From positions 1 through 64,000 of the IMG/VR virus record IMGVR_UViG_3300035208_005635: 64,000 nucleotides of DNA, one strand, 5' to 3'. Positions 1 through 64,000 of the stretch are shown here, one piece after another. The notes below the pieces were generated by a model. That model worked only from the letters and a program-made list of their open reading frames with translations, was not told where the DNA came from and did no database searches. The stretch comes from a virus (taxonomy: Duplodnaviria > Heunggongvirae > Uroviricota > Caudoviricetes). Made by a program: the position numbers and the translations under genes. Numbering within the stretch: the first letter of the stretch is position 1; each line of letters begins with the position of its first letter.

Positions 1-29
1 ATAATAGAGGAATCATAGATAAGTTTAAA

Positions 30-2966
30 ATGGAAACAGGCAACCACCAGAGTGGCTCTAACTTGATGTTGTCAAAAGATAATAAAAGATTAAAGCATCA
101 AATAGGTGATGGTGTGGGTTATCACATACAAACCCTTGAATGGGATACTAATTTTCCTATCGGTGAGTATGTCTTTGTAGCAGGTGTAATCAGTGCAACA
201 GAGATAAAACTTTGTCAGAATGGAGCATTTAAGACGAGTGCTAAAACTATTAATCAAGTAAATTTTACTTGTAATGTTACTGTCGGAAATACTCATCATA
301 GTAATGGTTTCTTAGACGGAAAAATTGATGAGGCAAGAATTTACCCTTTTGCTTTAACAGAGGCACAACTGACAACTATCTATAATAATCAATCAGCACC
401 TAATACTTTTTACTCTTCTGTTTATGAATATCTCGGTGATACTGGACTTTCTTCCAAATCTAGAGTGCAAACCAACGGAGTTACAAAAACCGTCTCTTCT
501 AAATTAAACATTAGAGTCACGACAACAAGAACGGTCTCTTCAAAGGCAAGAGTAAAGGTTACTCAGACTAAAACTATTTCTAGTAAGTTTGATATTAAAA
601 AAACCTTCGACCAAACAATTTCTTCTAAGACTAGAATTTTAGTCGGTGGAGTGACAAAGGCTATTTCATCGAAGACAGATATTAAACTATTAGGAGTTTC
701 AAGAACAGTGTCTTCTAAATGTCGCATCCAAACTACAGAAACAAAGACAGTCTCTTCCAAGGCAAATATTGTTCCGTATATCGCTCCTGAATTAACCTTC
801 AAAGAGCACTCTCTTAGATATGCTTTGTATACTCCCGCAGGTGTTTATATTAAAGACTTAGAAAATATTATTTCTGACTTCTCTGTCACAAAAAATCTCA
901 ATGGAGGTTTAAACTCTATAGAGATTACTATTAAAGCTCCGATAGACGATTATGATGAATACGATTCTGTTAAAAATCCAACAGGGTCAATTAGATACGG
1001 AAATAGAGTCAAAGTCTTATTGAACGATACTTATAATACAGATAAGGTAATTTTCTGGGGTTATCTAACGGATATTAATCCTAACTTTTCTAGCGGACAA
1101 GAAAGAGTTTCTTTAACATTCTATAGTGCTTTGTCTAAATTATCTAATGACTACCTCAGGACTTATTCTGACCCCATCGACTTTTACTATGTTGAAACTG
1201 CTAAATCTACTTCAACAATAATAAAAGATATTCTCGATAACTATATAGATAATATTAGTAACTCAATGATTAGTTATTCTTGGGGGACTTCTATTAGTGA
1301 TTGCGGGAATGTTGTTACTTATACCTTTGATAGACTGAAGCATTTAGACTCTTTAAAGAAAATTCAGGAATATTTACCAGCAACTTGGTATTGGTATATT
1401 GACGCTCTCGGTGTTGTTTATGTAAAAGATAGTTCTTCTACCACTCAACATAAATTAACTTTAGGTAAAGATATTATTGAATTGTCTGTGAAGAAATCTT
1501 CGGCTGAAATTGTTAATTACTTCTTCTTATGGAATGGTCGTTCTACTGCGGATGCTTCTTATGTCTACGAAGATTATGCTGATGCTGGTTCTCAGGCTGA
1601 GTATGACAAAATGGTTTTGTTTCAAGACGATACTGAAGTTTTAGCTTCGACTGTTGCTGATATTCGAGGAACGGCTTTAATCACAAATAAAAAAGACCCG
1701 CAGGAACAATGGACTTTAACTTTAACTGATGATTATAATCTAGCCTCTCTAGAACCCGGACATAGAGTTTCTATCAGAAATATTAAATCCGACACCCAAT
1801 CAACAGTGAGTGATGATTTGGTTATTCAAAAAATAACTTATAAAATAGATAGAGCAGTAATTCAGGTCGGTGCTGTCGGTCACGATTTGACTAAATATAC
1901 TGCGGAAGAAGAAAATGCCGTTCAGCAGTCTATACTTCAAGCCCAAAGAGCCACAGAGCTTATTCAAAGCGGAACTACACCTATTACTAAGGCAAACATC
2001 TGGTATAACGGAAATCAGTTTATAGAAGATGATGTAGTTTATTCTCCTGTTATTGCTGGTGTAAACGGATACTTTAAAGAATCTATTAGACTAGGAGACA
2101 ACGGAGTGGGGGCAGTAATTCGTTCTTATGGAAAAGCGGCGTTTAATAATGGCGTGGCGGGGTTCTGGTTAGAAAAAACTTCAGGCAATACAGTCAAATT
2201 TGAATTATATAAAGATGCTAATAATTTCTTGAAAGTTGACTTAGGGGTGGGAACTTTCGCCTTTAGCGGTATAATTACTATCGTGGGCGGTTCAACAGGC
2301 ATCGCTAATTTATCAGACGCAGGAACCTTGGCTTTACTAGATTCTATCGGTGCGGGAAATTGCGATACTACTATTATTTCAGGTGGTAAAATTATTACTG
2401 GCTTGCTAACAGCAGATAGAATTCAAACTGGAACTTTAACAGTCGACCCAGGTCTAAAAGCAGACGGCATCGTTGTTAATTCGGGCGGTGATGTAATATT
2501 CAACTGCACAAGCTATTCGTCTTTCTCTGAAATTATATTTAATAAAACAGGCGTAGCAAATAAAGGCTGGGAGATTTACTTTGTAGCGACAGGCGGAGGA
2601 GGCTATCAAGCGGGAGACTTAAATATTTTGCCGATGTCGAGCAACGATAGTGATACTGTTAGAATTGGTATGGCGGCGGTTCCTTGTGATTTAGTTGTCC
2701 ACGGAGATGTCTATGCTGATAATATTGGAGGTAGTGTTGACTTAACTAATGTAGCCACAGATATTTCTCCTGATTCAGCTTTTACTAGAAATGTGGGAAC
2801 TGCGACTAAGCCTTTCCTGACGATGCAGGCAACTACTTATTATTTCAACAGAAACGGATACACTCAAAAGTATATTCAGATGTCTTCAGATGGAAGCGTA
2901 ATCGAGTGCAATCATACTTTCTACACCGCTAAAATGAAACTTCCTGTGGGAACTAACCTTTACTAG
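30..2966 (+). CDS. tail fibre / receptor-binding-like structural protein with LamG-like N-terminal domain and internal 12-aa tandem repeats
   Basis: 978 aa. N-terminus contains a LamG/ConA-like motif (FLDGKIDEARIYPFALTEAQL). Eight tandem 12-aa repeats (TVSSKxxIxx). Large G/T/N-rich C-terminal region. SD-like gagg before the ATG. Confidence 0.5.
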   Translation: METGNHQSGSNLMLSKDNKRLKHQIGDGVGYHIQTLEWDTNFPIGEYVFVAGVISATEIKLCQNGAFKTSAKTINQVNFTCNVTVGNTHHSNGFLDGKIDEARIYPFALTEAQLTTIYNNQSAPNTFYSSVYEYLGDTGLSSKSRVQTNGVTKTVSSKLNIRVTTTRTVSSKARVKVTQTKTISSKFDIKKTFDQTISSKTRILVGGVTKAISSKTDIKLLGVSRTVSSKCRIQTTETKTVSSKANIVPYIAPELTFKEHSLRYALYTPAGVYIKDLENIISDFSVTKNLNGGLNSIEITIKAPIDDYDEYDSVKNPTGSIRYGNRVKVLLNDTYNTDKVIFWGYLTDINPNFSSGQERVSLTFYSALSKLSNDYLRTYSDPIDFYYVETAKSTSTIIKDILDNYIDNISNSMISYSWGTSISDCGNVVTYTFDRLKHLDSLKKIQEYLPATWYWYIDALGVVYVKDSSSTTQHKLTLGKDIIELSVKKSSAEIVNYFFLWNGRSTADASYVYEDYADAGSQAEYDKMVLFQDDTEVLASTVADIRGTALITNKKDPQEQWTLTLTDDYNLASLEPGHRVSIRNIKSDTQSTVSDDLVIQKITYKIDRAVIQVGAVGHDLTKYTAEEENAVQQSILQAQRATELIQSGTTPITKANIWYNGNQFIEDDVVYSPVIAGVNGYFKESIRLGDNGVGAVIRSYGKAAFNNGVAGFWLEKTSGNTVKFELYKDANNFLKVDLGVGTFAFSGIITIVGGSTGIANLSDAGTLALLDSIGAGNCDTTIISGGKIITGLLTADRIQTGTLTVDPGLKADGIVVNSGGDVIFNCTSYSSFSEIIFNKTGVANKGWEIYFVATGGGGYQAGDLNILPMSSNDSDTVRIGMAAVPCDLVVHGDVYADNIGGSVDLTNVATDISPDSAFTRNVGTATKPFLTMQATTYYFNRNGYTQKYIQMSSDGSVIECNHTFYTAKMKLPVGTNLY
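450..780 (+). repeat. eight tandem 36-nt coding repeats (12-aa TVSSKxxIxx units) inside the tail-fibre gene
   Basis: VTKTVSSKLNIRVTTTRTVSSKARVKVTQTKTISSKFDIKKTFDQTISSKTRILVGGVTKAISSKTDIKLLGVSRTVSSKCRIQTTETKTVSSKANIV. Confidence 0.7.
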
Positions 2967-2968
2967 AT

Positions 2969-3856
2969 ATGTCATATATGAATCATCACGTCGCAAAAGG
3001 CGTTCAAAATAGAAATAATGGAAATAGAATGACTTGGTGGAAAAGTAATTTCAATATGCCGACTTTAAATATAGGTGACGGGACTGTCTGGCTAGAAGCC
3101 TATGGTCCTGTCGCCTATGATAGCCCTGACACTTCGTTTGATTTAACTGGTTTTTTCCCTGGGTGGGAAATAGTAGTTTTCTGCTGTATCTGGCATTGGG
3201 ATGGACCTGTCTCTGGAACTGCTTATTTATACTCGAGATGGTGTAATCCTGCGGGTTCTACTATTTTCAATTGTGCAAACGGATTAGGGTATGCTCTAAA
3301 TGTAGCCTCTGAATACTGGTCTGAATATTGGTATGGATGTAATATAGGATGTGCGGGCTGGGAGGTAACTTCTTCAGGAAATTATAGCGTGAGAAGTTAT
3401 TCAACTGGTGCGGGGGCAATGTCGGAACAATCGACAACGATTGCTTTTAGTAACGTTCCTAGCACTACTCAATTAGCCGCGAGTAGGGCAGGATATATTT
3501 GGGTAGAAGGAAATGACCTATGTTTTGTAAATGCAAATCAATGGAAACATACTATTGTTGGAACAGATAACGGGTATGTCGATACAGAAAAATCTGGTTT
3601 TATGTGGATTGATAATAGTAATTGGTTGCATTGGATAGGTCTAGATGGTCATAATTATCAAGTCCCTTGGAAAATTCAAGAATTTGCCTCTACTTGGTCT
3701 AATAGCTCAAATGATGCTACTGCCCCAGGGGCATCTTATAAAGGCTGTATTTGGGTGGATTCTGAATACGGCTGGACTCATTTAGGTTATATAGGATATG
3801 ACGGCCATAAATATATTGTCGGCTCTGGCCACGACCCTTATATCGCCCCCTATTAA
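2969..3856 (+). CDS. hypothetical W/Y/G-rich protein, possibly tail-fibre associated
   Basis: 295 aa ORF immediately after the fibre gene. Aromatic- and glycine-rich, suggesting a carbohydrate-binding role. Confidence 0.35.
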   Translation: MSYMNHHVAKGVQNRNNGNRMTWWKSNFNMPTLNIGDGTVWLEAYGPVAYDSPDTSFDLTGFFPGWEIVVFCCIWHWDGPVSGTAYLYSRWCNPAGSTIFNCANGLGYALNVASEYWSEYWYGCNIGCAGWEVTSSGNYSVRSYSTGAGAMSEQSTTIAFSNVPSTTQLAASRAGYIWVEGNDLCFVNANQWKHTIVGTDNGYVDTEKSGFMWIDNSNWLHWIGLDGHNYQVPWKIQEFASTWSNSSNDATAPGASYKGCIWVDSEYGWTHLGYIGYDGHKYIVGSGHDPYIAPY

Positions 3857-4112
3857 TTTTATGGATATTTTTAAAGACATAATACCAGTAAGAATTGTTC
3901 CTCCCCCAGGGAGACTCTTTTCTGAATTCTCAGGAGGTGCTTGTTCTAGTTGCGGGGAAATGGGATATGCGGTTACGGGCAGAAAATCAGATGGAAAAAT
4001 AGTAGAGGTTGTAGAGATTAATCACAAAACAAAAAAGAGAAGGGTAGCCTTTATAGATAAAGATTTTGAAAAATTTAAAAAAGTTAATAAACTAAACATA
4101 GACAATTTATGA
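3798..4112 (+). CDS. hypothetical protein (5' end overlaps the previous gene; true start may be the internal ATG near 3861)
   Basis: 104 aa ORF. Overlaps 59 nt with the upstream gene. Confidence 0.3.
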   Translation: MTAINILSALATTLISPPINFMDIFKDIIPVRIVPPPGRLFSEFSGGACSSCGEMGYAVTGRKSDGKIVEVVEINHKTKKRRVAFIDKDFEKFKKVNKLNIDNL

Positions 4113-4375
4113 GTCAAGAGAAAACACCGTTAGAGCTGATAGAGGAACAGCTCGAAGAAAAAAATGCGACATTGGAAAGTCTGCAAAAAAATCTGATGAA
4201 TGCGAGAAATTTCATTCAACAGAACGAACCCAAAGCTTACGCCTTGAGCGGGGCGATTGAAGAGTTGAATCTTTTAAAGGGGAGCTTAACTCCCAAACCA
4301 CAAAAAAGGGAGGTAGTAAATGCTCCAGAGGAGCCAAAAAAGGAGGAGGAAAAGCCAATACCTCAAAGCACTTAA
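4109..4375 (+). CDS. hypothetical coiled-coil protein
   Basis: 88 aa, charged and helical (LELIEEQLEEKNATLESLQKNL). Start codon overlaps the upstream stop (ATGA). Confidence 0.4.
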   Translation: MSQEKTPLELIEEQLEEKNATLESLQKNLMNARNFIQQNEPKAYALSGAIEELNLLKGSLTPKPQKREVVNAPEEPKKEEEKPIPQST

Positions 4376-4423
4376 ATGTTGTCGGTCTATAAAGACCGCT
4401 AAAACAATCGTTCTTTGTAAAAC

Positions 4424-4612
4424 TTGTCCATTAAGAAAGGATTGCGAATGATTATTCTTTCAGATGGAAAAGAAGAGTTCAACTTCTACGGGGAAACGTC
4501 TACTCTTGACTCCTGTTTACAACGAGGATTCAGAGTATGCCTTTATCACCAAAATCACGAAATGATTAGGACTTTAGACGGCTTATTCATCGTGAGGACT
4601 CAACCAAGTTAG
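4424..4612 (+). CDS. hypothetical protein
   Basis: 62 aa ORF with no recognisable motif. Confidence 0.3.
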   Translation: MSIKKGLRMIILSDGKEEFNFYGETSTLDSCLQRGFRVCLYHQNHEMIRTLDGLFIVRTQPS

Positions 4613-4689
4613 GAGAGTGGTCCATATCTATAAAGAAGGAGATGGTCTAAACACCTCCTTCTTGTCTCTTATTCTTTAAAACTTAAACT

Positions 4690-4842
4690 ATGGCAGAAGA
4701 AGCTAAAAAGCCTACTAGACAAGAATGTATAATTTATAGTCGTGTTGTCGGATGGTATACTCCAACGAAAAATTGGAATAAAGGAAAGAAAGAAGAATTC
4801 AAGGATAGACTATCTTTCAACATAAACGAAAAAACTTTATGA
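4690..4842 (+). CDS. small stand-alone glycyl-radical-domain-like protein (NrdD C-terminus / GrcA-like)
   Basis: 50 aa, MAEEAKKPTRQECIIYSRVVGWYTPTKNWNKGKKEEFKDR. The RVVGW(Y) segment fits the glycyl-radical fingerprint RVxG[YFW]. The following NWNKGKxEEFxDR resembles the C-terminal tail of anaerobic ribonucleotide reductase NrdD. Stop overlaps the amidase start (ATGA). Confidence 0.4.
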   Translation: MAEEAKKPTRQECIIYSRVVGWYTPTKNWNKGKKEEFKDRLSFNINEKTL

Positions 4843-5531
4843 ATATTATTAATAAATTATTTTCTATTGAGGAATTTAGAAAGTATGTAGAAGACAAAAA
4901 ATTCGGCCTTTTTAGTCCAAATAAAATTGTCTTGCATCATACGGCTGTTCCTGACTTAACTACTTGGCGTGGTCAAGAATCTATTTTGACTTTAAAAAAG
5001 TGTTATGAGAATAAAGGCTGGACTTCTGGTCCTCATTTATTTGTCGCCCCTGAAGGCATCTGGGTGTTTACTGACATAGATAAGCTAGGCACTCACGCAG
5101 GTTCGGGTAATACTAGAAGCATAGGAATAGAGACCGTGGGTAATTATGATAATGTTTTACCTACAGGCGAGGTTTGGAAAAACGCTAAGTTCGCCATTAT
5201 GATTCTAATGGCTAAGTTAAAGCTGACCCCCGAGAAGAATTTGTATTTCCATAGAGAATTTAGCAATACACATTGTCCCGGATTAAAAATAACTAAGCCT
5301 TGGGTTCTTCAGGAATTATCAAAAGTGGCTGTCATTTCCGATAAGTCTGTGATTAAGCCCGATACAAGCAACTCTATTTATTATTATAAAAATAATATTG
5401 CTTACCCAATACCTGATTGGGAAACATTTATGTTCTTTTGGAAGCCAGAAGACATAATTAAAATAACAGAAGATAATTTATCTAATTTAAAAGAAGGCAA
5501 AACATTGCCTTCCGTAAAAACATCTCTATGA
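4839..5531 (+). CDS. N-acetylmuramoyl-L-alanine amidase endolysin (Amidase_2 / PGRP, T7-lysozyme family)
   Basis: Motifs IVLHHTAVP ... GPHLFV ... THAGSGNTRSIGIET ... FHREFSNTHCPG are typical of zinc amidase_2. Confidence 0.8.
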   Translation: MNIINKLFSIEEFRKYVEDKKFGLFSPNKIVLHHTAVPDLTTWRGQESILTLKKCYENKGWTSGPHLFVAPEGIWVFTDIDKLGTHAGSGNTRSIGIETVGNYDNVLPTGEVWKNAKFAIMILMAKLKLTPEKNLYFHREFSNTHCPGLKITKPWVLQELSKVAVISDKSVIKPDTSNSIYYYKNNIAYPIPDWETFMFFWKPEDIIKITEDNLSNLKEGKTLPSVKTSL

Positions 5532-5731
5532 AATTACTAACAGCTCAAAATCAAGAGACTATCAAAGTCGCTGGCTTGTCCGCCTTTGCGACTGCCTTAG
5601 TATCTTTCGCGATTAATAAATTAATTGAGATAGAACTAAACTTCTGGTATCTACTAATATTATTAGTTTTGGGTATTAGTGTATTTGTCTATATCGATGT
5701 CAGAGGAGGAAAGCCAGATGGCGATGCTTAA
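5528..5731 (+). CDS. holin-like small membrane protein
   Basis: 67 aa with two predicted TM helices and a charged C-terminus. Start overlaps the amidase stop. Confidence 0.45.
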   Translation: MKLLTAQNQETIKVAGLSAFATALVSFAINKLIEIELNFWYLLILLVLGISVFVYIDVRGGKPDGDA

Positions 5732-5837
5732 TAGAAGTATTTGTGTAATTAGATGAGGTGCAAATAATAATGCCTTGTCTACACGAATTGAATATTGTCC
5801 AACCCTTAGACGCGGAGAAATCTGCGTCTTTGGTTTT

Positions 5838-6065
5838 TTATAAGACTTTTATAAAATTAAAAGTGTCTTGTTTATCATCGTAATTCCACTTTTTTATATC
5901 TTCTTCAAAATAAGCATTTCTCACTATAGCAACCCTGAGCAAATTGCCTTTTTCTGTTCCTACCACGGATAATCTATATGCCTGTGCTTCTTCCAAGGTT
6001 TCAAATATTTCCTCGTTGCTCTCTGAACTGCTTACTACAAAAAATACTCTAGTTTTTTTATCCAT
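5838..6065 (-). CDS. hypothetical protein
   Basis: 75 aa ORF, first gene of the minus-strand block. Confidence 0.35.
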   Translation of the reverse strand: MDKKTRVFFVVSSSESNEEIFETLEEAQAYRLSVVGTEKGNLLRVAIVRNAYFEEDIKKWNYDDKQDTFNFIKVL

Positions 6066-6075
6066 ATATTTAAAA

Positions 6076-6558
6076 TTAATTATATTTTTCTAATAATAAT
6101 TTTTGTTTTATCAGATGATGGGCTGTTGTTCCGATGGCTACCGCATCAGCTTCGTCTTCCCCTCTTACTTTCCCTGGGAATTCTAGTTTGACTAACTTCT
6201 GATAGTCCTGTTTTTTAGAACGAATACTGACTCCATAATAAGCTCTAGTCTGCTGGGGAGCTATGTCGATAATTTTAGCCTCCATATCAAAAGCAAGGGA
6301 TAATACTATACCCCTCGCCATCCCTAATTTTAAGCCTACTTGAGGATTAGGCCCTATAAAGGGTGTTTCTACTGCAAAGTAGTCAACGATACCAAACTTT
6401 AGGCAGACCCTCTCTAAAGCCCGTTTAAAGGCTCTCAGACGAGTATAGAAGGTGTCTGAGACTTTAAAGTCTAGCTGTTCTGAGTATTTTAGCTTGCCCA
6501 TCTGAAAAAAAGCAATTCCTGCCTTAGTAGAACCTGGGTCAACAGAGATTAAATTCAT
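6076..6558 (-). CDS. ruvC: RuvC-family Holliday junction resolvase
   Basis: N-terminal ISVDPGSTKAGIAFF (RuvC DPG motif). C-terminal EDEADAVAIG acidic catalytic motif. 160 aa. Confidence 0.75.
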   Translation of the reverse strand: MNLISVDPGSTKAGIAFFQMGKLKYSEQLDFKVSDTFYTRLRAFKRALERVCLKFGIVDYFAVETPFIGPNPQVGLKLGMARGIVLSLAFDMEAKIIDIAPQQTRAYYGVSIRSKKQDYQKLVKLEFPGKVRGEDEADAVAIGTTAHHLIKQKLLLEKYN

Positions 6559-6562
6559 AATA

Positions 6563-6868
6563 TTAATTAAACATAGACTCGATTAAAGCCGTTCCTAATT
6601 CTCTGACATATTCTGATAATTCTTTTTTTGCTTTACTTTCTGGCAAAGCGTTTATTAGATTAGCTAGTAAAGTCTGGTTATGGATATCGAATTGACCGAA
6701 GAAGAAATTAATATTTTCTGAACAATCAGTTCCAACGGATTCGTTTCTTTTTAGCTTGCCGTCTTTGAGAAATTCATCGTCTTCATACTTCAATCTCCAG
6801 ACAATCCAACAAAGTCTTTTTAAAACTTCTAGTGTATCTTGACTATAAACTTTTTCTGTGTCGCTCAT
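6563..6868 (-). CDS. hypothetical protein
   Basis: 101 aa ORF, tightly packed with ruvC. Confidence 0.4.
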   Translation of the reverse strand: MSDTEKVYSQDTLEVLKRLCWIVWRLKYEDDEFLKDGKLKRNESVGTDCSENINFFFGQFDIHNQTLLANLINALPESKAKKELSEYVRELGTALIESMFN

Positions 6869-6959
6869 ATTTTTAAAAATAAAAAATTATATATTAAAAA
6901 CCCAATAGTTATTACTCCAAAAATTGCCCAGACTATGCTTATAAACTTTATACCATTCA

Positions 6960-7244
6960 TTATTTTTGGTAATAGGTCGTAATGCTAATATCACAAGAAG
7001 AGACAAATTTGTTATCGTTCCAACTTGCGGTATAGGCATAATAACGACCACCCTTTTTTACACAATCTTCCGCAAGAGTTTTTTCAGGAACAACCTTTTC
7101 TACTTCTTCTGTTTTGACTACTTCAATAATCTTTATGATTGCTTTTTGCTTTTCATAGTGAACAGTAGCCGAATAAATTAAGCTAATTACACTTAATAAG
7201 GCAACGGCTAAGAAAAAAATAAAATCTAATTTAGGTCTTTGCAT
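6960..7244 (-). CDS. hypothetical secreted or membrane-anchored protein
   Basis: N-terminal TM/signal segment (FIFFLAVALLSVISLIYSA). Two Cys in the C-terminal part. Confidence 0.4.
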   Translation of the reverse strand: MQRPKLDFIFFLAVALLSVISLIYSATVHYEKQKAIIKIIEVVKTEEVEKVVPEKTLAEDCVKKGGRYYAYTASWNDNKFVSSCDISITTYYQK

Positions 7245-7245
7245 A

Positions 7246-7710
7246 TTAATTTCCTGAGCCCAAAAGAAGTTTAGGGTTCTCTTGGAATTTTTTATATAAA
7301 GTATCTCCTTGATTATTGACGATTACATAAGGTAAGAATATTTCTACTAGCTCTGCCTGTTTCAGACGATACATTGTCATTTGAATATCAACCCAATCAT
7401 ACATATTTTTCCACGCTACTCGCATAATATGGTCGATATCATCACAGCGGTAAACTCTGTCTTTTTGTAGAACTTCCTGAAATTTTTTCCAATTAACTGG
7501 TAATTTAAAAGAAAGCATTTTTTCTTCTAGAGAAATTTGAAAACTAAGAGATTCTATTCTTCCTGTTCCTTGCTCATAATTCATTAAGACCGCTTGAGCT
7601 CCGTTAGCTACTAAAAGTTCTTGGATTTTAGCTATGCTTAGGTTTACGGGTTGTCTGCTTGTATAATTTCTTATGCTTTTCGCCATATGTTTTATTATAG
7701 AATACTCCAA
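7246..7710 (-). CDS. hypothetical protein
   Basis: 154 aa ORF. Confidence 0.4.
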   Translation of the reverse strand: MEYSIIKHMAKSIRNYTSRQPVNLSIAKIQELLVANGAQAVLMNYEQGTGRIESLSFQISLEEKMLSFKLPVNWKKFQEVLQKDRVYRCDDIDHIMRVAWKNMYDWVDIQMTMYRLKQAELVEIFLPYVIVNNQGDTLYKKFQENPKLLLGSGN

Positions 7711-7749
7711 TCGTCTGCTCCTTTAATTTTTAAGACTCTTGGATTTGTT

Positions 7750-8169
7750 TCATCTTTTAGAGTTCCTCTTCTGTTTTTTGCTAGTTGTTTCAATCTCTTT
7801 GAGACTTTCACTCTCACCCAAGTTGTTTGGTCTTTTTTTCGTTTGTCTTTGTATGTTTTTCCCATATTGATTATAGTCTTTAAGGGATAATTTTTTAATA
7901 GTAGTGCATTTTTTCTCTATCAGCCAACATTGAATTCTGTCTTTTCCGTGCCATCGGTCATATACTAAATTGTGTAATGTATGGTCTTTAGGTTCTAACC
8001 TAGAAAAGAAAGAATAGTTATCTATGCCTACAGGAACAGCATATCGTCCCGTGTAAATGGCATTTAAACTGTCTAAATATCTTCCTTTAGTCTTTCCGCA
8101 ATCACAGGACTTACTGTTAGCGTGAAGATTTATCATTGACCGACATTTCTTACACCAAAGTAATTTCAT
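7750..8169 (-). CDS. hypothetical Cys-rich (zinc-binding?) protein
   Basis: CKKCRSM ... CDCG cysteine pairs. Basic C-terminus. Confidence 0.35.
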   Translation of the reverse strand: MKLLWCKKCRSMINLHANSKSCDCGKTKGRYLDSLNAIYTGRYAVPVGIDNYSFFSRLEPKDHTLHNLVYDRWHGKDRIQCWLIEKKCTTIKKLSLKDYNQYGKNIQRQTKKRPNNLGESESLKEIETTSKKQKRNSKR

Positions 8170-8357
8170 AAGGCGTGCTTTTTACACAGATAAACTTTTA
8201 CCCAGCTGGGTTTATTTTCTCCCGAAAGATAGCCATATAATTCATTCTCTCCGTGATATTGATAGGATTTAACTCCTACTTGACATTGACATTTTTTTCC
8301 GTCTGAGTCTAATGCTTGACAGAATTTCGCTTGTCTCCTTTTTATTCCTTGACACAT
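8166..8357 (-). CDS. hypothetical Cys-rich small protein
   Basis: 63 aa with 6 Cys. Confidence 0.3.
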   Translation of the reverse strand: MCQGIKRRQAKFCQALDSDGKKCQCQVGVKSYQYHGENELYGYLSGENKPSWVKVYLCKKHAL

Positions 8358-8360
8358 ATT

Positions 8361-8645
8361 TTAGTCGTTAAAATCTATAGTAACTTTCCAGCTTGTAGAA
8401 CTAATTAAATCAGAGAATTTTTTAGGTAAAGTAAAACAAAATTGAGAAGCCCAGATACCGATGTAGACATCTATATCCTTTCTTCTAATTTTATACTTTT
8501 GAGCCTGTTTTACGAAGTTTAAGAATATTTTATCAGTGTCTTTGATACAACCATCGGGCTCACTCTCTTTTAAATCAATAAACATCTTGCAAGCTCCTCT
8601 ATGGGGTCTGAGGTCTCTTAAACAAATTATTATAGTTTCTCCCAT
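8361..8645 (-). CDS. hypothetical protein
   Basis: 94 aa ORF. Confidence 0.35.
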   Translation of the reverse strand: MGETIIICLRDLRPHRGACKMFIDLKESEPDGCIKDTDKIFLNFVKQAQKYKIRRKDIDVYIGIWASQFCFTLPKKFSDLISSTSWKVTIDFND

Positions 8646-8646
8646 A

Positions 8647-8880
8647 TTATTTTCCCTGTCTATAAGAAGATATAGACAAATCAGTTAAATTCACTTTTTT
8701 GTCGTTATTCAAATCAGTAATATAAAATACTGTTTGACTTTTTGAGTTGACCACTTTCTTTACTCTTATGTTCTTAGAAAAACTAAGAGGAAAGAAAATA
8801 AAAGAGAACACTACTAAACCCGCAATTATTACTGTAATTACGGATTTTTTTAACTTGCTTTTTTCTTTTTTCATACACAT
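8647..8880 (-). CDS. hypothetical small membrane protein
   Basis: 77 aa, basic N-terminus followed by a TM helix. Lies directly downstream of conserved promoter P1. Confidence 0.4.
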   Translation of the reverse strand: MCMKKEKSKLKKSVITVIIAGLVVFSFIFFPLSFSKNIRVKKVVNSKSQTVFYITDLNNDKKVNLTDLSISSYRQGK

Positions 8881-8913
8881 TTTTAATTAATTTATAAACC
8901 TAACTATACTTAT

Positions 8914-8990
8914 ATTATATACCCTTTTTGTATTTTTGTCAATAGCCTTCTAGCCTAATATTTGCGGGTTTTTCTTAGTCTGTGGATAAC
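8914..8990 (-). promoter_or_regulatory. conserved sigma70-type promoter P1
   Basis: In gene orientation: GTTATCCACAGAC, then a 28-nt insert, then TTGACA-N17-TATAAT. The -35 hexamer maps to 8937-8942, the -10 to 8914-8919 and the upstream box to 8978-8990. Confidence 0.6.
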
Positions 8991-8992
8991 TT

Positions 8993-9274
8993 TTACCACT
9001 TATACCGGCCAATAAATTTAAAAGGATTTTTAGCAATTTCTATTAAAATTTTAATATTTTCGTGGCAATCCCGACAGAGAGCTATTAAATTATTAGGGTT
9101 ATTGTCCCCTCCGTGAGAACGGTATTTTATATGATGAGGGTCTATAGCACGCTTGCCGCAGTATTCACATCTCCCGTGACAACGCTCCCACACTATTCTT
9201 CTAACTTCTTTAGGGATTGGTGTTCCTGGTTGCATTGTTCTTTTTATTTTCTGAAATCGGTTTAACGAAATCAT
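8993..9274 (-). CDS. HNH endonuclease
   Basis: CEYCGKRAIDPHHIKYRSHGGDNNPNNLIALCRDCHENI matches the HNH motif. The start probably lies at an internal Met (around 9238) because the full ORF overlaps the upstream gene. Confidence 0.7.
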   Translation of the reverse strand: MISLNRFQKIKRTMQPGTPIPKEVRRIVWERCHGRCEYCGKRAIDPHHIKYRSHGGDNNPNNLIALCRDCHENIKILIEIAKNPFKFIGRYKW

Positions 9275-9596
9275 ATAAAGTAGTTTGATTATCGGGAGGC
9301 TTTTGCTGTTTGGCTTTCAGCTTAGGGTCTAATAGCGTCTTGCTAAAAACTGCGACTCTAACTAACGAATTATCTATTTTCTTGTAACTTTTATATTTAT
9401 TAGCAAAATTTATAATATCAGCACAAGAAATATTAAAAGATTTTCCTTCAATTATAATATTCAAAGAATCGTAGTTTTTTAAATGCTCTATGTTTACTCC
9501 TATTCCGTGAGCGTGATAACCGTCAGCAGTCCATTTGTAAAAACTTCCTGCTCCATAGAAACAACTTCTAATTCGAATTTTTCTGATTTCTGGCAT
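9210..9596 (-). CDS. hypothetical protein
   Basis: 128 aa ORF. Its 3' end overlaps the HNH ORF. Confidence 0.35.
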   Translation of the reverse strand: MPEIRKIRIRSCFYGAGSFYKWTADGYHAHGIGVNIEHLKNYDSLNIIIEGKSFNISCADIINFANKYKSYKKIDNSLVRVAVFSKTLLDPKLKAKQQKPPDNQTTLYDFVKPISENKKNNATRNTNP

Positions 9597-9691
9597 AATT
9601 AAGCTCTGCTTTGCTTCTGGCTCTTTGAAGATTCTTCCGGCTTTCTTCGTCTATCATATCCCAAAGAGTTAGAGGTCTAGGCGGTTGATAC

Positions 9692-10012
9692 TTAAATTTT
9701 TTCGTATTCCTCTCTTGAAATCTCTTGTCCATATTTTTTAGCTAATAAATCTTGGGCTTTTATTCCCTCGGTTATTATTTGTTTAGTCTCTACTAAGAAA
9801 TACCTACTTTCTCCGTCATACCCTATCACCTGAATCTTTTTATGGATACCAAACATTAAAATTAACTGATTGACTGTTTCTTGATTTTCAGGCAACTCCC
9901 AATTAGTAAGCAGAGGCTTTTCTGAGATTTCGTGCTGTGTCTCTTTGTCAATAATTTTTTGTTTACTCATATAATTTTTTCTGTGTATCGGCATCTGGGG
10001 AAATTCGAGCAT
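9692..10012 (-). CDS. hypothetical protein
   Basis: 106 aa ORF. Confidence 0.35.
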   Translation of the reverse strand: MLEFPQMPIHRKNYMSKQKIIDKETQHEISEKPLLTNWELPENQETVNQLILMFGIHKKIQVIGYDGESRYFLVETKQIITEGIKAQDLLAKKYGQEISREEYEKI

Positions 10013-10173
10013 CCAAACCAGAAACCGTCATTAAATTTGCTTTTTCTTTTTATCATTTCTGAATGACAGTAAGGACAAGTTTTTTCTTCTATTTTATTCT
10101 CTTCTGATTGGGCTTTTAGTCTTAGCATCAGTTCTCCAAATTTTCTTTCCTCTCCTTGTAAGTCTTCTATCAT
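9967..10173 (-). CDS. small protein with topoisomerase-type C4 zinc finger
   Basis: CPYCHSEMIKRK ... GCSNFPRCRYTE resembles the Topo I-type Zn-ribbon (zf-C4_Topoisom). Confidence 0.45.
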   Translation of the reverse strand: MIEDLQGEERKFGELMLRLKAQSEENKIEEKTCPYCHSEMIKRKSKFNDGFWFGCSNFPRCRYTEKII

Positions 10174-10184
10174 ATAAACATTTT

Positions 10185-10409
10185 CTAAATATTATGGGCT
10201 TTATTTTGTTCTTTTACTTTTTTACTCTTTAGAAACTTATTAAGTGCTGGTTTAAAGCCGCAATTTCCGCATATACGCTCCTCTACAACGCCTTCCTTAC
10301 CTTTCCATATAAAAGGACTAAAAGAGAATTTCCAATTAGTCTGCCCGCATTTAGGGCATTTTTTCGGATAATTAACCTTCTCTAAGAATTTTGTTTCAAA
10401 AGCAGGCAT
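10185..10409 (-). CDS. Zn-ribbon small protein
   Basis: CPKCGQTNW ... CGNCG cysteine pairs. Confidence 0.35.
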   Translation of the reverse strand: MPAFETKFLEKVNYPKKCPKCGQTNWKFSFSPFIWKGKEGVVEERICGNCGFKPALNKFLKSKKVKEQNKAHNI

Positions 10410-10413
10410 AATA

Positions 10414-11280
10414 TTAAGAAGTTATTTTTCTTAAGTGCTCGATAAAAGGAGTTAATCTAGTGCTACTGAATTTCTTGTATTCATCTTCAATATAAGGCAA
10501 AGCCTGAGATAGTATTGTTCTCTTTAAATCTTGCTTAGTAATAATCTCATTATCTACTATACGCTCGATTTCATTCTTTAAGTCTTCTCCGCTTTTCTTT
10601 AGAAGTTCCTCAGCATTTTCAGGATTATTATTTATTAACTCTACTGTATCTTTTAAAACTTCTCTGCTAGGAAAATCATTATTTAAAATCTTTTTCTTTA
10701 AAGCTTCTCTATATTTATTGTCTAGAACTTTATTTGCTTCTATTATATGTGTGTAGGAAATTTCTGAATTTTCTATGGCTTTAGTAATAATAGAAGTTTC
10801 ATCTGATAAGATTATAGACTCGCGGACAAGCCAAGGACTTTCGCCTACTTCGTTGGCTAATTCTTTTATGCCTTTAGAATGATAATCTGATTTGTGCTTT
10901 TCATCTCTTTTTTCTAACAATTCTTCCTTTTTATATTTTAGCATCTCTTTAAAAGCTCTGCCTTTTTCAATAACATTCAAATCTAAATGTTGGGCGTTCT
11001 CTACATATTGTCTTTGTAATTTTTGAAAAGGTGTCAGTCCTTTTGTAATAGTGCAGGGGATAGTTACTAATCCAGCCATCTTTGCCGCTCTCCATCTTCT
11101 TTCTCCGCAAATAATTACATTGTTTTCGTCTATCTCAATGGGATGAATAATTCCTTGTTGGACAATAGTATTTGCCAAGCTCTCTATGCCTTTTTTATCA
11201 AAAATATACCTAGGATTTTTTGGACAAGGTTTTACTTCTTCAATTTTTAGATGCTTTATCATATTTTTATTAGGAAACAA
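10414..11280 (-). CDS. ParB-like nuclease-domain protein
   Basis: IHPIEIDENNVIICGERRWRAAKMAG matches the ParB/Srx N-domain GxRRxxA box. Long helical C-terminal region. Confidence 0.6.
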   Translation of the reverse strand: MFPNKNMIKHLKIEEVKPCPKNPRYIFDKKGIESLANTIVQQGIIHPIEIDENNVIICGERRWRAAKMAGLVTIPCTITKGLTPFQKLQRQYVENAQHLDLNVIEKGRAFKEMLKYKKEELLEKRDEKHKSDYHSKGIKELANEVGESPWLVRESIILSDETSIITKAIENSEISYTHIIEANKVLDNKYREALKKKILNNDFPSREVLKDTVELINNNPENAEELLKKSGEDLKNEIERIVDNEIITKQDLKRTILSQALPYIEDEYKKFSSTRLTPFIEHLRKITS

Positions 11281-11429
11281 GAGTTAGTATCTCTGATACA
11301 AAACCTTCTACCCTATTTCCATTTACTAATCTTCCGTCTTTTGAAAGTCAAGCTGTTTCATATCCCGGGTCGAGTAAAATTCTTTGCAAAGATTCTCGTA
11401 AATCTTCTTCAAATTTTTTTACAGCTTTT

Positions 11430-12467
11430 TTATTTTTTAGTTTTATTGTCATATTTTTCTTTTATCCCCTTAAAGGTTTCTTTAATTGAGGATAATAAAT
11501 ATTTATAAACTTCTTTTTCTTCTTCATCCGAGGCATTTTTGTTCAGCAACTTAAGAAATATTTTTGCATCTAATTCTGGTATAACATTAAATATTTTTGA
11601 TTTTTCAAAAATATCTTTTCTTATTTTATCTTTCTCTTCATCAATAGGATAATCATCAAAATTAAGTAAATCTCTTTTCATTTTCTGAAGAAGCAAAGCT
11701 CTATCAAAGTCATACATTATCAGTCCTAAAGCAGAATATTCAGGAATTTTATCGTGCTCTATCATAAAATTAGAAGCATCAGCTAAAAATTCATTATATT
11801 CTTCTTGCAGGTCTGCCAATTTTCCTAAGTTATTGTCTTTTAAATGGTCTCCAACAGTTCTCTTGCATTTAAAACAATCTCCGCTACAAGGCAATGATTC
11901 TTCGGGTTGTTTAAAATACATTGTTTTCTTTTTGTCGGGACAATCTATTTTTTGAGCAAAGATTCTTCCTAATGGGAATAGTCTACATATTTCTGGCTTA
12001 TCTTTTTGAATACTGCAAATCTGTTTTACTTTTTTATCTGGACATTTATCTACTAATTCTGAAATTAAGGCAGATAGTTCTAGGGAGTTCTGCTCTATCT
12101 TCTCTTTTTTTATTCTTTCTTTCAGTTCCTCAAAAAATTCTGGGACTAAAAAGGGGCAGGCAGTAACGTCTTTGCTTATCTGAGTAAATTTTAAAAGACA
12201 AACAGGCATTTTACTAACATCTCCTTTATAAGTAATAGCAAGGCTTTTCATTATTTCCATTGTAGGAAGTTCTAAAGCCTTTCTAATTCTGAGGATGTCT
12301 AGGGGAGAAAGAATGATGTCTATATTATGGCAACAAATACCGCAGGAATCACAACTAAAATTAAATTCGTCTGTTGGTTGCAATCCCCCTCCTTTTTTGT
12401 CGATGTCTTTCATAATCTTTTCCATCATTTCTGTTCTCCCGTCTTTTTTGTTTAATTCTTCAGTCAT
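11430..12467 (-). CDS. YkgJ/UPF0153-like CxxCxxCC zinc/iron-chelating domain protein (paralog 1 of 3)
   Basis: FSCDSCGICCHN is a CxxCxxCC motif. Further Cys pairs downstream. Confidence 0.45.
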   Translation of the reverse strand: MTEELNKKDGRTEMMEKIMKDIDKKGGGLQPTDEFNFSCDSCGICCHNIDIILSPLDILRIRKALELPTMEIMKSLAITYKGDVSKMPVCLLKFTQISKDVTACPFLVPEFFEELKERIKKEKIEQNSLELSALISELVDKCPDKKVKQICSIQKDKPEICRLFPLGRIFAQKIDCPDKKKTMYFKQPEESLPCSGDCFKCKRTVGDHLKDNNLGKLADLQEEYNEFLADASNFMIEHDKIPEYSALGLIMYDFDRALLLQKMKRDLLNFDDYPIDEEKDKIRKDIFEKSKIFNVIPELDAKIFLKLLNKNASDEEEKEVYKYLLSSIKETFKGIKEKYDNKTKK

Positions 12468-12486
12468 TTTTTTTATAATTAATTTC

Positions 12487-14103
12487 TTATTGCATTTTTG
12501 GTTCGGGTATATCTTCTAGGCAAATTGTTGCCTCTACGGTTAAGAACATCTCTGCAATACTGCTGGCATTTTCTAGAGCACATCTAACAACTTTGGTTGG
12601 GTCGATAATACCCTCGTCTTTCATACTTACATAGCTTTCAGTTTCTGCATTATAGCCAAAGTCTTTATCATCACTATTTAAAATGTCGTTCATTATAACT
12701 TCTGATTTTAATCCGCCATTTTCGAGAATTTGCTTGAAAGGTTTTTCTACCGCATCAAAGACAATTTCTACACCTTTCTTTTCATTAGCGGTTAAAGTTG
12801 GGTCTTCTAAAAGTTTAGAATTTTGTCTTGCTCTTATTAAAGCAGTTCCTCCGCCAATAACAATTCCTTCCTCAAGAGCTGCTTGAGTTGCACTAATGGC
12901 GTCTTCTATTCTAAGTTCTAAATCACGCTGTTCAGTTTCACTATTAGCACCAACATTTATAATACCAACAACTCCTGAAAGTTTACCTAAACGGTCTCTT
13001 AGATTTTCTTTGTTGAAATCAGATTTTTCTTCGTCTAGGTCTTTTTGCAATTCTGCTATTCTCGATTCGATTAATTTTTTATCTCCCGCACCTTCTATAA
13101 TAGTAGTAAAGTCTTTTGTGGATTCTACTTTTCTTGCTCTTCCTAAATGAGATATTTCTATATTCTCTAGCTCTAGGCTTAAATCCTGAGTGATAACTGT
13201 TCCGCCAGTTAAAATTGCAACATCCTGCAAGAAAGACTTTTGCTTCTCTCCGTAGTAAGGAGCTTTGACAACTAGACTTCGATAGCTACCTTTAACATTA
13301 TTAACAATTAAAGAGGTAAGGGCATCTCCTTGCATATCACCGCAAAGAATAACAAGCTCTCTAGTCCCTGCGGTAGCTAACTTTTCTAAAATAGGAAGTA
13401 ATTTACCCATTTCAGAAATAGCTTTATCAGTGATTAAGATATAAGCTCCTTTTCCGTTATTATCAAATTCTCCTGTTTTCTTATCTCTGTCTGTAATCAT
13501 ATAAGGAGAAACAAATCCTTTGTCGAATCTGAAACCTTCAACCATTTCTACTTCTATGGTATTAGTGTTTCCTTTCTCAACATTTAAAATACCTGCCTTG
13601 CCTACTTTATTCATAGCTTCGGCAATTAACTTTCCTATATCGGCGTCTTTAGCTGAAATAGTGGCAACATTTTCCATTTGAGCAGTATCTTTTATCTCAA
13701 CAGAAATTTTCTTTAATTCGTCTACTAGACTTTTTACGCCTTTCTTAATACCTTTTTTAATACCGATGACACTCATACCTAATTCAGTATATTTCATTCC
13801 CTTAGAAATCATTTCTTGGGCTAGAACAACAGCAGTAGTTGTTCCGTCTCCTGCTTCATCATTTGTCTTAATAGAGGCGGATTTAATTAGTTTGGCACCC
13901 ATATTCTCAAATCTGTCTTTCAAGTCGATTGCTCTGGCAACAGTAACTCCGTCCTGATTAATGTCTGGTTCTCCCCATTCTTTTTCAATAACAACATTTC
14001 GACCCTTAGGACCGAGAGTGACTTTGACAATGTTGGCGAGGGTATCAACACCTCTCTTCATTGTTTCTCTTGAAAGTTTGTTTTGCTGAATTTGCTTTGG
14101 CAT
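12487..14103 (-). CDS. groL: chaperonin GroEL (Cpn60)
   Basis: 538 aa. [18 protein letters not shown]-binding signature and the characteristic equatorial/apical pattern. Ends ...PKMQ. Confidence 0.85.
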
Positions 14104-14107
14104 AGTT

Positions 14108-14503
14108 TTATTTTTTCTTAATTTTAAATTTATTATAAAAATTTTTCCAAAAAGTATCTATATTCTCTTTACCTATTTCAACTAATAATTCCCAACGCTT
14201 TTCGTCTGAAAGTTCTTGAAATCGTAAATGAAGAGAATCATTAAATAAAAAATTAGTTTTAGAACTAGAAAATAGTCTTAATCCAAATATAAATAAATCT
14301 AGACCTTCTAAAATATACCAGTTGCCGTTTTTAGTATACATTTTAGCTAGAGAGGGACAACTGCCTGCTTCTATAAGAGGAAGTAATTTTTCCCATTCGG
14401 GATTAGGGACTTCGGCAACAGCAAATGGTATTAGTCTATGCCAATATATTCTATAATAAGGCATCTTTCTAATTCTCTTTGATAATAATTTTAGTATTTT
14501 CAT
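14108..14503 (-). CDS. hypothetical protein
   Basis: 131 aa ORF. Confidence 0.35.
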   Translation of the reverse strand: MKILKLLSKRIRKMPYYRIYWHRLIPFAVAEVPNPEWEKLLPLIEAGSCPSLAKMYTKNGNWYILEGLDLFIFGLRLFSSSKTNFLFNDSLHLRFQELSDEKRWELLVEIGKENIDTFWKNFYNKFKIKKK

Positions 14504-14557
14504 ATAAAGTAATCTTATTCTAGCAGTCTAATTTTTAGACTGCTAAGTAAAATTATT

Positions 14558-15490
14558 TTAATATCCTTGAATGCCTCCTGCGGTATCAACCGGTATAGGA
14601 CCATACATATTATTAGGAACATAGGAACCATCCCATCTCTCAACTCTTTCTTTTTCAATTTCTAATTGAATTTTCTTTAATTCTATATCCCAATTTTTAG
14701 CAACCTCTTCATTATATTTTCTAATACCTTCACCGTCTAAGGCTTTGGCTTCAGCGTTTAGTTTAGCGGCTTCTTTTTCTCCTTCAGCCTTAGTAATTAA
14801 AGATTGCTTTTCGGCTTCAGCCTGCTTAACTAATTTTTGAGCTTCTTGTTCTGTAATTAATAGTTCTTGTTCTTTCCGCTTAACTTCTTGAGCTCTTTTC
14901 ATTGTTTCTTCAATTTGAGCTTCAAAAGCGTCAGACCAATTATAATTAGTTACTTTGACTTCTGTTATTTGAAGAGGATAATTACCAGTCGATAAATCGT
15001 TTCTAAACTTTTCAGCTATTTCAGACCTAATTTTTTCTTGGTTATCGGCAATATCATATATAGTATACTCACCTATCGTTTTCTTAGCACTTTCTTTTAA
15101 TGTTTGTAATACAATAGATTTTATTTTATCTTCGCCGGTATTTCTCCACATCTCTACTAGCCTGCTCTCATCATATTTATAAAATACTGATAATCCAACA
15201 CCGATAGTCTGATTATCTTTTGAAATTGCACCATCTTCGCCTACTTCAATAGTATAATCTACTTGAATAGGTCTAATAGTTATTTCTTTGATTTTCTGAA
15301 ATAGAGGGACTCTCCAATTCACACCTTCACCTTTTACTTCATCACTTAAAGCTCCCATTGTGAATACTAAACCTCTATTGCCTGAATCTACTATCTGAAA
15401 AGGCTTAAAAGTTAGAAATAGGATAATGGCTAAAAAAATAATAATAGCCCCTACGCCAATTTTAGCCTCTTTTGAGTAACCATCTAACAT
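14558..15490 (-). CDS. SPFH/band-7 (prohibitin/HflC-like) membrane protein
   Basis: N-terminal TM helix followed by an SPFH core (FQIVDSGNRGLVFTMGAL ... VNWRVPLFQKI ...) and a long Ala/Glu/Lys coiled coil. Confidence 0.65.
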   Translation of the reverse strand: MLDGYSKEAKIGVGAIIIFLAIILFLTFKPFQIVDSGNRGLVFTMGALSDEVKGEGVNWRVPLFQKIKEITIRPIQVDYTIEVGEDGAISKDNQTIGVGLSVFYKYDESRLVEMWRNTGEDKIKSIVLQTLKESAKKTIGEYTIYDIADNQEKIRSEIAEKFRNDLSTGNYPLQITEVKVTNYNWSDAFEAQIEETMKRAQEVKRKEQELLITEQEAQKLVKQAEAEKQSLITKAEGEKEAAKLNAEAKALDGEGIRKYNEEVAKNWDIELKKIQLEIEKERVERWDGSYVPNNMYGPIPVDTAGGIQGY

Positions 15491-15662
15491 AATTTTAGAT
15501 TAATTTAAGAATAAATATATTAAACCGCCTTTAAGTAATTTCCAGGGTGTCGTTTCTAGAGGGAGGACTCTTGTCGTCAGAGAAAGTATTGCATTTCTCC
15601 TCGCCCCCTTCATTTCAACGTTGGTTCATCGATTTTTTGCGACTCACCCCAGAAAAATTAAA

Positions 15663-15974
15663 TCAAAAAATTCCGACTATTTTGTCTAAGGATACTAAAA
15701 CAGTGTCTTTGTCTATTTCATAGCTCTCAGAGAATTTTATTTTAGCTCCTTCTTCTCCTTCTACTATTAATTCTTTCACTAAAACATTAGAAAAGTCTCC
15801 TAGCTTATCTTTCATCTCTTTTGTCATCCACCAATCTTTACTAATAACAACTCCTTCGTTCTTTTTTGAACCTCCTGATATTTCTATACCAGAAGAAGAA
15901 ACAGGTTTTTCTAATTTAACAATAATTGCATTTACAGGTCTAAACATAATTTTAATTTTCTGTCTGTTCATCAC
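15663..15974 (-). CDS. possible GroES-like co-chaperonin (Cpn10)
   Basis: 103 aa with a Cpn10-like pattern (IVKLEKPVSSSGIEISGG ... GVVISKD ... VLVSLDKIVGIF). Confidence 0.35.
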   Translation of the reverse strand: MMNRQKIKIMFRPVNAIIVKLEKPVSSSGIEISGGSKKNEGVVISKDWWMTKEMKDKLGDFSNVLVKELIVEGEEGAKIKFSESYEIDKDTVLVSLDKIVGIF

Positions 15975-16287
15975 CGTGAATTATTCTTTTTAATTCACGC
16001 TGTGACCAGATAAACTTTTTAATATTAACTTTTGGGTCTTCAGAAATAAATGTATTAAGTAGTTCTTCTAGCCCACCTTCATTTTTAAAAACGAAATTCT
16101 TTCTATTAGGATTAAGGTCGTCTGGATATTGTTCTGCTCTTAGGAGTTCTACCCCAAAACATAATAAAAAAGCCGACAGAACAAAATCTGCGGTTTTGAA
16201 TACGCCCTCGTCACTATTGAAAGTTCCTTTTAAATTAGGAATAAAAGGTTTTCGACTACTATTTGGTTTGTATTTTGTAATACTCAT
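15952..16287 (-). CDS. hypothetical protein
   Basis: 111 aa ORF downstream of conserved promoter P2. Confidence 0.4.
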   Translation of the reverse strand: MSITKYKPNSSRKPFIPNLKGTFNSDEGVFKTADFVLSAFLLCFGVELLRAEQYPDDLNPNRKNFVFKNEGGLEELLNTFISEDPKVNIKKFIWSQRELKRIIHGDEQTEN

Positions 16288-16341
16288 ATTTTGTTAATTT
16301 ATAGTAATTTTATCGAATATATCCTAATCATTTATATTTAT

Positions 16342-16389
16342 AGTATAGCGTATTTTTACTAAAAAGTCAATACCTAATCTGTGGATAAC
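16342..16389 (-). promoter_or_regulatory. conserved sigma70-type promoter P2
   Basis: In gene orientation: GTTATCCACAGATTAGGTA then TTGACT-N17-TATACT. The -35 hexamer maps to 16365-16370 and the -10 to 16342-16347. Confidence 0.65.
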
Positions 16390-16395
16390 TTTTTC

Positions 16396-16815
16396 TTAAA
16401 TAATTCCCTTTTCTATTAGTATTTCTGTAAGATTTATCAACGCTTCGTTAATAGTTTTACCACAAGCAGGGAGGTCAGGAATATCCATTCTTACGTATTC
16501 ATTTTTTTCAGGATAGCTATAATAAGCCATCCACATACAATCTGTAGAGTAAAGAGCGGGGGATACTATTAATGTAAATTCTCTAATCTCTCTGAATCCA
16601 GTAGGAAATTCTACTTCTACAATTAAACTCTTAGGCATTGGGCAAGGAGAAGTAATTTTATTTGAATTAGGACTAACAGACATTATCTTTAAAAATAACT
16701 TAGGCGTATTTCCTAAAGGACTATTGCCAAGAAATATTTTTACAGCTTTTTCTATATCTGATTTTTTATTCTTTAATTCTTCTATTTGATTTTTTACTTC
16801 GTTTAAATTACTCAT
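16396..16815 (-). CDS. hypothetical protein
   Basis: 139 aa ORF. Confidence 0.4.
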   Translation of the reverse strand: MSNLNEVKNQIEELKNKKSDIEKAVKIFLGNSPLGNTPKLFLKIMSVSPNSNKITSPCPMPKSLIVEVEFPTGFREIREFTLIVSPALYSTDCMWMAYYSYPEKNEYVRMDIPDLPACGKTINEALINLTEILIEKGII

Positions 16816-16818
16816 AGG

Positions 16819-16889
16819 TGCTTGGGGTTAGAATCGAACTAACTTCCGGCGAGTTTCAGTCGCCTGCTTTTCCATTAAGCTACCCAAGC
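16819..16889 (-). tRNA. tRNA-Phe (anticodon GAA)
   Basis: Hand-folded cloverleaf. Acceptor gcttggg/cccaagc. D-arm gctt..aagc. Anticodon stem ggcga/tcgcc with loop ctGAAac. T-arm gttag-ttcgatt-ctaac. Discriminator A. Confidence 0.85.
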
Positions 16890-17236
16890 TCTTTTAGAAA
16901 CGCTCTACCGTTGAGCTATTTCTCACCACCGAAGCTGGAGAATTATCGGAGTCTAACCGATGTCTTTTCTAATACGTCAGAGATAGTGGAATTGAACCAC
17001 TTTTTTACGGTTCCAAACCGTATATAATACCGTTATATCAATCCCTGGTAACGGTGTTCTTCCGTATCACCGCCTAAAAGAATAGATAGAAATTGTAATA
17101 TTAAAAGTATAATTAAAAATTTTTTCATATCCTCCTTGCTTATGTGGGAAGAGTGAGAGTCGCACTCCGCGGGGATTGAAACAATCACTTGGTCTACAGC
17201 CAAGTCTCGCCCTCTACGAGTCTACCTGCCCTTTTT

Positions 17237-17456
17237 ATTTTTCACATTTATTATAATCGTAATTAGGATTGTTTAATAATCTTTCTACACAATCTGTTAT
17301 ACTTTCTCCATCAGTGTGAGTTTTCCAGCAAAATTTTTTTACTGAATCAGCTTTGGTTTAATAGCATTCTGTGGAACATCCCGTAGTTAAAAAAGCTAAT
17401 CCTATTAAAGTTATTAGAAGGATAACTAAAATAATATTTTTCTTTTTTAAAGACAT
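17237..17456 (-). pseudogene. lipoprotein-like ORF interrupted by a single in-frame TAA
   Basis: MSLKKKNIILVILLITLIGLAFLTTGCSTECY-TAA-TKADSVKKFCWKTHTDGESITDCVERLLNNPNYDYNKCEK. Lipobox LTTGC. The downstream Cys-rich continuation has no Met. Could be two tiny ORFs, stop-codon readthrough or a nonsense-mutated gene. Confidence 0.3.
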
Positions 17457-17606
17457 CGGTTTACTCTCTTCGAAACTTCTTCGGATTGACATAATTAAAA
17501 AGTTTTTAAATAATTAAACATTTTATAGATACAATAAATCATTCCTATCCAAATCAGACATCCTAAAAATATAGCTATGTAGAATGAATTTATTAATTTT
17601 TTGGTT

Positions 17607-17900
17607 TTATTCATAAATTATTTTGCATCTAGTTAGACAGTCTTCTAGATTTTTAGTTATGTCTCTGGCACAATCTTTTCTACAATCATCAAGAGGTGTA
17701 GTGTTCTTTATTTTTTCTTTTATTAATTTTGTCTGTGCTTCTTTTTTTGTAATGTGTAATTTTTCACAAGCATTATTATCTCCTTTGCTACACTCTTCTA
17801 ATCTATAATCATTAAAAGCAGAAACAACTAAGAGAATTAATAATAGAATAACAATCCCTGATACCAATGTTTCTATCAATGTAAATCCTTTTGTATTCAT
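17607..17900 (-). CDS. prepilin-type N-terminal cleavage/methylation-domain protein (type IV pilin/pseudopilin-like)
   Basis: MNTKGFTLIETLVSGIVILLLILLVV carries the class III signal G|FTLIE. Cys-rich C-terminal domain. Confidence 0.6.
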   Translation of the reverse strand: MNTKGFTLIETLVSGIVILLLILLVVSAFNDYRLEECSKGDNNACEKLHITKKEAQTKLIKEKIKNTTPLDDCRKDCARDITKNLEDCLTRCKIIYE

Positions 17901-17918
17901 AAAGATTATAATTAATTT

Positions 17919-18248
17919 TTAATTATCTTCATCATAATAAATACTTGGCTTATGATTTTTATATCTAAAAACAGCAATAACTTTTTTTTCTTTTATTTTA
18001 TGTTCTTTATTAATAAATTTATTAAATTCTTTTAAAGCTTTCTTGCCTGCTGGACTGTTATCATAACACTTCTGATGAAAATGCTCATTATTGAGATTAC
18101 AAGGTATTATTCTTTCGTTTATTTCTTTACCGCAAATGTGGCAGATTGGTTTAGATGATACTTTAATAGAAAAGCATTTTTTAGCTTTTTTAATAATATT
18201 AAATCTATCTTTTGCACTTTTATATTTAGTATTTTTAATAAGAGTCAT
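17919..18248 (-). CDS. hypothetical zinc-finger protein
   Basis: CHICGKE ... CNLNNEHFHQKC. Confidence 0.35.
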   Translation of the reverse strand: MTLIKNTKYKSAKDRFNIIKKAKKCFSIKVSSKPICHICGKEINERIIPCNLNNEHFHQKCYDNSPAGKKALKEFNKFINKEHKIKEKKVIAVFRYKNHKPSIYYDEDN

Positions 18249-18433
18249 TTATTTAATAAATCTTTATTATTGTTATTATTCCAAGCTCTAAATTTTATTT
18301 CACGCATATTTTTATTTTAAGCCAAACATATATTTTATTCCGCAAAAAATAAATATTATTAAAGCAAGAACTTTTAAAATTGGTATAATGTGTTCCGTAT
18401 TTGTATTATATTATTAAGCTTTATTTGGCTTAT

Positions 18434-18652
18434 TTAATTTAATCTATTGCATTCATCAGAAATTCCTTTGTCATATATTCTTGCAATTTTATTTTTTAAC
18501 CATTCCTTAAATTTATCAAGATTTTCCCAACTTTTGAAAACACATTCAGGAGCGTTCTCCCCAAATTTTTCATCAAATTCTTTTATAATAAAGGTTTCAA
18601 ATTTCTTATATTCTTTTTCTTTAATCATTCTTTCTTTTGAAAATTTACCCAT
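18434..18652 (-). CDS. hypothetical protein
   Basis: 72 aa charged ORF. Confidence 0.3.
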   Translation of the reverse strand: MGKFSKERMIKEKEYKKFETFIIKEFDEKFGENAPECVFKSWENLDKFKEWLKNKIARIYDKGISDECNRLN

Positions 18653-18937
18653 ATATTTATTTGATTATTAGTCTAATGCTTTCTCCTAAAAATACTGCAA
18701 GAGGAGCAAAGAGAAAAAGTATCGAAAAAGCTAAATAAAACAAATCTCCATTCTTACGAAAACAAGCTAGATTATATCCGCAACATATTCCGCAAAACAT
18801 AATAAAAAATGGATGATACATAGTATTATTTAAAATAAAATGTTACATTATAAAAAAGGAAACCAAAATAAATATAAAATCCGTATTTATATCTAACTGT
18901 TATGCTTGGTGTAATTTCAATTCATCCTTTTTCTTTT

Positions 18938-19315
18938 TTAAATTGTATTCTCATAATTATTGTGTTTATTCCAGTCTTTTCTACCGGTTGAATTATTTAT
19001 ACGCTTAACTCTAATATTTACTTTTGCTAAATCTACCTCACAATCGTCAACGGCAATATCTACATTCTCATTCTTTTCTTTTATACAAATTTCGTCATAT
19101 TTTAAACCTAGTTTTTCTGCCCATCTTTTTGCGTAGTCTATTCCTCCTCCCGACCAGATTATCATATAATTTCCCTGAGATTGAAACCATTTATACAGGG
19201 CGATATTTTCATAGTTAGGAGTATCTACTTGTAGTCCTGTGGCTACTGCCGGAACTATTAAAGTATCGTCTACATCAAACGCAATAACAATTTTATTATT
19301 TACCATATTTTTCAA
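18938..19315 (-). CDS. small HAD-superfamily phosphatase-like protein
   Basis: IAFDVDDTL matches HAD motif I (DxDxT). Confidence 0.45.
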   Translation of the reverse strand: MKNMVNNKIVIAFDVDDTLIVPAVATGLQVDTPNYENIALYKWFQSQGNYMIIWSGGGIDYAKRWAEKLGLKYDEICIKEKNENVDIAVDDCEVDLAKVNIRVKRINNSTGRKDWNKHNNYENTI

Positions 19316-19517
19316 TTATTTTTTCATCAGCTATAGATTTCATACCTTCTAAATAGTTTCTTGTAATCTCTGACAATATTAGAGCGTGTAACCAAGAGAT
19401 ATAAACTTTACCTTTATTCTGAAAATTAGAACTAATTTTTATAGTTATATCGAGAGCCTCTTTTTTAAATTCTTCTAATGTTTTTGTTTTCATATTTTCA
19501 GCAGTATAAATCCTCAC
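19296..19517 (-). CDS. hypothetical protein
   Basis: 73 aa ORF. Confidence 0.3.
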   Translation of the reverse strand: MRIYTAENMKTKTLEEFKKEALDITIKISSNFQNKGKVYISWLHALILSEITRNYLEGMKSIADEKIIEKYGK

Positions 19518-19917
19518 TGAATAAAGTCTTTCCTCGGTATCCTTCAGGGTCGGCAGATTTTATCCCTGCTTCTTCTTGAAGTTTTCTTCCTTCTTCTCTA
19601 GATACATATCTTCCATAATTGGTTAAAAATCCTTGCTCATCCATCATATTCATATGCAACATTTCTTTTCTTGAATGATTAAAAGATACTTCTTCTGTAA
19701 TTGTTCGCATACAATCTCCGTGTCTATGTCCTCTGTATATTTTTCCATTATACTTTATCGCCGCACATAAACAAATCTCTGGCAAAAGACTTGCTTTGGC
19801 TATTTCAAGCATCTCAGCATATTTCTTTTCATACCATTCTATTGGTTGACAGTCTTTGACCGCTTGCTCACATTCAGAAATACACTTTTCAAATAATTCT
19901 AAAGGTTTGTTTAACAT
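19498..19917 (-). CDS. hypothetical protein
   Basis: 139 aa ORF. Confidence 0.35.
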   Translation of the reverse strand: MLNKPLELFEKCISECEQAVKDCQPIEWYEKKYAEMLEIAKASLLPEICLCAAIKYNGKIYRGHRHGDCMRTITEEVSFNHSRKEMLHMNMMDEQGFLTNYGRYVSREEGRKLQEEAGIKSADPEGYRGKTLFSEDLYC

Positions 19918-20079
19918 AAAATTATCTCATTGCAAAGAAGTTTTCCATTAAACATTTTTCGCAAATATTTGGATTGAATAAATCTTTTTTCTCAATAATT
20001 TTACCACACTGTTTACAAACAGGTTTTGTTTCAAATAATTCTAATTGTTTTTTATCTGATTTTTTCATTTCAAAAAAGG

Positions 20080-20607
20080 CTAACTTTTCTGCTGTGTTAA
20101 ATCTATCAACTTTGAGCCTTTAGGTAAAATATTTATTAACTTTCCCATACCTTCGAAAGTATCTTCATTTGAAAAATTACCTTCTTCTGAATGAATGCAG
20201 TGTAAGAAAGATTCTTTTTTACCTAAACCGAATATTCTGCAAATATATGGTCTAGCTTCGTATATTCCACAGCCCTCAGGAGTTAAGTATAAACATTTAG
20301 GCATTTCAGAAATAGATTTTTTTCTTAAAAGATATTCTTCATCCGCATTAAGGGAATTAGGAAGTATATATCCAAAGCCTTTTTGAGTTTCTTCTATTAA
20401 AGGAAAATTTAGCTTATTTTTTTCTATAAATCTATTTATTAATAATCTTTCGACTGGGGCACAACCAGTAACCGTGCAACATTCAAATTTACATTTACCG
20501 CTTTTACAAAGATTATGACAATCTACTTTTGCCTTTGGAATATTTTTATAGATTTCTTGAACTTCCTTTTCTATGTCTTGAATTGTCTTGATTTCTATTT
20601 TTGACAT
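20080..20607 (-). CDS. YkgJ/UPF0153-like CxxCxxCC domain protein (paralog 2 of 3)
   Basis: CHNLCKSGKCKFECC motif. Confidence 0.45.
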   Translation of the reverse strand: MSKIEIKTIQDIEKEVQEIYKNIPKAKVDCHNLCKSGKCKFECCTVTGCAPVERLLINRFIEKNKLNFPLIEETQKGFGYILPNSLNADEEYLLRKKSISEMPKCLYLTPEGCGIYEARPYICRIFGLGKKESFLHCIHSEEGNFSNEDTFEGMGKLINILPKGSKLIDLTQQKS

Positions 20608-21269
20608 TTTTGTAATAAATATGAATTAGCTAGTATCTGCATATCATTTAGCATTCTAGGTTTTAATGCGGGATTATATAAACCAACAGCTGGATGAAAC
20701 ATCGGGACAATAGAAACATTTTCAGTTGCTTTGGTTAGACTTTTTTTATTTTTAAACTCTTTACCTGCTAAAAATGAAATAGGTTTTATTTCATCTTCTA
20801 AGCCATAAAGAGAAAATATTGATATTAAGGCTATACCTCCTAGCGGGACAATAAACGGATGCGGGCAGAGGCAAGTAGCAGTAATTATTTCAGCGACTAA
20901 TAAATCTTGGCAGTTATCCATTTCTTCTAAATCAGGCTTTCTATTCATCGGCGGTCTGCACTTTATAGTATTTGTTATATAGTAATCTTCTTTTTTTAAT
21001 CCTGAAGCTTCTATTAAATTATTTAGGAGCTTTCCAGATAGTCCTACAAAAGGTCTTCCTGTTTTTTCTTCCTCTGCTCCCGGTGCTTCTCCTATGAATA
21101 AAATGTTTGCTGGTAATGTTCCTCTTCCTTTAACATATTTATTATTACATATAGAACATTTTTTACATCGGCTATTACCGCAAAAAGTTACCGAGTAGGC
21201 TAAGTCCATTAATTTTCTTGCTTCTACTTTTTTATCTAATATATTATGTTTATCATTTAGAAACGACAT
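20595..21269 (-). CDS. uracil-DNA glycosylase, family 4-like
   Basis: GEAPGAEEEKTGRPFVGLSGKLL (motif A). NTIKCRPPMNRKP. HPAVGLYNP (motif B). N-terminal Cys cluster consistent with the Fe-S centre of family 4. Confidence 0.7.
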   Translation of the reverse strand: MSFLNDKHNILDKKVEARKLMDLAYSVTFCGNSRCKKCSICNNKYVKGRGTLPANILFIGEAPGAEEEKTGRPFVGLSGKLLNNLIEASGLKKEDYYITNTIKCRPPMNRKPDLEEMDNCQDLLVAEIITATCLCPHPFIVPLGGIALISIFSLYGLEDEIKPISFLAGKEFKNKKSLTKATENVSIVPMFHPAVGLYNPALKPRMLNDMQILANSYLLQKCQK

Positions 21270-21622
21270 TGTTTTAATTTTCTTAGCTTTTTTAGCTGGC
21301 TTATTAAATTAATTATCTCATTTTTATCTAGTTGTCCTATATGTCCTGTGGAAGTATTCTTTGCCATCCAAATATACATTAAATTTCTTTCTCTATGCGA
21401 CCAAACTTCTGAGGCTATTTGATGAGCTAGAGTTCTAAGCTCTCTGACTTCTCTAGTTACTGGGAAACCTACTGGACTTCCGTCTGGATGAGCTTCTAAG
21501 AATATATCACACTCTAAGGGACATTTAAAAAAGTATCGTTTAAACTTTCCCCCGTAAATTAGCTTCATCCGATTTTTGCATATCGGACAAATCGGTTGAG
21601 GTAGTTTTTCTCTCATCTGCAT
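21257..21622 (-). CDS. hypothetical Zn-finger protein
   Basis: CPICKNRMK ... CPLECD. Confidence 0.35.
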   Translation of the reverse strand: MQMREKLPQPICPICKNRMKLIYGGKFKRYFFKCPLECDIFLEAHPDGSPVGFPVTREVRELRTLAHQIASEVWSHRERNLMYIWMAKNTSTGHIGQLDKNEIINLISQLKKLRKLKQCRF

Positions 21623-21830
21623 ATGGTTTTATTGCCTCATTAAGTTCCTTAAGTTCCTTGCTAAATTCTTCCTGAGTGATGTTTTCAGGATTAACTTGGT
21701 CGAATTTTTCATTCATTTTAGTAGCAATATCAACAGCCATTTTATTTTGTTCTTTATAATAATTAAGAACTAAGAAAGGAGCTTTAACTAGAGCGATTAA
21801 TACTCTAAAGATTTTTTTTATAAATTTCAT
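21540..21830 (-). CDS. hypothetical protein (overlaps its neighbours; may be shorter)
   Basis: 96 aa ORF. Confidence 0.25.
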   Translation of the reverse strand: MKFIKKIFRVLIALVKAPFLVLNYYKEQNKMAVDIATKMNEKFDQVNPENITQEEFSKELKELNEAIKPYADERKTTSTDLSDMQKSDEANLRGKV

Positions 21831-22665
21831 AATTGCAAGGGACAGGAATAGGAGAGGGTTGCTTAACTAAGTCTTTCATTCTCTCAAAAGCCTGTTCCAT
21901 TATTCTTCCTAAAGATTTGCTTTTGACTTCTTTCTTTTTCTTTTCTGGTTTATCGAAATCAAAAACATATTTTGTATAATTATCTAGAATAAAACAAATT
22001 TCCTGAAGAGCGAAGAAAACAAAATAAGACAGAGATAAAGATTCGGCTAAAGATTTAATAGGAAACCAAATCAAAATTAAGAGAAACCAAAATATAGAAG
22101 TCGTCACGCAATAAGAAAACATTGCTTTTGCTCTAATTCTTTTTAGAAGCTCAAACTCTAGCAGACATTTAATTTTTTCAAATTTATATATTTGAGGATT
22201 TTTTCTTCTAAGAAAAATCTCGTCATAATCAACCGCTTTCATAATCAATTTTAATAATTGGATAACTTCCGCAATAATAATAAAAGTAAAAATTAAATAA
22301 AAAAGTATTGTTACTATCAACGGTGATTTAGGTCCTTTGGTTAAAATAGAAACAGCAGGATAAAAAACAAAGACAAAAAGAATAAGACTGGCAATCATTA
22401 TCTTTTTGAAAGTTACTTGGACTTTATATTTGTTCTTAGTATATTTTGATTTCTTAACGAAATGCAAAATTACTCTTTCTGTTATTTTAAATAGAAACTT
22501 ATCTAGAGGTCTTAAAATTTTATTGTTGAAAGCGGTATTAGGAAGTCTGATTTCTTGAGGAAGTTCTTCCTCTCCTTTGAAATTATTAGCGTCTATTTCT
22601 ACAAATTCTACAAACTTTTCTTCTTCCTTATCTTCCTTGTTTTCTTTTTTAATTTCTTGAGTCAT
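21805..22665 (-). CDS. hypothetical polytopic membrane protein
   Basis: Acidic N-terminus followed by at least four hydrophobic helices. Lies downstream of conserved promoter P3. Confidence 0.45.
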   Translation of the reverse strand: MTQEIKKENKEDKEEEKFVEFVEIDANNFKGEEELPQEIRLPNTAFNNKILRPLDKFLFKITERVILHFVKKSKYTKNKYKVQVTFKKIMIASLILFVFVFYPAVSILTKGPKSPLIVTILFYLIFTFIIIAEVIQLLKLIMKAVDYDEIFLRRKNPQIYKFEKIKCLLEFELLKRIRAKAMFSYCVTTSIFWFLLILIWFPIKSLAESLSLSYFVFFALQEICFILDNYTKYVFDFDKPEKKKKEVKSKSLGRIMEQAFERMKDLVKQPSPIPVPCNYEIYKKNL

Positions 22666-22690
22666 ATTTTTGTCATTTAATTATATTAGT

Positions 22691-22738
22691 ATTATAGCGT
22701 ATTCTGCCTTTTTTGTCAATAGCTAATCTGTGGATAAC
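22691..22738 (-). promoter_or_regulatory. conserved sigma70-type promoter P3
   Basis: In gene orientation: GTTATCCACAGATTAGCTA then TTGACA-N17-TATAAT. The -35 hexamer maps to 22714-22719 and the -10 to 22691-22696. Confidence 0.65.
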
Positions 22739-22742
22739 TTTT

Positions 22743-25700
22743 TTAAACTCCTTGGGGTATATTCATTGGAGGCTTTGCTATTTTCGGGTCTTGAGCAGGG
22801 TCTTCTTCAGTATCTTTTGATTCTGTAGGTCCATAAAGAGATTCTTCAAACTTACAAGTATCTTCATTAACTATGAAAAATCTTTCTCCGCTTTTTCCGT
22901 GTCTATTTTTATCTATGTTTATTCTAGCCCATTTCTCTAGTTCGCGATTTGCCATTCTCTTTCTCCAGAGTAAAGCAACTATATCAGCATCTTGTTTTAT
23001 TGCTGAACTGTCTTTCAAGTCTTCCATAGTCGGCTTGTCATTATCGTTTCCTAATTTTTTAATATGACAAATTAAAACTACAGGAACCATTAGCTTTCTA
23101 GCAAGCAATTTGCAATATCTAACTATATCAGAAATTTCTATTGTTCTATTTCTACTGTCTCCCGAGGCAAAGAAATGCAAGTGGTCGATAAATATAATTC
23201 TGCAACCAAAGTCTTTAACTGCTTTTTCTGAAACAGAACCTAATAATTGCGTATTTATTTTTTCGTAGCCCGAATATAAATAAATAGGTTTGCTAGCGAT
23301 ACCTTTATAAACTTCTTCTAGCTTAGAAAATTCTCCTTTGGCGTCTTTTTTAATTAACTCTGATTGGCGAACGTTTCCTTGAAGCATCATAAATCTCTCA
23401 GCTATTTCTTCAGGAGTCTGTTCTAAACTAAAATACATTACTGGTATAGGGTCTGGATTATTTTTTTCGTCTTTGTGGTTGACAATATTCATAACCATAT
23501 TTTGCGTAAAGAAAGTGTTATGATTAATAATAAAATTTTCGAGAATATACAATTGGTCTTTATCAAGAGAAAATCCATAGTAGTCTCCGACAGGCCACTC
23601 CCAAATTCTAAATCTAGTAGTCAACCAATTTATGTCTGTGACTTCTTTTTTTACTATTTTTCTTTTTACCTTTAAAGGTATTCTTTTTACGTCTCCTGAA
23701 ATATAAACTCTATAACTTTGAAAGTTTCTTCCCAAGCAAGTGGTTGTTCTTTCTTTTAGAGTAGAGGCAAAGAACCCCAAAGACCGAGCCAAGAAAATAA
23801 CGTCTTCACAAAGCTGTTTATTCTTATTAGAAAAAGAGTATCCTACTTTTTCTTTATTACCGTCACTGTCTATTAAGCCTGCTAATAATTCTAGTCTATT
23901 TTTCTCAGAGTTTATCTTATAATTTTGTGGTATATGCTTATTCTCTATGAGATTTTCTTTCTTTAAGAGGCTTAACAAAGATAGGGCAGAACCGTATCCC
24001 TTCTTGCCTGTTTTATATATGTATTTTCCTTTGTGTGTTTTGTTCACACCTTCAAATTTCTTTTCTCTCGTTAAACAATAATACTTTGATTTATTGTTTG
24101 GTTGGTTTTTTGTAACCAGTTGAAGATTTAATCTATTTGCGTAATCTCTTAAATATTTTTCTATCTCAAAATCAGCAGAGGTAACACAAGGTCCTGAGCT
24201 TGTTCCATCACCTAACCATAACCCCAGAAAGTAAGGTTCAAGAGATACTTTTTTCTCTTTAAACTTTATTGATTTTGGGTGTTCAAGATAATAAACGTGT
24301 TTTCTCTTACTCGCAAGTTTTATCCAGTTATCTATTGTGATATCGATTGTATCTGGGTAGTGCGGATACTTTTTAGTATTTTTCTTAAGGTGTAGCAAAT
24401 GATTTCTGTTAACCACAAAATTCTCTGCACCTTTTTTAGGTTCAACTTTCCACATTTTTTCTCTGCCTCTTGCTAATTTTAAAACCGTCCTCGGAGTGCT
24501 GTCAGGACCCATTAACTTGTCTCCAATTTTTATGTCCTCTACTTTTTTTAAAGTTCCGTTATACATTAACACCTTTGTTCCCTTAGCGTGGCACTTTCCA
24601 ACGCCAGTGTCTCCAGAAATAACAATTAGATTTCCGTCTCGCATTCCACGCCATACATCGTCTAATAATTTCCAACCGGTAGACATTCCTCTGAGGACAT
24701 TTGGATTCTTCATTTCTTCCATTGCGGTTTTAGCAACTTCTTTTATTTTTTTTATATGCTCGCTTTCAACGGTTATTTTTTTAGCGGAGTTGTATAAATT
24801 ATTAAAATCGTCTACTGTTTTTTTCTTAACCGCAAAAAAGTCATTTAAGTCTTTTTGTCCAGGCTCTTTTGGTATTTCTATTATTCGACATCTGCTGGCT
24901 CCTAATTTTTCTATAGCGAGTAAATTTCCTTTTTGACCTGCCTCATCGTTGTCATAACAGTTATGAGAAATTACTTTTTGTTCTGTAATATAGCTATGGT
25001 CGTCTTTTACATCTATATTATAAGTTTCTTCATCTATTACCTGTTTAATAGATATTTTTCTTACTCTATTTAAAAGATAAAAATTTTCCCAGAATTTTTT
25101 CATCTGAACTTGACATTTTTTACTAGGAGATATCTCAGCAAGACTAACTGTATATCTTTTTTTCCAAGTTTTTTCTTTATACGACCAATCGTGTGTTGTA
25201 AATCCGTAACCACACTGTAGAGCAAGAATTTCAAAGAATTTAATAATAGACTCGTTTGTATTACTAAATTTAATGTATTTATATTTTTTATCTATTGTTC
25301 CGTCTGAATCTATTAGACCTTGCAATATCTCTTTCTTATTAAGGGAGCTACGAAATATATCATAAGAAACACTTTTCATTCTAGGCATCATTTTAGATGA
25401 GTCTCCTGCAACCTCTTGATAAAAATTCTTAAACCCATATAATCTAGAATCATACGAATATAAACATCCTATATTTCCTTTCTCTACTGTCGAATATTTT
25501 ATTTTATATTTGTCAAAGAATTTTTTTACTCTTTCCAAAATATGCTTTTTTGTTTTTGTGTTATATGCCAATTCAAATCTATACTTTCTTGAGTAATGTC
25601 CGTCTCCTAAAAACAAACCCAAAAGATAAGAGAAGTCTTTATCTTGAATCATCTTCGTGTTAGCAATATCTATAAATTCTTCCCCAAACTCAGAACCTTC

Positions 25701-28010
25701 TTTTAATCTCCCCCTTTCGTCTCTTTCTGAAATCTTTTGAGTTATTCTTCTTTCAAAAAAGCTAAAGGATACTCCTAACTCCGAACCAAATTTAGGAAAA
25801 AGTAAATAGTCTCCTTCTCGAATTTCTCCCGCTTTTTTCCAAATAGGCTCTTTCAGAAATTCTCTTCTATTTTTTATATACTTAATATTTTCTTTTTCAT
25901 AAACAAGAATAGGATGATTACTTGTAACCCAATTCTCAGTATTTTTAGTTTGACCGACAATAGAAAACTTTCTCATTTCTCCTGAATACACATTCTTCAT
26001 TACTTTATAAACCTCTTTTAAATTTCCTATGTGAGTCCAAACACTATCAGAGACCTTAATATCCTCAATATTTTTTAATCCTTGACGAGTATAAATCTTT
26101 GTTCCTTTCTCATAGCATAAATAAATACTATTCACTTTCTGCATAGCATCTGCCCACTCTTGTTTGAATGTCTGAGCTCCACAGGTTACGCTTACAACAT
26201 TCTCCCAACCTTCCTGATAAAGGCTCATTGCGTCTATTTCTCCTTCGGTAATAACTAATTTATTCGCTCCTTTGATTACATCTCCGTTAAACAAAACCAT
26301 TTTTCCTCCGTGGACATTCATCATTTTAGGAGCTTCTGGGTCGAGGGGATTTCCTCGGTATCTAATATTTACCACTTTGCTGTTTTCAAATATTGGAATA
26401 GAAATGCTGGTTCCCGTCCAACCTATTTTAAAATGCTCTAATGTTTCAGGTAATAGCTTTCTAGTAACTGTTAAATATTCATAAATTTGACCCGTTACTG
26501 AGTTCTTGTCGTCTTTCTTCTCAAGTAGAGTCTTGTGATACTCTTCAATCGAGGTCTGGTATCTCTTCATTTCTACCTCGCTAGGACCTTTATTCTCCTT
26601 CTCCTGAGGTTTTTCTAGCTCTTGCGGGGATTTTACTGTCTCAGATAAATTACGCGAATTAGAGCCATTAGAGGGCTCAATTTCAGGTTTTGTATAATCA
26701 TTATAAAATTTCGCTAATGTTATTATATTTCCAGATTTACCGCAATTATGAACAGCACAACCTGAGACATTATAAGTATGACTATCTTCTACGGTTAAGT
26801 CATAAACATCTACATTTTTAACTTCTGTAGTAACTATTTTCTTTAAAAATTTTATTCCTTTTACAGAATTTTCTGAACAATCCCAACGAATAGTCCAACA
26901 TTTTTTATGGTGAACTCCTTTTTTATCTATTTTTTCTTCCTCTGAATTTATAGAAGCAGTTCTTCCTAATCCCCACAAGGCAAAATATATCTGAATAGCT
27001 AATTTCTTTGATACTGTTTTGCTAGAATTTTGTTTTTTAAACCCGTCTCCTGCAAAATACCCTTCTAAGATGTTTGGTAAAATATTAGAAGATAGAAGAC
27101 AGTTGGGTATATGTTTATTTTCTGCCCCCCTCCCGCAATTCTTTTCAAACCATCTTTCTAAGTAAACTCCAAAAACTTGAAGACTCTCTCCATTAGGACT
27201 AATAGAGGATTGAAGAGAGTTGAATCCATATTTCGTAAATAGTTTTTTTACTCTGTCTATGTTCTTCTGCTCTTTTTTATGAAAGGCAAAAGTAATACAT
27301 CTAGAAGATTTAGCTCCGTCTGCAATATATAATCCTACGCACCACCAAAATTCTCCGTCATTAAACATTTCTTCTGTAATAACTTTCGGCACAGGTCCTT
27401 TGGCTGATAAAATATAACTAGAAGCATCGCCACAATAATTAGGATAAAATCTGCTTACTTCATAAATATCTCGCCTATCAATTATGGGCATCTCCAAACC
27501 ATATAAAGGTTTTATTTTATCTGCCTCCAGCCAAATAGATTGTTTTGCTAAAGATTTAAAATTTCTTTTTTGATTCTTTAACTTTTTACTTCTAGGATTA
27601 CAGGAAAAAACAGATAAGAGATGGTTGGGAGTGCAAGTTATGTCTAGTAAATCTATAGAAGAATTACAAGACAAAGTAGTAAGCTTTCCTGTATATTTTC
27701 TCGAGATAGTATTGAGAACCTCTTTGTATCTTCCTTCTTTTGTTAAGACAAAATCGCCCTTTTTTATGTCTCTAATTTCTTTTATTCCGTTGCTTGTTCT
27801 TACCAAAGAATTTCCTGTGAAACATTTATGACAAAAATATAAACCTTTAGTGCTAATATAAAAATGGGTCCAATCTTCTTTATTTTCTCTGCAAAAAGGG
27901 CATTTATTAGTAATAATCTGGTCGCCTTCTGCTCTAGTTTTTAGTCCTTTGCTTTGAAGATAGTTAGTTATCTCTGAGGCAGTGGGATTAATGAAGTTTA
28001 AAGGAGTCAT
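22743..28010 (-). CDS. DNA primase-helicase (CHC2 zinc finger + Toprim + DnaB/gp4-like helicase) interrupted by three inteins
   Basis: The extein totals about 650 aa. It has a CPFC..H..C zinc finger, a Toprim domain (VITEGEIDAMS ... YDNDEAGQ), a P-loop ISGDTGVGK|T and a later helicase region (IFIDHLHF, LICHIKK). Three Hint insertions begin at CFTGNSLV, CYEKGTKI and CHAKGTKV; each ends in HN followed by C, C or T. Confidence 0.8.
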   Translation of the reverse strand: MTPLNFINPTASEITNYLQSKGLKTRAEGDQIITNKCPFCRENKEDWTHFYISTKGLYFCHKCFTGNSLVRTSNGIKEIRDIKKGDFVLTKEGRYKEVLNTISRKYTGKLTTLSCNSSIDLLDITCTPNHLLSVFSCNPRSKKLKNQKRNFKSLAKQSIWLEADKIKPLYGLEMPIIDRRDIYEVSRFYPNYCGDASSYILSAKGPVPKVITEEMFNDGEFWWCVGLYIADGAKSSRCITFAFHKKEQKNIDRVKKLFTKYGFNSLQSSISPNGESLQVFGVYLERWFEKNCGRGAENKHIPNCLLSSNILPNILEGYFAGDGFKKQNSSKTVSKKLAIQIYFALWGLGRTASINSEEEKIDKKGVHHKKCWTIRWDCSENSVKGIKFLKKIVTTEVKNVDVYDLTVEDSHTYNVSGCAVHNCGKSGNIITLAKFYNDYTKPEIEPSNGSNSRNLSETVKSPQELEKPQEKENKGPSEVEMKRYQTSIEEYHKTLLEKKDDKNSVTGQIYEYLTVTRKLLPETLEHFKIGWTGTSISIPIFENSKVVNIRYRGNPLDPEAPKMMNVHGGKMVLFNGDVIKGANKLVITEGEIDAMSLYQEGWENVVSVTCGAQTFKQEWADAMQKVNSIYLCYEKGTKIYTRQGLKNIEDIKVSDSVWTHIGNLKEVYKVMKNVYSGEMRKFSIVGQTKNTENWVTSNHPILVYEKENIKYIKNRREFLKEPIWKKAGEIREGDYLLFPKFGSELGVSFSFFERRITQKISERDERGRLKEGSEFGEEFIDIANTKMIQDKDFSYLLGLFLGDGHYSRKYRFELAYNTKTKKHILERVKKFFDKYKIKYSTVEKGNIGCLYSYDSRLYGFKNFYQEVAGDSSKMMPRMKSVSYDIFRSSLNKKEILQGLIDSDGTIDKKYKYIKFSNTNESIIKFFEILALQCGYGFTTHDWSYKEKTWKKRYTVSLAEISPSKKCQVQMKKFWENFYLLNRVRKISIKQVIDEETYNIDVKDDHSYITEQKVISHNCYDNDEAGQKGNLLAIEKLGASRCRIIEIPKEPGQKDLNDFFAVKKKTVDDFNNLYNSAKKITVESEHIKKIKEVAKTAMEEMKNPNVLRGMSTGWKLLDDVWRGMRDGNLIVISGDTGVGKCHAKGTKVLMYNGTLKKVEDIKIGDKLMGPDSTPRTVLKLARGREKMWKVEPKKGAENFVVNRNHLLHLKKNTKKYPHYPDTIDITIDNWIKLASKRKHVYYLEHPKSIKFKEKKVSLEPYFLGLWLGDGTSSGPCVTSADFEIEKYLRDYANRLNLQLVTKNQPNNKSKYYCLTREKKFEGVNKTHKGKYIYKTGKKGYGSALSLLSLLKKENLIENKHIPQNYKINSEKNRLELLAGLIDSDGNKEKVGYSFSNKNKQLCEDVIFLARSLGFFASTLKERTTTCLGRNFQSYRVYISGDVKRIPLKVKRKIVKKEVTDINWLTTRFRIWEWPVGDYYGFSLDKDQLYILENFIINHNTFFTQNMVMNIVNHKDEKNNPDPIPVMYFSLEQTPEEIAERFMMLQGNVRQSELIKKDAKGEFSKLEEVYKGIASKPIYLYSGYEKINTQLLGSVSEKAVKDFGCRIIFIDHLHFFASGDSRNRTIEISDIVRYCKLLARKLMVPVVLICHIKKLGNDNDKPTMEDLKDSSAIKQDADIVALLWRKRMANRELEKWARINIDKNRHGKSGERFFIVNEDTCKFEESLYGPTESKDTEEDPAQDPKIAKPPMNIPQGV
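23517..24593 (-). mobile_element. intein 3 (359 aa, LAGLIDADG) inside the helicase Walker A motif
   Basis: The extein reads GDTGVGK-[intein]-TFFTQ. Begins at CHAKGTKV. Contains YFLGLWLGDG and LAGLIDSDG. Ends IINHN with a +1 Thr. Confidence 0.75.
24960..26117 (-). mobile_element. intein 2 (386 aa, LAGLIDADG) within the Toprim domain
   Basis: Begins at CYEKGTKIYT. Contains LLGLFLGDGH and LQGLIDSDGT. Ends ISHN with a +1 Cys (CYDNDEAGQ). Confidence 0.75.
26745..27824 (-). mobile_element. intein 1 (360 aa, LAGLIDADG homing endonuclease) within the primase zinc-finger region
   Basis: Begins at CFTGNSLV. Contains LYIADGAKS and GYFAGDGFK. Ends VHN with a +1 Cys. Confidence 0.75.
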
Positions 28011-28021
28011 AATTTATTATT

Positions 28022-29026
28022 TTAATTTATTAAAGTTGTGCCGGTTAAGACACCTTCAATGTATTTTATATAGCTTTCTTGGTCTTCTTTGCTTATTTTA
28101 GAATAAAAATAACCAAAACATTCGCCGAGTATCTTGTCGTTACTGAAAAACCAGACAGGAGGACGGCTGTGATTTTTGTCTTTGTGCCAAGAATCTCTGT
28201 AAAAGCCGATAATTGCTAAGCTAATATCTAAAGGGCTGAAACTTAACAAAGCTTTCTTTAAAGCAATATCCGCAGGGTTGCCTATTAAAATCTTTCCTGA
28301 AGTGGCGTTGACTGAAACGAACTTCCAGTAAATCTCAAATATTCTTTTTCTAATTTCTGAAGAAAACTCTCCCCACTGTTTTATATCTTCCTGAAGAGGT
28401 GATTTAGAAATCATTTCAGGAGATTTTTTGGGTGAATCGAGAGGGAGAGTCTCTCTCTCTCTTTTCTTATTATTATATATATTATTATTGTATGTGGTTT
28501 TCACATAGCTTGGTATGTGATTTTCACATAGGTCTTCTGTGATTTTCACATAGCCTATGTGATTTTCACATACGTCTTTATTTTTGACAAAATCACCTTT
28601 TTGTTTTAATTTTATTTTCCCTAAAATTACTGTATCATACCAAAGTTGGGTAGTCTTGATATATTTAGTTTCAGGGTCTCTTTCTATTAATCCTTTTCTT
28701 TGAAGATTTGACAGAATGTTAAAAATAGACCACTGTTTAAATCCTAGCATTTGACTAATTTTTTTCTTTGAAGCATAGCACCACCCAGGGACTCTACTGC
28801 CAGGATTATTAGAAAGATTATAAATACTGTCTGCTACGCAATATTCATTCAGAGATAAGTCTAGTTTCCTTCTTGCCTCGTGTAATATAAGGGAATAACT
28901 AAGAACTTCTTTTTCTACTTCTTTATTTTCTTTTGGCATAGAATCACAAGTAAGGTTAATAAAAATACAGTATTCGGTTGTCATTGCTATTGCCCCCCAC
29001 TTGCGGTGATTAGCAATAGATAACAA
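28022..29026 (-). CDS. replication initiator-like protein (lambda O-like) with winged-helix region and internal origin iterons
   Basis: 334 aa. HTH-like region (QMLGFKQWSIFNILSNLQRKGLIE). Four palindromic iterons inside the coding sequence encode a repeated ...CENHI... peptide. Confidence 0.5.
   Translation of the reverse strand: MLSIANHRKWGAIAMTTEYCIFINLTCDSMPKENKEVEKEVLSYSLILHEARRKLDLSLNEYCVADSIYNLSNNPGSRVPGWCYASKKKISQMLGFKQWSIFNILSNLQRKGLIERDPETKYIKTTQLWYDTVILGKIKLKQKGDFVKNKDVCENHIGYVKITEDLCENHIPSYVKTTYNNNIYNNKKRERETLPLDSPKKSPEMISKSPLQEDIKQWGEFSSEIRKRIFEIYWKFVSVNATSGKILIGNPADIALKKALLSFSPLDISLAIIGFYRDSWHKDKNHSRPPVWFFSNDKILGECFGYFYSKISKEDQESYIKYIEGVLTGTTLIN
28451..28575. repeat. candidate origin: (CT)6, an AT-rich tract and four palindromic iterons TATGTGAtttTCACATA at about 21-bp spacing
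   Basis: GTGATTTTCACATAG at 28517, 28539 and 28559, and GTGGTTTTCACATAG at 28494. tattattatatatattattattg at 28466-28489. ctctctctctct at 28451-28463. Confidence 0.6.
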
Positions 29027-29113
29027 CCAAATACTGTATTTTATGCAAGTGGGAGTAATCTAATTTTTAGACAATTTAAGTATAGCATATTTTAGGAATT
29101 TAATCAAATATTG

Positions 29114-29184
29114 AGGGAGGCCTAGGAATCGAACCTAGATAGCTTGCACCACAAGCAAGTGCTCTACCATTGAACTAACCACCC
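29114..29184 (-). tRNA. tRNA-His (anticodon GTG)
   Basis: Acceptor gggtggt/gcctccc with one U-U mismatch. D-arm gttc..gagc. Anticodon stem cttgc/gcaag with loop ttGTGgt. T-arm ctagg-ttcgatt-cctag. No encoded G-1. Confidence 0.75.
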
Positions 29185-29195
29185 GTTGCCAGCCT

Positions 29196-29218
29196 CTTCG
29201 AAAAAGGCCGGCTTTTTT
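29196..29218 (-). terminator. weak A-tract / GCCGGC / T-tract palindromic terminator-like element
   Basis: aaaaaggccggctttttt lies between the SSB-like gene and tRNA-His. Confidence 0.3.
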
Positions 29219-29224
29219 GAAATT

Positions 29225-30436
29225 TTAAAACGGAATATCGTCTATGTTGACTTCATCTTCTGACTCTGGTTCTATTTTCTCTGGCTTTTCTGGTTCTGCT
29301 TTTTTTTGCTCTTGCTGAACTACAAATTCTTGCTCTCCGCCGTCATTGTCTACAGCGATTACCTCTTCCTTAGGTCGAGCCGTTTCAGCTTCTTCGTCTA
29401 GATTAATTGTCGGGACGACTTCTGCTTCTTTTAAACCAGCGGCACTTTCAACAGAAACTATCGCATCACAGTCGGGGAATTTAGAACATCCGAAGAACGG
29501 TCCTTTAAAGCTGTCTTTCAAAATCATCGGAGCTCCGCATTTAGGACAAGTCGGATTTACAAACTCTTCAGGAAAGTGAATTTGATACTTAGCAATTATA
29601 CTCTCTTGATTATCTTTACCTTTTACTGTGGTTGTATCAGGTTCAGAACGGAAAGTTTCTCTTACTTCGTCAAAAGCTTTTAAGCTTTCGTCAAGCTTCT
29701 GTCTCATACGGATATAAGTCTTGACATCGTTTTCTTCCTGTCTATCAAAGATAAGCGGGAAATAAGTAACTGTTCCTGCTTTTTCTTTCTTAGTAGTGAC
29801 CTTAGTTTTATACGCAAACAGCGGGACACCATTAAGCTTTGGTTTATATTCCCAGAAACCGTCTCTGCCTGACTTAGACAGATACATTCTGTGGACGACA
29901 CTATTATATTCCACATAGAGAATTTCTGTGTGTTTTATAATACTGCCTGTGAAACCACGCTCGGCTAAAGCCGCATCAGCAAAATTTTCGTTGATGTAGG
30001 CTTTGAAATCTTTATAGCCTCCTTGGAAGATAACTTTTTTCTCTTCGTTATTCCATAATCTGACTTCTCCGTTGTAGTCATCTTGCTCGGCTGTTCCATA
30101 AAGCTCCATTCCATTTTGACCTTTATTGCTGTCAAAATAACCATACTTCCACCTAGACCTTAAAATCGTCACTGTGATTTCTTTTCCTAGGTTAGTAATC
30201 TTTTTGACATACTCTCCTTTTTCATTTGGCTCTTTTGTAACCAGAATGAAACTTCCTCTATCGCCATTATCTTCGTCATAGTTGACTCTGATTTCTGGGA
30301 TAGCCATTTTTACTCCTTGCCCTTCCCCAGCATAGAGTTTGAAAAGCATTTTTTCATCCTCGCTAAGGGTGTCTAATTTCCCTGCAATCTGCAGAGCAAC
30401 AGCCACATCCTTTTTTTCTTCTTGTGTTTCAGGCAT
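29225..30436 (-). CDS. SSB-like protein with topoisomerase-type zinc finger and acidic DDIPF C-terminal tail
   Basis: Ends ...EDEVNIDDIPF, matching the canonical SSB C-terminal tip DDDIPF. CPKCGAPMILKD ... GCSKFPDCDAIV is a topoisomerase-type Zn-ribbon. Highly acidic linker. Confidence 0.45.
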   Translation of the reverse strand: MPETQEEKKDVAVALQIAGKLDTLSEDEKMLFKLYAGEGQGVKMAIPEIRVNYDEDNGDRGSFILVTKEPNEKGEYVKKITNLGKEITVTILRSRWKYGYFDSNKGQNGMELYGTAEQDDYNGEVRLWNNEEKKVIFQGGYKDFKAYINENFADAALAERGFTGSIIKHTEILYVEYNSVVHRMYLSKSGRDGFWEYKPKLNGVPLFAYKTKVTTKKEKAGTVTYFPLIFDRQEENDVKTYIRMRQKLDESLKAFDEVRETFRSEPDTTTVKGKDNQESIIAKYQIHFPEEFVNPTCPKCGAPMILKDSFKGPFFGCSKFPDCDAIVSVESAAGLKEAEVVPTINLDEEAETARPKEEVIAVDNDGGEQEFVVQQEQKKAEPEKPEKIEPESEDEVNIDDIPF

Positions 30437-30465
30437 AATTTAATATTATGTTAATTATTAAACTT

Positions 30466-31152
30466 TTAAGGCATCAAGCTATTAGCATTATCTCCATACT
30501 TAGCTTGCCATTTTTCAGGATTCATATATCTAACTCTTTCTTTCAAGGTGACTATTAAATTGTCTACAGAGGTTACATAAAAATTTAATAGTTCTGCCTT
30601 GCGTAATTTTTCTCCTTCTATTTTTGACCAAGTATAAGCTCGGTAACTAGCTTCGTCTTTTAGATTATCCTCGGTGTAGCTTTTCTTGACTGCTAGATTG
30701 ATAGCTTTTTTTCCTTTTTCTTTTACTTCTTCTTTTAGAGCATCTACTAAAATCTTTGCTTCTATTTTTTCTAGTTCTTCGCGAAGTCTGTCTTTTCTAA
30801 AATTTACTTTGAAACCTACTTCATTAAACTTTTTCCAAATAGTTGAATAAAAAGCTCTAGCCTTATTATCAACTAATTGTTCTCCTAGATATGGTCTTAA
30901 TCCGTTCAAGACTCCGATGTAATACATCAGTTGGTCGGCAGTTAAGCATAAATATCCTGAATCCGTTATAATTTTATCAGGAGATAAAACAGGATTCTGA
31001 GCGTCATTGATAGTGTCAATTCCTAGATAAGAAGTGATTGTCTTATAGTCTTTAATCGCTCTTCTTTGATTAGGTGTCAATTCTGTTTTTACTGTTTCAA
31101 AAGCTTCGTCTAGTTTTTGTTCAGCTTCGTGAACTAAGTTTGGTTGTGTCAT
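30466..31152 (-). CDS. hypothetical protein
   Basis: 228 aa helical ORF. Confidence 0.4.
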   Translation of the reverse strand: MTQPNLVHEAEQKLDEAFETVKTELTPNQRRAIKDYKTITSYLGIDTINDAQNPVLSPDKIITDSGYLCLTADQLMYYIGVLNGLRPYLGEQLVDNKARAFYSTIWKKFNEVGFKVNFRKDRLREELEKIEAKILVDALKEEVKEKGKKAINLAVKKSYTEDNLKDEASYRAYTWSKIEGEKLRKAELLNFYVTSVDNLIVTLKERVRYMNPEKWQAKYGDNANSLMP

Positions 31153-31397
31153 AATTGTCCTTGAGCATAGCTCTTTTTTAGATAAGCAACGATGTCTGAA
31201 TAATGGGCTCTAAAGGCAGTTCCGACCTTGATAGCAGGAATTTTATTATCTCTCATTAACTCTCTTATAGTTACGTGAGAGGCTCCTGCTAACCAACCGC
31301 CAGTTTCAATTTCAACAGGCGTTAGATATATTCTGCCAGTTTTTTTGACAAATATTTCTAATGACTGTTTTGTTTTTTCAAATCCTTGATTACTCAT
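31149..31397 (-). CDS. small HTH DNA-binding protein (excisionase/AlpA-like)
   Basis: ASHVTIRELMRDNKIPAIKVGTAFR is a helix-turn-helix pattern. Confidence 0.4.
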   Translation of the reverse strand: MSNQGFEKTKQSLEIFVKKTGRIYLTPVEIETGGWLAGASHVTIRELMRDNKIPAIKVGTAFRAHYSDIVAYLKKSYAQGQL

Positions 31398-32242
31398 ATT
31401 TTTTCAAGATTATCCTTTTTGATTTCCACTATCTTTGCTAGTCTCTCCGCAAAAACTTTGGCATCAGGTAAATTATTATCCGCTTCGCAGGCATCTCGAA
31501 AGTCGCACCAAGAACAAACCATTCCATTGTCTACCGGGTGGAATATTTTTTGTTCTATACCTCTGTTTATACTCTCAAGAGTATTGAGTAAGCGACTAAT
31601 TTTTTCGTCTGTAATTTCTGCTTTTAGAATTTGAATTTTAGGTTCCTTAGTTTTAACTACTACGTCTAGCTGAACTCCTTTTTCTTTTCTGCCAAATTTT
31701 GTTCTAAATCCCAAAGCATAAGCCGCTAACTGAGTATTTTTTTCAATGTCTTCTTCTGAGTAGCTAGAGCCCGAAGTTTTTGTATCGTGAATAATATCGT
31801 TCTCGTCTATAACATCTAAATACATTAAAAACTCTTGTCCAAAAATATCTAAGGTGACTCCTATTTCTACATAGGCAGGTTGAAGTTTTGTCATTACCTC
31901 ATCATAAAGTTTTTTAAGGCAACGCTTAGCTGAAGCGATAATATCTTCTCCTGATTCTCTTTTGCCGTATTTTAATTTAAAGAAATTAGGATTGTCTGCA
32001 TTGTCTTTAAATTTTTGAATTAAATACTCAACCATAAAATCTTCTACCTCTTGATACGGTCTGTCTACTCGGCTTTCTATCTTTTGCCGATAATTAAATT
32101 CTTGGGCCTTATGAATAGCCGACCCAAATACTAGACCTGTTGATTCTCCCATAGATTCTTTTTTGTCCACATAAGAATAATTATATTTTCTCGGACAAGA
32201 TGAGTAAGTAAACATTTGAGAAACGCTTCTGTGATTAGTCAT
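31394..32242 (-). CDS. PD-(D/E)xK nuclease, Cas4/RecB-like with Cys cluster
   Basis: N-terminal Cys (YSSCPRKY). DVIDENDIIHDTKT fits the D...D/ExK motif. C-terminal CSWCDFRDAC. Confidence 0.5.
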   Translation of the reverse strand: MTNHRSVSQMFTYSSCPRKYNYSYVDKKESMGESTGLVFGSAIHKAQEFNYRQKIESRVDRPYQEVEDFMVEYLIQKFKDNADNPNFFKLKYGKRESGEDIIASAKRCLKKLYDEVMTKLQPAYVEIGVTLDIFGQEFLMYLDVIDENDIIHDTKTSGSSYSEEDIEKNTQLAAYALGFRTKFGRKEKGVQLDVVVKTKEPKIQILKAEITDEKISRLLNTLESINRGIEQKIFHPVDNGMVCSWCDFRDACEADNNLPDAKVFAERLAKIVEIKKDNLEKI

Positions 32243-32250
32243 AAATTTTT

Positions 32251-33987
32251 TTACCCCTTCATATTATAATATTTTCCAACTTTACTGTCAGATAAAGATT
32301 CATAATATGTAGAAAGGTTTTTTAATTGTTCGTGTTCCATTCCAATAACAAACGAATGAAGTATTATTTTTTTCTTTTCTAAAAATTCTTTTGTCAAACT
32401 TACATTATCTCCTCCGTCTGTGATGACAAGAATGTCCGCTCTGTCATATAAATCACTCTTGTCGCTAGGGTCTTGCTTAAATAATTTAGGGTTGTTAATG
32501 TCGTTTATTGCTTGGTGAATTGCTCCGTCTATGCTTGTTCCTCCCCCAGAATGACGATATTCCATTAGGAATTTAACTTCTTTTTTTGCTTCTTCCTCGT
32601 TGGTTACTTTTTTTAAATCGTGAGGTTGGTCGTCAAAGAATCTATAAAAATAGATACTTTTTTCTGTTAAGGCTTTTTTGACATAGGCTAAGGCTATACC
32701 ACAGGCTACTGTTTGATTTCTTCCGTCCATCGAGCCTGAGCAGTCAATCAATAAATAAATAATCTGCTTTTTCTTTCTGCGACTTTCAAACTGTTTCATT
32801 TTCAAGTCCTTGTCAAAAAGCATTTTGTCAAATAGCTCGTCTGGGTATCCAAACTGGTAAGGGAGAATATTCGGCAAGTCGTTTACCGACCTAATGTTTT
32901 GTATCTTCCAGTCTTTTTCAGGATAGTCTACGGGCGAACGCTGTTCTTCTCGGCAGTATTGTTCTGTTGCCCCTATTTTTCTAGCAATGTCTAAAATTCT
33001 ATAAGTTTCATCATCAACTTTTTGAGCTATCTTTTCGATATTTTTAGCCAGCCCTTCGATAGTCTTTAAAGAATTATGACCTGTTCCTGCTTGTCGTTCT
33101 ATTATTCCTCGAAACAATTCATCATCAAAAATATTATTCTCTAGAGCTTTTTCTATATCGGGTATTTTCTGATTAAATTTATCCATATCAATAGGCAAGT
33201 CCGGCGGGTTATCACTCATCTCTGTTTCTGGGGAGGTATCCATTTCTTCTTCTCCTTCTCCTTGAGGTTTGTTGTTATCTCCTTGACCTTGAGAAGAATC
33301 GCTTTTGCTATTTTTTCCTTGACTGCCACCTCCTTTTTGTTGACCTTGGGATTGAGAATTTTCTTCTTGCTCTTGTTTATCTTGTCCTTTGCTTTCTTGA
33401 TTTTGTTCCTCTGAATTTTCTTGTTCTTCTTCTCCCCCTTTACCTTTTCCTTTACCTTTTCCCTCACCTTCTCCTTCTCCTTCGCCCTCACCTTCGCCTT
33501 CTTTTTGCTCTTTGTCATCTTGACCTTGTTGACCTTCTCCTTTCTCTGATTGCTCTTGCTGTTCTTGTTTTTCACCCTGTTGACCTTTTCCTTTCTGTTT
33601 CTTCGGGTCAGGAGGTTTAGGACTAAACATATCAAGAATTATTCTGAGAGCTTCTTCAGGGTTATTTATGCCCTGTAATTGTTGAAATAATCTAGTGTGG
33701 CCGAACTCTCTGAGAAATTTTCTTACGGCATCATAATGATAATAGACTTTATAGTAATCTCTTAATCTTTTTTTAATATATCCATCAGCGACTTCGTCAT
33801 CTATCTCCATAGGTGTTTTTAGGATTTTGCTAGGATTAAGAGTTTCAAATAAAGCGAATAAATCTTTTGAGAAGTCCAAAGAAACTTTTTCTTTTGTTTC
33901 GGGGTTTATAGCTTCGACTTTTTCATCGGTTATTACTTCAACGGTTTCTGCTTGAGGCAAGGTTAATTGTTTATTAGTTACTCTCAT
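32251..33987 (-). CDS. von Willebrand factor A (vWA) domain protein with long low-complexity E/Q/G/K linker
   Basis: C-terminal MIDAS motif YLLIDCSGSMDG. Central region rich in GEGEGEGE/KGKGKGKG/QEQQEQ. Confidence 0.6.
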   Translation of the reverse strand: MRVTNKQLTLPQAETVEVITDEKVEAINPETKEKVSLDFSKDLFALFETLNPSKILKTPMEIDDEVADGYIKKRLRDYYKVYYHYDAVRKFLREFGHTRLFQQLQGINNPEEALRIILDMFSPKPPDPKKQKGKGQQGEKQEQQEQSEKGEGQQGQDDKEQKEGEGEGEGEGEGEGKGKGKGKGGEEEQENSEEQNQESKGQDKQEQEENSQSQGQQKGGGSQGKNSKSDSSQGQGDNNKPQGEGEEEMDTSPETEMSDNPPDLPIDMDKFNQKIPDIEKALENNIFDDELFRGIIERQAGTGHNSLKTIEGLAKNIEKIAQKVDDETYRILDIARKIGATEQYCREEQRSPVDYPEKDWKIQNIRSVNDLPNILPYQFGYPDELFDKMLFDKDLKMKQFESRRKKKQIIYLLIDCSGSMDGRNQTVACGIALAYVKKALTEKSIYFYRFFDDQPHDLKKVTNEEEAKKEVKFLMEYRHSGGGTSIDGAIHQAINDINNPKLFKQDPSDKSDLYDRADILVITDGGDNVSLTKEFLEKKKIILHSFVIGMEHEQLKNLSTYYESLSDSKVGKYYNMKG

Positions 33988-34009
33988 ATTTATAAACGAA
34001 ATTTAAGAA

Positions 34010-35236
34010 TTATTTGTCGACTTCATACATTAACTTTTGCTTGGTTTCGTCAATGGTTGTTTTTAATTTTTCCATAAAATCTTTTTTCCTCTTTTCAACA
34101 TTGTCATTAACTGTTGTTAATTGCCCTAATTTCTTTTGAGCCGAAGCCAAAGCTTTCAATCTTTCTATGAACTCGCTAGCTTGAAGAGTGACGTTTTTAA
34201 ATTCGTCTATCTTTAACTCTGCTTCTACTTTTGCGATTTCAGCTAATTGATTCTTTTCATCTTCAAGACCCTCTACACATCTCTTATAGACTTTATTAAA
34301 AGTCTCTTCATCATCTTCGTCATTCATCGTGCAAAGACCATATCTAACTTCAAATAAATCTGTAAATACTGCTTGCTTTCTTCCGTCTAATATGACAGCC
34401 GCTTTTACAATATCTAAAAGCTTATTAGAAGTTCTGGAAGAAATATACTTTTTGCGTTTAACATTTATTTCTTTGTCATATTCTGTAATCAACTCGTCAT
34501 AAACTTCTAAAACCTCATCAGAAATTATTACCTCATCAGAGTAAACTTTGTCTGTGAAGTCTTTCAACTGTTTCAAATCCAAAATAGGCTTAATCGGATA
34601 AGATGCTAATTTACCGCCTGCTTTGGCAAGATGCTGTGAATACATTTTAAGTTTATTGCTCTTGCTTTTTAGAGGTTTGACAATAGACTTAAATAAAAAT
34701 CTATCCAAAATAGGAATAGTTTTTTCATTTATAGATTGATAATTAGCAGTCGCTACCGCTGTGTGCAACATAGCGTCTTCCTGCTGTCTGCCTTCTATAA
34801 ATTTTCTTTCATTTAAAATGCCTAATAAAGTTCTTAAGACATCTTCTCTGCCGTCAAAGATTTCATCTATAAAAGCGAAGTCCGCTTCTAAGATTGAGCC
34901 TGTGATATCTCTCATTAGAAATCCTTTATCTTTCCAAGTAGGAATATCATAAGCACCAAATAAATGTTCTGATAAAGTAGCTTCAGACATTTGAATAGAA
35001 AATAATTTAGCATTTTGAACTAAATTAAAAGCGTGTTTAGCAAGCATCGATTTTCCTGTTCCTGCATCTCCCTGAAGAAAAACGTGCTCACCGATAAGCA
35101 TCGCATACATTAACTGCTTCAACTCCTTGTCTCTTTCTAAAAGAAACAAATTCTTAGAACTAAATCCTTTTTCCAAATCTTGTGTTCGGCTAGGTTTAGT
35201 CTGAGTTTGATTTTGATTTTCCATTTTTTTGGTCAT
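34010..35236 (-). CDS. MoxR-like AAA+ ATPase
   Basis: Walker A GDAGTGKSML. Walker B FAFIDEIF. Long helical C-terminal domain. Adjacent to the vWA protein. Lies downstream of conserved promoter P4. Confidence 0.65.
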   Translation of the reverse strand: MTKKMENQNQTQTKPSRTQDLEKGFSSKNLFLLERDKELKQLMYAMLIGEHVFLQGDAGTGKSMLAKHAFNLVQNAKLFSIQMSEATLSEHLFGAYDIPTWKDKGFLMRDITGSILEADFAFIDEIFDGREDVLRTLLGILNERKFIEGRQQEDAMLHTAVATANYQSINEKTIPILDRFLFKSIVKPLKSKSNKLKMYSQHLAKAGGKLASYPIKPILDLKQLKDFTDKVYSDEVIISDEVLEVYDELITEYDKEINVKRKKYISSRTSNKLLDIVKAAVILDGRKQAVFTDLFEVRYGLCTMNDEDDEETFNKVYKRCVEGLEDEKNQLAEIAKVEAELKIDEFKNVTLQASEFIERLKALASAQKKLGQLTTVNDNVEKRKKDFMEKLKTTIDETKQKLMYEVDK

Positions 35237-35277
35237 TTATTTATTTTTAATGAATTATATTTTAATAACTTATATAG

Positions 35278-35324
35278 ATTATAGCATATCTAGGAAAAAA
35301 GTCAATAGCTAATCTGTGGATAAC
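35278..35324 (-). promoter_or_regulatory. conserved sigma70-type promoter P4
   Basis: In gene orientation: GTTATCCACAGATTAGCTA then TTGACT-N16-TATAAT. The -35 hexamer maps to 35300-35305 and the -10 to 35278-35283. Confidence 0.65.
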
Positions 35325-35336
35325 TTCTTGAATTTT

Positions 35337-35609
35337 TTACATAATAGGCTCATAACCTTTGGCTATTTTTTCGTTTATTAAGGTAGCTTTTCTAATAGAA
35401 GCCTGTCCCATACTTGGGAAAGACTCAATCATAGCCTGTCCGTTAGTTCCTATCATACCCCAACGTCTCGTCAAAGAATAAGTGCGTTCATAAGAGAGAT
35501 GGCTAGGAGCGTCAACTCCTTTTATTTCCACAGCCCAAAATTTATTATGACCGTTGGTTTTATTCTCAAAATAAAAATAGTCTGTGATGTCTTTTGTTCT
35601 TTCGTCCAT
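35337..35609 (-). CDS. hypothetical protein
   Basis: 90 aa ORF. Confidence 0.35.
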   Translation of the reverse strand: MDERTKDITDYFYFENKTNGHNKFWAVEIKGVDAPSHLSYERTYSLTRRWGMIGTNGQAMIESFPSMGQASIRKATLINEKIAKGYEPIM

Positions 35610-35613
35610 AAAA

Positions 35614-36453
35614 TTATTTAGGCGTAAAAGCCTGTAAGCTAGTAATTAATTCTTGTAATAATTTAATTGTTTCTTTAACTTTGTCTTCTGTTTTTGTAAT
35701 ATCAATTCCATCTCTTTTTGCTCTTTGAGAAACAACAAAATCCATAATAGTGGTAACCATTTTTTCTACTGTAAATCCTTTTAGGATAATATCTAATTGG
35801 TCACTGGAAGTTTCTTTATGTTCTTCCCAAACTATAACTCCGTATCGATTATTATTTTTCATAACCTGCCGAACCTTTTCTACTGTTTTATCAGAAGCAC
35901 TTTCTGGGAGTTTTCCGTCATTGCCTTCTTTTATAAAGCTAGGTGCTTTTTTAACTCCTTGTTCCATTAAGGCATTCAATCTAAGTCTTGAACCTAATAA
36001 AATGCTTGCCTTTGTTTTTTCATAATCTATCGGCATTCCGATACTATCTTGAAGGGCTTCTAAAAATTTAGGTATATGATTAGAAAAATCTTCTTCTAAT
36101 CTGTCTAAAGCAAACCTGCTTATTAAAGGATGCCCCCAATAAGCTGAACGGAAATCACCTTCTACCATTTCAGAGGAAAAGGTTTTTAATCCTTCTATCA
36201 TACAAACAACTCCGCCAAAAGATTTTTTGCGATATAGAATTTTATCTTTGTCTACGTCTCGAACAATGACTTCATAATTCTTTTTTGGTTTTCCGTCTTC
36301 TATAATAGGGTTGTCTGCTCCTTCTATGACATCTATATTATCGCTTGCTCCCGAACCCCCGCAATCAGGACATTTTTCTTCTTTTATTTTTCCATTGCCT
36401 TTACAAGTAGGACATTTTTCCAACTTAGGCAATTCTATTTTAAATCCTTCCAT
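35614..36453 (-). CDS. hypothetical protein with N-terminal DnaJ-like CxxCxGxG zinc ribbon
   Basis: CPTCKGNGKI ... CPDCGGSG. Confidence 0.4.
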   Translation of the reverse strand: MEGFKIELPKLEKCPTCKGNGKIKEEKCPDCGGSGASDNIDVIEGADNPIIEDGKPKKNYEVIVRDVDKDKILYRKKSFGGVVCMIEGLKTFSSEMVEGDFRSAYWGHPLISRFALDRLEEDFSNHIPKFLEALQDSIGMPIDYEKTKASILLGSRLRLNALMEQGVKKAPSFIKEGNDGKLPESASDKTVEKVRQVMKNNNRYGVIVWEEHKETSSDQLDIILKGFTVEKMVTTIMDFVVSQRAKRDGIDITKTEDKVKETIKLLQELITSLQAFTPK

Positions 36454-36473
36454 AAAATTAAAAAAATTAAAAA

Positions 36474-36683
36474 TTAAAGCATTAGTGTTCTAGACTCTCC
36501 TGTGGTGCACGGTCCGCACATCTCTTCATCATAAAAATCAGGATTATAAATTCTACTATTACATACAGAACAGACAGGAAAACTTTTTTCATCTACCAAA
36601 TCTTCCCATTCAGTTATGTCGACTTCACACCAATGGGGAGGATTTTGTTTATTATATTTATATTTTTTTGTTGGCTTTGCCAT
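36474..36683 (-). CDS. small zinc-binding protein
   Basis: CEVD ... CSVCNSR ... CGPC. Confidence 0.3.
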   Translation of the reverse strand: MAKPTKKYKYNKQNPPHWCEVDITEWEDLVDEKSFPVCSVCNSRIYNPDFYDEEMCGPCTTGESRTLML

Positions 36684-36953
36684 AAGATTTATTTTATATT
36701 TTTTAATTTATAAAGAGTTTCTATTTTATCTACTAGCTTTTTTCCTGCTAGTTTATAAGACTTTTTAATATCGTCTATAGTCTTATTTTTCTTTCTGCCT
36801 AGAAAAGAATTAATAGTTTCTTTAACAAGAGCATTACCATAATCAGTAACATATCTATTCAGAGCTTTTCTTCTTATGTCTTTAATTGATACTTTCTTCT
36901 TGGCTTTACTTAGTTTAACTTTGTCTACTTCCCAAATTTTTTCTTTTTTCGTA

Positions 36954-37463
36954 TTAAGTATTATTTAAAATTTTTAAAACTTCTTGACCTATACTATGCA
37001 AATCTATGCCTCTTTTTTTCCAGAGATTTGCATAGTATAATTTTCCACCTAGTTTTATGAATTGATTATCAACTATGTCGCATTCAAAAACTCCTTCTTT
37101 TTTCATTATGGGTTTAAATCTTTTACATTGGTCTGGTCTTGAATCTCTAGGTAAAATACAACCAAATTCTTCTAAATAAATACATTTCCCTCCCCAACTA
37201 GCATCAAAAATTTTAGACTTTTTTGTTTCTATCTCTACTAAAAATTTAGGGGCGATAGCTACAGGTCTAAGAAAATAAACAGGTGTGTCGCCTTCCCACC
37301 AGTCTATCGACCATTTTTTTGACAATAAGGCTTTCTTTACGGATTCTTGAATAGTCTCTGCTGGAAATAATTTGGCTATGTCGTCTGGTATGGCACACCC
37401 AGGCATTCTCTTACAGCAAGCTCCTCCGCATTTTCGGCAAATCTCTTCATCATAATAGAACAT
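36954..37463 (-). CDS. YkgJ/UPF0153-like CxxCxxCC domain protein (paralog 3 of 3)
   Basis: CRKCGGACCKRMPG motif. Confidence 0.45.
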   Translation of the reverse strand: MFYYDEEICRKCGGACCKRMPGCAIPDDIAKLFPAETIQESVKKALLSKKWSIDWWEGDTPVYFLRPVAIAPKFLVEIETKKSKIFDASWGGKCIYLEEFGCILPRDSRPDQCKRFKPIMKKEGVFECDIVDNQFIKLGGKLYYANLWKKRGIDLHSIGQEVLKILNNT

Positions 37464-37466
37464 AAA

Positions 37467-38057
37467 TTATTTCTTAGTAGTTTCGTCTACTAAATATTTT
37501 TTTAAGAAGACAATATACTTTTGGTAGTTGCCGTAATACAAAGATATCAATGATTCAAAAAGTTCAAGCCATTCTTGACCATTATTCTTATTCCAGAATC
37601 CAGGCATATACCATTTAGGTTCTCCTTTTTCATCAAAGAATTCAAAATAGTCTTTTTTTCCTCCGTTAATTAGGGTTTTAAAGATACCCCTCATTATACT
37701 ACTAGCCTTGTCGACACTGCAGACACTTCCTTCTTTATCTATTATGAATTTAGTGAGATTGTTTTCTATAAAGTTATAATTCATAATTAAAAAAGAGGCT
37801 TTTCGGTAACTATCTTCTTCCGTGTTCGTTGTAATAGCGAAAACAGAAGCATCTAGAGCATTTTTTAGAGGGTAGATAAATTCAAAAAAGAATTCGTCAA
37901 GAGACCCTTCTTCTTTTGTTATAATCTCGTGAATCTTTTTCTTAACCTCAGGGTTATTTTCCCAACCCATTTTCTCAAAGGCTCCAAACAAACCGTCTAG
38001 GGTATTCTTTATAGTCTTATCAGAGATTTTCTCCTCACTAATTTTTTTGTCTGTCAT
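37467..38057 (-). CDS. hypothetical protein
   Basis: 196 aa ORF. Confidence 0.4.
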   Translation of the reverse strand: MTDKKISEEKISDKTIKNTLDGLFGAFEKMGWENNPEVKKKIHEIITKEEGSLDEFFFEFIYPLKNALDASVFAITTNTEEDSYRKASFLIMNYNFIENNLTKFIIDKEGSVCSVDKASSIMRGIFKTLINGGKKDYFEFFDEKGEPKWYMPGFWNKNNGQEWLELFESLISLYYGNYQKYIVFLKKYLVDETTKK

Positions 38058-38092
38058 AATTAAATATATTTAGTAAATAAAATTTTTCTATT

Positions 38093-38356
38093 TTAAAAAA
38101 TTGATAATAAGTATTTTACGAATTTTACAGCGTCTATTAACTTTACCGGAGAACGTCCTTTAGAGGCTACGCAAGTAGAACATTCTTGACTTATTATATC
38201 TACTTTTGTGTTATTACTTCCATATAGTCTTCCACATCCAGGACAAGATACTTCTTCTCTGGGTATTCCAAATATTTTTCTTAGAGAAGAAACTGTTTCT
38301 TTTTTATTTTTCTTTTTCAAATAAGAAGAGACTGTTTCCTTTTTATGTTTCGTCAT
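38093..38356 (-). CDS. Zn-ribbon small protein with duplicated N-terminal KKETVSS peptide
   Basis: CPGCGRLYGS ... CSTC. Confidence 0.3.
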   Translation of the reverse strand: MTKHKKETVSSYLKKKNKKETVSSLRKIFGIPREEVSCPGCGRLYGSNNTKVDIISQECSTCVASKGRSPVKLIDAVKFVKYLLSIF

Positions 38357-38370
38357 ACTGTTTAAATGAA

Positions 38371-38709
38371 TTAAATATCTTTTCCTTTTTTGATTCTAAT
38401 ATACTCAATATTGTCGTCTTCTCCAAGAATATTTGCTACTAATGTTCCTTTATACTTTCTACAAAGGTCTGCTAATTCTTCTATTTCACCACAGCATCTT
38501 TCTTCATAGTAATAATTTTCTTCTTTAAATTCTATATTTCCTGCATTGTCTGCCCCCGAGTTCTGAGAAGAAATTTTCATTACTTCATCATCACCTAAAA
38601 ATATAAAAGGATATTCCCATCCTGTTATAACATCACTCTTAAAAGGAAAATCTTTCTGTGGGATAACTAACTCTAACTTTTTTATTACACTTTTTTCGGC
38701 GTTTATCAT
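38371..38709 (-). CDS. hypothetical protein
   Basis: 112 aa ORF. Confidence 0.35.
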   Translation of the reverse strand: MINAEKSVIKKLELVIPQKDFPFKSDVITGWEYPFIFLGDDEVMKISSQNSGADNAGNIEFKEENYYYEERCCGEIEELADLCRKYKGTLVANILGEDDNIEYIRIKKGKDI

Positions 38710-39126
38710 ATTTTTTTAAACTTAAAAATAATTAGTTAATGCTTCTAGTATTGCTTCTCCTAAGGTTACTGCTTCTTTCTTATTCTTCGGTGCATCATCC
38801 ATACACATTATGTCCCCAATGGTGTCGCTTACAAAATCTTTTATTATTTGTGGTGTCATAACTTTTTATATTTTAACGAATTAAGATGTTCTAAATACAT
38901 ATTTTTGCAAATCGCAAAGTTTATAGGTCCTCTCCTACGCCGTCAAAAGAGTCATCATCTATATCGCGTTCTAAAGGCTCGTCTAGGTTGATTCCACAGA
39001 ATATCCTAGGTTTTGGTGCTGGCGGTTTTATTTCTGGCATATTAGGCTTGTGATGCTAGCCATTTTAGAACGATAAAGGCTATCGTTATGAAAAAGGCTA
39101 GGCATTTAATAAATTCTTTTAACATA

Positions 39127-39573
39127 TTAAGGTTTTTTTAGTAAGTTAGGGCGATTAGTGATTGCTTTGATTATCTCGTCTTCAAGAACGGTTTTTTCTT
39201 GTTGCATCTCTTTTATCTCTTTTTCTTTTTCACCAACACGATAGTTTATACTTGAAATTCTTTCTTTTGAATTTTCTATAAACTTTTTGTCCTCTTCTGC
39301 TTGCTCTTTTTCTACTTCCTTTTCCGCTTTATCTTTATCTCCCGACAAAAAGAATCTTTTTTGTTCTAAGTCATCCTCATCTACGCTATGTTGCCAATGC
39401 TGATTGCCTTTCAGAGGTCTGGCTTTATAGGAAATTTCTTCCTTGGTTTTTGTTTTAGTAAAAATAACTTCTTCTATTTCATATTCAACTATTCGGTATT
39501 TGGTGTGATACTTATGTCGATAATTTTCAACACTTAATAATTTGTCTCCTACTTTTTGTTCTTGAATTTTCAT
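39127..39573 (-). CDS. hypothetical coiled-coil protein
   Basis: 148 aa. KE-rich C-terminal half. Confidence 0.4.
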   Translation of the reverse strand: MKIQEQKVGDKLLSVENYRHKYHTKYRIVEYEIEEVIFTKTKTKEEISYKARPLKGNQHWQHSVDEDDLEQKRFFLSGDKDKAEKEVEKEQAEEDKKFIENSKERISSINYRVGEKEKEIKEMQQEKTVLEDEIIKAITNRPNLLKKP

Positions 39574-39578
39574 AAAAA

Positions 39579-39926
39579 TTATTTTTTTAATGAATTTTTT
39601 ATAATAAAAAATCCTTTCTTATATTGACTTCTCCAAAAATCATAATCAAAGATTTTATATTTTTCTAAGGAATACATCGGTATTGGTCTAACATTAGAAT
39701 ATGAACTAAAAACATCATACATACCAAAAGGTATAAAAGTTATTTTAGTTATTCCTTTTATAACTTTTTCTCCCTCTTCAAGAGGGATTACTACGCCCAG
39801 TAGTGTTTCTTTCGTTCCTTTCTTATCGTTATCTCTTACTAATTTAAGAGCTTCTTTATACGATATTTTTTTTAATCCTTTTGTCTTTATCATAAGTATG
39901 AAATAAATAAATAAATTCCTGACCAT
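39579..39926 (-). CDS. hypothetical protein
   Basis: 115 aa ORF. Confidence 0.35.
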   Translation of the reverse strand: MVRNLFIYFILMIKTKGLKKISYKEALKLVRDNDKKGTKETLLGVVIPLEEGEKVIKGITKITFIPFGMYDVFSSYSNVRPIPMYSLEKYKIFDYDFWRSQYKKGFFIIKNSLKK

Positions 39927-39950
39927 AAATAAATTATGGGCAGAGTTTTT

Positions 39951-40223
39951 TTATTTAATAAATTTTGAATCGCATACTAAAACATCGCCAACTATAATCC
40001 AATTAGACTTATAGGCTTCTTGATAGATTTTAGTAGCTTCTATGTTTATGTCTAACTTTAAAGGATGTCCATCATCATTTACTACCATTACTCTATACTC
40101 CGGTAATCTTACTATTTGTATATAGCCCCTGACAGCTGTCTGAAGCTCGCCTAGAGAGTATTCTCTTCCTCTTGGATTATACTCTTCAGAAGAGCCGTCA
40201 GTTTTTAGAATAAAGTTTTTCAT
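39951..40223 (-). CDS. hypothetical protein
   Basis: 90 aa ORF. Confidence 0.35.
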   Translation of the reverse strand: MKNFILKTDGSSEEYNPRGREYSLGELQTAVRGYIQIVRLPEYRVMVVNDDGHPLKLDINIEATKIYQEAYKSNWIIVGDVLVCDSKFIK

Positions 40224-40629
40224 AGTCTAATTTTTTAGTAAATAATTCGTCTAGTTCAGGATACTTTTTAGAAAAGTCTGGGTCATAGATATAATCTGAA
40301 AAATAATCAGCTACCATTTCGTTTATGATTTTATCCTGTGTATTATAATTCTTGCTATATGTCTTTAATGGCATATATCTGCGGATAACATTCTTTACTT
40401 CATCATCCTTTAAGAATAAAAAATGTCCTTCTTCGTGTCCTAATGTGTGATTCATCTCTTTTTCAGAGCGTCCTAATTGAAGGACTATGGTTTTACTATA
40501 TCGACAACCAACGACAGTGCTAACTTTGTCTACTCTACTCTCTTGTTCGATACCGCAGGTTTTTTGAGCATTATCAGAAAAGATAATATTCAATCCAAAA
40601 TATGCGGATATAAGATAGGTTATAGGCAT
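40198..40629 (-). CDS. hypothetical HExxH zinc-metallopeptidase-like protein
   Basis: MNHTLGHEEGHFLF contains HExxH. Confidence 0.35.
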   Translation of the reverse strand: MPITYLISAYFGLNIIFSDNAQKTCGIEQESRVDKVSTVVGCRYSKTIVLQLGRSEKEMNHTLGHEEGHFLFLKDDEVKNVIRRYMPLKTYSKNYNTQDKIINEMVADYFSDYIYDPDFSKKYPELDELFTKKLDYEKLYSKN

Positions 40630-40630
40630 A

Positions 40631-40873
40631 TTATTTTAAGGTTACTTTATGGTATTTTCCATCAATACCAAATTCTTTGGTTACGTGAAAAATGTAGTCT
40701 ATGTCTTCTTCCTCCATTTCAATGTCATATGCCATTTTCCAATACTTGATAAATTCCTTATTAGAACCTGTCAATCCATAATATAATTCGGCGTCTTTTT
40801 CATTATCGCCATTATAGTAATAGGCGATAAATAGTTTTAATTTTTTAGCCTTTTTAGCTTTTTTAATAGTCAT
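40631..40873 (-). CDS. hypothetical protein
   Basis: 80 aa ORF. Confidence 0.3.
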   Translation of the reverse strand: MTIKKAKKAKKLKLFIAYYYNGDNEKDAELYYGLTGSNKEFIKYWKMAYDIEMEEEDIDYIFHVTKEFGIDGKYHKVTLK

Positions 40874-40934
40874 ATTTTTTGGTCTCTTGTTATCAAAAAA
40901 TTTAGACTTTTTTGATAATTAAGAATTAAATAAA

Positions 40935-41729
40935 TTAGTCTTTTTCTGAAAATAATGCGTGAGTTGAGTCTAAGGCTATATAGTAATAACCATTACCACA
41001 ACCTTTATACTCTTCCGAATACCAAGCTCGGTTTGCTTCTGCTTTGTATTCAAATCTAGTGTCGTAACTTGTTCTGCCGTAGCAGGAATAATCTTTTTTA
41101 TTCTTTATGGCATTTGCTATATTATTCAACTCAAAGTCATTGTCGTCTTTCCAGCTTTTAATTTTCATTTTCTTGACTTCGGGCAGTATATTATATGTCC
41201 ATAAAATAGAAGTGTTTATGCCTTCTCCTCGGAGCAGTTTAGGCTCTATTAAGGCAATTGCTTTCGTTCTTTTCTCTTGTATCTCTTTCCAATTTTCTCC
41301 ATTAGACGGGGTATTATACACTTCGTAGGCTAATTTTAATTTATCTAGTCCGATGTCGAATGCTAATTTTATTTCTTCTTGAACTTCCGGCCATAGTCCG
41401 CTAGACACTAAGCGGTTAAGAACTTTTTCCCAAGCCTTCTTCCATTTCTGTTCTTCATTTCTTTTAGGGATTTCTTTTTCTTTTATAGCAATCAATCTGT
41501 CTTTATCTTCTTGAATACCCGCCCTAAGAAAATAAGTTTCCCAATAGTTTCCTTTTGCTTTTTTTCCTTTTGCTAGAATAAAAAGTTTTCCTTGTTCGCT
41601 ATAATTAGGAATGATTCTTCTTTTTTCTCCTGCCCAGAAAATTATAACTTGCTTTTCTGTTTTTAATCTTTCTAGGATTATTTCTTTAGCCTCATTAAGC
41701 GTAAATAGTCCACTTGTTTTGGTCTCCAT
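40935..41729 (-). CDS. hypothetical protein (METK start)
   Basis: 264 aa. Begins ATGGAGACCAAA. Confidence 0.45.
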   Translation of the reverse strand: METKTSGLFTLNEAKEIILERLKTEKQVIIFWAGEKRRIIPNYSEQGKLFILAKGKKAKGNYWETYFLRAGIQEDKDRLIAIKEKEIPKRNEEQKWKKAWEKVLNRLVSSGLWPEVQEEIKLAFDIGLDKLKLAYEVYNTPSNGENWKEIQEKRTKAIALIEPKLLRGEGINTSILWTYNILPEVKKMKIKSWKDDNDFELNNIANAIKNKKDYSCYGRTSYDTRFEYKAEANRAWYSEEYKGCGNGYYYIALDSTHALFSEKD

Positions 41730-41793
41730 AAAATTATTTTTAAATAAATAAATAAACTAAGAGGCGGAAATAAATTCTGCCTCCAGTGTTTAG

Positions 41794-42234
41794 TTATTTT
41801 TTAGCTTCTACTTCTTCTACTTGAGAGCGATGAAAGAGATGATAGACTTTAGGATACATATAATCTATGTCATCCTCGTCTGTTTTATTTTCTTTATTAT
41901 CTCTTTTGACTGCCATCCAAGTTATGCCGTAGATTTTACTCTTTTCTCCTTTTTTGACTTTGAAGCCATTTTGTCTCCAGCCCTGAAAGGTTTTAGAATC
42001 TACATAAGGCAATCCTTCAAGCTTCAGGGCTTTCATTTGCTTATAAACAAAATAAAATCCGTTGTAGCTTGTGCCCTTTTCTCCTGCCTCGCGAAATAAG
42101 GCTTCCGCCTCCATATCGTTTTCAGCTAAGAGCTTCGACTTTTGCCACTCTTCTCTAAGAGCAACGAAATATTCGTGTTTTTCTTCTTTGGAAAACTTTT
42201 TCTTTTCCATAAATTTTGGTCTCCTCACCACCAA
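41794..42234 (-). CDS. hypothetical protein
   Basis: 146 aa ORF. Confidence 0.4.
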   Translation of the reverse strand: MVVRRPKFMEKKKFSKEEKHEYFVALREEWQKSKLLAENDMEAEALFREAGEKGTSYNGFYFVYKQMKALKLEGLPYVDSKTFQGWRQNGFKVKKGEKSKIYGITWMAVKRDNKENKTDEDDIDYMYPKVYHLFHRSQVEEVEAKK

Positions 42235-42319
42235 GACTTTTGTAAAAGTCTTTATGGATTAAGGGTTAATTATAAACAAACCGCGGCCTCTAAGGAATAC
42301 TTAGGAGCCGTTCGTCTAT

Positions 42320-42535
42320 TTATTCTTTGTCTTTTTCTGCTATGAATACTAAACCCGTCTCTGGATATTTTACTCCTACTATTTTATACTTTTCCTCTGT
42401 TATCTGAATTCTCAATTTTACTGCCCACCCTCTAATGTCTTCTGCTCTTGTAAAATCCCCTAAGGATTCCATTAAAATTATCTGTTTCATCAGAATATTA
42501 TAATAGATAACAAGAGCTTGAACTTTTTTGTCCAT
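42320..42535 (-). CDS. hypothetical protein
   Basis: 71 aa ORF. Confidence 0.3.
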   Translation of the reverse strand: MDKKVQALVIYYNILMKQIILMESLGDFTRAEDIRGWAVKLRIQITEEKYKIVGVKYPETGLVFIAEKDKE

Positions 42536-42552
42536 AACTTTTTTTTGATTAT

Positions 42553-42990
42553 TTATTTATATTCTATTAAATCGTAAATACAACCTTTTTCTTCATCCAT
42601 TACCATCTCGATTTTATAGCCTAACTTTAATAGCTCGGTTTCAAGTCTTTCACGCTCTTCTTCTATGTCTGCTTCTCTGTCTCTTAATTGCCCTAATGTC
42701 ATATCTTGAACAACCATCTCCGCTTCTTCCGCTTCTATGTCATCAGGAATATCGTCATTGATTTTGAAAGGGTCATTGCTCGCATCTGCGATTGCTTCAC
42801 CTATTTTCTCATAGGCTATTTGATTACTTTTCCACTGGGTAAATAGTGTTTTAGTAATCTTTTCTTTCTCCTCTTCGATGTATTTTTGTCCTAGCTTTTC
42901 ATCTGTCGGGCTTAGAACAACAACGCCATTCTTCCAAACTTCCCAATAACCGAATTGTTCGGTCTTTTTTAATTCAAATTTGGTCTCCAT
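42553..42990 (-). CDS. hypothetical acidic protein (METK start)
   Basis: 145 aa. Begins ATGGAGACCAAA. Confidence 0.45.
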   Translation of the reverse strand: METKFELKKTEQFGYWEVWKNGVVVLSPTDEKLGQKYIEEEKEKITKTLFTQWKSNQIAYEKIGEAIADASNDPFKINDDIPDDIEAEEAEMVVQDMTLGQLRDREADIEEERERLETELLKLGYKIEMVMDEEKGCIYDLIEYK

Positions 42991-43060
42991 AAATTTTTTT
43001 ATATTTAATAAATAAAATAATAAGCTGAAAAAGAATATCTTTCAGCTTACTGTTTATTTT

Positions 43061-43396
43061 TTAAAAATGACTTATGATTCCCGAGAAGGCTTTTTCTGCT
43101 TTTTCTATTGTTGAAAAAGTCGCTCCAAAGTATTCATTTTCCCAACCTTGTTCGCATTCAGCGATACAAAGCATACCAGCGTCAACTCCAATGACTTGTC
43201 CTTTATAAGTCATTGAACCGTCTCCGTTAGGGGTGCCGTCTATCTTATGAAAGATTATTGCCTTATTATCGCTTCTACGAGCAGAAATTAAAGGCATCGC
43301 TTGCCCCTCAAAATTACAACCTAATTCGCAAATGGCGTGATACTGCCTGCTATTCATTATATAGCAAGGGTCAGTGATAATGAATTTTTTGGTCTC
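43061..43396 (-). CDS. hypothetical protein (start placed at the internal METKKF Met, not the 43456 ORF start)
   Basis: The ORF track gives 43061..43456. The conserved ATGGAGACCAAA start at 43396 is more likely the true initiation codon. Confidence 0.4.
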   Translation of the reverse strand, partial: ETKKFIITDPCYIMNSRQYHAICELGCNFEGQAMPLISARRSDNKAIIFHKIDGTPNGDGSMTYKGQVIGVDAGMLCIAECEQGWENEYFGATFSTIEKAEKAFSGIISHF

Positions 43397-43592
43397 CATA
43401 AAATTATTTTTTTCTTTGCTCTTAAATTGAGCAATAAAGGAAAGAGAAAGGGTCAACCTTTCTCCTCTACTTTATGGCTAAATTGTCCTCGGTAGAATTT
43501 TAGGTAAACTCTAAACCCGCAACAGGGGCAGATAAACCAATTGATAAAGTCTATCAACTGTTTATACCCCTCGCCTTTACATTTAGGGCATA

Positions 43593-43988
43593 TCATATTA
43601 GATTTTTTTCCTTAAATGAATAAAAAGCTTCTTTGGTAAATATGACGTGGTCTAATACTTCTATGCCTAAAATTTCTCCCGCCTTTACCAATCTTTCTGT
43701 AACCTTTCTGTCATCTTCAGAAGGTTCTATTTCTCCTGAGGGGTGATTATGGGCAATGATAATTGAATTAGTGTGATTGACTATCGCTGTTCTAAATGTT
43801 TCTCTTGGGTGAACTAAGCTGGCATTTAAAGTCCCAACGCTTACTATTTCAGAAACAATAATTTCATTTCTGGCATTTAGCAAGTGAACTAAAAAATGTT
43901 CTTTGAATTCACTCAATAGCATACCTCTTAAAATCTCCACCGCTTGCTTTGCGGAATTGACTTCAACTTTTTCTTTTTTGGTCTCCAT
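43593..43988 (-). CDS. radC: RadC-like JAB/MPN domain protein (METK start)
   Basis: IIIAHNHPSGEIEPSEDDRKVT contains the JAMM motif HNHPSG...D. Confidence 0.7.
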   Translation of the reverse strand: METKKEKVEVNSAKQAVEILRGMLLSEFKEHFLVHLLNARNEIIVSEIVSVGTLNASLVHPRETFRTAIVNHTNSIIIAHNHPSGEIEPSEDDRKVTERLVKAGEILGIEVLDHVIFTKEAFYSFKEKNLI

Positions 43989-44058
43989 AATGTTTTTAGA
44001 TTAAAAAATTATCGTCAGAAGCCTGTCAGATACTTTATGGGTATTTGACAGAATCTAA

Positions 44059-44448
44059 TTATAATTTTACCTGATAGCTTTCACCGCTTATTTTGTCGGT
44101 TACAGCTATTGCACTATAGCCCTCTGCTTGGGCATATTCTGCGAATTGAGCATAGCTACCGACTTCTTCCTCATTAGCCTCGTTTACAAATTGTCTTTCG
44201 TCTATAGGGCAATTAGGGACATCAGAGGATAGACGCTTAATTCTAAAAACTTTTCCAACGCTCTCTAGCTCTTCTATGTCTTCTTCCTCTTCTTCAATGC
44301 CTCTAAGCTCTAAAAAGTCCTTAATCGCACTCGATAGCTTCAAAGCGGATAAATTATGGTCGGTCGCTATCATTTTTATACTTTCCTCAAAAGTTCCCTT
44401 GCTTATTAACTCAGCAAGGTTTTTGACTGTGTAGTTTTTGGTCTCCAT
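44059..44448 (-). CDS. hypothetical acidic protein (METK start)
   Basis: 129 aa. Begins ATGGAGACCAAA. Confidence 0.4.
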   Translation of the reverse strand: METKNYTVKNLAELISKGTFEESIKMIATDHNLSALKLSSAIKDFLELRGIEEEEEDIEELESVGKVFRIKRLSSDVPNCPIDERQFVNEANEEEVGSYAQFAEYAQAEGYSAIAVTDKISGESYQVKL

Positions 44449-44498
44449 ATTATTTTTAGAAAAAATTAAAAACTTATTGAGATTTTAATTTTTCTTTA

Positions 44499-45068
44499 TT
44501 ATTTCCATAACTTGTAAAAGCTATGGTTTCCTATTTTAATAGTAAAATACTCGTCTTTGCACCAACTCAAATCCGTTGAATGTTCTATGCGGAGATAATG
44601 GTCTGCCTTTCCTGTTATGTCAACGGGGATTTCGTCAATCATTGTTTCTATACTTTTTAAAACTTCTTTTTGGCTATTATTTATATCAATTTTTCCTCTG
44701 AGAAAATCTCTCGCTCTTGCGTATAAATAATTACCATCGGAAAAAGCTGTGAACTGATTTTCAGCCGATATAATTTCATAAATATTAGTATTATATTTAT
44801 CCGCTCGGTTGAATATGACATTTATTACCGCCTGCCGTCCTCGCTCGCCTTCTCCTAATGTTTCAGCAAATACTACTGCTATAACTTTAATTTTTTTGTC
44901 ATAGCTAATATTAGTTCTATAATCTTTGTCAAAATTGCGAATTAGCACTCCTTTATTTATCGGCAATCTCGGAGGAAAAAATGTTTCTTCCGTCATTGCT
45001 CCATAAACAGGAAAGCTAATTATTATCATTATAAAACTAAAAAGTATCACTTTGATAGATGTTTTCAT
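44499..45068 (-). CDS. secreted cell-wall hydrolase, SleB-like (Hydrolase_2)
   Basis: Signal peptide. VIAVVFAETLGEGERGRQAVINVIFNRA resembles the SleB-family motif. Confidence 0.5.
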   Translation of the reverse strand: MKTSIKVILFSFIMIIISFPVYGAMTEETFFPPRLPINKGVLIRNFDKDYRTNISYDKKIKVIAVVFAETLGEGERGRQAVINVIFNRADKYNTNIYEIISAENQFTAFSDGNYLYARARDFLRGKIDINNSQKEVLKSIETMIDEIPVDITGKADHYLRIEHSTDLSWCKDEYFTIKIGNHSFYKLWK

Positions 45069-45981
45069 ATTATTTTGAGGTAATTTGACGATGAAGAGAA
45101 GTTAATCTAACATATTCAGGATTCTCTTTATTGTCTTTACCGTTAATAATAAGAATATCAATTTTTTTGTTGAGAGTTCTCAACGCTTCTGTCTTGTTCA
45201 TATTTTTTTTATTTTTATTTTTATGGGATTATATTCCCAAAATTATAAAGCCAATCACCTCGCTTCAAATCATCTATCTAAAATTTGATAGATTATTGAA
45301 TGCCTTATGGTTTAGCGATAATTGGCTTTACTATTTGCGTATATAATTTAGCCGCTTTTGCCTATAATATAGGCTTCAAGCAGATAAAAAACAAAACAAA
45401 AGTTAAAAACTGATTAGACAGCTTTTAACTTTAATTTGATTTCTATTTATGGTCAACTCTATTTATCCATCCGGCAAATTAAGTTTTTAAATAATCAAAC
45501 GGGGAAAGTCAAAAAATTAAATTCTTAACTTCCCGCCGTTTGCTTATTTATAATTAAAAATAGTCTAATTATTAGCCCGCAAGTGTAATTTACGAAGTGG
45601 TTTTATTTGGGAAAATAAATTTCTCAAATGTCTCTTTTAAGGCCAGCCTCAAATAAATGAGGTAAAGATTTATATTAGCTTAGTAGCTTCAAAATCTCTT
45701 AAAGCTTCGTTTCTCCGTTTTTGAGTGGGGCACTTCTTTTCCCTCACCTCAAATACAATCCTTTCACCTTCAACTTGCTTAACTAATAACTATTTTTTTT
45801 AATGTTTTTAAATATCAATCAATAATGTTTTAAGTTGTCCATTTTTTAACTCTTCTTAATTAAACAACTTTAATAACTTATAATCTAATTATAGCTTATT
45901 TTTCATTTAATGTCAACCCTAAGCGGGGGCGAAATAGGCTATTTTTTAGCTTAATATTAGCGGTTATTTAAGAGGTTAAAA

Positions 45982-45994
45982 GTTATCCACAGTC
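45982..45994 (+). promoter_or_regulatory. isolated DnaA-box-like element GTTATCCACAGTC (copy A)
   Basis: Truncated copy of the promoter upstream element. Lies in the non-coding strand-switch region. Confidence 0.4.
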
Positions 45995-46046
45995 TTTCGC
46001 TTAAAACGGCATAAATAAAAATAAAAAAATAATATTAAAAAACGGA

Positions 46047-46060
46047 ATTATCCACAGTCT
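46047..46060 (+). promoter_or_regulatory. isolated DnaA-box-like element ATTATCCACAGTCT (copy B)
   Basis: Second truncated copy, 65 bp downstream of copy A. Confidence 0.4.
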
Positions 46061-47020
46061 AATAATAAACCAATCAAAAATTTTAGCCTTTTCTGTCGCT
46101 TAACTCTACACAATTAAAAAACTGATTGGCGGCGTAAACTACACAAAAAGCAAAATCAAAAAAACGGAAATCAAAAACAACTAAAAGCTAATAAATATAA
46201 ATACTATTTCGCAGTTTTCTAACACCCGCCCGCATAACAAAAAATTGACAGAAAATAAAATAAGTAGCGATAAAAAGACAAATAAAACGGCAAGCGGGCT
46301 ATTTGAGAAGAGAGAAAAAAGTGGTGAGATTTTTAATTATTGTCAATTAAATATCTAAAAAACAAGATAAGCAAAAAACAAAATGAGAGCTAAAACATAA
46401 TGAGTAAAAAAAGAATATAATATAATAAACATAAACATTTCCGCAATAATAGAATTCTCAGAGAAATTGAAAGCATATAGAGAGATAAAAGTAAAAGAGC
46501 ATAAGAGAATGAGGGGGCGGATATTAGATGTAAAAAAACTGATTGATGTTAAATAAGCAAATAATAGGCAGATAAATGCCGATAAATATTAAACGATTGG
46601 CTAACATTCGCTTACGCATAGCATAGACAGATAGACATATAATAGGCAGGTAGACGAGCATTAGGCTAAGACAGGCTATTCTCGTAGCTTTGATATTAGC
46701 CTATAATACAGCCAAAAAGAACACTGCTAATAATAGCCACTAATAGCTAATATTAAACAATAGCCATTCTATTGCCTTTAACCGACCCACTAGAATGGCG
46801 TAGAATAAATAAATAACAATAAGTCCGCATAAGAGATATCTTTCAGAGATTCCCTCGTTGATAGCTAATATAAGGCATATATACCCCCCTATAAATATCT
46901 AAAGGGTTAATTTATAACAATATCAATGATAGCCTTTCAATTTCTCTAGAATTTTTAATAACCCGATTAGTTTTTTAATTTTAATAAAAAGCATATAATA
47001 TATGGCTAATATCAGATAAA

Positions 47021-47068
47021 GTTATCCACAGATTAGGTATTGACTTTTTTTGTAATTTTTGCTATGCT
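47021..47068 (+). promoter_or_regulatory. conserved sigma70-type promoter P5 (plus strand)
   Basis: GTTATCCACAGATTAGGTA then TTGACT-N17-TATGCT. The -35 hexamer is at 47040-47045 and the -10 at 47063-47068. AT-alternating repeats follow before the ATG at 47145. Confidence 0.6.
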
Positions 47069-47144
47069 GTATATAGATATATAAATATATACATTTTTTA
47101 TTTAATTTATTACCGTATATAAATATATAGATATATAAAGATAT

Positions 47145-47465
47145 ATGGCTACTACAAAGATATTATTTTCTATAGAGCAGAAGAAAAAAGACTTATTTAA
47201 ACTAAAGGCTGTTTCGGAGAGAAAGACCATTACCGAGGTGCTAGTTAAATTTGTCGATAGCTATATCGGCAAAGGTTCTCCTGAAAATAATAAACAATTT
47301 GAATTTAGCGAAAAATCTGAGGAATTTCAAAAAGGATTAATTCCTCCTAAAGAAGAAGTTAGTGTTATTTCAGAAAAGGCTGAAAATTCTGCGGAGGTTA
47401 AGACAATCCCTAGAGCTAATCATTCTAATAAAAAGCCTTATCCTACTTTTTTTAAGAAAGTTTAA
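47145..47465 (+). CDS. possible ribbon-helix-helix (CopG/Arc-like) DNA-binding protein
   Basis: The N-terminal KILFSIEQKKKDLFKLKAVSERKTITEVLVKFVDSYI pattern is RHH-like. First gene of the plus-strand block. Confidence 0.35.
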   Translation: MATTKILFSIEQKKKDLFKLKAVSERKTITEVLVKFVDSYIGKGSPENNKQFEFSEKSEEFQKGLIPPKEEVSVISEKAENSAEVKTIPRANHSNKKPYPTFFKKV

Positions 47466-47857
47466 TATTTAAAAATATGCCAACAAAAATAGAAGAAATA
47501 GAAAAATTAAGAGAGGCGGTTATTAAAAAGCATTTTCCTCATTTGAATAATCCGGTTTTCTGTAATTATGTTCCGGTCGGGGGGGTGTCTTGTAATAGCC
47601 TCATACGAAGATTTACAGAGGCAAGAAGCACATATTGATAATAAAGTCTTATATTATGTTAAATTAGGCATCAAAGCCGAGGATTTAGCTAATAAAAAAT
47701 AATTTAATTATTATGAACATCAAAAAAATTATTAGTGAACACAAACGTCTTAAGAAAAGCCAGCCTGTAAAATACGGGTTTAAGCGGGTAGAAGCCATTG
47801 TTGAGGAAAACGGCTTTTTATCGACAAGACATATAGACATTAAAGCAAATTGAGATT

Positions 47858-48112
47858 ATGAGAGAAAAAATAGTATTACATTTAAATAAAGGGCATTTAA
47901 AGATAATTCGCAATAATGCTGAAGTGTTTTTGCCTATAGAAGCCGTTAAATTAATCTCTGATATGCTAGAAGCTTCAGGAATGACAAATCAAGAGATTAA
48001 AAAGAGTGTTTGGAAAGAGACTGAATATGATATTGGCTTTTCTTTGGTCCGAGCCGATATAGATAGCCCTGTAAGATGGTTCAGTAAAAAAATTATTATT
48101 AAGCCTTTATAA
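47858..48112 (+). CDS. hypothetical protein
   Basis: 84 aa ORF. Confidence 0.35.
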   Translation: MREKIVLHLNKGHLKIIRNNAEVFLPIEAVKLISDMLEASGMTNQEIKKSVWKETEYDIGFSLVRADIDSPVRWFSKKIIIKPL

Positions 48113-48278
48113 ATATGTTTAATTTTAAAAAAAGGCTAGACAAAGTAGAAATGCCTGTTGCTTTGTCGATTAGTTGGAAGACTACTAGTAAAGTCGATAA
48201 CGCTTATTTGGCAAAAATGCAGAAAGCTATTAAAATGTCTATAGAAGAAGACGGTAGTAAAGTAATATCTATAAAAAG

Positions 48279-48349
48279 GGTTTAGTAGCCAAGTGGAAAG
48301 GCAGGGGTCTGCAAAACCCCGAACATAGGTTCGATTCCTGTCTAGGCCT
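48279..48349 (+). tRNA. tRNA-Cys (anticodon GCA)
   Basis: Acceptor ggtttag/ctaggcc with two G-U pairs. Anticodon stem ggggt/acccc with loop ctGCAaa. T-arm atagg-ttcgatt-cctgt. Confidence 0.75.
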
Positions 48350-48359
48350 CAAAATATTT

Positions 48360-48791
48360 ATGAACCACAAATTTAAAAAAGCTAGAAAAGTAACGGAAAA
48401 AGAAAAAATATATTGCGGAGGAAAACCAGAAGCAATTATTCCAGAAAAACCCAAAGTTTCTGCAGGGATAAAAAAATATGAATGTAAAAGAGGAAAAGGA
48501 AAGCATATTTTTGAAATTGTTCCTAAAAATCAGAAAAAGCATAAATACGATAGTTGGATAGAATATAAATGTAAGTTTTGCGGTAAAGAAGAATACCGAA
48601 TAATATCAATGGGTTATAAAAAAACTTCTAATGGATATTATACAAAAAAAGAACCTAAAAAATGTCCTATTTGTGGAAAGGAAGTCATACCTGATTTAGA
48701 AAGTTTAGATAAAAAAGGATTGTGGGATGAGCATACTTTTAAATATAACTGTAATTGTCATAATAAAGATTTAAGAGTTTCGATAGGTTAG
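48360..48791 (+). CDS. hypothetical Cys-rich zinc-ribbon protein
   Basis: CKFCGKEEY ... CPICGKE ... CNCHNK. Confidence 0.4.
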   Translation: MNHKFKKARKVTEKEKIYCGGKPEAIIPEKPKVSAGIKKYECKRGKGKHIFEIVPKNQKKHKYDSWIEYKCKFCGKEEYRIISMGYKKTSNGYYTKKEPKKCPICGKEVIPDLESLDKKGLWDEHTFKYNCNCHNKDLRVSIG

Positions 48792-48865
48792 CCAATATAG
48801 CTCAACTGGCTAGAGCAATTCTCTTGTAAAGAAAAGGTTAGAGGTTCGAACCCTCTTATTGGCTC
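48792..48865 (+). tRNA. tRNA-Thr (anticodon TGT)
   Basis: Acceptor gccaata/tattggc. D-arm gctc..gagc. Anticodon loop ctTGTaa. T-arm agagg-ttcgaac-cctct. Confidence 0.8.
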
Positions 48866-48872
48866 TAAAAAG

Positions 48873-48943
48873 TAGGGATAGTTCAGTGGCAGAATACTCG
48901 CCTCCAAAGCGAAAGACAAGAGTTCGATTCTCTAGCCCTATGC
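48873..48943 (+). tRNA. tRNA-Trp (anticodon CCA)
   Basis: Acceptor gtaggga/gccctat. D-arm gttc..gaat. Anticodon stem ctcgc/gcgaa with loop ctCCAaa. T-arm aagag-ttcgatt-ctcta. Confidence 0.7.
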
Positions 48944-48971
48944 AAATTAATTTAATAATGAAATAAAAAAA

Positions 48972-49271
48972 ATGATAATTAATAAAAAGTATTTCACAAA
49001 AAGAGAATTAAAAAATTCTGAAGAGGCAATTATTCTAGCGAGAAAAATAATGGCTGGCGAGTCTGAGAATAGCACCTTAAAATATGACGCCTTAAGAAAG
49101 AAAATAAGAGAAATGGACTTAGATAAAGAGAGCAATCATTATATTTATTTAGTTGGTGAAAGAGTGTCTGATTTAATCATAGCTACGCATTGTCCTATTA
49201 ATGGAAATTTCGCTTTCAGGAAATGCACACAAGAAGAGTGGTTAGATTATTATCATAAATATGTAATGTAA
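48972..49271 (+). CDS. hypothetical protein
   Basis: 99 aa ORF. Confidence 0.4.
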   Translation: MIINKKYFTKRELKNSEEAIILARKIMAGESENSTLKYDALRKKIREMDLDKESNHYIYLVGERVSDLIIATHCPINGNFAFRKCTQEEWLDYYHKYVM

Positions 49272-49272
49272 T

Positions 49273-49344
49273 CGCGGGGTAGAGAAATTGGCATCTCGTC
49301 GGTCTCATAATCCGAAGGAGCGGGTTCGAATCCCGCCTCCGCAA
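49273..49344 (+). tRNA. initiator tRNA-fMet (anticodon CAT)
   Basis: CGCGGGGTAGAG...GTCGGTCTCATAATCCGAAGG...GGGTTCGAATCCCGCCTCCGCAA. C1xA72 mismatch. Near-identical in layout to the bacterial initiator tRNA. Confidence 0.9.
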
Positions 49345-49591
49345 CAAGGTATTTGCTTTTTGCAAATAGCACTTTGTCCGTTTCTTATTTGTTATCGTAA
49401 GAACAAATAAGTTAAGGAAGACAATTAATTCGTGGCAACCGAAGGGGATAATCAGGGCTTAAAAGCCTAGTAGCCCGTTGATTGAGGATTACGAGCCAAA
49501 TATATCAACGTATGACTAATAAATAATCTTTTTATTAGTTGCGAGACCTCTGCTGGAATAGGCTATGCCGCCGAAGTGCTATTCGCTAAAA

Positions 49592-49664
49592 GCGAATGTA
49601 ATATAACGGTTTAGTATGACAGTTTTCCAAACTGTTCGCGTGGGTTCGACTCCCACTATTCGCA
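49592..49664 (+). tRNA. tRNA-Gly (anticodon TCC)
   Basis: Acceptor gcgaatg/tattcgc. Anticodon stem acagt/actgt with loop ttTCCaa. T-arm gtggg-ttcgact-cccac. Confidence 0.8.
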
Positions 49665-49669
49665 CAAGA

Positions 49670-49753
49670 GCTACTGTGGTGGAATTGGCAGACACGCAAC
49701 ACTTAAAATGTTGTGGGGGAAACCCCATAGAGGTTCAACTCCTCTCAGTAGCA
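49670..49753 (+). tRNA. tRNA-Leu (anticodon TAA), type II with long variable arm
   Basis: Acceptor gctactg/cagtagc. Anticodon stem caaca/tgttg with loop ctTAAaa. Variable arm gggggaaacccca. T-arm agagg-ttcaact-cctct. Confidence 0.85.
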
Positions 49754-49758
49754 CAGAA

Positions 49759-49839
49759 GCTCCTGTAGAGAAACTGGTAAACTCGCCTGCCTTAGAAGCA
49801 GGAGCGAAAGCAGTCTGGGTTCGAATCCCAGCAGGAGCA
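49759..49839 (+). tRNA. tRNA-Leu (anticodon TAG), type II
   Basis: Acceptor gctcctg/caggagc. Anticodon stem cctgc/gcagg with loop ctTAGaa. T-arm ctggg-ttcgaat-cccag. Confidence 0.85.
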
Positions 49840-49844
49840 CGTAT

Positions 49845-49915
49845 TGGCTTGTAGCTCAACGGTAGAGCACTGAACTGATACTTCATAGACCTTGGTTCGA
49901 CTCCAAGTAAGCCTA
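49845..49915 (+). tRNA. tRNA-Ile (anticodon GAT)
   Basis: TA-GCTCAACGGTAGAGC D-arm. Anticodon loop ctGATac. T-arm cttgg-ttcgact-ccaag. The exact acceptor boundaries are uncertain (U1-U72 mismatch in my fold). Confidence 0.6.
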
Positions 49916-49971
49916 CTGAGATTAATATATAAAAATAAAGTGACTGACTGTTTCCTCTTGACAAGGAGGAA

Positions 49972-50361
49972 GTGAGAAGTATCCCACTTATTTCTTCTCT
50001 TGCCGAGAGGAAAGAGTTAAAAATTATGTTAAATGCCGAACAAGAAAAAAAGAAAAGAGAAATGCTAAATAAGATTGATGATATGGTTAGGAAGGGGCAA
50101 GTAGTTACTATTCAGGATGAATTTCCTGAAGATGCAGTTATTACTTGTATGGCTATTGAGGACGATGATTATGAAAAAATAAATGAATGGTGGGCTTTAG
50201 AAGCAAACAAGTCCTATCCGAGAGAAGTTTTCTGTGATGAGTGTAAAAGACAAGTAATGATGTCTAATTCGATGTGGTCAGCCTATCAGAAATCAGAAAA
50301 GAAACCAAAGGTAGTTTGCGGAAAATGTATCTTAAAAGTTATCCGCAGGGAAGGGTCTTGA
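49972..50361 (+). CDS. hypothetical zinc-ribbon protein (start possibly at the Met near 50027)
   Basis: CDECKRQ ... CGKC. Confidence 0.4.
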   Translation: MRSIPLISSLAERKELKIMLNAEQEKKKREMLNKIDDMVRKGQVVTIQDEFPEDAVITCMAIEDDDYEKINEWWALEANKSYPREVFCDECKRQVMMSNSMWSAYQKSEKKPKVVCGKCILKVIRREGS

Positions 50362-50415
50362 CTTTCCGTTTTTTATCTGCTATAATTATAATTAGAAAGT
50401 TTAAAATTATTTTAT

Positions 50416-50820
50416 TTGTATTATATGTATGAATTGAAACTAAAACATAAATTTTCGGCGGCTCATCATTTAGAAAATTATGATGGTGCTTGTGCTAATG
50501 TTCACGGTCATACTTGGTCTGTTCTTATATCTATAAAGACAAATACTTTGGTTAACGATATGGTTGTTGACTTTAAGGAGCTTAAGGCTTTAATAGATGA
50601 GAGATATGACCATAAAGATATAAATAAACAAGTTGTTTTTAATCCTACTGCTGAGCATATTTCGGGAGATATTTATAGTTTAATAAAAGATTATCTCAGA
50701 CCAAAGAACGGAGAGGAAGAAGTTCCGTATACAATTAAGGTAACTGTTTGGGAGGCAGACAATGCTAGTATTACTTATACCGGTGTTGACGCTATTAGTG
50801 AACGCCGGATTACAAATTAG
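50416..50820 (+). CDS. queD: 6-carboxy-5,6,7,8-tetrahydropterin synthase QueD
   Basis: 134 aa T-fold protein with the CANVHGHTW (Cx3HGH) zinc/catalytic motif typical of QueD/PTPS. Confidence 0.75.
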   Translation: MYYMYELKLKHKFSAAHHLENYDGACANVHGHTWSVLISIKTNTLVNDMVVDFKELKALIDERYDHKDINKQVVFNPTAEHISGDIYSLIKDYLRPKNGEEEVPYTIKVTVWEADNASITYTGVDAISERRITN

Positions 50821-50842
50821 AGTCCATTTAAGGACTCTTTTT
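50820..50842 (+). terminator. rho-independent terminator after queD
   Basis: gagtcc-attta-ggactc hairpin followed by ttttt. Confidence 0.6.
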
Positions 50843-50854
50843 ATATATAAAAAA

Positions 50855-50953
50855 ATGTCAACAAAAAAAAATTGCAAAGAGCAAAAAAGTAGTAGCGAAA
50901 AAAGCAGTTAAGAAAACTGCAAAAAAGCCTGCTACAAAAAAGAAGGCTAAGTA
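50855..50953 (+). CDS. tiny lysine-rich basic ORF (histone H1-like KKAVKKTAKKPATKKKAK)
   Basis: 32 aa, MSTKKNCKEQKVVAKKAVKKTAKKPATKKKAK. No SD. Below the ORF-track size cut-off. Confidence 0.2.
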
Positions 50954-51144
50954 AAGAGCAAGGAGGCGTTTATTCGCCTCTCTGGGAGTGGGTCATTATC
51001 CTCTATTTGCCAATTAGAAATTTAATTTCAGTTGGTCATAAGAGTAGGGCGTAAGAAGACCTCTCATAGCTACTCATTTTTATCTAATGACTTACGCCCA
51101 GAGATGCTAGAATATAGCTTGTCAAAGTCAAATGTCATAAGTCT

Positions 51145-51603
51145 ATGTTTAGTCCAAATTCTCCAACAGAGAAAAGTCAGCGTCCTACCCTTAGCAGTCC
51201 TTTGGGTAAAATATATTCAAAGGTTATTAGTATGAGAGAGGAGGAGAGAACCTATTTAAAAGGAAGAATTCTCACTCTAATAGATGGGGTTATCTCCGAT
51301 GTTATTCAGAGAAAAGCAGTAAAAGACCTAGTTAACACTATCTTTCGTGATAAAATATTCTTTTTTCAGGAATTAGGCCCTTTACTAGAAGGTTTTAAGA
51401 ATAAATATAGTCTTCATCATTTAGAGAAAAATGTTGCTAAATACTCAAAAGTATCAGATATTTCTGAAGAAGCAGGGTTTAAATTTCCTGCGGAAGAAAT
51501 AGGAGTATATCCTCACGAAGATTATTTTATTGACTGCTTATCTGTATTAAGCAGTGATTCAAGCAGTGATGGGGAAGAAAGTAAAGTAGAAGAAACAAAG
51601 TAA
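51145..51603 (+). CDS. hypothetical acidic protein (start possibly at the Met near 51232)
   Basis: 152 aa. Ser/Asp/Glu-rich C-terminus. Confidence 0.35.
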   Translation: MFSPNSPTEKSQRPTLSSPLGKIYSKVISMREEERTYLKGRILTLIDGVISDVIQRKAVKDLVNTIFRDKIFFFQELGPLLEGFKNKYSLHHLEKNVAKYSKVSDISEEAGFKFPAEEIGVYPHEDYFIDCLSVLSSDSSSDGEESKVEETK

Positions 51604-51754
51604 TTTAATAATTTAATTTATTTTGACTTTGACAAAGTGTATTTTAGATTTAAGGATTAAACCTGCGAAAGCAGTGTGCCGTTTCTTCCTACAAAAGGGG
51701 CTCACCTCCCTTCCTTTGTGGGTTTAGTTCTTAAAGTATTTAACCAAAATTTTT

Positions 51755-52486
51755 ATGCTAAAAGTTCACGAAGTCTTTAAGTCATTCCAGGGGGAGGGCG
51801 TGGACATTGGAATGCCGATGGTTTTTGTTAGGTTTGTTGGTTGTAATCTTGCTTGCAAATGGTGTGATACTTTATACGCTAGTCGTCCTAATTCTGAATA
51901 TAGAGAATATTTTGCTTTGCCTTTAATAGAAGAGATAGAGAAATTTGAAAATACTAGAGGAGTTACTTTAACAGGCGGGGAGCCGATGGTTCAGGATACC
52001 TTAGAACTAGACACGCTAATTTATGAATTAAAGGGAAAAGGACATTTTATAAATATAGAAACTAATGGAATTTTTCTTCCTGTTTTAACTAACGATAAGT
52101 TAGTAGATAGATTTAGTATTTCTCCTAAATTAAGCTCTTCAAAAAATAAAAATAGTCCTAATTTAGATACTTTATCTAAATACTTAAACGATTATCCTCA
52201 TAAGATATTCTTTAAATTTGTTATAAGTAATGAAGAAGAGCTTTTAGAGATGTTTGCTGTTTTGGAAAGCTTAAAACAAAAAGATATTAATATTTTGAAT
52301 ATACCTATAGTAGTTCAGCCTAACATAGACCCAAAAAAGGCAGAAAATTTTGTTGCTCAACAAGATGCTTTTAAAGACATATTAAAAGAAATATTATTTA
52401 AACACGCTTACTTATCTAGACAATATAATATTCGAGTTATTCCTCAATTCCATAAATATCTATGGGCAAACAAAAAAGGAGTTTAA
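51755..52486 (+). CDS. queE: 7-carboxy-7-deazaguanine synthase QueE (radical SAM)
   Basis: N-terminus LKVHEVFKSFQGEG (QueE signature). CNLACKWCDT radical-SAM CxxxCxxC. 243 aa. Confidence 0.8.
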   Translation: MLKVHEVFKSFQGEGVDIGMPMVFVRFVGCNLACKWCDTLYASRPNSEYREYFALPLIEEIEKFENTRGVTLTGGEPMVQDTLELDTLIYELKGKGHFINIETNGIFLPVLTNDKLVDRFSISPKLSSSKNKNSPNLDTLSKYLNDYPHKIFFKFVISNEEELLEMFAVLESLKQKDINILNIPIVVQPNIDPKKAENFVAQQDAFKDILKEILFKHAYLSRQYNIRVIPQFHKYLWANKKGV

Positions 52487-52599
52487 AAAGCATTCTATTA
52501 AATACAATAGCAAGAATTACTATATTTTCTTTGATTGCGATTATTTTCTATTTAATTACTAGCTATTTGAAGTTAAGGAGTTTCTTCTAATTATTATTT

Positions 52600-52812
52600 A
52601 TGACCTATGAAGAGTTTACTAAGAAAATTATTATTCTGCACACAACTAAGAAGGCATTTAACGGGGGGAGTTCTGTTCAGTCGCATATAATATTTAATAA
52701 AAAATTATTTTCTAAGAGTATTAGAAAATTTGTAAGTAAAACAGAATTAGAAATAGCCAAAAATTCTGCCATCGAAGACGCTTACCAAAAATATATTAAA
52801 GAGAAAAAATAA
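52600..52812 (+). CDS. hypothetical protein
   Basis: 70 aa ORF. Confidence 0.3.
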   Translation: MTYEEFTKKIIILHTTKKAFNGGSSVQSHIIFNKKLFSKSIRKFVSKTELEIAKNSAIEDAYQKYIKEKK

Positions 52813-52816
52813 AATT

Positions 52817-54520
52817 ATGTGGTTAAAGACTAAAGAAGAATTTGAAAAATCAGATTTTCCATTACTAATGGCGTTGGATACTGAAACTACAAGTTTAAAC
52901 CCTAGAGAAGCAGAAATGGAAGGAATAGGTTGGGGGGACGGAAAAAAGCAATATTATGTCGACTGGGCTTCCTGTGATTTTAAAGAGGACTTTAAAAAGA
53001 AATTATCCGAAGTCTTTAAAACTAATACCGTTATTTTCCACAATGCTAAGTTTGATATAAAAATTTTAAAGAGTGTTCTTAATATAGATTATCCAGAAAA
53101 AATTCACGATACGATGATAATGAGTTATTTATTGAATGAGAATAGAGGACACGGTTTGAAAGATTTGACTAAAACACTACTAAGAAGAAAGGTAGTCGAA
53201 TACGATGATGTAGCCAAAACTCCAAATTTATTCCAGACAGAGGAAATGATAAAAGACGATATGGCGAATTATTGTTGTGCTGATGTAAAAAATACTTTTG
53301 ATTTATATACTAAGTTTTCTCCGCTTATTCGGGAAGAAGAAATTTCTCTTTGCTATGAGAAGATAGAAATTCCGCTGATAAAAGTTTTAGCGGATATGGA
53401 GTTAAGAGGAGTAAAAATAAACTTAGAGTTATTACAGAATTTAGAAAATAAGGCAGAGGCAATTTTATTAGAAAAAGAATCTCTAATAAAAGAATTAGTA
53501 GGAAGTCAGAGTATGAACGTTCGTTCCAGTAAGCAATTAAGAGATTTAATCTTTGATAAACTCGGAGTTAAGCCGGTTATTTTTACACCTGGAGGAGAGC
53601 CTTCCACAGATAATGAATCTCTTAAATTATTAGCCAAGTCCAACAGTGCTGTTAAAGCCATTCTTGATTTCAGAGAATTTGATAAATTAAATGGGACTTA
53701 TTTAATAGGTTTAAAGGAAAAAGCAGAGAAAGGAATTTTATATACAGATTTTTTACAGCATAGAACTAGGTCAGGAAGATTAGCTAGTGCCAATCCTAAT
53801 TTACAGAATATTCCGGCTAGAAGCGATGAATTTAATATTAGAGATGCCTTTATACCTAGACCAGGGTATAAATTAATAGTTGCTGATTATAGTCAAATAG
53901 AATTACGTATAGTTGCTCATTATTCGCAAGAAGATTCAATGATGAAAACATTTAGAGAGGGCGGAGATATTCATCAATTAACCGCTGATATGGTTGGTTG
54001 CACTAGAAAGCACGCTAAGGCTATTAACTTCGGTTTAATTTATGGCCTAAGTGCAATGAGTTTAGCGAAAGACCTAGAGGTTTCTCAAGAGCAGGCAGAG
54101 ACATATATGAATACTTTTTTTTCTAAGTATTCTAAATTGAAACAGTATATAAATTCAGTCCAGACTCGAGGATTATTCGATGGCTATATAACCACCCTTT
54201 CAGGAAGACGCAGAAGATTTAAAGTTTATAGAGGAATGGATAGAGGGGATTTAGAATCTACAAAGAGAAAATTAATTAATACAAGAATACAAGGTGGGGC
54301 GGCAGACTTAATGAAAATAGCAATGGTGAGGATGAGCAAGGCTTTGAGAAAGTATGATGCCTATATGTTGATGCAGATTCACGATGAAATTGTAGTAGAA
54401 GCGAAAGAATCACAAATCGCGGAAATTAGTCAGGTTATAAAAGATTCGATGGAAAAAGCTGTTAGTTTCTCAATACCTATTCCAGTAGAATTAACTGTTG
54501 CAGACTGCTGGAAAAAATAA
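52817..54520 (+). CDS. polA: family-A DNA polymerase (Pol I-like) with 3'-5' proofreading exonuclease and no 5'-3' exonuclease domain
   Basis: Exo I LMALDTETT. Exo II FHNAKFDIKIL. Exo III YCCADV. Pol motif A VADYSQIELR. Motif B RKHAKAINFGLIYG. Motif C LMQIHDEIVVE. Confidence 0.85.
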   Translation: MWLKTKEEFEKSDFPLLMALDTETTSLNPREAEMEGIGWGDGKKQYYVDWASCDFKEDFKKKLSEVFKTNTVIFHNAKFDIKILKSVLNIDYPEKIHDTMIMSYLLNENRGHGLKDLTKTLLRRKVVEYDDVAKTPNLFQTEEMIKDDMANYCCADVKNTFDLYTKFSPLIREEEISLCYEKIEIPLIKVLADMELRGVKINLELLQNLENKAEAILLEKESLIKELVGSQSMNVRSSKQLRDLIFDKLGVKPVIFTPGGEPSTDNESLKLLAKSNSAVKAILDFREFDKLNGTYLIGLKEKAEKGILYTDFLQHRTRSGRLASANPNLQNIPARSDEFNIRDAFIPRPGYKLIVADYSQIELRIVAHYSQEDSMMKTFREGGDIHQLTADMVGCTRKHAKAINFGLIYGLSAMSLAKDLEVSQEQAETYMNTFFSKYSKLKQYINSVQTRGLFDGYITTLSGRRRRFKVYRGMDRGDLESTKRKLINTRIQGGAADLMKIAMVRMSKALRKYDAYMLMQIHDEIVVEAKESQIAEISQVIKDSMEKAVSFSIPIPVELTVADCWKK

Positions 54521-54544
54521 TTTAATTTTTAACTATAAAAATTT

Positions 54545-54847
54545 ATGTTTGAAGACAGAAAAGACGAAGATAAACAACCTTCCTGTGAAGTAGAACTAAA
54601 AGGTTCTATTGATAGAGAAATTAATAGACTAGAGAAGAATGTAAATTTTCTTTTGTCTAAAATTAACTTGCTAGAAAAAAGAGTAAAACCCGTAATAGCT
54701 AACAATCGAGAAAATTCTCAAAATGAGCAAAAAGAGGATGAAGAAACTCCAAATACCGAATTAGGAAAGACCATAAGAGAGATAAATCTAATTGTTGAAA
54801 ATTCTTTTGAGTTATTGTTGGATGTTATTAATGGTATTGAATTATAA
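54545..54847 (+). CDS. hypothetical coiled-coil protein
   Basis: 100 aa ORF. Confidence 0.35.
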   Translation: MFEDRKDEDKQPSCEVELKGSIDREINRLEKNVNFLLSKINLLEKRVKPVIANNRENSQNEQKEDEETPNTELGKTIREINLIVENSFELLLDVINGIEL

Positions 54848-54909
54848 CGAATAAAAAAAGTAGACATCTAAAAAGAATTGCTATTTCTCCCAGTTCTATT
54901 CTTCATTTA

Positions 54910-55104
54910 ATGCGGGGAGGAACTTTTCACATTACTCATAACGAAGTTTTACCGAAAGACATAAGGATAGTTAATGTGTATTTTTCTCCTGAAACTGATT
55001 GTTTTATCTTAGTTCTAGAAAGTGCAGAATTTCCGGTAATTTCTGAGGGAGAAATAATCCCTTTAATAGCAGACAATATAATAATTCAACAAGAACCTTA
55101 TTAA
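54910..55104 (+). CDS. hypothetical protein
   Basis: 64 aa ORF. Confidence 0.3.
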   Translation: MRGGTFHITHNEVLPKDIRIVNVYFSPETDCFILVLESAEFPVISEGEIIPLIADNIIIQQEPY

Positions 55105-55105
55105 T

Positions 55106-56896
55106 ATGATAAATATTACCCAAGAGCAATTAGAAAAAGATTCTTTGGAATTAGCAAAGAAAATTAAAAAATTTGGAACTAAGTTTGGATATGTAATAGG
55201 TATTTCAAGAGGGGGAATTATCCCAGCTCAAATAATTGCTAAAGAATTAGAAATTCCTTTCAAAAGTTCTGAGGAAATTAAATTCTTTGATTTTTCAAAG
55301 ATGCCCATTTCTTACCCTGGTGCTAGATTGCTTATTGTTGACGATTTAATTGATTCAGGGAAAACTCTGAAAGAGTTAGCTTTTAACCTTTCTTCTTTTA
55401 CGGTCAGAACGGCTGTTTTGTATAAGAAGAAAAATAAAAATCAAGCTATTTGTCCTAATTATTTTTTAAAGGAAGTTCCTAATCAATGGGTGTGTCTTCC
55501 TCACGAAGAAGGTTATGGAGTAGAAGACCATATTACTAGAATATTAGAATTTGTTGGAGAAGACCCAACAAGAGAAGGGTTAAAAGATACCCCTAGACGG
55601 GTCGCTAAGATGTATACTGAGATATTTAGAGGATACGACCCTACTCAGAAACCTAAGATAACTACTTTTCTTAACGGAAAGGATGGTATTACTTATAGTC
55701 AGATGATTATAGACGAAGGAACTTTTTATTCGCATTGCTTAACAGGAGATACGCAAATAAAAACTGTCAGAGGTATTTTCAGAATAAAGGATTTAGTAGG
55801 AAGAACAGAAGATGTCTTTTGTTATGATGAGAAGAATAAGAGATTTACAATTGCAAAAGCAAAAGACATAAGAATGACCTCTAAAAAAGCAGAGATTCTT
55901 AAGCTCACCACTGACTATGGGGCAATTTATGCAACAAGCGAGCATAAATTTTTGACCTACAACAGAGGTTGGGTAATGTTAAAAGACCTAAAACCAAAAG
56001 ATAGCTTAGTTGCTTTAAACTCTAGACTCTCAGGAAGTTACCTTACAACACAAGTATCTGATTCAAGAGATGGTTGGAGGAAAGAACATAATTTTATCTA
56101 TGAGGAGATGTCAGGAGAAAAATTAAAAAGTAAGGAGTTAGTTCATCATATTGATGGTGATAAAAGAAATAATATCTATGAGAATTTACAGAAGATGATA
56201 AATAAAGACCACACAGGGCTACACGCCAGAAAATATATGGCCTCCCTTTCTTCTGAACAAAAGTCAGAAATAGGCAAAAAAGCAAATTGGGGTTTTATTA
56301 GTTTAAGAGAAAAAGAGCCAGAGAAGTATAAATTAGTTAAAGAAAAAGCTAGAAATTCTTTAAAAAAGATGTATTCTAGCGAGAGGGGAATAGCTTTAAA
56401 GGAAAAGAAAAGTCGCGATACAAAAATTTGGTGGAAAAACAGAAAAGAAAAGAAGATGAAAAATCACCGAGTTGTAAAAGTTGAGTTTTCAGGATTTGAG
56501 CCTGTTTATAATATGGAAGTAGAGAAGTATCATAATTTTGTGGCTAATAGCCTCGTAGTCCATAATTGTGAGCATCATATGGTTCCATTCTTCGGAAAAT
56601 ACTATTTTGCGTATATACCAAATAAGACAATTATTGGTTTAAGTAAAGTTGCTCGAATAGTTGATTATTATTCTGCTAGATTGCAGGTTCAAGAAAGACT
56701 TGTCAGACAAATTGTAGATGAGATTGAGAAGTCCTGTAAGCCTCGTGGTATAGCATTGGTTATGAAGGCGGAGCATTTATGCAAAACAATGCGAGGTGTT
56801 AAAAAACAAGGTGTTATGACTGCTAGCGAGCTAAGAGGCTCTTTTGTTAAAGATTCTAAAGTTAGACAAGAATTTTTATCACTAATAAAAATATGA
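55106..56896 (+). CDS. folE: phosphoribosyltransferase-domain / GTP cyclohydrolase I (FolE) fusion, interrupted by an HNH intein
   Basis: Residues 1-135 form a type-I PRTase (VIGISRGGIIPA ... LLIVDDLIDSGKTL). Residues 140-210 plus the C-terminal 109 aa form FolE (EDPTREGLKDTPRRVAKMY ... FYSHC / CEHHMVPFFGKYYFAYIPN...). The intein sits exactly between YSH and CEHH. Confidence 0.75.
   Translation: MINITQEQLEKDSLELAKKIKKFGTKFGYVIGISRGGIIPAQIIAKELEIPFKSSEEIKFFDFSKMPISYPGARLLIVDDLIDSGKTLKELAFNLSSFTVRTAVLYKKKNKNQAICPNYFLKEVPNQWVCLPHEEGYGVEDHITRILEFVGEDPTREGLKDTPRRVAKMYTEIFRGYDPTQKPKITTFLNGKDGITYSQMIIDEGTFYSHCLTGDTQIKTVRGIFRIKDLVGRTEDVFCYDEKNKRFTIAKAKDIRMTSKKAEILKLTTDYGAIYATSEHKFLTYNRGWVMLKDLKPKDSLVALNSRLSGSYLTTQVSDSRDGWRKEHNFIYEEMSGEKLKSKELVHHIDGDKRNNIYENLQKMINKDHTGLHARKYMASLSSEQKSEIGKKANWGFISLREKEPEKYKLVKEKARNSLKKMYSSERGIALKEKKSRDTKIWWKNRKEKKMKNHRVVKVEFSGFEPVYNMEVEKYHNFVANSLVVHNCEHHMVPFFGKYYFAYIPNKTIIGLSKVARIVDYYSARLQVQERLVRQIVDEIEKSCKPRGIALVMKAEHLCKTMRGVKKQGVMTASELRGSFVKDSKVRQEFLSLIKI
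55736..56566 (+). mobile_element. intein (277 aa) with HNH homing endonuclease in FolE
   Basis: Begins CLTGDTQIKT. HNH region ELVHHIDGDKRNNIYENLQKMINKDHTGLH. Ends VVHN with a +1 Cys that is the catalytic CEHH cysteine. Confidence 0.75.
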
Positions 56897-57225
56897 CATC
56901 AATAATTGTAAAATCTAATTTTGTTGGTTTTCATTGTTGGCTTCGAGCACCAGATGAAGTTTCTTTTCTCAGAGAATATCACAGACATATTTTTTATGTA
57001 GAGTTAAAGATAGAGGTAAAGTCTTCAGATAGAGAATTAGAGTTTTTTACTGTTCAGAATAAATTAAAGGAAAGGATTGACACTGATTACAGAAATCAGT
57101 ATTTTCACAAGAGCTGTGAAATGATTGCTGAAGAATTGCGAAATAACTTTTTAGGTCTTTACCCGTCAAGAAATATCTCAGTTTTAGTTTCAGAGGATGG
57201 TGAGAACAGTGCCTTATGTGAATAA
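56893..57225 (+). CDS. hypothetical 110-aa protein in the deazaguanine island
   Basis: The size fits T-fold enzymes. No confident motif. Confidence 0.3.
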   Translation: MTSIIVKSNFVGFHCWLRAPDEVSFLREYHRHIFYVELKIEVKSSDRELEFFTVQNKLKERIDTDYRNQYFHKSCEMIAEELRNNFLGLYPSRNISVLVSEDGENSALCE

Positions 57226-57237
57226 TTTATATATTAT

Positions 57238-58590
57238 TTGTTCTTTACAAAGGAGAAGAGTATGAAAAAAGTAATACTTGATTTTGCTACAACAGAGGTG
57301 GTAAGAGGTAGTTTTGGATACGATTCTTACCTACTTTATTCCGCCTTAAAATCAAGAGGAGAAGAAGTTTCCCTAATAGAAGATGTTAGCCCTATGCAAA
57401 TTCACAAAGGTATAGGGGAAGAAAGTGACGAATGGATTATCCATTACTGGAGCTATCCGCAAAAGACCTTTATCGATTGGGCAATGAAAAAGCTTCGCGG
57501 TAAAAAAAGTTTCATCGGTTATAAGCCTTTAATTCGTAGGGATAATCTTCCCTTGTTAAAAGAATACGATAATAAGGCTATTTACGAAGGAATGAAGTAT
57601 TTGCCGGAAATACTGAAGGAGTTTAAGTATGGTCTTATGTCAGATTGCGACGAGCATATAAAGGGAAGTAAAATGGAAAAGGTAATGCCGTTGTTTCTCA
57701 GTTATGGATGCCCGAATGTTTGTGCCTTTTGTCCTATACCAGCAAATAGGAGAGATTCGACTCCGAGGAGAGTAGAACTAGATTTTGACGATTGTTCCAG
57801 AACTCTCCTATCTATGCGGGAAAAAGGTTACAATAGTATTCATTTTTGCGACGAGGATTTCTTTATGAATACAGATAGAGCAGAAACGATTATTTCCTTT
57901 CTGTCTAGTCTAGGCGGATTCAAATACATTGCCTTGGCTTCTGTTAGCTCTTTCTATAAAATTGTTGAAAGAGTAGGTATTCAAAAAATTCTCGATTCTG
58001 GATTACAGGTAGTAGAGCTTGGTTTAGAAACCAAAGACCTCGCTCTTCGCAAAAAAATGAAAAAAACAGGTTCAGAAGAACAGTTGCAGTATCTTTTAAA
58101 CATAAAGGAGTTAAAGGATAAAATATTTTTTCTTTCTGTAAGTCTGTTTCCAGGAGAAACTCTGGAAAGTGTTGAAAAGACCGGTGCTTTCTTAAAGCAA
58201 TACGGTCCTACAATAACTTCTCTTACTAGCAGAGTAAAGGCTAATTCTTCTGTCGGAGGTTTAGGTCAATTCTTTCAGCATTATACTGGATGTATTGACG
58301 AGGAAACATTAGCAAAGCAGGGAAAATTTTATGAAAAAATCTTTCCGACAAGATTAGAGCCGAGCTTTGCCCCATATAGCCTTTTGAAGCAAAAACCAAA
58401 ATGGAAGTATAATCAAGAAATTGCTTTGAATGAATTATTTTGGTGGAGGGATGTTTATAATCTCGACCCAATGAAACTCTTCTATACCAGGATAGACGGT
58501 TCTAAAACTGTCGACGAGATAGTGGGAAATAATACAGATATTTTGAAGCATATTTTACTTCTTGCTCGTCTCGGAAAGTTGGAAAGTTAA
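57238..58590 (+). CDS. radical SAM enzyme with N-terminal B12-binding-like domain (class B type)
   Basis: LFLSYGCPNVCAFCPI is CxxxCxxC. N-terminal Rossmann-like region (KKVILDFATTEVVRGSFGYDSYLLYSALK...). The start may be the Met at 57262. Confidence 0.6.
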   Translation: MFFTKEKSMKKVILDFATTEVVRGSFGYDSYLLYSALKSRGEEVSLIEDVSPMQIHKGIGEESDEWIIHYWSYPQKTFIDWAMKKLRGKKSFIGYKPLIRRDNLPLLKEYDNKAIYEGMKYLPEILKEFKYGLMSDCDEHIKGSKMEKVMPLFLSYGCPNVCAFCPIPANRRDSTPRRVELDFDDCSRTLLSMREKGYNSIHFCDEDFFMNTDRAETIISFLSSLGGFKYIALASVSSFYKIVERVGIQKILDSGLQVVELGLETKDLALRKKMKKTGSEEQLQYLLNIKELKDKIFFLSVSLFPGETLESVEKTGAFLKQYGPTITSLTSRVKANSSVGGLGQFFQHYTGCIDEETLAKQGKFYEKIFPTRLEPSFAPYSLLKQKPKWKYNQEIALNELFWWRDVYNLDPMKLFYTRIDGSKTVDEIVGNNTDILKHILLLARLGKLES

Positions 58591-58646
58591 GTGTTTAAAA
58601 ATATTCCTGAGGGTAGAAATCTATCCTCAGGAATCCTTACAACTGT

Positions 58647-59666
58647 ATGAGAATAATTAATATACCAATTGAACCTTTAGATAAACGCTATACAGAACAA
58701 TGGTATCGTTGGTTTCCTGAGGCTTTTGAAAAAAACAACATAAAATTCATTACTATAGACGGAGAAAAATTAACAGATAAAATAGAACACGGAAATGTTT
58801 TAGATGTCTATGGGACTCACTACTATAAGTTTTCTCAGTTACAGACTCTAATGAAAATGCTTAGAGAGGGAAAAATCAAAGACACAGATGTTCTATTATT
58901 TCACGATTTGTGGTTTCCTGGAATTGAGGCTTTGCAATATATCCGAGATATGGAAGGTAAGAAGTTTCAGATTTGCGGAATATTACACGCGGGAACTTGG
59001 GATAAAAATGATTTCACTTTTAGAAACGGAATGCGTCCTTGGGCAATGATGATAGAAAGAGGATGGTTAAGATTCTTTGATAAAGTGCTCTTAGGCTCTG
59101 AATATCACAAAGAGTTAATTGCTAGAGATTTTCCCGAGGCTGAAGATAGGTTATTTGTTACTGGACTGCCTTTTGATTATCGAGAAGTAGATTTTTGTAA
59201 AAAAGGCGGGAGAGAGAAGGAAAAAATAGTTGTTTTTAATCACCGCCTCGACCCAGAGAAGCAACCCGAGTTATTTGACAAATTAGAGAGAGAGCTAAAG
59301 GCACAGTTCCCTGATTGGAAGTTCATTAAAACAATAGAATGCACTAAGAATAAAAAAGAGTATTATTCTTTATTAGCGAGAAGTAGTGTCTGTGTCAGCC
59401 TCGCTCTTCAGGAAACATTTGGATATTCTACTCTTGAATCGTTAGCAAATCATTGCTTCACAGTTGTCCCGAAAAGATTAAGTTACGAAACAATGCCAAT
59501 ATACAAAGGTTGTTACTACGAGAATTACTCTGAAATGAAAGATTTAGTAAGAAAGTTTATGAAGGAATCACAGGATTGGATGCCTTATTACGAAAATCAA
59601 TTAAAAGAGTTTTTACCTGATAATATAGTTAAAAACATTAAAAATATTTTAGAAAAGAAAAACTAG
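58647..59666 (+). CDS. GT-B glycosyltransferase (GT1/GT4-like)
   Basis: C-terminal region KIVVFNHRLDPEKQPELF ... ETFGYSTLESL resembles the GT4 nucleotide-sugar binding motif. Confidence 0.5.
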   Translation: MRIINIPIEPLDKRYTEQWYRWFPEAFEKNNIKFITIDGEKLTDKIEHGNVLDVYGTHYYKFSQLQTLMKMLREGKIKDTDVLLFHDLWFPGIEALQYIRDMEGKKFQICGILHAGTWDKNDFTFRNGMRPWAMMIERGWLRFFDKVLLGSEYHKELIARDFPEAEDRLFVTGLPFDYREVDFCKKGGREKEKIVVFNHRLDPEKQPELFDKLERELKAQFPDWKFIKTIECTKNKKEYYSLLARSSVCVSLALQETFGYSTLESLANHCFTVVPKRLSYETMPIYKGCYYENYSEMKDLVRKFMKESQDWMPYYENQLKEFLPDNIVKNIKNILEKKN

Positions 59667-59689
59667 ACAAAAATCTCTTATAAAGATTC

Positions 59690-60583
59690 TTGCCTTACAG
59701 GTATTTTATGAATATATATTTAGCCGCAATGGAGCAGAAAGATAGTTTTGCTATTATTAAATCAGGAATTGTTCATAACGCTTTTCTTAGTTATTATTAT
59801 ATCTTTAGAAAAAAAAATTCTTATGATAGTAATCGAGAGATGTTTAGAAATAACATAAAAAGAATTATTATCGATTGCGGAGCTCATTCTTTCTTTGCAA
59901 ATATGAATAGTAATCTTTCCGCTTCGGTTAAAAAAAATAAGTATAAAGAAAAACAGTCCTTAGAAGAATATTTTAATCATTATATTAAATGGGTAGAAAA
60001 AAATTACGATTACTTTGACTATTTCATAGAGTTGGATGTTGGAGAAATTGTAGGGCAAGAAAAAGTTTTAGAGTGGCGTAATATTATTAAGGCTAAGGGT
60101 TTATATAAAAAATGTATTACAGTAATGCACCCTAGAGTTATGTCTTGGGAGGATTACTTAAAATTATTAGATGATTCAGAAAGTAAGTATATTGCTATAG
60201 AAAGCGATAGAAAATATAGAAAAAGACTTCCTTATAATAAATATTTAAAAGTCGCTTACGAAAAAGGAATAAGAGTTCACGGGTTTGCAATGACTAAAAC
60301 AGATGCTCTTGGAGTATATCCTTTTACCTCAGTTGATAGTTCTTCTTGGAAGGCAGGAGCACAATACGGGACAGGTAAAGCTCTTACTAAAAAGGGATTT
60401 GTAAATGTAAAATTTAAGGATAAAAAGAAATGTATGTCTTTGCCTAATACAATAGGGATTCATAGTGCCAATAAAGAAGAAAATAGAACAAGTCGTTATA
60501 TATTGGCAATTAAAGCTTATCAAAAAATGGCTTCTCATTTTACAGATTTGTGGAAAAAAAGAGGCATAACTTGGAAAGACTAA
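59690..60583 (+). CDS. candidate DpdA-like 7-deazaguanine DNA transglycosylase (TGT-like); speculative
   Basis: About 297 aa. RIIIDCGAHSFF is loosely DSGGFQ-like. Context: que genes upstream and a ParB-like (DpdB-like) gene immediately downstream. Confidence 0.3.
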   Translation: MPYRYFMNIYLAAMEQKDSFAIIKSGIVHNAFLSYYYIFRKKNSYDSNREMFRNNIKRIIIDCGAHSFFANMNSNLSASVKKNKYKEKQSLEEYFNHYIKWVEKNYDYFDYFIELDVGEIVGQEKVLEWRNIIKAKGLYKKCITVMHPRVMSWEDYLKLLDDSESKYIAIESDRKYRKRLPYNKYLKVAYEKGIRVHGFAMTKTDALGVYPFTSVDSSSWKAGAQYGTGKALTKKGFVNVKFKDKKKCMSLPNTIGIHSANKEENRTSRYILAIKAYQKMASHFTDLWKKRGITWKD

Positions 60584-61272
60584 TTAATAAAATATTTATG
60601 GAAAACAAAGTTAATACAAAAATAATTAAAATTTCTGAATTAAAACCTAATCCTTGGAATCCTAAGTTAAAGCCGGAAGACGACTTAGATGTTCAACAGC
60701 AATTTGATGAGGTTGTAAGGTCTGTAAAAAATTATGGTTTAGTCGAGCCTATAATGGTTAGAAGTGGAAACGAAAAAGGTGTTTTTGGTTATTATCAGAT
60801 TATTAATGGCTATCATAGATTTATGGCTTGTTCTCAATTAGGTTTTAAAGAAGTTGTTATTAATGATTTAGGAATTGTTAGTGATATTACTGCCAAAAAA
60901 TTAACTATTGTCACGGAAGAAGTAAAAATTCCTATAGACCAAGTTAAGTTAGGGCAATTAATTAAAGAAATGGCGACTACCGAAGATTTGGATAAATTAG
61001 CCGAAGGGTTGCCCTATAGTAAAGATTTACTAGAAAGTAAATTGCAACTATTAGATTTTGATTGGGAAGATATGGAACACGGTAAAGATAAACCAGACTC
61101 TACACCTAGCGATTCTCTTGATGCAGAAAATGACCATACTTTGATTCTTAGATTTTCTAGTGAAACAGATAAACTATTAGTAGAGGCTATGTTTGAAACA
61201 ATAACAAACGAACAAAAAGCCAAGAGTATTTCAGAGGGATTAGTTAATTTTGCAAAGACTTATGGAAAATAA
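60550..61272 (+). CDS. ParB-like nuclease-domain protein (DpdB-like)
   Basis: KISELKPNPWNPKL and GYHRFMAC fit ParB N-domain boxes. Acidic C-terminus. Confidence 0.55.
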   Translation: MEKKRHNLERLINKIFMENKVNTKIIKISELKPNPWNPKLKPEDDLDVQQQFDEVVRSVKNYGLVEPIMVRSGNEKGVFGYYQIINGYHRFMACSQLGFKEVVINDLGIVSDITAKKLTIVTEEVKIPIDQVKLGQLIKEMATTEDLDKLAEGLPYSKDLLESKLQLLDFDWEDMEHGKDKPDSTPSDSLDAENDHTLILRFSSETDKLLVEAMFETITNEQKAKSISEGLVNFAKTYGK

Positions 61273-61939
61273 AGTTGAGAGTGTTGAATTAAAAACTGTA
61301 TCTCCGAGAATTATAAACTGGGAAGATTTAAAAGTGAAATTTTTTCTTAGCCCTATTCGAGGAGCTAGGAAATATCTAAGAACTGAGAAGGTATTTTCAG
61401 ACGATGAATTAGCTTCTGGTTATATTAACGGTAAAATACTTAATTGGGAAATAGAGAAGAAAGAATGGGAACAGCAAGCATTAGAAGTAACAATGCACAA
61501 TTTGCGAGAAACCAAGGCTATTCAGATGAAAAATTTTCTTATAGAAGAAGAAAAAATAGTTTCCCAGTTAATGAATATGACAAAGATTGCTATGAACAAT
61601 CTTGTAGTCAAAACAAAAATAAAAGACCCTAATAATCCAGGAAAGACAATAGACGCTGTAAAAGTTACAGATACAAAAGGTTTCAAGCAAATTACTGATT
61701 CTACTATTAATATTCTAAAATATAGTCGTGATAGATTGGGTATTCCTTTTGAGAAGGAAGAAGAAGGATTAGGAAATGCTGTTACTTTCAACTTTGATTT
61801 AATTAATTTAGATGAGTTTGAACCAGACGAAGTATTCAAATTTTTTAAAGATAAAACTAATGAACGACAGAATAGTCCAAAACAAATTGAGACAAATGAT
61901 ACAGATGGAATTTCAGAATCTTCTGAATCATCGAAGTAG
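61250..61939 (+). CDS. hypothetical protein, candidate small terminase subunit by position
   Basis: 229 aa ORF immediately upstream of, and overlapping, the TerL ORF. Confidence 0.3.
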   Translation: MQRLMENKVESVELKTVSPRIINWEDLKVKFFLSPIRGARKYLRTEKVFSDDELASGYINGKILNWEIEKKEWEQQALEVTMHNLRETKAIQMKNFLIEEEKIVSQLMNMTKIAMNNLVVKTKIKDPNNPGKTIDAVKVTDTKGFKQITDSTINILKYSRDRLGIPFEKEEEGLGNAVTFNFDLINLDEFEPDEVFKFFKDKTNERQNSPKQIETNDTDGISESSESSK

Positions 61940-63512
61940 CTGTTTAAATAATTTGTCTGAAGTATATGAAGAATATCCTGTCGATATAGAGGAATTTTTA
62001 ACCAATCCGTTATATTGTCCGGCGGCAAAACAAGTTAGACCAGAAATAAGAAAGATGCTAATAGAATTTTTTATAAATGATGCTTATACAGAGGGTTTAG
62101 TGATTGCTGGTATTGGAAGTGGAAAATCGTTCTTTACAAGTAAAGCGATAGAATATATCACTTATAAACTATTATGCCTAAAGAATCCTCAAAAGTTCTT
62201 TAATCTTGCAGACGATAGCGGAATCTATGTTGTTAATGTTTCTACTAATAAAGAACAAGCCAAAAAGATTGTTTTTGGAGAAATAAAAAATAGAATCGAC
62301 CAAAATCCTTGGTTTAGACATTTTCATAAACCTAGTGATGAAATAAAATCAGAATTACGCTTTGATAAAAATATTTCTGTTTTTCCTTTAGGCTCAAACG
62401 AAGCCGCTCCGCTTGGTTATAATATTTTTGCTGGTATTATTGACGAAGCCTCATTTCACGTTAGAACTAAAAATAAGGATTATGCAGAAGCCAGTTATAA
62501 TCAAATGTCAAAGCGTATTAAAAGTCGTTTTATCAGTAACGGAAAAACTTTTATTATTACCTCTCCTAGATTTGTTTACGATTTCGCTGAAAAAAAGTTT
62601 GAAGAAGATAAAAATCCAGCTTTATATAAAAAAAGACTAGCAACTTGGGAGGCTATTCCGCCAGAACAGTTTAGTGGTAAAAAGTTCGACTTAGGAGAGT
62701 TTTTTCCAGAAAGCAAAGGTAAAATGGTTCCTATTGAATATAAAATAGATTTTCAAAAAAATCCAGATTTGGCTATGAGAGATTTAGGTGCTGTTCCTAG
62801 CTTAGCCGTCCAAGGATTTTTCAGAGACGGTCAAGTCGTTGTTCGTAATGCTAATAAGAAGAGATTAGACCCAGTAACTATAGATAACAAGCTAGCAGGT
62901 TGGTTTAAATGCACAGATAACGAGCCTAGATATATTCATATTGACCTTGGTTTAGGTCGAGAAAATGGAGATGTAGCCGGTTTTGCAATGGGTAAGTTTG
63001 ATGGATGGTCTGACGTAAAAAATGAAGGGACAGGTAAAGTGGAAAGAAGACCGAAGATTTATATCGACTTAATGAAAACTTTTCAAGCGGCTCCTGGAAG
63101 AGAAATTCAATTTAGTGAAGTTAGAGACTTTATATATGCTTTAAAAAATAGAGGATTCAACATTCGAAGAATAAGTGCAGACTCTTGGCAGAGTAAAGAT
63201 ACTCTACAGATTTTACATAATGCAGGTTATCAGACTATGACATTATCTGTAGATAAAAATATAGAGGCTTATAATTTTCTTAAAGAGTCTGTTTTAGAGA
63301 GAAGATTAGACTATTATTTACATCCTGTTTTTGTAAAAGAATGCCGTTATTTAGAATTAATTGAAGGGAAAAAAGTAGACCATCCTATGGGTCTTACTAA
63401 AGATTTGTCTGATGCGGTTGCCGGTGTTTGTTGGCACTGCACTAAGACAGTCGGAGGATTTGGTGTTATAATTGTAGGAGGAGGTGTTACTTCGTTAGAT
63501 AATAAAAGATAG
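61812..63512 (+). CDS. terminase large subunit (ATPase + nuclease); true start probably at an internal Met near 61905
   Basis: Walker A VIAGIGSGKSFFTSKA. Walker B IIDEASFH. C-terminal nuclease-like region. Confidence 0.75.
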   Translation: MSLNQTKYSNFLKIKLMNDRIVQNKLRQMIQMEFQNLLNHRSSCLNNLSEVYEEYPVDIEEFLTNPLYCPAAKQVRPEIRKMLIEFFINDAYTEGLVIAGIGSGKSFFTSKAIEYITYKLLCLKNPQKFFNLADDSGIYVVNVSTNKEQAKKIVFGEIKNRIDQNPWFRHFHKPSDEIKSELRFDKNISVFPLGSNEAAPLGYNIFAGIIDEASFHVRTKNKDYAEASYNQMSKRIKSRFISNGKTFIITSPRFVYDFAEKKFEEDKNPALYKKRLATWEAIPPEQFSGKKFDLGEFFPESKGKMVPIEYKIDFQKNPDLAMRDLGAVPSLAVQGFFRDGQVVVRNANKKRLDPVTIDNKLAGWFKCTDNEPRYIHIDLGLGRENGDVAGFAMGKFDGWSDVKNEGTGKVERRPKIYIDLMKTFQAAPGREIQFSEVRDFIYALKNRGFNIRRISADSWQSKDTLQILHNAGYQTMTLSVDKNIEAYNFLKESVLERRLDYYLHPVFVKECRYLELIEGKKVDHPMGLTKDLSDAVAGVCWHCTKTVGGFGVIIVGGGVTSLDNKR

Positions 63513-63616
63513 ATTTTCTGAAGCGGGTGGAAAATTAAGGGATTTGACTTTGTGAGGAGGTCTTTTCCTTCTAATTTTCCCCCACTTCAGAAAATCTAAT
63601 TAACTATAAAATTTTA

Positions 63617-64000
63617 TGGCAGAGAAACAATCGTTTCTAGCAAAACAGTTGGGTAAATTCTTTCAAAAAAGTATTAACCAATTAACAGAGGAAAGAGTTA
63701 ATGAGGAAAAGAAAAGATGGGCGGAGGAAACCGCTGAGAAAATAGTTTTTAGGAGTAATTATTCAATAGGTAGAGAAAGAGAATATACAACAAACTCTGG
63801 CAAAAAAATAAAAGCTTCTGAGACAGATTCTAGAAAGAAGTGGTCTTTATTATATGATATTTTTGCTGAAGCTCCTGGCTCTCCTCAGTGTGCTGATAGA
63901 ATTAGGTCTGCGGTTACAGGGGCGGGATATATTCTTCAACCTGTTCCTAACGGGAATAAGAATAAAGAACAATTAAGAAAGTTGATTGCGTTCTATGATG
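63617..64000 (+). CDS. portal-like protein, N-terminal fragment (runs off the window)
   Basis: An ORF starts right after TerL (MAEKQSFLAKQLGKFF...). Assigned by position only. Confidence 0.35.

Follow-up and report, generated by a model that had tools for sequence, protein, structure and literature searches.

Why would a tailed phage carry a 50-amino-acid protein that resembles the last residues of an anaerobic ribonucleotide reductase (NrdD)? The gene in question lies in a 64,000-nucleotide stretch of the IMG/VR virus record IMGVR_UViG_3300035208_005635 (positions 1 to 64,000, Caudoviricetes), referred to here as the window. Glycyl-radical enzymes are thought to hold the radical on their own C-terminal domain, with GrcA for PFL as the sole known exception (PMC13450708). 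A June 2026 review names the formate lyases as the only class of these enzymes with small spare-part proteins (PMC13450708).

A short ORF that matches the extreme C-terminus of NrdD

The gene and its predicted radical residue are located as follows:

4690..4842, plus strand: stand-alone NrdD glycyl-radical peptide gene, an ORF from ATG to TGA that encodes 50 aa with a Pfam NRDD match
4750..4752, plus strand: GGA codon of Gly21, the predicted radical glycine in YSRVVG-W, from its invariance and its alignment to the RxxGY glycine of 4COI and 8P23

A preliminary description of the locus had read this ORF as a stand-alone NrdD glycyl-radical loop, perhaps of the GrcA kind, and both its coordinates and the peptide it quoted are correct. 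The product, MAEEAKKPTRQECIIYSRVVGWYTPTKNWNKGKKEEFKDRLSFNINEKTL, matches Pfam NRDD (PF13597) above the gathering score (E 7e-8, 32 bits against 26.2), with protein residues 11-43 aligned to profile positions 531-562 of 562, the extreme C-terminus only. The match to TIGR02487 (NrdD) covers positions 548-580 of 581 (E 1e-7) and, with the last 33 positions alone aligned, scores 31 bits (cut-off 326); the NCBIfam NrdD models likewise align to the protein over their final 33-36 positions. The Gly_radical family of PFL and GrcA (PF01228) gave no match even at E ≤ 10, and the suggested membership of a GrcA-like family was therefore dropped in favor of an NrdD origin.

A search of the PDB with the single sequence returned a chance match only (cucumber basic protein, E 0.5), and a profile search was needed. 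The family profile aligns with the glycyl-radical loops of Thermotoga maritima NrdD (4COI, 611-645) and Prevotella copri NrdD (8P23, 712-738), in which 'YMRIVGYLVPV..' and 'RITGYL..WNSGK', respectively, stand opposite YSRVVG21W of the phage protein. In the latter structure this region is the buried radical-glycine loop and C-terminal tail of PcNrdD (PMC11226230). Gly21 aligns with the loop glycine of both enzymes and is therefore the predicted radical site. It is invariant in an alignment of 40 mixed sequences, together with Y16, S17, R18, V19, V20, P25, N30, G32, K33, E36, and R40, and in 56 unique viral sequences, together with Y16, R18, P25, N30, K33, E36, and R40.

With neither the ten-stranded alpha/beta barrel nor the cysteine finger loop, the protein is a subunit of fragment size and not an NrdD enzyme. 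It also has no zinc ribbon (CxxC/H ... CxxC), C13 being its sole cysteine, and AlphaFold2 modeling of the peptide alone, from the alignment of 40 sequences, gave mostly coil and no confident fold (pLDDT 63). Purifying selection acts on the gene, with Nei-Gojobori dN/dS values of 0.056 and 0.23 for the window against two related phage contigs (L169 and L171, respectively). Our confidence that the ORF encodes an NrdD-derived glycyl-radical loop protein, as judged from these alignments, is high.

Genomic neighborhood in the phage

The window is that of a phage, with genes for a tail fiber, lysis proteins, RuvC, HNH, ParB, GroEL, an intein-laden DnaB-primase, and PolA, a terminase-like ATPase at 61812-63512, 11 tRNAs, and ~33% GC. 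The small gene is flanked by the following features:

4448..4612, plus strand: conserved 54-aa ORF with no assigned function, just upstream of the hairpin, with a third-codon-position substitution pattern
4633..4663, plus strand: terminator-like hairpin with a 9-bp stem, AAGAAGGAG/CTCCTTCTT, followed by a T-rich tract, 26 nt before the start codon
4839..5531, plus strand: Amidase_2 endolysin gene (PF01510 on the identical gene in L008), its ATG overlapping the small-gene stop
5528..5731, plus strand: probable holin, a 67-aa hydrophobic protein with two hydrophobic stretches that would complete the lysis cassette

The small gene ends in an ATGA overlap with the endolysin gene (endolysin ATG 4839-4841, small-gene TGA 4840-4842), as the preliminary description had noted. 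Three related phage contigs (L169, L170, and L171; 84% and 80% protein identity) have it in this position too, again with a 4-nt overlap; in a more distant relative (L095) its overlap with the start of the amidase gene is 16 nt. L095 and L169 also retain the 67-aa ORF downstream of the amidase gene. Upstream, the hairpin has a folding energy of −14.2 kcal/mol (z −2.9), and its stem is preserved in L169 via compensatory changes; a simple terminator scan missed it because its loop exceeds 8 nt. The small gene thus heads the lysis cassette, directly past a terminator-like boundary. The 54-aa ORF, aligned with L169, L170, and L171, received no gene-caller call in L008, and no riboswitch or known RNA was detected upstream of the phage gene at E ≤ 1. 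A late-gene position coupled to lysis is odd for nucleotide metabolism, and a model in which the phage supplies its host with the peptide leaves it unexplained.

Search for the rest of the enzyme

Apart from the small ORF, the 64-kb window holds no NrdD catalytic body, either by tblastn with two full-length phage NrdDs or by an HMM derived from four NrdD bodies, and an HMM search of the window found no cognate NrdG activase. One radical-SAM ORF (51755-52486) matched the seed HMM for NrdG at 1e-7 and was rejected as QueE-like (TIGR03365 2e-31 versus NrdG2 3.5e-11). Its QueE-like character and the adjoining FolE (GTP cyclohydrolase I) suggest a 7-deazaguanine DNA-modification cluster.

A 98,792-bp contig on record encodes the identical 50-aa protein, and this permits a look beyond the window. 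The 5.3 kb immediately upstream (L008) hold tape-measure, Dit, and tail-fiber genes, and a close relative with a 95% identical terminase has no NrdD or NrdG in the 10 kb on either side of that gene. These scans take in the 98.8-kb contig apart from ~20 kb between terminase and tape measure, which by synteny should hold head and tail (virion) genes. The preliminary description had reported no NrdD body in the window and had called for a wider check for nrdD and nrdG; neither gene is present in the phage DNA examined. It had also raised the case of a full nrdD directly upstream in a corrected frame, and no NrdD-like sequence was found upstream in any frame. The phage gene is an orphan between tail-fiber and endolysin genes, outside any operon with a loop-less nrdD body and nrdG.

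NrdD is naturally split in many anaerobes

A homology search with the small protein returned 126 proteins, nearly all of 40-86 aa, including some from the sequenced bacteria Halothermothrix, Halanaerobium, Iocasia, Aminobacterium, Jonquetella, and Dethiosulfovibrio. When 1.84 billion cluster representatives were searched with a profile, 5,166 of them matched at E ≤ 1e-3, and the best 150 of the 5,166 are all 42-192 aa long. In GenBank, such small proteins are labeled 'anaerobic ribonucleoside-triphosphate reductase' or 'hypothetical protein'.

The operons of Halothermothrix orenii and Jonquetella anthropi are instructive. In both, an nrdD gene (676 and 683 aa, respectively, ATP-cone plus NRDD) is followed by nrdG and then by a small ORF (51 and 47 aa). 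The large protein ends in '...TITPTFSICPIHGYLPGEHEYCPKCDAEIGYKVEKTG*' ('...CPIHGY..CPKCD..'), just past the zinc ribbon and without the glycine loop, and the small protein begins with 'MEKKRQKCEVYSRVVGFLTPVSQWNKGKKEEFKDR' (pattern 'M..KCEVYSRVVGF..'). Fused NrdDs of other organisms carry both parts in one chain, '...CPxHGY..CPxCGxxxEVYSRVVGYYRPVxNWNKGKxEEFKxR'. Set against these, the termini place the split point precisely where the zinc ribbon gives way to the radical loop.

Across cellular genomes, with one genome taken per species, the scan confirmed at least 597 stretches, of which the best 80 loci were classed. NrdD is split in 43 of the 80 and fused at full length in 30, and the small ORF stands without a body in the remaining seven, two of them at contig edges. 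nrdG is adjacent in 40 of the 43 split loci, in the order body-small-nrdG (30 loci), typical of Patescibacteria, or body-nrdG-small (10 loci), typical of Halanaerobiales and Synergistota. Split NrdD also occurs in Victivallales and other lineages. In addition, the small gene is an orphan in a Falkowbacteria MAG (L054), where PHROGs annotation of its neighbors was uninformative.

An intron-split, read-through, or frameshifted cellular gene was considered and rejected. Ten split loci scanned at Rfam gathering thresholds contained neither group I nor group II introns, the gaps between body and small ORF in the body-small-nrdG type (15-184 nt) vary in frame, and nrdG lies between the pieces in 10 loci; the pieces are therefore two separate polypeptides. 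As read from these gene layouts, NrdD is naturally split into a body of ~685 aa that ends after the zinc ribbon and an ORF of 45-65 aa that carries the glycine loop.

Among the matches listed, the cellular proteins nearest to the window protein (55-69% identity) share its RQEC-I-YSRVVGW signature, in which the Trp that follows the glycine is diagnostic, and are small subunits from split operons, mostly in MAGs labeled Patescibacteria (Falkowbacteria, Parcubacteria). The host of the phage is probably a member of the Patescibacteria as well. Two weak signals point the same way: the best named match of the phage GroEL is to Patescibacteria (52% identity, versus ~50% for Bacillota), and a Band_7 protein of the phage shares 50% identity with an ORF from a Patescibacteria locus.

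Orphan copies are widespread in phages

In IMG/VR, 466 confirmed stretches encode a relative of the small protein. The small ORF (41-182 aa) is alone in 76 of the 80 best of these loci, with neither an NrdD body nor NrdG up to 10 kb away, as far as the contig extends. Elsewhere among the 80 are one full split operon (L158, the sole case), a complete fused NrdD (L148), a fused NrdD cut by a contig end (L114), and one locus that gave no small-ORF match on re-scan (L119). The orphan-bearing phages are mutually unrelated, with L095 alone among the 80 best loci syntenic with the window. Their neighboring genes vary (Amidase_2, M23, lysozyme, GH108, small or large terminase, AAA_24/DUF669, replication genes), and no conserved neighbor is common to them, a pattern that fits insertion of a small gene at module boundaries.

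The viral subtypes match those of host lineages: 'RQECIVYSRVVGWLTPVKNYNPGK' is shared with Patescibacteria, 'KKQKCEVYSRVVGYLSPVSEWNKGK' with Halanaerobiales, and 'RTRCEVYSRVVGFLTPVSQWNKGK' with Synergistota, and the Victivallales/PVC subtype, 'MAKCGxKTEVYSRVCGYFRPVSNWNKGK', is also viral. For 60 unique viral cores, the nearest cellular sequence is a split small subunit in 40 cases, at identities of up to 94%, and a fused NrdD in 10, with 10 ties. Since ten cores are slightly closer to fused NrdDs, some orphans need not act on split enzymes. Longer viral versions that contain both zinc ribbon and loop domain also exist (144 aa in ANMV-1; L110 and L124).

Some copies reside in cellular contigs. 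A 396-kb Synergistaceae contig (L052) is 100% identical over 12 kb to two viral contigs (L126 and L127), and a locus within a 5.7-Mb Victivallales contig (L086) is ~80% identical to three others (L115, L151, and L165); the two orphan-bearing elements sit inside these large contigs and so are probably prophages, in lineages whose NrdD is split. There is no dedicated PHROG family for the small protein, and 30 of 56 viral orphans weakly match phrog_487 (NrdD large subunit).

Discussion

The reading that we favor, with moderate confidence, is that the phage gene is a host-derived auxiliary gene for the dissociable radical subunit of a two-piece class III RNR, and that its product serves the enzyme of the host. 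Many anaerobes encode a truncated reductase with the small piece as a neighboring gene of its own, and it is therefore probable that the phage peptide slots into the reductase of the host. A host lineage would have given the gene to a phage, probably one infecting Patescibacteria. The host NrdD would consist of two polypeptides, a ~685-aa body (ATP-cone, catalytic barrel, and zinc ribbon, ending after CPxC) and a peptide of ~45-50 aa that bears the YSRVVG loop and the C-terminal WN-GK-E-R tail.

Upon infection, the phage peptide would be synthesized and the host activase NrdG would abstract a hydrogen from Gly21 to form the glycyl radical. The loop would then enter the barrel of the host NrdD opposite the catalytic cysteine, with the tail packed on the surface, and the active fraction of the reductase would be raised or maintained, securing a dNTP supply for phage DNA synthesis. 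The phage product may thereby substitute for host peptide in short supply or lost through turnover or oxygen cleavage. Frey et al., in 1994, are said to have found that the PFL activase accepts short RVSGYAV-type peptides as substrates. With GrcA and T4 Y06I, a small protein undergoes activation while free and reconstitutes PFL (Wagner et al. 2001, as cited in PMC13450708). The plausibility of the proposed mechanism rests on these two points. It is tempting to speculate that a separate peptide makes oxygen damage cheap (~45 residues lost), turning the peptide into a consumable that a phage could profit from supplying; repair of oxygen damage may be part of its benefit.

It is also possible, if unlikely, that the host NrdD is full-length and that the phage peptide, in the manner of GrcA, replaces only the C-terminal fragment lost to oxygen cleavage. 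Such a role has precedents in GrcA and T4 Y06I for PFL (PMC13450708), and it would suit both the ten viral cores marginally nearer to fused NrdDs and the viral versions (such as ANMV-1, L110, and L124) that hold a whole zinc-ribbon-plus-loop domain. The window protein itself, however, has no zinc ribbon and starts where split small subunits start, its closest cellular relatives among the matches listed are all natural subunits of split enzymes, and viral subtypes follow the split-NrdD lineages; moreover, the old loop stub in a cleaved fused enzyme would still block the barrel entrance. An autonomous module serving the host NrdD, as first proposed for this locus, thus is still the best reading, but its casting as primarily an emergency replacement for cleaved full-length NrdD did not survive, since its relatives are a regular subunit of split NrdD. 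We regard as distinctly unlikely that the peptide is a decoy or inhibitor, competing for the host NrdG or the NrdD barrel and so throttling or re-timing ribonucleotide reduction. The radical glycine and all loop residues are invariant in the 56 viral sequences, whereas a decoy would tolerate or even favor a non-activatable substitution of the glycine, and the identity of viral sequences to working host subunits reaches 94%. Although the late-gene position with its coupling to lysis genes, and the want of a visible phage RNR in the 64-kb window that would need the peptide, speak for a decoy, each phage genome requires ~99 kb of DNA, with no alternative source of dNTPs in the window.

That the phage encodes a split NrdD of its own, with body and activase outside the window, is very unlikely, even though ~35 kb of the 98.8-kb contig lie beyond the window and one viral contig (L158) does have the full split operon. 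In all 43 of the cellular split loci the small gene adjoins the body or nrdG, whereas here its neighbors are tail-fiber and lysis genes; the 5.3 kb upstream in L008 hold virion-type genes (tape measure, Dit, and tail fiber), the 10 kb on either side of the relative's terminase are free of NrdD and NrdG, and the stretch left between terminase and tape measure should by synteny carry virion genes. Least credible of all is a non-functional relic, the last exon or a remnant of a phage nrdD that decayed or was broken by introns. Introns and homing endonucleases do often fragment phage nrdD genes (PMC12880540), but the gene has its own ATG, a dN/dS of 0.06-0.23, and a conserved slot in related phages, there is no residual NrdD-like sequence upstream in any frame, and the stand-alone architecture recurs in 76 of the 80 best viral loci and in thousands of protein clusters.

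The two-piece subunit that we favor has partial counterparts in several known systems. Like GrcA/YfiD of Escherichia coli and T4 Y06I, the phage protein is a small stand-alone carrier of the glycyl-radical loop of a large enzyme, and by analogy the cognate radical-SAM activase would activate it and it would work in trans on that enzyme; like Y06I, it is encoded by a phage. GrcA, in contrast, is derived from PFL (PF01228), spans ~127 aa with a folded domain, and repairs an enzyme that has a loop of its own, whereas the phage protein matches NRDD only, comprises loop and tail in 50 aa, and has split-NrdD cellular partners without the loop. Homology to full-length NrdD (T4, 4COI, and 8P23) is significant, with the same R-V/I-x-G-Y/W/F loop followed by a P..WN.GK..E...R tail, but the phage protein has no barrel and no preceding zinc ribbon and is an independent gene. 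It resembles the small ORF of cellular split nrdD most fully, in length, start point, invariant residues, the RQEC..YSRVVGW signature, and 55-69% identity; the cellular genes, however, adjoin a loop-less body and nrdG, and the phage gene is an orphan.

We know of no description of orphan phage copies for the class II RNR pair NrdJa/NrdJb. In this pair from Pseudomonas aeruginosa a C-terminal module is likewise a separate polypeptide (PMC9669993), though of another class and chemistry, as NrdJb carries a zinc-finger and redox tail and not a radical. We would also liken the phage gene to psbA (D1) of cyanophages, in that the phage would carry only the damage-prone, high-turnover part of a multi-part host enzyme. 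The protein and process are unrelated, and expression and function of psbA in infection have been demonstrated, whereas the phage peptide is known here from its sequence. In the open-access literature searched, no description was found of a split class III RNR or of an NrdD-type autonomous radical protein.

Judged by its homology and distribution, the phage peptide is the idea of an autonomous glycyl-radical cofactor realized in another enzyme family, and it is widespread in phages. On the broader proposition, that class III RNR is in many anaerobes, much of the Patescibacteria among them, a two-component enzyme with an exchangeable radical peptide of ~45 aa and that hundreds of unrelated phages and prophages carry only this peptide, as a portable cofactor, we are evenly divided. 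If true, this would be the first viral auxiliary gene that gives an RNR a protein radical, and the first spare-part system of a glycyl-radical enzyme outside the formate lyases. A two-piece NrdD would also be a clean system for asking how the radical domain leaves the barrel for the activase and how oxygen damage is repaired. For annotation, thousands of 40-90-aa proteins labeled 'anaerobic ribonucleoside-triphosphate reductase' or 'hypothetical' would be real subunits, and loop-less NrdD genes would be functional and not truncated. For phage biology, the peptide would add a tiny and widespread auxiliary metabolic gene, one that offers control over host dNTP synthesis for 150 bp of DNA, its potential users being phages that infect anaerobes, among them the ultra-small CPR bacteria.

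Immediate surroundings and divergence of the small gene

The stand-alone glycyl-radical gene of the window is preceded by two features, which lie in the following order ahead of it and of the endolysin (amidase) gene that its stop codon overlaps.

Upstream region, small gene and amidase gene
4448-4612, conserved 54-aa ORF that was missed by gene calling and is marked by its third-position substitution pattern
4633-4663, hairpin 3' of the 54-aa ORF, in which compensatory changes keep the stem in a relative
4690-4842 (+), small glycyl-radical gene
4839-5531, amidase gene

Only 26 nt, all of them fully conserved, separate the hairpin from the ATG of the small gene. When the window is compared with a related phage contig (L169), divergence is much greater in the small gene (dS ~2.2, dN 0.12) than in the adjoining amidase gene (dS 0.57, dN 0.03). 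This disparity hints that the small gene was swapped by recombination.

Other genes of the phage

Elsewhere in the window are genes for replication and chaperone functions, as well as tRNA genes.

Replication, chaperone, tRNA and other genes of the window
22743-28010 (-), 1755-aa protein with primase (Toprim) and DnaB helicase domains
12487-14103 (-), full-length GroEL
14558-15490 (-), Band_7 protein
32251-35236 (-), MoxR-AAA and VWA pair
16817-17047, 29113-29184 and 48279-49916, tRNA genes (n=11)

Within the Toprim-DnaB protein are several Hint/intein segments that bear homing endonuclease domains of the LAGLIDADG and Hom_end types. The phage GroEL has 92% identity in a relative, and its nearest named cellular match is from Patescibacteria, at 52%. 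A single block at 48.3-49.9 kb holds 8 of the 11 tRNA genes. Further along, five genes between 51755 and 59666 look like a DNA hypermodification pathway.

Members of the putative hypermodification cluster
51755-52486, QueE-like radical-SAM gene
55106-56896, intein-interrupted fusion of GTP cyclohydrolase I with a phosphoribosyltransferase domain; the intein bears an HNH domain
56893-57225, 110-aa ORF, possibly QueD
57238-58590, PhpK-like radical-SAM protein
58647-59666, glycosyltransferase

Longer, possibly fused and orphan forms of the radical peptide

The radical peptide also occurs in a longer stand-alone form of 99-144 aa, in which a complete CxxC...CxxC zinc ribbon and the glycine loop make up a whole glycyl-radical domain (L001 2686-3120, from the archaeal virus ANMV-1; L110 910-1266; L124 5769-6068; and the homologous proteins P0227 and P0254); here too, no NrdD body lies nearby. 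In another homolog, P0235 (192 aa), the small peptide is apparently joined to a dCMP-deaminase-like domain, and in two viral loci (L142 9983-10492 and L155 8198-8707) it is followed by ~120 aa that open with a lipoprotein-like signal (..LVSGC..). These three could be genuine fusions or missed stop codons. Orphan small ORFs are present in two bacterial MAG contigs, one of them a 334-kb Falkowbacteria contig (L054 5980-6126; the other, L069 5935-6117). Neither NrdD nor NrdG was found within 6 kb of these ORFs, their neighbors received no PHROG annotation, and the contigs had no match among the viral loci fetched.

NrdD bodies and split nrdD operons

On a Lentisphaeria chromosome (CP091727; L078 5726-6305), three tandem copies of the small ORF are flanked by the nrdD body and nrdG; an assembly error is possible there, because the long-read sequence has the nrdD body broken into three separate ORFs. 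In L026, L061, L065, L074 and the viral contig L158, the NrdD bodies measure 1000-1147 aa, show a broken HMM match and probably contain inteins. The split nrdD operon of Halanaerobium saccharolyticum is immediately preceded by a cobalamin riboswitch (L044 2569-2774; 103 bits), which suggests that the class III enzyme of this organism is under B12-dependent repression.

Follow-up and report, generated by a model that had tools for sequence, protein, structure and literature searches.

What reads the conserved box that stands upstream of a set of near-identical strong promoters in this phage? An earlier note on the same DNA had described five such promoters sharing a 16-19-bp box with a DnaA-box core, and had proposed that host DnaA or a phage regulator binds it to coordinate the operons behind. 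We analysed the window, i.e. the whole stretch of 64,000 nt; together with an extension of about 5.7 kb, about 70 kb of the roughly 99-kb phage sequence were covered. The phage is uncultivated and lytic-looking, and the box-promoters head its early and middle operons.

A promoter family with a phased DnaA box

The promoters discussed here are the following, with "9-mer" denoting the DnaA box and "linker" its distance to the -35 hexamer:

8914-8990, minus strand: box-promoter P1, an out-of-register variant; box GTTATCCACAGACTAA at 8975-8990, 9-mer at 8981-8989; -35 TTGACA (8937-8942), 17-nt spacer, -10 TATAAT (8914-8919); target a 77-aa ORF (8647-8880)
16342-16389, minus strand: box-promoter P2; 16-mer at 16374-16389, 9-mer at 16380-16388, linker 9 nt; -35 TTGACT (16365-16370), 17-nt spacer, -10 TATACT (16342-16347); targets a DUF5659 gene (15952-16287), then SPFH and GroEL-like genes (Pfam)
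22691-22738, minus strand: box-promoter P3; 16-mer at 22723-22738, 9-mer at 22729-22737, linker 9 nt; -35 TTGACA (22714-22719), 17-nt spacer, -10 TATAAT (22691-22696); directly 3' of the primase-helicase gene, target a 286-aa ORF (21805-22665)
35278-35324, minus strand: box-promoter P4; 16-mer at 35309-35324, 9-mer at 35315-35323, linker 9 nt; -35 TTGACT (35300-35305), 16-nt spacer, TGC-TATAAT (hexamer 35278-35283); 12 nt past the stop of a WGR-domain gene, target the MoxR/vWA/PD-(D/E)XK operon
45888-45916, minus strand: leftward early promoter, perfect TTGACA-17-TATAAT without an adjacent DnaA box
47021-47068, plus strand: box-promoter P5; 16-mer at 47021-47036, 9-mer at 47022-47030, linker 9 nt; -35 TTGACT (47040-47045), 17-nt spacer, TGC-TATGCT (hexamer 47063-47068); first rightward promoter at the strand switch, targets a 106-aa ORF (47145-47465), small ORFs and tRNAs
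50338-50386, plus strand: box-promoter P6; box GTTATCCGCAG at 50338-50348, 9-mer TTATCCGCA at 50339-50347 with one mismatch, linker 10 nt; -35 TTGACT (50358-50363), 17-nt spacer, TGC-TATAAT (hexamer 50381-50386); targets QueD/PTPS, a radical-SAM gene, PolA and FolE

The promoter family proved to be real. The 16-mer GTTATCCACAGATTAG occurs in the window in four exact copies (P2-P5) and once with two mismatches (P1), i.e. five matches where 0.55 are expected, a number reached in 0 of 100 dinucleotide shuffles. The consensus of the high-affinity R-type DnaA box is TTATCCACA or TT(A/T)TNCACA, and the 9-mer within the 16-mer matches it at 9 of 9 positions, as had been claimed. Seven exact copies of the 9-mer (0.47 expected) are found in the window, namely at P1-P5 and at 45983 and 46048 on the plus strand; all seven lie in non-coding DNA, and variants occur both here and in relatives. 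The phased combination TTATCCACAG-N8-TTGAC is present four times against an expectation of 0.00.

Downstream of each of the boxes at P1-P5 comes a sigma-70-like core promoter, and next the gene that the earlier note had named. The core promoters combine TTGAC(A/T), a spacer of 16 or 17 nt and TATAAT, TATACT or TATGCT; each lies between genes and points towards the ORF that it precedes. The -10 hexamer given for the whole family, TATAAT, thus holds for P3, P4 and P1, whereas P2 and P5 deviate from it. An extended -10 (TGn) precedes the hexamer in three of the six promoters (P4, P5, P6), with CGC at this place in P2 and P3 and GTA in P1. The description as five near-identical promoters applies to four copies; P1 is the exception with a linker of 38 instead of 9 nt, because 29 nt extra stand between box and -35. 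In addition, the list of five lacked the sixth, degenerate copy, P6.

The distance is otherwise fixed as in class I-like promoters, with a linker of 9 nt in four window copies and 10 nt in one. If +1 is set 7 nt past the -10 hexamer, the 16-mer is predicted to cover -54 to -39 and the 9-mer -53 to -45. The proposed class I placement stands insofar as the site is fixed upstream of the -35, whereas its likening to an UP element does not. UP elements are A/T-rich tracts at -40 to -60 matching AAAWWTWTTTTNNNAAANNN; the 16-mer shares this location upstream of a strong promoter but contains no A/T tract (6 G/C in 16 positions), with only a short A-run upstream, and it is sequence-specific, asymmetric and, as described below, dispensable in relatives. 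The weak core that characterizes activator-dependent promoters was not found in the window either, where the core promoters are near-consensus (TTGACW-17-TGnTATAAT). Overall, the box is present and co-oriented with transcription at six of the seven plausible strong promoters of the window. It is not obligatory for strong promoters of this phage, since the leftward early promoter (45888-45916) has none adjacent; homologues of the latter in relatives have TTATCCCCCC-like motifs upstream.

Conservation in related phages

Syntenic promoters of related phages whose MoxR proteins are 56-90% identical have either TTATCCACA itself or a variant with one mismatch, separated from the -35 by 8-10 nt; this was seen at the P3 position in three relatives (L060, L062, L067) and at the P4 position in five (L058, L062, L068, L069, L070). 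The 9-mer or its variants TTTTCCACA and TTCTCCACA persist at this distance in relatives with MoxR identities of 56-69%. Two further variants at position 7, that of P6 in the window and TTATCCCCA in L062, fall within the CACA core, on which DnaA binding usually depends. The linker varies among relatives, the GATTAG-STA linker being specific to this genome, and no palindrome is conserved among them, which fits a monomer-type recognition of the box. The 16-19-bp box thus does not hold up as the functional unit: relatives keep only (A)(G)TTATCCACA(G) and the distance of 8-10 nt to the -35. As the P4-equivalent promoter of L072, L073 and L082 exists without a box, the box appears to be an accessory regulatory module.

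Within this genome, the copies are identical to one another over 32-72 nt, a stretch that takes in the linker and parts of the spacer, and a Logan assembly breaks exactly at the repeat. The copies could accordingly be recently duplicated promoter cassettes, kept alike by recent copying or gene conversion, in which the box itself would be without function. Such copying accounts for the identical linker within the genome, but not for the fact that relatives at about 60-69% protein identity have retained just the 9-mer at its position, and it leaves the recurrence of the layout in unrelated phages and bacteria unexplained. We regard this explanation as highly improbable.

Recurrence in unrelated viruses and in bacterial genomes

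We scanned IMG/VR contigs for the pattern TTATCCACA-N8-10-TTGAC-N17-19-TATAAT, which admits consensus hexamers only at -35 and -10, so that the counts are lower bounds. With the box forward and at N8-10, at least 118 loci were found, compared to 25 loci for the inverted box, 17 for N5-7, 16 for N11-12 and 9 for N13-15. Inverted or shifted boxes are hence 5-13 times rarer, and the distinct sequences peak at a linker of 9 nt. The inverted-box control exceeds the spacing controls, so part of the association is independent of orientation. Three viral contigs (L001, L004, L046) have essentially no proteins in common with this phage and each carry three to four co-oriented boxes ahead of promoters, some of which have a poor -35.

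Bacterial genomes yielded the same layout. Named Patescibacteria (CPR) account for 64 of the 120 matches listed, a taxonomic make-up that may be biased by sampling. Among the matches listed, 15 of 99 downstream genes are lexA; two encode a class II ribonucleotide reductase, and one is recA. At cellular loci the box is rare, usually one per 8 kb. These targets match known themes of the DnaA regulon, which include nrdAB, uvrB, recN and polA (review PMC8203912). Viral and cellular sets also share flank preferences that lay outside the search pattern (A at -2, G at -1, G at +1 and T at +3), which points to one and the same factor. DnaA of Patescibacteria retains the GGRDHTT-IHA signature of domain IV at two Patescibacteria loci. 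Our tblastn queries for DnaA domain IV found dnaA in four genomic loci and gave no hit in the window (64 kb of the roughly 99-kb phage) or in any viral locus.

These data bear on two further explanations. A phage-encoded regulator, e.g. the product of 47145-47465 or another early protein, might read the box and coordinate the operons. The 16-19-bp extended identity in this genome and a weak dyad (TTATC-N4-GATTA) could suggest the site of a dimeric protein, and the box-promoter ahead of the 47145 gene comes with three A/T repeats of 22 nt, an arrangement that looks autoregulatory. However, neither extension nor dyad is conserved in the relatives, and the 47145 protein, which the earlier note had labelled an RHH regulator, has no family or structure match in Pfam, PHROG or PDB sequences. 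The first gene on that side of L062 encodes 65 aa as opposed to 106 aa and so, by size and gene call only, is not clearly its counterpart. With about 70 kb of the phage covered, a binder encoded elsewhere in its genome is conceivable. Since a private phage factor would not explain why box, flanks, orientation and spacing are the same in unrelated viral contigs and at cellular lexA, nrd and recA loci, we consider a phage regulator very unlikely.

Alternatively, the alpha or sigma subunit of host RNA polymerase might itself recognize the box as a lineage-specific extended upstream element, with no separate factor. The fixed position just upstream of the -35, the strict orientation and the strong enrichment in Patescibacteria among the matches listed would agree with this. 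On the other hand, a 9/9 match to the DnaA consensus would then be a remarkable coincidence, the cellular box is tied to a specific gene set rather than to promoters generally, and the box is dispensable at homologous promoters of relatives and not A/T-rich as UP elements are. Recognition by the polymerase alone is therefore quite unlikely.

Orphan boxes and a probable replication origin

Two exact boxes stand apart from the promoter family, and a separate locus has features of an origin:

45983 and 46048 (span 45983-46056), plus strand: two orphan DnaA boxes TTATCCACAGTCT in direct orientation, 65 bp apart
28460-28578, minus strand: candidate phage replication origin; four 17-nt palindromes (TATGTGAAAATCACATA), 20-23 nt apart, then an A/T-rich stretch

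The orphan boxes lie at the strand switch, as previously noted, where 2 kb are non-coding and the cumulative GC skew reaches its minimum. They had been described as truncated boxes; no in-register -35 or -10 follows either of them, so they are not truncated promoters. A comparable orphan box is found in L062 at 2630, in opposite orientation relative to the early promoter.

The location of the orphans raises the possibility that the main role of the boxes concerns DnaA itself or replication, either by datA-like titration that arrests host initiation or as a DnaA-dependent origin at the strand switch. Replication of the phage would indeed raise the number of high-affinity sites, of which one genome has about eight. 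Yet neither role needs a strict register of 8-10 nt and a single orientation, and the GC-skew minimum simply falls at the switch of the coding strand. Boxes are not clustered as in oriC but scattered singly, with just the two orphans at a distance of 65 bp. Moreover, the phage encodes a primase-helicase, PolA and an O-like/DnaD-like initiator, whose gene (28022-29026) contains the four iterons and the A/T-rich stretch at 28460-28578. This locus is probably the phage replication origin, which makes it unlikely that the orphan boxes serve as one. Taken together, we judge a main role in titration or origin function to be unlikely.

Discussion

A host factor, most likely DnaA, probably regulates the box-promoters, since the same layout is seen in over 100 unrelated viral contigs and ahead of SOS and replication genes of Patescibacteria. 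The comparative evidence favours host DnaA over the phage regulator, the other candidate named at the outset. Our preferred explanation, to which we give a probability of roughly 0.6, is that host DnaA occupies the region from about -53 to -45 and thereby influences host RNA polymerase at these promoters. On this view, they are sigma-70-type promoters of host RNA polymerase, each with a single high-affinity DnaA box (A-G-TTATCCACA-G) as accessory upstream module; the box always faces the same way, and 8-10 nt separate its 3' end from the -35 hexamer. A DnaA monomer would read the asymmetric 9-mer via domain IV, and the bound protein might adjoin sigma region 4 and the alpha C-terminal domain and modulate RNA polymerase from there, so that phage gene expression would be tied to host DnaA or replication status. 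Near-consensus promoters are normally independent of activators, and the direction of regulation may thus be either. We favour stimulation, as for DnaA at E. coli nrdAB; repression or trapping of strong promoters is possible. DnaA binding itself, a contact between DnaA and the polymerase, the direction in which it regulates and a host that may belong to the Patescibacteria are all inferred from sequence comparison.

When bound to its high-affinity boxes ahead of nrdAB, DnaA can have a stabilising effect on RNA polymerase, and together with LexA it also controls SOS genes (review PMC8203912). The phage promoters resemble such cases (E. coli nrdAB, dnaA, polA and uvrB/recN; the B. subtilis regulon) in that a high-affinity TTATCCACA box adjoins a sigma-70 promoter, and the cellular counterparts found here likewise precede lexA, nrd and recA. 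They differ from the known regulon in the one fixed register (8-10 nt) and one orientation across six phage promoters and more than 100 viral contigs, and in that the cellular examples come mainly from Patescibacteria. In lambda, the DnaA sites are located downstream of pR, contact is made with the beta subunit and a single promoter is concerned, coupled to origin activation, unlike the sites here, which lie upstream at about -50 and at many operon promoters. The likeness to lambda pR/ori-lambda would be that host DnaA serves a phage in modulating transcription, which at pR occurs via contact with RNA polymerase (cited in PMC8203912).

Orientation and distance dependence relative to the -35 would also resemble that of the sites of MarA/SoxS/Rob and Ada. 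In marbox and Ada promoters, an asymmetric site at about -40 to -60 is bound by one helix-turn-helix monomer with strict orientation and spacing. The protein family differs, however, the site sequence is unrelated, and their cores are usually weak whereas those found here are near-consensus. Near-identical strong promoters for host polymerase in the early region, with identity beyond the hexamers, are shared with T4-type PeSL cassettes and T5/T7 early promoters. The upstream regions of these families are A/T-rich and UP-like and are not known to have a DnaA box, in contrast to the present family, of which just the 9-mer is conserved between relatives. Our literature search found no published description of a phased DnaA-box promoter layout. 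That DnaA acts as a transcription factor is already known, and to our knowledge lambda, at one promoter, is the example among phages; what is new here is the phased upstream box across a phage promoter family.

More tentatively, the phased DnaA box could be a regulatory module that is widespread in Patescibacteria (CPR) and their phages and has so far gone undescribed. DnaA would then be a major promoter-proximal transcription factor for lexA, recA and nrd in reduced genomes poor in transcription factors, and phages, this one included, would have copied the module onto many early and middle promoters to read or hijack host replication status. The motif would in that case also indicate the host lineage of uncultivated CPR phages. 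We consider this wider reading possible but doubtful. The hypothesis that host DnaA regulates the box-promoters is testable without phage culture. If it is true, whole phage promoter families would be wired to DnaA through a strictly phased upstream box, so that phages could sense directly how the host replicates and grows, and the lexA/recA/nrd module would offer a first handle on transcription regulation in the huge and almost uncultivated Patescibacteria. The motif could also help to assign hosts to orphan viral contigs.

Promoter-linked DnaA boxes in the window

The DnaA-box 9-mer TTATCCACA (the box; TTATGGTGA is its designed mutant form) occurs in seven exact copies in the window against 0.47 expected, and the 16-mer GTTATCCACAGATTAG gives five matches against 0.55 expected, a number reached in none of 100 dinucleotide shuffles. 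The copies reported in an earlier note are thereby confirmed, including two further copies of TTATCCACA in the strand-switch region. The sites are as follows.

Box-promoters and related sites in the window
8914-8990, minus strand: box-promoter P1; GTTATCCACAGATTAG at 8975 with two mismatches
16342-16389, minus strand: box-promoter P2; exact GTTATCCACAGATTAG at 16374
22691-22738, minus strand: box-promoter P3; exact GTTATCCACAGATTAG at 22723
35278-35324, minus strand: box-promoter P4; exact GTTATCCACAGATTAG at 35309
47021-47068, plus strand: box-promoter P5; exact GTTATCCACAGATTAG at 47021
50338-50386, plus strand: box-promoter P6; degenerate box GTTATCCGCAG 10 nt upstream of the -35 of promoter 50358
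45983 and 46048, plus strand: orphan boxes, no -35/-10 in register
45916, minus strand: promoter of perfect consensus, no adjacent box

Four copies align in a common orientation as AAA-GTTATCCACAGATTAG-(G/C)TA-TTGAC(A/T)-N16/17-(C/T)GC-TAT(A/G)(A/C)T, and TTATCCACAG-N8-TTGAC occurs four times in the window against 0.00 expected. The earlier description of five near-identical promoters holds for these four; apart from its mismatches, the copy at 8975 differs by 29 inserted nt that separate the box from a core promoter (GCTATTGACA-17-TATAAT) much like the others. This indicates that the box is a separable module. Only eight TTGACN-16/18-TATAAT-like sites exist in the 64 kb. Two of them are antisense within genes and six are intergenic and co-oriented with genes (8942, 16370, 22719, 35305, 45916 and 50358). 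Counting the 47040 promoter, whose -10 is TATGCT, the box is present at six of seven plausible strong promoters. The 50358 promoter with its degenerate box is missing from the earlier list, and each open reading frame (ORF) named in the earlier note stands behind its box-promoter. The box-promoters head operons all through the non-structural region; a motif check of the extension beyond the window found no promoter-linked box in 5.7 kb of structural genes.

Right behind the -10, from +1 to +15, the box-promoters have a common ATATAA(G/A)T-like A/T motif (e.g. 16327-16341, 22676-22690 and 35263-35277), which may be another regulatory site or no more than an effect of base composition. In Logan, the phage was assembled independently (SRR18595299 contig 4035, 35.9 kb), and that contig starts exactly at the P5 box (window 47020), suggesting that the repeated promoter breaks short-read assemblies.

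Genome context and replication

The window comes from a metagenomic contig of 98.8 kb; GC content is 33%. With 6 kb as the query, megablast found nothing among cultured phages, and tblastn matches of PolA were all at or below 35% identity, so that no annotated relative exists.

Gene blocks of the window
5.8-45.1 kb: leftward gene block with primase-helicase, O-like initiator, PD-(D/E)XK nuclease, MoxR/vWA, GroEL-like chaperonin, SPFH protein, UDG and RadC
45.07-47.14 kb: strand-switch region, 2 kb, non-coding
Rightward gene block with tRNAs, QueD/QueE/FolE-type 7-deazaguanine genes and PolA

Portal and head genes are located past the window's end. At the gathering threshold, Rfam returned tRNAs only, and 11 tRNA genes lie at 16817-17047, 29113-29184 and 48279-49916. 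The GroEL-like chaperonin, the SPFH/Band-7 protein and the 7-deazaguanine (queuosine-type) precursor genes occupy 12487-14103, 14558-15490 and 50416-58590. The primase-helicase (22743-28010, minus strand) has 1755 aa compared to 648-662 aa in three related phages (L058, L062, L067) and 1063 aa in a fourth (L059), apparently owing to three inteins (Hint, LAGLIDADG and Hom_end domains). FolE (55106-56896, plus strand) is a GTP cyclohydrolase I fused to a phosphoribosyltransferase domain and contains an intein with an HNH domain.

The ORF at 28022-29026 (minus strand) matches O-like/DnaD-like replication initiator PHROGs. Within it, at 28460-28578, lie four 17-nt palindromes TATGTGAAAATCACATA at a spacing of 20-23 nt, with an A/T-rich tract and a GA repeat behind them. 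Initiator-internal iterons with an A/T-rich tract are the classic arrangement of phage lambda O, and 28460-28578 is probably an iteron origin of this style. Given such an initiator gene, a DnaA-dependent origin is unnecessary. A DnaA-trio/oriC reading of the orphan boxes has TAA repeats as its sole support and is unlikely in a phage that brings an initiator and iterons of its own. Related phage L062 has a similar orphan box in reversed orientation. The cumulative GC-skew minimum coincides with the strand-switch region, where it mirrors the change of coding strand.

Several other elements lie at the strand switch. Downstream of the box-less minus-strand promoter 45916, about 380-480 nt hold no credible ORF and end in a hairpin CAAACGG...CCGTTTG that relatives keep with compensatory changes (L062 2779-3120; L070; L058); this stretch of 45380-45916 is a possible non-coding leader RNA. 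Around it, the short motif AAAAACTGATTGG occurs repeatedly in the window and in L062. Three 22-nt A/T repeats TATATAGATATATAAATATATA separate P5 from the start codon of the first rightward gene (47070-47145), and L062 has a similar AAAGATATA repeat run at the equivalent place (1763-1800), where the downstream gene encodes 65 aa compared to 106 aa in the window. The repeats might serve as operators or in the control of translation. The divergent early promoters of relatives have another upstream motif, TTATCCCC(C/A), in some cases in tandem and at much the same distance to the -35 (L062 2760-2775 and 1827-1850; L070 340-370), and the window has ...TTTCGCCCCCGCTTAGGG at the homologous place (45917-45940). 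This motif may represent either a degenerate DnaA box or some other site.

Conservation in related phages

A single-protein MoxR query against IMG/VR gave no related locus and an alignment query one; through MoxR homologues (56-90% identity) we found a clade of related phages from several metagenomes in which the gene order WGR, MoxR, vWA, nuclease ... primase-helicase is kept. In these relatives, two syntenic intergenic positions, one after the WGR gene and one after the primase-helicase, have promoters with a TTGAYN -35 and a TATAAT or TATACT -10, and TTATCCACA precedes the -35 by 8-10 nt, with TTTTCCACA and TTCTCCACA as one-mismatch variants. The linker differs in every lineage (e.g. gaaattaggc, gataataaac, tcttaccctc, gacagatata, gaaaacaaca), which makes the GATTAG-STA extension and its weak dyad peculiar to this genome. 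Thus, the 16-19 bp box proposed earlier does not hold up as a shared unit: relatives keep only the 9-mer, the following G and the register, and it is on these that selection would act. The identity of GATTAG-STA within the genome would fit recent copying from one of its promoters to another. Two candidate sites were rejected, the dyad TTATC-N4-GATTA since it is missing from most relatives, and an IHF site (WATCARNNNNTTR vs TATCcACAGATTA, one mismatch) since its TTR part falls in the non-conserved linker.

In four relatives (L071, L072, L073, L082) the homologous promoter directly behind the WGR stop codon has no box. This argues for an accessory module that is gained and lost rather than a core promoter element. 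Two more distant phages with 39% identical MoxR (L065, L066) had no promoter-linked box.

The same layout in unrelated viral contigs

Searching IMG/VR with the exact 16-mer gave 56 single-match loci, mostly in unrelated oriC- or iteron-like contexts, and led to three viral contigs (L001/L027, L004 and L046) with essentially no proteins in common with the window. Each has 3-4 co-oriented aagTTATCCACAg boxes before -35/-10 pairs, some with a poor -35. With four other box-bearing contigs included, the only protein shared with the window is a 27%-identical match in L001/L027. We then scanned IMG/VR for box and linker followed by TTGAC-N17-19-TATAAT.

Loci in the IMG/VR pattern scans
TTATCCACA, linker N5-7: 17 loci
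TTATCCACA, linker N8-10: at least 118 loci
TTATCCACA, linker N11-12: 16 loci
TTATCCACA, linker N13-15: 9 loci
Inverted box TGTGGATAA, linker N8-10: 25 loci

Among the matches listed, the N8-10 scan comprised about 108 distinct sequences, on contigs of 27-53% GC. For linkers of 5 to 15 nt the distinct sequences numbered 1, 10, 5, at least 37, at least 44, at least 27, 11, 3, 1, 4 and 4, and the linkers of the window (9 and 10 nt) sit on the mode of this distribution. Flanking positions left unspecified were biased among the viral matches listed (A at -2, 80%; G at -1, 66%; G at +1, 60%; T at +3, 53%). The genes behind these matches are diverse and of early-region type, such as ArdA, methylases, RecT, D5-type primase, SPFH, AAA_5 and lysozymes.

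Cellular counterparts and host

The same pattern, scanned in one genome per GTDB species, gave at least 120 cellular loci. Among the matches listed, record titles were explicitly Patescibacteria/CPR for 64 of 120, TPA-labelled 'uncultured Gammaproteobacteria' for 19 (several with a CPR-type lexA promoter sequence) and Bacillota or Clostridia for about 10, with few from other groups; their flank biases agree with the viral set. First downstream ORFs among these matches included LexA (15/99), class II ribonucleotide reductase (2/99) and RecA (1/99). Many others were 60-75-aa proteins, with a LexA-type palindrome GTGAAC-N4-GTTCAC in the promoter spacer. Several single genomes among the matches listed give 2-4 loci and most 8-kb loci hold just one box, which suggests that the box marks a specific regulon and not promoters in general.

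The lexA promoters of nine loci from Patescibacteria and similar genomes (L239, L243, L275, L276, L282, L311, L313, L352, L355) combine an upstream DnaA box with a spacer direct repeat GTTCG-N5/6-GTTCGG, and many small ORFs near those lexA genes have GTGAAC-N4-GTTCAC in its place. The two may be operator types of one Patescibacteria SOS regulon.

A search for GroEL homologues gave cellular matches of about 50% identity throughout, in Clostridia, Bacteroidales and Patescibacteria alike. The chances that Patescibacteria are the phage host are roughly even, the hints being the CPR enrichment among the matches listed, which is not normalised, and JGI sample prefixes that we take to denote anoxic saline lake, deep groundwater and landfill leachate habitats.

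Candidate binder and mode of action

To our knowledge, DnaA is the only factor that reads the 9-mer TTATCCACA. Using DnaA domain IV of E. coli and B. subtilis as tblastn queries, we found dnaA in four genomic loci (E-values 1e-17 to 1e-40) and no homologue in the window or any viral locus. The first rightward gene, labelled 'RHH' in the earlier note, had neither a family nor a structure match, and the gene that comes first on this side in L062 differs from it in size. As no viral DnaA homologue was detected, the box-bearing contigs compared share almost no proteins with the window and downstream genes are diverse, a host factor would be the parsimonious binder. The DNA-contacting residues of domain IV are known from the E. 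coli domain IV-DNA structure; they are conserved in two Patescibacteria loci that include dnaA, with the canonical signature PRQ...GGRDHTTAIHA, so that canonical box recognition would be expected there.

An asymmetric site with strict register and orientation beside the -35 is what would be expected for a monomeric helix-turn-helix protein and, by analogy, resembles MarA/SoxS-type promoters. DnaA bound in this way would touch sigma region 4 or the alpha C-terminal domain. DnaA is known to activate or repress nrdAB from promoter-proximal boxes, co-regulates uvrB and recN with LexA, and also targets polA and lambda pR (PMC8203912). These themes agree with the genes behind the cellular box-promoters (lexA, nrd, recA). 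DnaA might possibly repress or trap the promoters, for which the near-consensus cores of the window leave room. Stimulation is favoured: nrdAB offers a precedent, the site lies outside the core elements, and some phages pair it with a weak -35.

DnaA boxes, DnaA as a transcription factor and the use of DnaA by lambda are already known. Full-text literature searches found no account of phage promoter families with linked DnaA boxes, and none of DnaA promoter motifs in Patescibacteria. In conclusion, what appears novel is the strict phasing of the module, its serial use by phage genomes and how widely it occurs; DnaA is the putative factor acting through it.

What the first reader, a model, noticed from the sequence alone, without database searches (positions are those of the whole stretch)
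22743..28010. Primase-helicase carrying three LAGLIDADG inteins, one splitting the Walker A P-loop
A 650-aa extein (CHC2 Zn finger, Toprim, DnaB-like helicase) is expanded to 1755 aa by three Hint/LAGLIDADG insertions. Each sits at a catalytic hot spot: the zinc finger, the Toprim DxD region, and GDTGVGK|T. With the FolE intein this makes four inteins in 64 kb, which is high even for jumbo phages, and every one gates an essential replication or modification enzyme.
Basis: seen in the sequence. Interest (0 to 1): 0.6.

Follow-up and report, generated by a model that had tools for sequence, protein, structure and literature searches.

The report
Phage primase-helicase with three inteins
One gene of an uncultured phage encodes its DNA primase-helicase interrupted by three self-splicing, mobile protein elements (inteins) at its zinc, primase and ATP sites; this is a real and tidy multi-intein case, but of a well-known kind.

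Summary
ORF 22743..28010 (-) encodes 1755 aa, made of a 650-aa T7-gp4/Twinkle-type primase-helicase plus three in-frame insertions (aa 63-422, 632-1017, 1140-1498). Each insertion starts with Cys and ends His-Asn before Cys, Cys or Thr. Each is a clean gap in intein-free homologues. Removing them in silico restores continuous Toprim and DnaB_C matches. All three have Hint blocks A/B/F/G and two LAGLIDADG motifs. Profile and fold searches hit PI-SceI, PI-PkoII and I-DmoI.

The sites are the fourth Cys of a Cys4 zinc ribbon (not CHC2), two residues before the Toprim DxD, and Walker A GK|T, the "classic" P-loop site. An 88%-identical relative carries only intein 3, whose splicing and nuclease parts are both under purifying selection. 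Inteins 1 and 2 have rare same-site relatives elsewhere.

A fourth intein splits FolE at its CEHH motif, but it carries an HNH nuclease, not LAGLIDADG.

Best reading: independent selfish homing inteins that must all splice before the enzyme can work. "Gating" and "high even for jumbo phages" are untested. Three-intein proteins exist elsewhere. This is a new member of a known kind, of modest interest.

The parts
22743..28010 (-). Precursor ORF of 1755 aa: primase-helicase interrupted by three inteins
   Evidence: ORF listing. Pfam DnaB_C, Toprim_2, Hint and LAGLIDADG families. The identical protein is already in a public library as P0122.
27825..28010 (-). Extein segment 1 (aa 1-62): N-terminal part of the Cys4 zinc ribbon, holding ligands C37, C40 and C60
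   Evidence: These Cys are invariant in 13 aligned homologues. A weak Zn_ribbon_DnaG hit appears only after in-silico splicing.
26745..27824 (-). Intein 1 (aa 63-422, 360 aa). Class-1 LAGLIDADG intein inserted between K62 and the fourth zinc-ligand Cys (C423 is the +1 residue)
   Evidence: Cys1, block B TPNH, block F/G VYDLTVEDSHTYNVSGCAVHN|C, LAGLIDADG motifs VGLYIADG and LEGYFAGDG. Full-length match to the intein-family profile, E=1e-60. Matches PI-PkoII. Absent from all close homologues; P0020 has an intein at the same site.
26118..26744 (-). Extein segment 2 (aa 423-631): end of the zinc ribbon, linker, and first half of the Toprim domain (ITEGEID glutamates)
   Evidence: Invariant C423, E589 and E591. 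Toprim_2 match is continuous after splicing.
24960..26117 (-). Intein 2 (aa 632-1017, 386 aa). Class-1 LAGLIDADG intein inserted before C1018 of CYDNDEAG, two residues upstream of the Toprim DxD
   Evidence: Cys1, TSNH, TYNIDVKDDHSY...ISHN|C, motifs LGLFLGDG and LQGLIDSDG. Family profile hits PI-PkoII at 2e-32 and PI-SceI at 8e-18. AF2 model pLDDT 83.9 matches PI-SceI, TliVMA, PI-PfuI and I-DmoI by Foldseek. Same-site relatives in P0123 and P0124.
24594..24959 (-). Extein segment 3 (aa 1018-1139): Toprim DxD (D1020, D1022), linker, and Walker A up to GDTGVGK
   Evidence: Invariant D1020, D1022, G1133, G1138 and K1139.
23517..24593 (-). Intein 3 (aa 1140-1498, 359 aa). PI-SceI-family LAGLIDADG intein inserted between Walker A Lys1139 and Thr1499
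   Evidence: Hom_end_hint 82 bits and Hom_end 45 bits. PI-SceI E=1.7e-22, aligned at both ends. Shared with P0001, P0009, P0010, P0012 and P0014. dN/dS 0.04 against the relative L002. Same K|T position in the Klebsiella phage MEW1 helicase.
22743..23516 (-). Extein segment 4 (aa 1499-1755 plus stop): rest of the SF4 DnaB-like helicase domain
   Evidence: DnaB_C matches 1-254 of 255 profile positions in one stretch, 160.5 bits, after splicing. Matches DnaB and T7 gp4 structures.
55736..56566 (+). Fourth intein of the window (aa 211-487 of the FolE ORF 55106..56896). HNH-type intein inserted before the Cys of the GTP cyclohydrolase I CEHH motif
   Evidence: Pfam Intein_splicing 72.5 bits, HNH_3, and GTP_cyclohydroI split into two stretches. 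Junctions FYSH|CLTGDT...VVHN|CEHH.

Best explanation
The gene encodes a T7-gp4/Twinkle-type bifunctional primase-helicase of an uncultured tailed phage. It consists of a Cys4 zinc ribbon, a Toprim primase domain and an SF4 DnaB-like helicase. Three different class-1 inteins, each carrying a LAGLIDADG homing endonuclease, have invaded it independently. The gene is translated as a 1755-aa precursor.

Each intein would excise itself by the standard four-step route: N-S acyl shift at Cys1, transesterification to the +1 Cys or Thr, cyclisation of the terminal Asn, then an S/O-N shift. This joins the four extein pieces into the 650-aa enzyme. In the precursor the zinc ribbon lacks its fourth ligand in place, the Toprim fold is split two residues before its DxD metal site, and the Walker A loop is split between Lys and Thr. 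The enzyme should therefore be inactive until all three inteins have spliced.

At the DNA level, each endonuclease would cut the conserved intein-free allele in a co-infecting relative and copy the intein in (homing). That explains why the inteins sit at the most conserved codons and why they are patchily distributed among relatives.

Shown: anatomy, homology, exact boundaries, patchy distribution, and purifying selection on intein 3. Inferred: actual splicing, endonuclease activity, and inactivity of the precursor.
For: Exact boundaries: all three insertions are clean gaps in intein-free homologues of 645-703 aa at about 52% identity. The closest relative P0001 (88% extein identity, 82% at the DNA level) lacks inteins 1 and 2. 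Its empty sites match the spliced window DNA in register.

In-silico splicing restores single continuous matches: DnaB_C 160.5 bits (against 137.4 bits in two stretches) and Toprim_2 58.2 bits (against 43.8).

Splicing residues are complete in every intein: Cys1, T/NxxH, block F, HN, and +1 C/C/T, with no proline after the +1 residue.

Nuclease: each intein has two LAGLIDADG motifs that keep the acidic residue.

Homology and fold: intein 3 matches PI-SceI at 1.7e-22. The intein-2 family profile matches PI-PkoII at 2e-32 and PI-SceI at 8e-18. The intein-2 model (pLDDT 83.9) matches PI-SceI, TliVMA, PI-PfuI and I-DmoI. Intein 1 matches the same profile at 1e-60.

Independent origins: the three inteins are only remotely alike (best pairwise E=1e-10). 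Each has same-site relatives in other hosts: P0020; P0123 and P0124; and P0001, P0009, P0010, P0012 and P0014 plus the MEW1 helicase.

Selection: intein 3 has dN/dS 0.03 in the Hint part and 0.05 in the nuclease part, against 0.06 for the extein.

Host family: T7 gp4 structure 6n7i aligns across Toprim plus helicase, E=3e-21.

Literature: the K|T P-loop site is described as the classic intein site, and a phage TOPRIM protein has an intein in its active site (PMC5050341). DnaB site b uses the P-loop Ser as the +1 nucleophile (PMC6195587).
Against: There is no direct evidence of splicing or of DNA cleavage; everything rests on sequence and a predicted structure. On its own, intein 1 scores just below several Pfam curated cut-offs (Intein_splicing 28.1 vs 35.8; LAGLIDADG_3 22.3 vs 22.5). 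Its support comes from the family profile and from its boundaries. dS is saturated (1.2-1.5), so the dN/dS values are approximate. No co-conversion tract marks a recent invasion at sites 1 or 2. Gain in this lineage therefore cannot be told apart from precise loss in the relative. The AF2 model was built from an alignment of inteins, so it is not independent of the homology evidence.
Confidence: 0.9

Rival explanations
1. The inteins act as regulators. One or more would splice only under certain conditions, such as redox state, zinc level, temperature or DNA binding, and so time phage replication. For intein 1, its own Cys1 occupies the sequence position of the fourth zinc ligand in the precursor (CPFC...CHK-C). 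Zinc bound by the ribbon could then sequester the splicing nucleophile.
For: All four inteins sit where splicing is a precondition for activity. Two of the four use as +1 nucleophile a Cys that is a zinc ligand in the mature enzyme: C423 of the ribbon, and the Cys of FolE's CEHH motif. That the CEHH Cys binds zinc is from my own knowledge of GTP cyclohydrolase I. Conditional splicing and reversible zinc inhibition through the catalytic Cys are documented for mycobacterial DnaB inteins (PMC6195587, PMC7360933). The nuclease part of intein 3 is conserved as strongly as the extein.
Against: Nothing in the sequence shows conditionality. Close relatives do without inteins 1 and 2, and many do without any, so none of them is needed for the phage's life cycle. 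Insertion at active-site nucleophiles is the general rule for selfish inteins and needs no regulatory explanation (PMC4760082, PMC5050341). Intact LAGLIDADG motifs and patchy distribution fit ongoing homing.
Confidence: 0.1
2. One or more insertions are decayed inteins that no longer splice, so the gene is a dead or dying copy.
For: Splicing is untested. Intein 1's individual Pfam scores are marginal.
Against: The 5.3-kb reading frame is intact in 31% G+C DNA (P about 1e-56 by chance). Every catalytic residue of all three inteins is present. No second primase-helicase or DnaB-like gene turned up among the window's ORFs of 150 aa or more that were scanned. Intein 3 and the extein are under strong purifying selection.
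Confidence: 0.03
3. The three-intein arrangement is an assembly chimera of strain variants, each carrying one intein, and no single genome has all three.
For: The source appears to be metagenomic. The nearest relatives carry one intein or none.
Against: The identical 1755-aa protein is present in a public protein library (P0122). The extein segments between the inteins diverge evenly from the relative L002 (about 82%), with no jumps in identity at the junctions. The sites are 366-627 nt apart in the intein-free gene, and each intein adds more than 1 kb of unique sequence, which assemblers bridge readily.
Confidence: 0.03

Closest known systems
PI-SceI (yeast VMA1 intein) and the PI-SceI family of LAGLIDADG inteins (Pfam Hom_end_hint / Hom_end)
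   Same: Intein 3 aligns to PI-SceI at both ends and through the nuclease domain (E=1.7e-22). It shares the block B Asn-x-x-His variant and two LAGLIDADG motifs. The intein-2 model has the same two-domain fold.
   Different: The host is a phage SF4 helicase rather than a V-ATPase. Intein 3 is 359 aa against 454 aa for PI-SceI. Sequence identity is low outside the conserved blocks.
The 'classic' P-loop intein site: DnaB site b, mycobacteriophage TerL1-a, MCM-a and RFC (PMC4760082, PMC5050341, PMC6195587)
   Same: Intein 3 lies between the invariant Walker A Lys and the Thr/Ser that serves both as Mg2+ ligand and as +1 splicing nucleophile. Its closest relatives in cultured phages sit at the same K|T position of a different type of helicase in Klebsiella phages.
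   Different: The M. smegmatis DnaBi1 intein at this site is a class-3 mini-intein without a nuclease. Intein 3 is class 1 (Cys1) with a full LAGLIDADG domain. No DnaB intein structure appeared among its PDB sequence matches.
Mycobacteriophage (cluster A1) TOPRIM inteins and bacterial DnaG inteins (PMC5050341, PMC4760082)
   Same: An intein inside the Toprim active-site region of a phage primase-type protein, as for intein 2.
   Different: I could not check whether the residue position is identical. Intein 2 has no detectable sequence relative in cultured phages at this site. Its only same-site relatives are two metagenomic proteins at 41-43% identity.
Multi-intein replication proteins: haloarchaeal MCM (four sites, PMC10643990) and M. 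smegmatis DnaB (two inteins, PMC6195587)
   Same: Several non-allelic inteins in one essential replicative helicase gene, with combinations that vary between strains.
   Different: Here three sites are occupied at once in a phage gene, spread over the zinc ribbon, primase and helicase modules. In the searched literature the phage examples had one intein per protein (for example CB7, three inteins in three proteins, PMC7344957).
T7 gp4 / Twinkle primase-helicase
   Same: The extein has the same module order: Cys4 ribbon, Toprim, SF4 helicase. It aligns to the gp4 structure 6n7i over residues 212-630. JGI names relatives 'twinkle protein'.
   Different: Only distant sequence similarity. gp4 has no inteins.

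Membership tests
Class 1 intein (Hint domain) | In-frame insertion with exact boundaries that is absent from orthologues | tested here: met
   Clean gaps at all three sites in 13 aligned homologues. Empty-site DNA of L002 matches the spliced window DNA.
Class 1 intein (Hint domain) | Block A nucleophile (Cys/Ser1) and block B T/N-x-x-H | tested here: met
   Block A / block B: CFTG.../TPNH, CYEK.../TSNH, CHAK.../NRNH. The Asn variant is the one seen in PI-SceI. C1, T65 and H68 are invariant in the intein-2 family alignment.
Class 1 intein (Hint domain) | Blocks F and G ending His-Asn, followed by a +1 Cys/Ser/Thr | tested here: met
   AVHN|C, ISHN|C and INHN|T, with block F VYDLTVEDSHTY, TYNIDVKDDHSY and DYYGFSLDKDQLY.
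Class 1 intein (Hint domain) | Hint fold | tested here: met
   Intein 2: AF2 pLDDT 83.9 and Foldseek hits to PI-SceI, TliVMA, PI-PfuI and PI-PkoII at E=1e-11 to 1e-17. Inteins 1 and 3 were tested by profile or sequence only.
Class 1 intein (Hint domain) | Protein splicing demonstrated | not testable with these tools
   Needs expression or proteomics.
LAGLIDADG homing endonuclease (two-motif, intein-borne) | Two LAGLIDADG motifs that keep the catalytic acidic residue | tested here: met
   Intein 1: YIADG and FAGDG. Intein 2: FLGDG and IDSDG. Intein 3: WLGDG and IDSDG. Pfam LAGLIDADG_3 gives 50 bits for intein 2 and Hom_end 44.8 bits for intein 3; intein 1 is marginal at 22.3 vs 22.5. Intein 1 aligns to the PI-PkoII nuclease domain.
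LAGLIDADG homing endonuclease (two-motif, intein-borne) | Site-specific DNA cleavage and homing | not testable with these tools
   Indirect evidence only: patchy distribution among relatives, and dN/dS 0.05 on the nuclease part of intein 3.
T7 gp4 / Twinkle-type primase-helicase | N-terminal zinc ribbon with four Cys ligands | tested here: met
   C37, C40, C60 and C423 are invariant. The Pfam Zn_ribbon_DnaG hit is only weak (E=8e-4, below cut-off) and appears only after splicing.
T7 gp4 / Twinkle-type primase-helicase | Toprim domain with conserved Glu and DxD | tested here: met
   Toprim_2 58.2 bits, 1-87 of 88 profile positions. Invariant E589, E591, D1020 and D1022.
T7 gp4 / Twinkle-type primase-helicase | C-terminal SF4 (DnaB-like) helicase fused in the same chain | tested here: met
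   DnaB_C 160.5 bits, full length. DnaB structures E=3e-25. T7 gp4 structure 6n7i E=3e-21 across Toprim plus helicase.
Conditional (regulatory) protein splicing | Splicing rate responds reversibly to a physiological cue | not testable with these tools
No sequence signature exists.
DnaB-b intein lineage (mycobacterial DnaBi1 type) | Same P-loop insertion position | tested here: met
   GDTGVGK|T. The site is described in PMC6195587.
DnaB-b intein lineage (mycobacterial DnaBi1 type) | Class 3 mini-intein related in sequence to DnaBi1 | tested here: not met
   Intein 3 begins with Cys1, carries a full nuclease domain, and belongs to the PI-SceI family. No DnaB intein is among its PDB matches at E<=0.01. 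It shares the site but is a different intein lineage.

The most novel reading that the evidence does not exclude
The zinc-ribbon intein (intein 1) could be a built-in metal or redox switch. In the precursor, the intein's own Cys1 sits exactly where the fourth zinc ligand belongs (CPFC...CHK-C). Zinc loading of the unspliced ribbon would then hold the splicing nucleophile and delay primase maturation. The FolE intein, whose +1 Cys belongs to the enzyme's zinc site, might respond to the same cue. A phage would then time replication and DNA modification through metal-coupled protein splicing. Separately, three mutually divergent inteins that must splice in one chain without crossing over form a naturally orthogonal set.
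Probability: 0.06. Interest if true: 0.6.

Novelty: new member of a known kind. Interest (0 to 1): 0.3.

Why it matters
The finding adds a clean, fully delimited case of three non-allelic homing inteins in one phage replication protein, with intein-free and single-intein relatives on hand for comparison. It also documents two rare insertion sites. I found the primase zinc-ribbon Cys site in only one other protein, and no paper in the searched library describes it. The site just before the Toprim DxD has only two same-site relatives.

The practical value is modest but real. Three divergent class-1 inteins that have to splice correctly within one polypeptide are candidates for orthogonal protein-ligation tools. 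Their nucleases are candidates for new LAGLIDADG specificities. The locus would suit experiments on homing between neighbouring sites in phages. It does not change how inteins are understood.

Tried and rejected
- **Single-sequence AF2 of intein 2** gave pLDDT 33 and was discarded. The alignment-based run replaced it.
- **phmmer with the three inteins against the six-frame translation** found no further inteins and missed the FolE intein. The family profile and Pfam found it.
- **A weak LAGLIDADG-like hit in the small ORF 47139..47462** (E=4e-4) has no Pfam support and was dropped.
- **Exact-sequence contig look-up of the 1755-aa protein** found nothing, although the identical protein is in the representative library.
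- **Word-indexed homologue searches with inteins 1 and 2** returned only 5 hits and 1 hit. The exhaustive HMMER scan was needed for intein 2.
- **The IMG/VR scan** found only distant relatives at no more than 33% identity, so it gave no population-level site occupancy.
- **The co-conversion test** around sites 1 and 2 showed no signal.
- **Searches of cultured phages** found no record covering more than 46% of the ORF and no same-site relative of intein 2.
- **Literature searches** for an intein in a primase zinc finger or in a primase-helicase found nothing specific. That library is incomplete, so this is not proof of novelty.
- **Rejected alternatives:** introns or free-standing nuclease genes (the insertions are in frame, have no stops and have Hint ends), and the antisense ORF 24496..24936 as a real gene (it lies wholly inside the coding region on the other strand).
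Full report
**1. The observation**

The ORF listing gives one ORF at 22743..28010 on the minus strand, ATG start, 1755 aa. With the window's base composition, a random codon is a stop with probability 0.07. An open frame of 1755 codons therefore has a chance of about 1e-56.

Pfam on the whole product finds DnaB_C (7e-40, in two stretches), Toprim_2, Hom_end_hint, Hom_end, LAGLIDADG_3, Hint_2, Hint and Intein_splicing. NCBIfam adds the intein C-terminal splicing region and partial DnaB and DnaG models.

Reading the sequence gives three insertions:

| Intein | Residues | Length | Window coordinates | Junctions |
|---|---|---|---|---|
| 1 | 63-422 | 360 aa | 26745..27824 | FCHK\|CFTGNS...AVHN\|CGKSG |
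| 2 | 632-1017 | 386 aa | 24960..26117 | SIYL\|CYEKGT...ISHN\|CYDNDEAG |
| 3 | 1140-1498 | 359 aa | 23517..24593 | GDTGVGK\|CHAKGT...INHN\|TFFTQ |

**2. Are the insertions inteins?**

Four independent lines of evidence agree.

*Comparative boundaries.* A search with the spliced 650-aa sequence found 132 relatives. Among them are intein-free proteins of 645-703 aa at about 52% identity (P0002 to P0008). There are also proteins of about 1000 aa with one insertion. The closest relative is P0001 (1008 aa, 88% extein identity).

In the alignment, all three insertions are clean gaps with flush edges in the intein-free proteins. Intein 3 is shared with P0001, P0009, P0010, P0012 and P0014. Intein 1 is shared only with the distant P0020, whose extein is about 36% identical, at the identical site. 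Intein 2 is in none of them.

At the DNA level, the empty sites 1 and 2 of the P0001 contig (L002) match the spliced window sequence in register.

*Restoration of the host domains.* After in-silico splicing, DnaB_C becomes a single match over 1-254 of 255 profile positions (160.5 bits). Toprim_2 becomes a single match over 1-87 of 88 positions (58.2 bits). A weak zinc-ribbon hit also appears.

*Catalytic residues.* Every intein has the following:
- Cys1.
- Block B: TPNH in intein 1, TSNH in intein 2, NRNH in intein 3. The Asn variant is the one seen in PI-SceI.
- A recognisable block F.
- The terminal His-Asn.
- A +1 Cys, Cys or Thr, with no proline after it.
- Two LAGLIDADG motifs that keep the acidic residue.

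*Profile and fold.*
- Intein 3 matches PI-SceI at 1.7e-22 across both ends and the nuclease domain.
- Intein 2 had no PDB sequence match on its own and almost no close relatives in the word-indexed search.
- An exhaustive HMMER scan for intein 2 found 1834 relatives at E<=0.001. The full-length ones all have Cys1...HN|C/S ends and sit in many different host proteins.
- A 21-sequence alignment of these has invariant C1, T65, H68, the LAGLIDADG glycines, D272-G273 and H385-N386.
- The profile of that alignment hits PI-PkoII (2e-32), V-ATPase inteins, PI-SceI (8e-18), PI-PfuI, mini-inteins and I-DmoI.
- An AF2 model from the same alignment is confident (pLDDT 83.9, pTM 0.84). By Foldseek it matches PI-SceI, the TliVMA intein, PI-PfuI and PI-PkoII over both domains, and I-DmoI over the nuclease domain.
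- Intein 1 matches the same family profile full-length at 1e-60 and the PI-PkoII nuclease domain directly. Its stand-alone Pfam scores are marginal.

**3. The host protein and the three sites**

The extein aligns to DnaB helicases (3e-25). It also aligns to the T7 gp4 primase/helicase structure 6n7i across Toprim plus helicase (3e-21). Several relatives are named 'twinkle protein' by JGI.

The N-terminal metal module has four invariant cysteines: C37, C40, C60 and C423, in the pattern CPFC...CHK|C. His61 is not invariant; it is Lys in P0017 and P0020. The module is therefore a Cys4 ribbon as in gp4, not the CHC2 finger of bacterial DnaG.

- **Site 1** separates K62 from C423, so the fourth zinc ligand is the +1 splicing nucleophile.
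- **Site 2** lies before C1018 of CYDNDEAG, two residues upstream of the invariant D1020-x-D1022.
- **Site 3** lies between the invariant Walker A K1139 and T1499.

The literature calls the Lys|Thr position the 'classic' P-loop intein insertion (PMC5050341). [quoted passage not shown] It also reports a mycobacteriophage TOPRIM protein with an intein in its active site (PMC5050341).

I found no paper on an intein in a primase zinc ribbon. The searchable library is incomplete, so this does not prove the site is new.

**4. Origins and dynamics**

The three inteins are only remotely similar to each other. The best pairwise match is intein 1 against intein 2 at E=1e-10, and intein 3 against the others reaches only about 3e-3. 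They are therefore separate acquisitions, not duplications.

| Intein | Closest relatives |
|---|---|
| 1 | Same-site intein of P0020 at 36% identity; otherwise inteins in phage DNA cytosine methyltransferases at 24-29% |
| 2 | Same Toprim site in P0123 (another primase-helicase, 43%) and P0124 (a Toprim-only protein, 41%); no cultured phage has a detectable relative at that site |
| 3 | In cultured phages, at about 39% identity, at the same K\|T position of a different type of helicase in Klebsiella phages: MEW1 reads LATGGGK\|CLGKGT...VTHN\|TVIF |

Intein 3's DNA identity to the relative L002 (82.5%) equals that of the extein (82.1%). Its dN/dS is 0.04 overall, 0.03 in the Hint part and 0.05 in the nuclease part, against 0.06 for the extein. 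dS is saturated, so these values are approximate.

Intein 3 was therefore inherited with the gene, and both of its domains are kept by selection. That fits continuing homing in a population where intein-free alleles exist.

There is no dip in identity around sites 1 or 2 that would mark co-conversion from a foreign donor. Gain here and loss in the relative cannot be told apart.

**5. Context**

The window is from an uncultured tailed phage. The gene is preceded by a DnaD-like helicase loader at 28022..29026.

The window also encodes:
- a family A DNA polymerase
- UDG
- a Cas4-like nuclease
- an amidase
- a chaperonin
- a large terminase at 61812..63512
- a 7-deazaguanine module: QueE-like at 51755..52486, FolE at 55106..56896, and a DpdA/TGT-like protein at 59690..60583

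Its polymerase is at most 34% identical to anything in GenBank phages. No GenBank phage covers more than 46% of the ORF. IMG/VR has only distant relatives. Nothing shows that the phage is a jumbo phage.

The FolE ORF does contain a fourth intein, aa 211-487 with junctions FYSH|CLTGDT...VVHN|CEHH. Its nuclease is HNH, and its +1 Cys is the Cys of the CEHH motif.

**6. How unusual is it?**

Several inteins in one replication gene are known, for example four sites in haloarchaeal MCM (PMC10643990) and two inteins in M. smegmatis DnaB (PMC6195587).

Among the 150 best representative proteins that carry relatives of intein 2, my end-counting finds 10 with three inteins. One of them is a DNA polymerase III alpha subunit.

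Among phages, CB7 (143 kb) has three inteins in three different proteins (PMC7344957). I did not find a described phage protein with three, and none of the 132 relatives of this protein has more than one.

The case is therefore uncommon and well defined, but it is an instance of a known phenomenon.

**7. Mechanism and rivals**

The best explanation (confidence about 0.9) is three independent selfish homing inteins. The precursor must undergo three standard class-1 splicing reactions before the zinc ribbon, Toprim metal site and Walker A loop are intact. Homing by the LAGLIDADG nucleases explains the placement at invariant codons and the patchy distribution.

The regulatory reading ('gates') cannot be excluded but has no support. 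Relatives function without these inteins. Active-site placement is the norm for inteins.

One structural point is worth an experiment. In the precursor, intein 1's Cys1 occupies the sequence position of the fourth zinc ligand, and zinc is known to block splicing by binding the catalytic Cys (PMC7360933). A zinc-dependent delay of primase maturation is therefore conceivable. I rate that at about 6%.

Decay to a pseudogene and assembly chimerism are each unlikely, given the intact frame and catalytic residues, the even divergence across junctions, and the identical protein in a public library.

**8. Verdict**

The corrections are Cys4 rather than CHC2, an HNH rather than LAGLIDADG nuclease in the FolE intein, and no evidence for 'jumbo' or 'gates'. 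It is a new member of a known kind, with interest 0.3.

Noticed in passing
window 55106..56896 (+): The FolE ORF is a three-part protein. An N-terminal phosphoribosyltransferase domain (aa 9-113) is fused to GTP cyclohydrolase I, which is itself split by an HNH-type intein (aa 211-487) right before the Cys of its CEHH motif. I did not look into the PRTase-FolE fusion.
   Followed up: partly
window 59690..61272 (+): A DpdA/TGT-like transglycosylase (59690..60583) is followed, with overlap, by a ParB-like protein (60550..61272). From memory this resembles the DpdA-DpdB pair that inserts 7-deazaguanine into DNA. With QueE-like (51755..52486) and FolE, it suggests this phage modifies its DNA.
   Followed up: no
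window 57238..58590 (+): A second radical-SAM protein of 450 aa lies between FolE and the DpdA-like gene. It has no PHROG match and its role is unknown.
   Followed up: no
window 12487..14103 (-): A phage-encoded Cpn60/GroEL-type chaperonin of 538 aa (Pfam Cpn60_TCP1, 6e-63).
   Followed up: no
window 32251..35236 (-): A MoxR-type AAA+ ATPase (34010..35236) sits next to a VWA-domain protein (32251..33987). A MoxR-VWA pair inside a phage replication module.
   Followed up: no
window about 46000: GC skew and AT skew change sign, and gene orientation switches from minus to plus. This is a divergent junction between two transcription or replication modules.
   Followed up: no
window 47139..47462 (+): A small 108-aa ORF gave a weak hit (E=4e-4) to the LAGLIDADG part of the intein-family profile, but it has no Pfam match at E<=1. 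Probably chance.
   Followed up: yes
window 24496..24936 (+): A 146-aa GTG ORF lies antisense to the primase-helicase coding region, across the start of intein 3. It is most likely spurious.
   Followed up: no
window 22743..28010 (-) / P0122: The identical 1755-aa protein is in the 50%-identity representative library. Yet the exact-sequence contig index has no record of it, and the word-indexed search with the extein did not list it.
   Followed up: partly
L002 6700..14800 compared with window 14558..22700: The 82%-identical relative keeps the same gene order (helicase, UDG, Band_7). Between UDG and Band_7 it carries an RtcB ligase and a free-standing HNH endonuclease gene. I did not check whether the window has them.
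   Followed up: no
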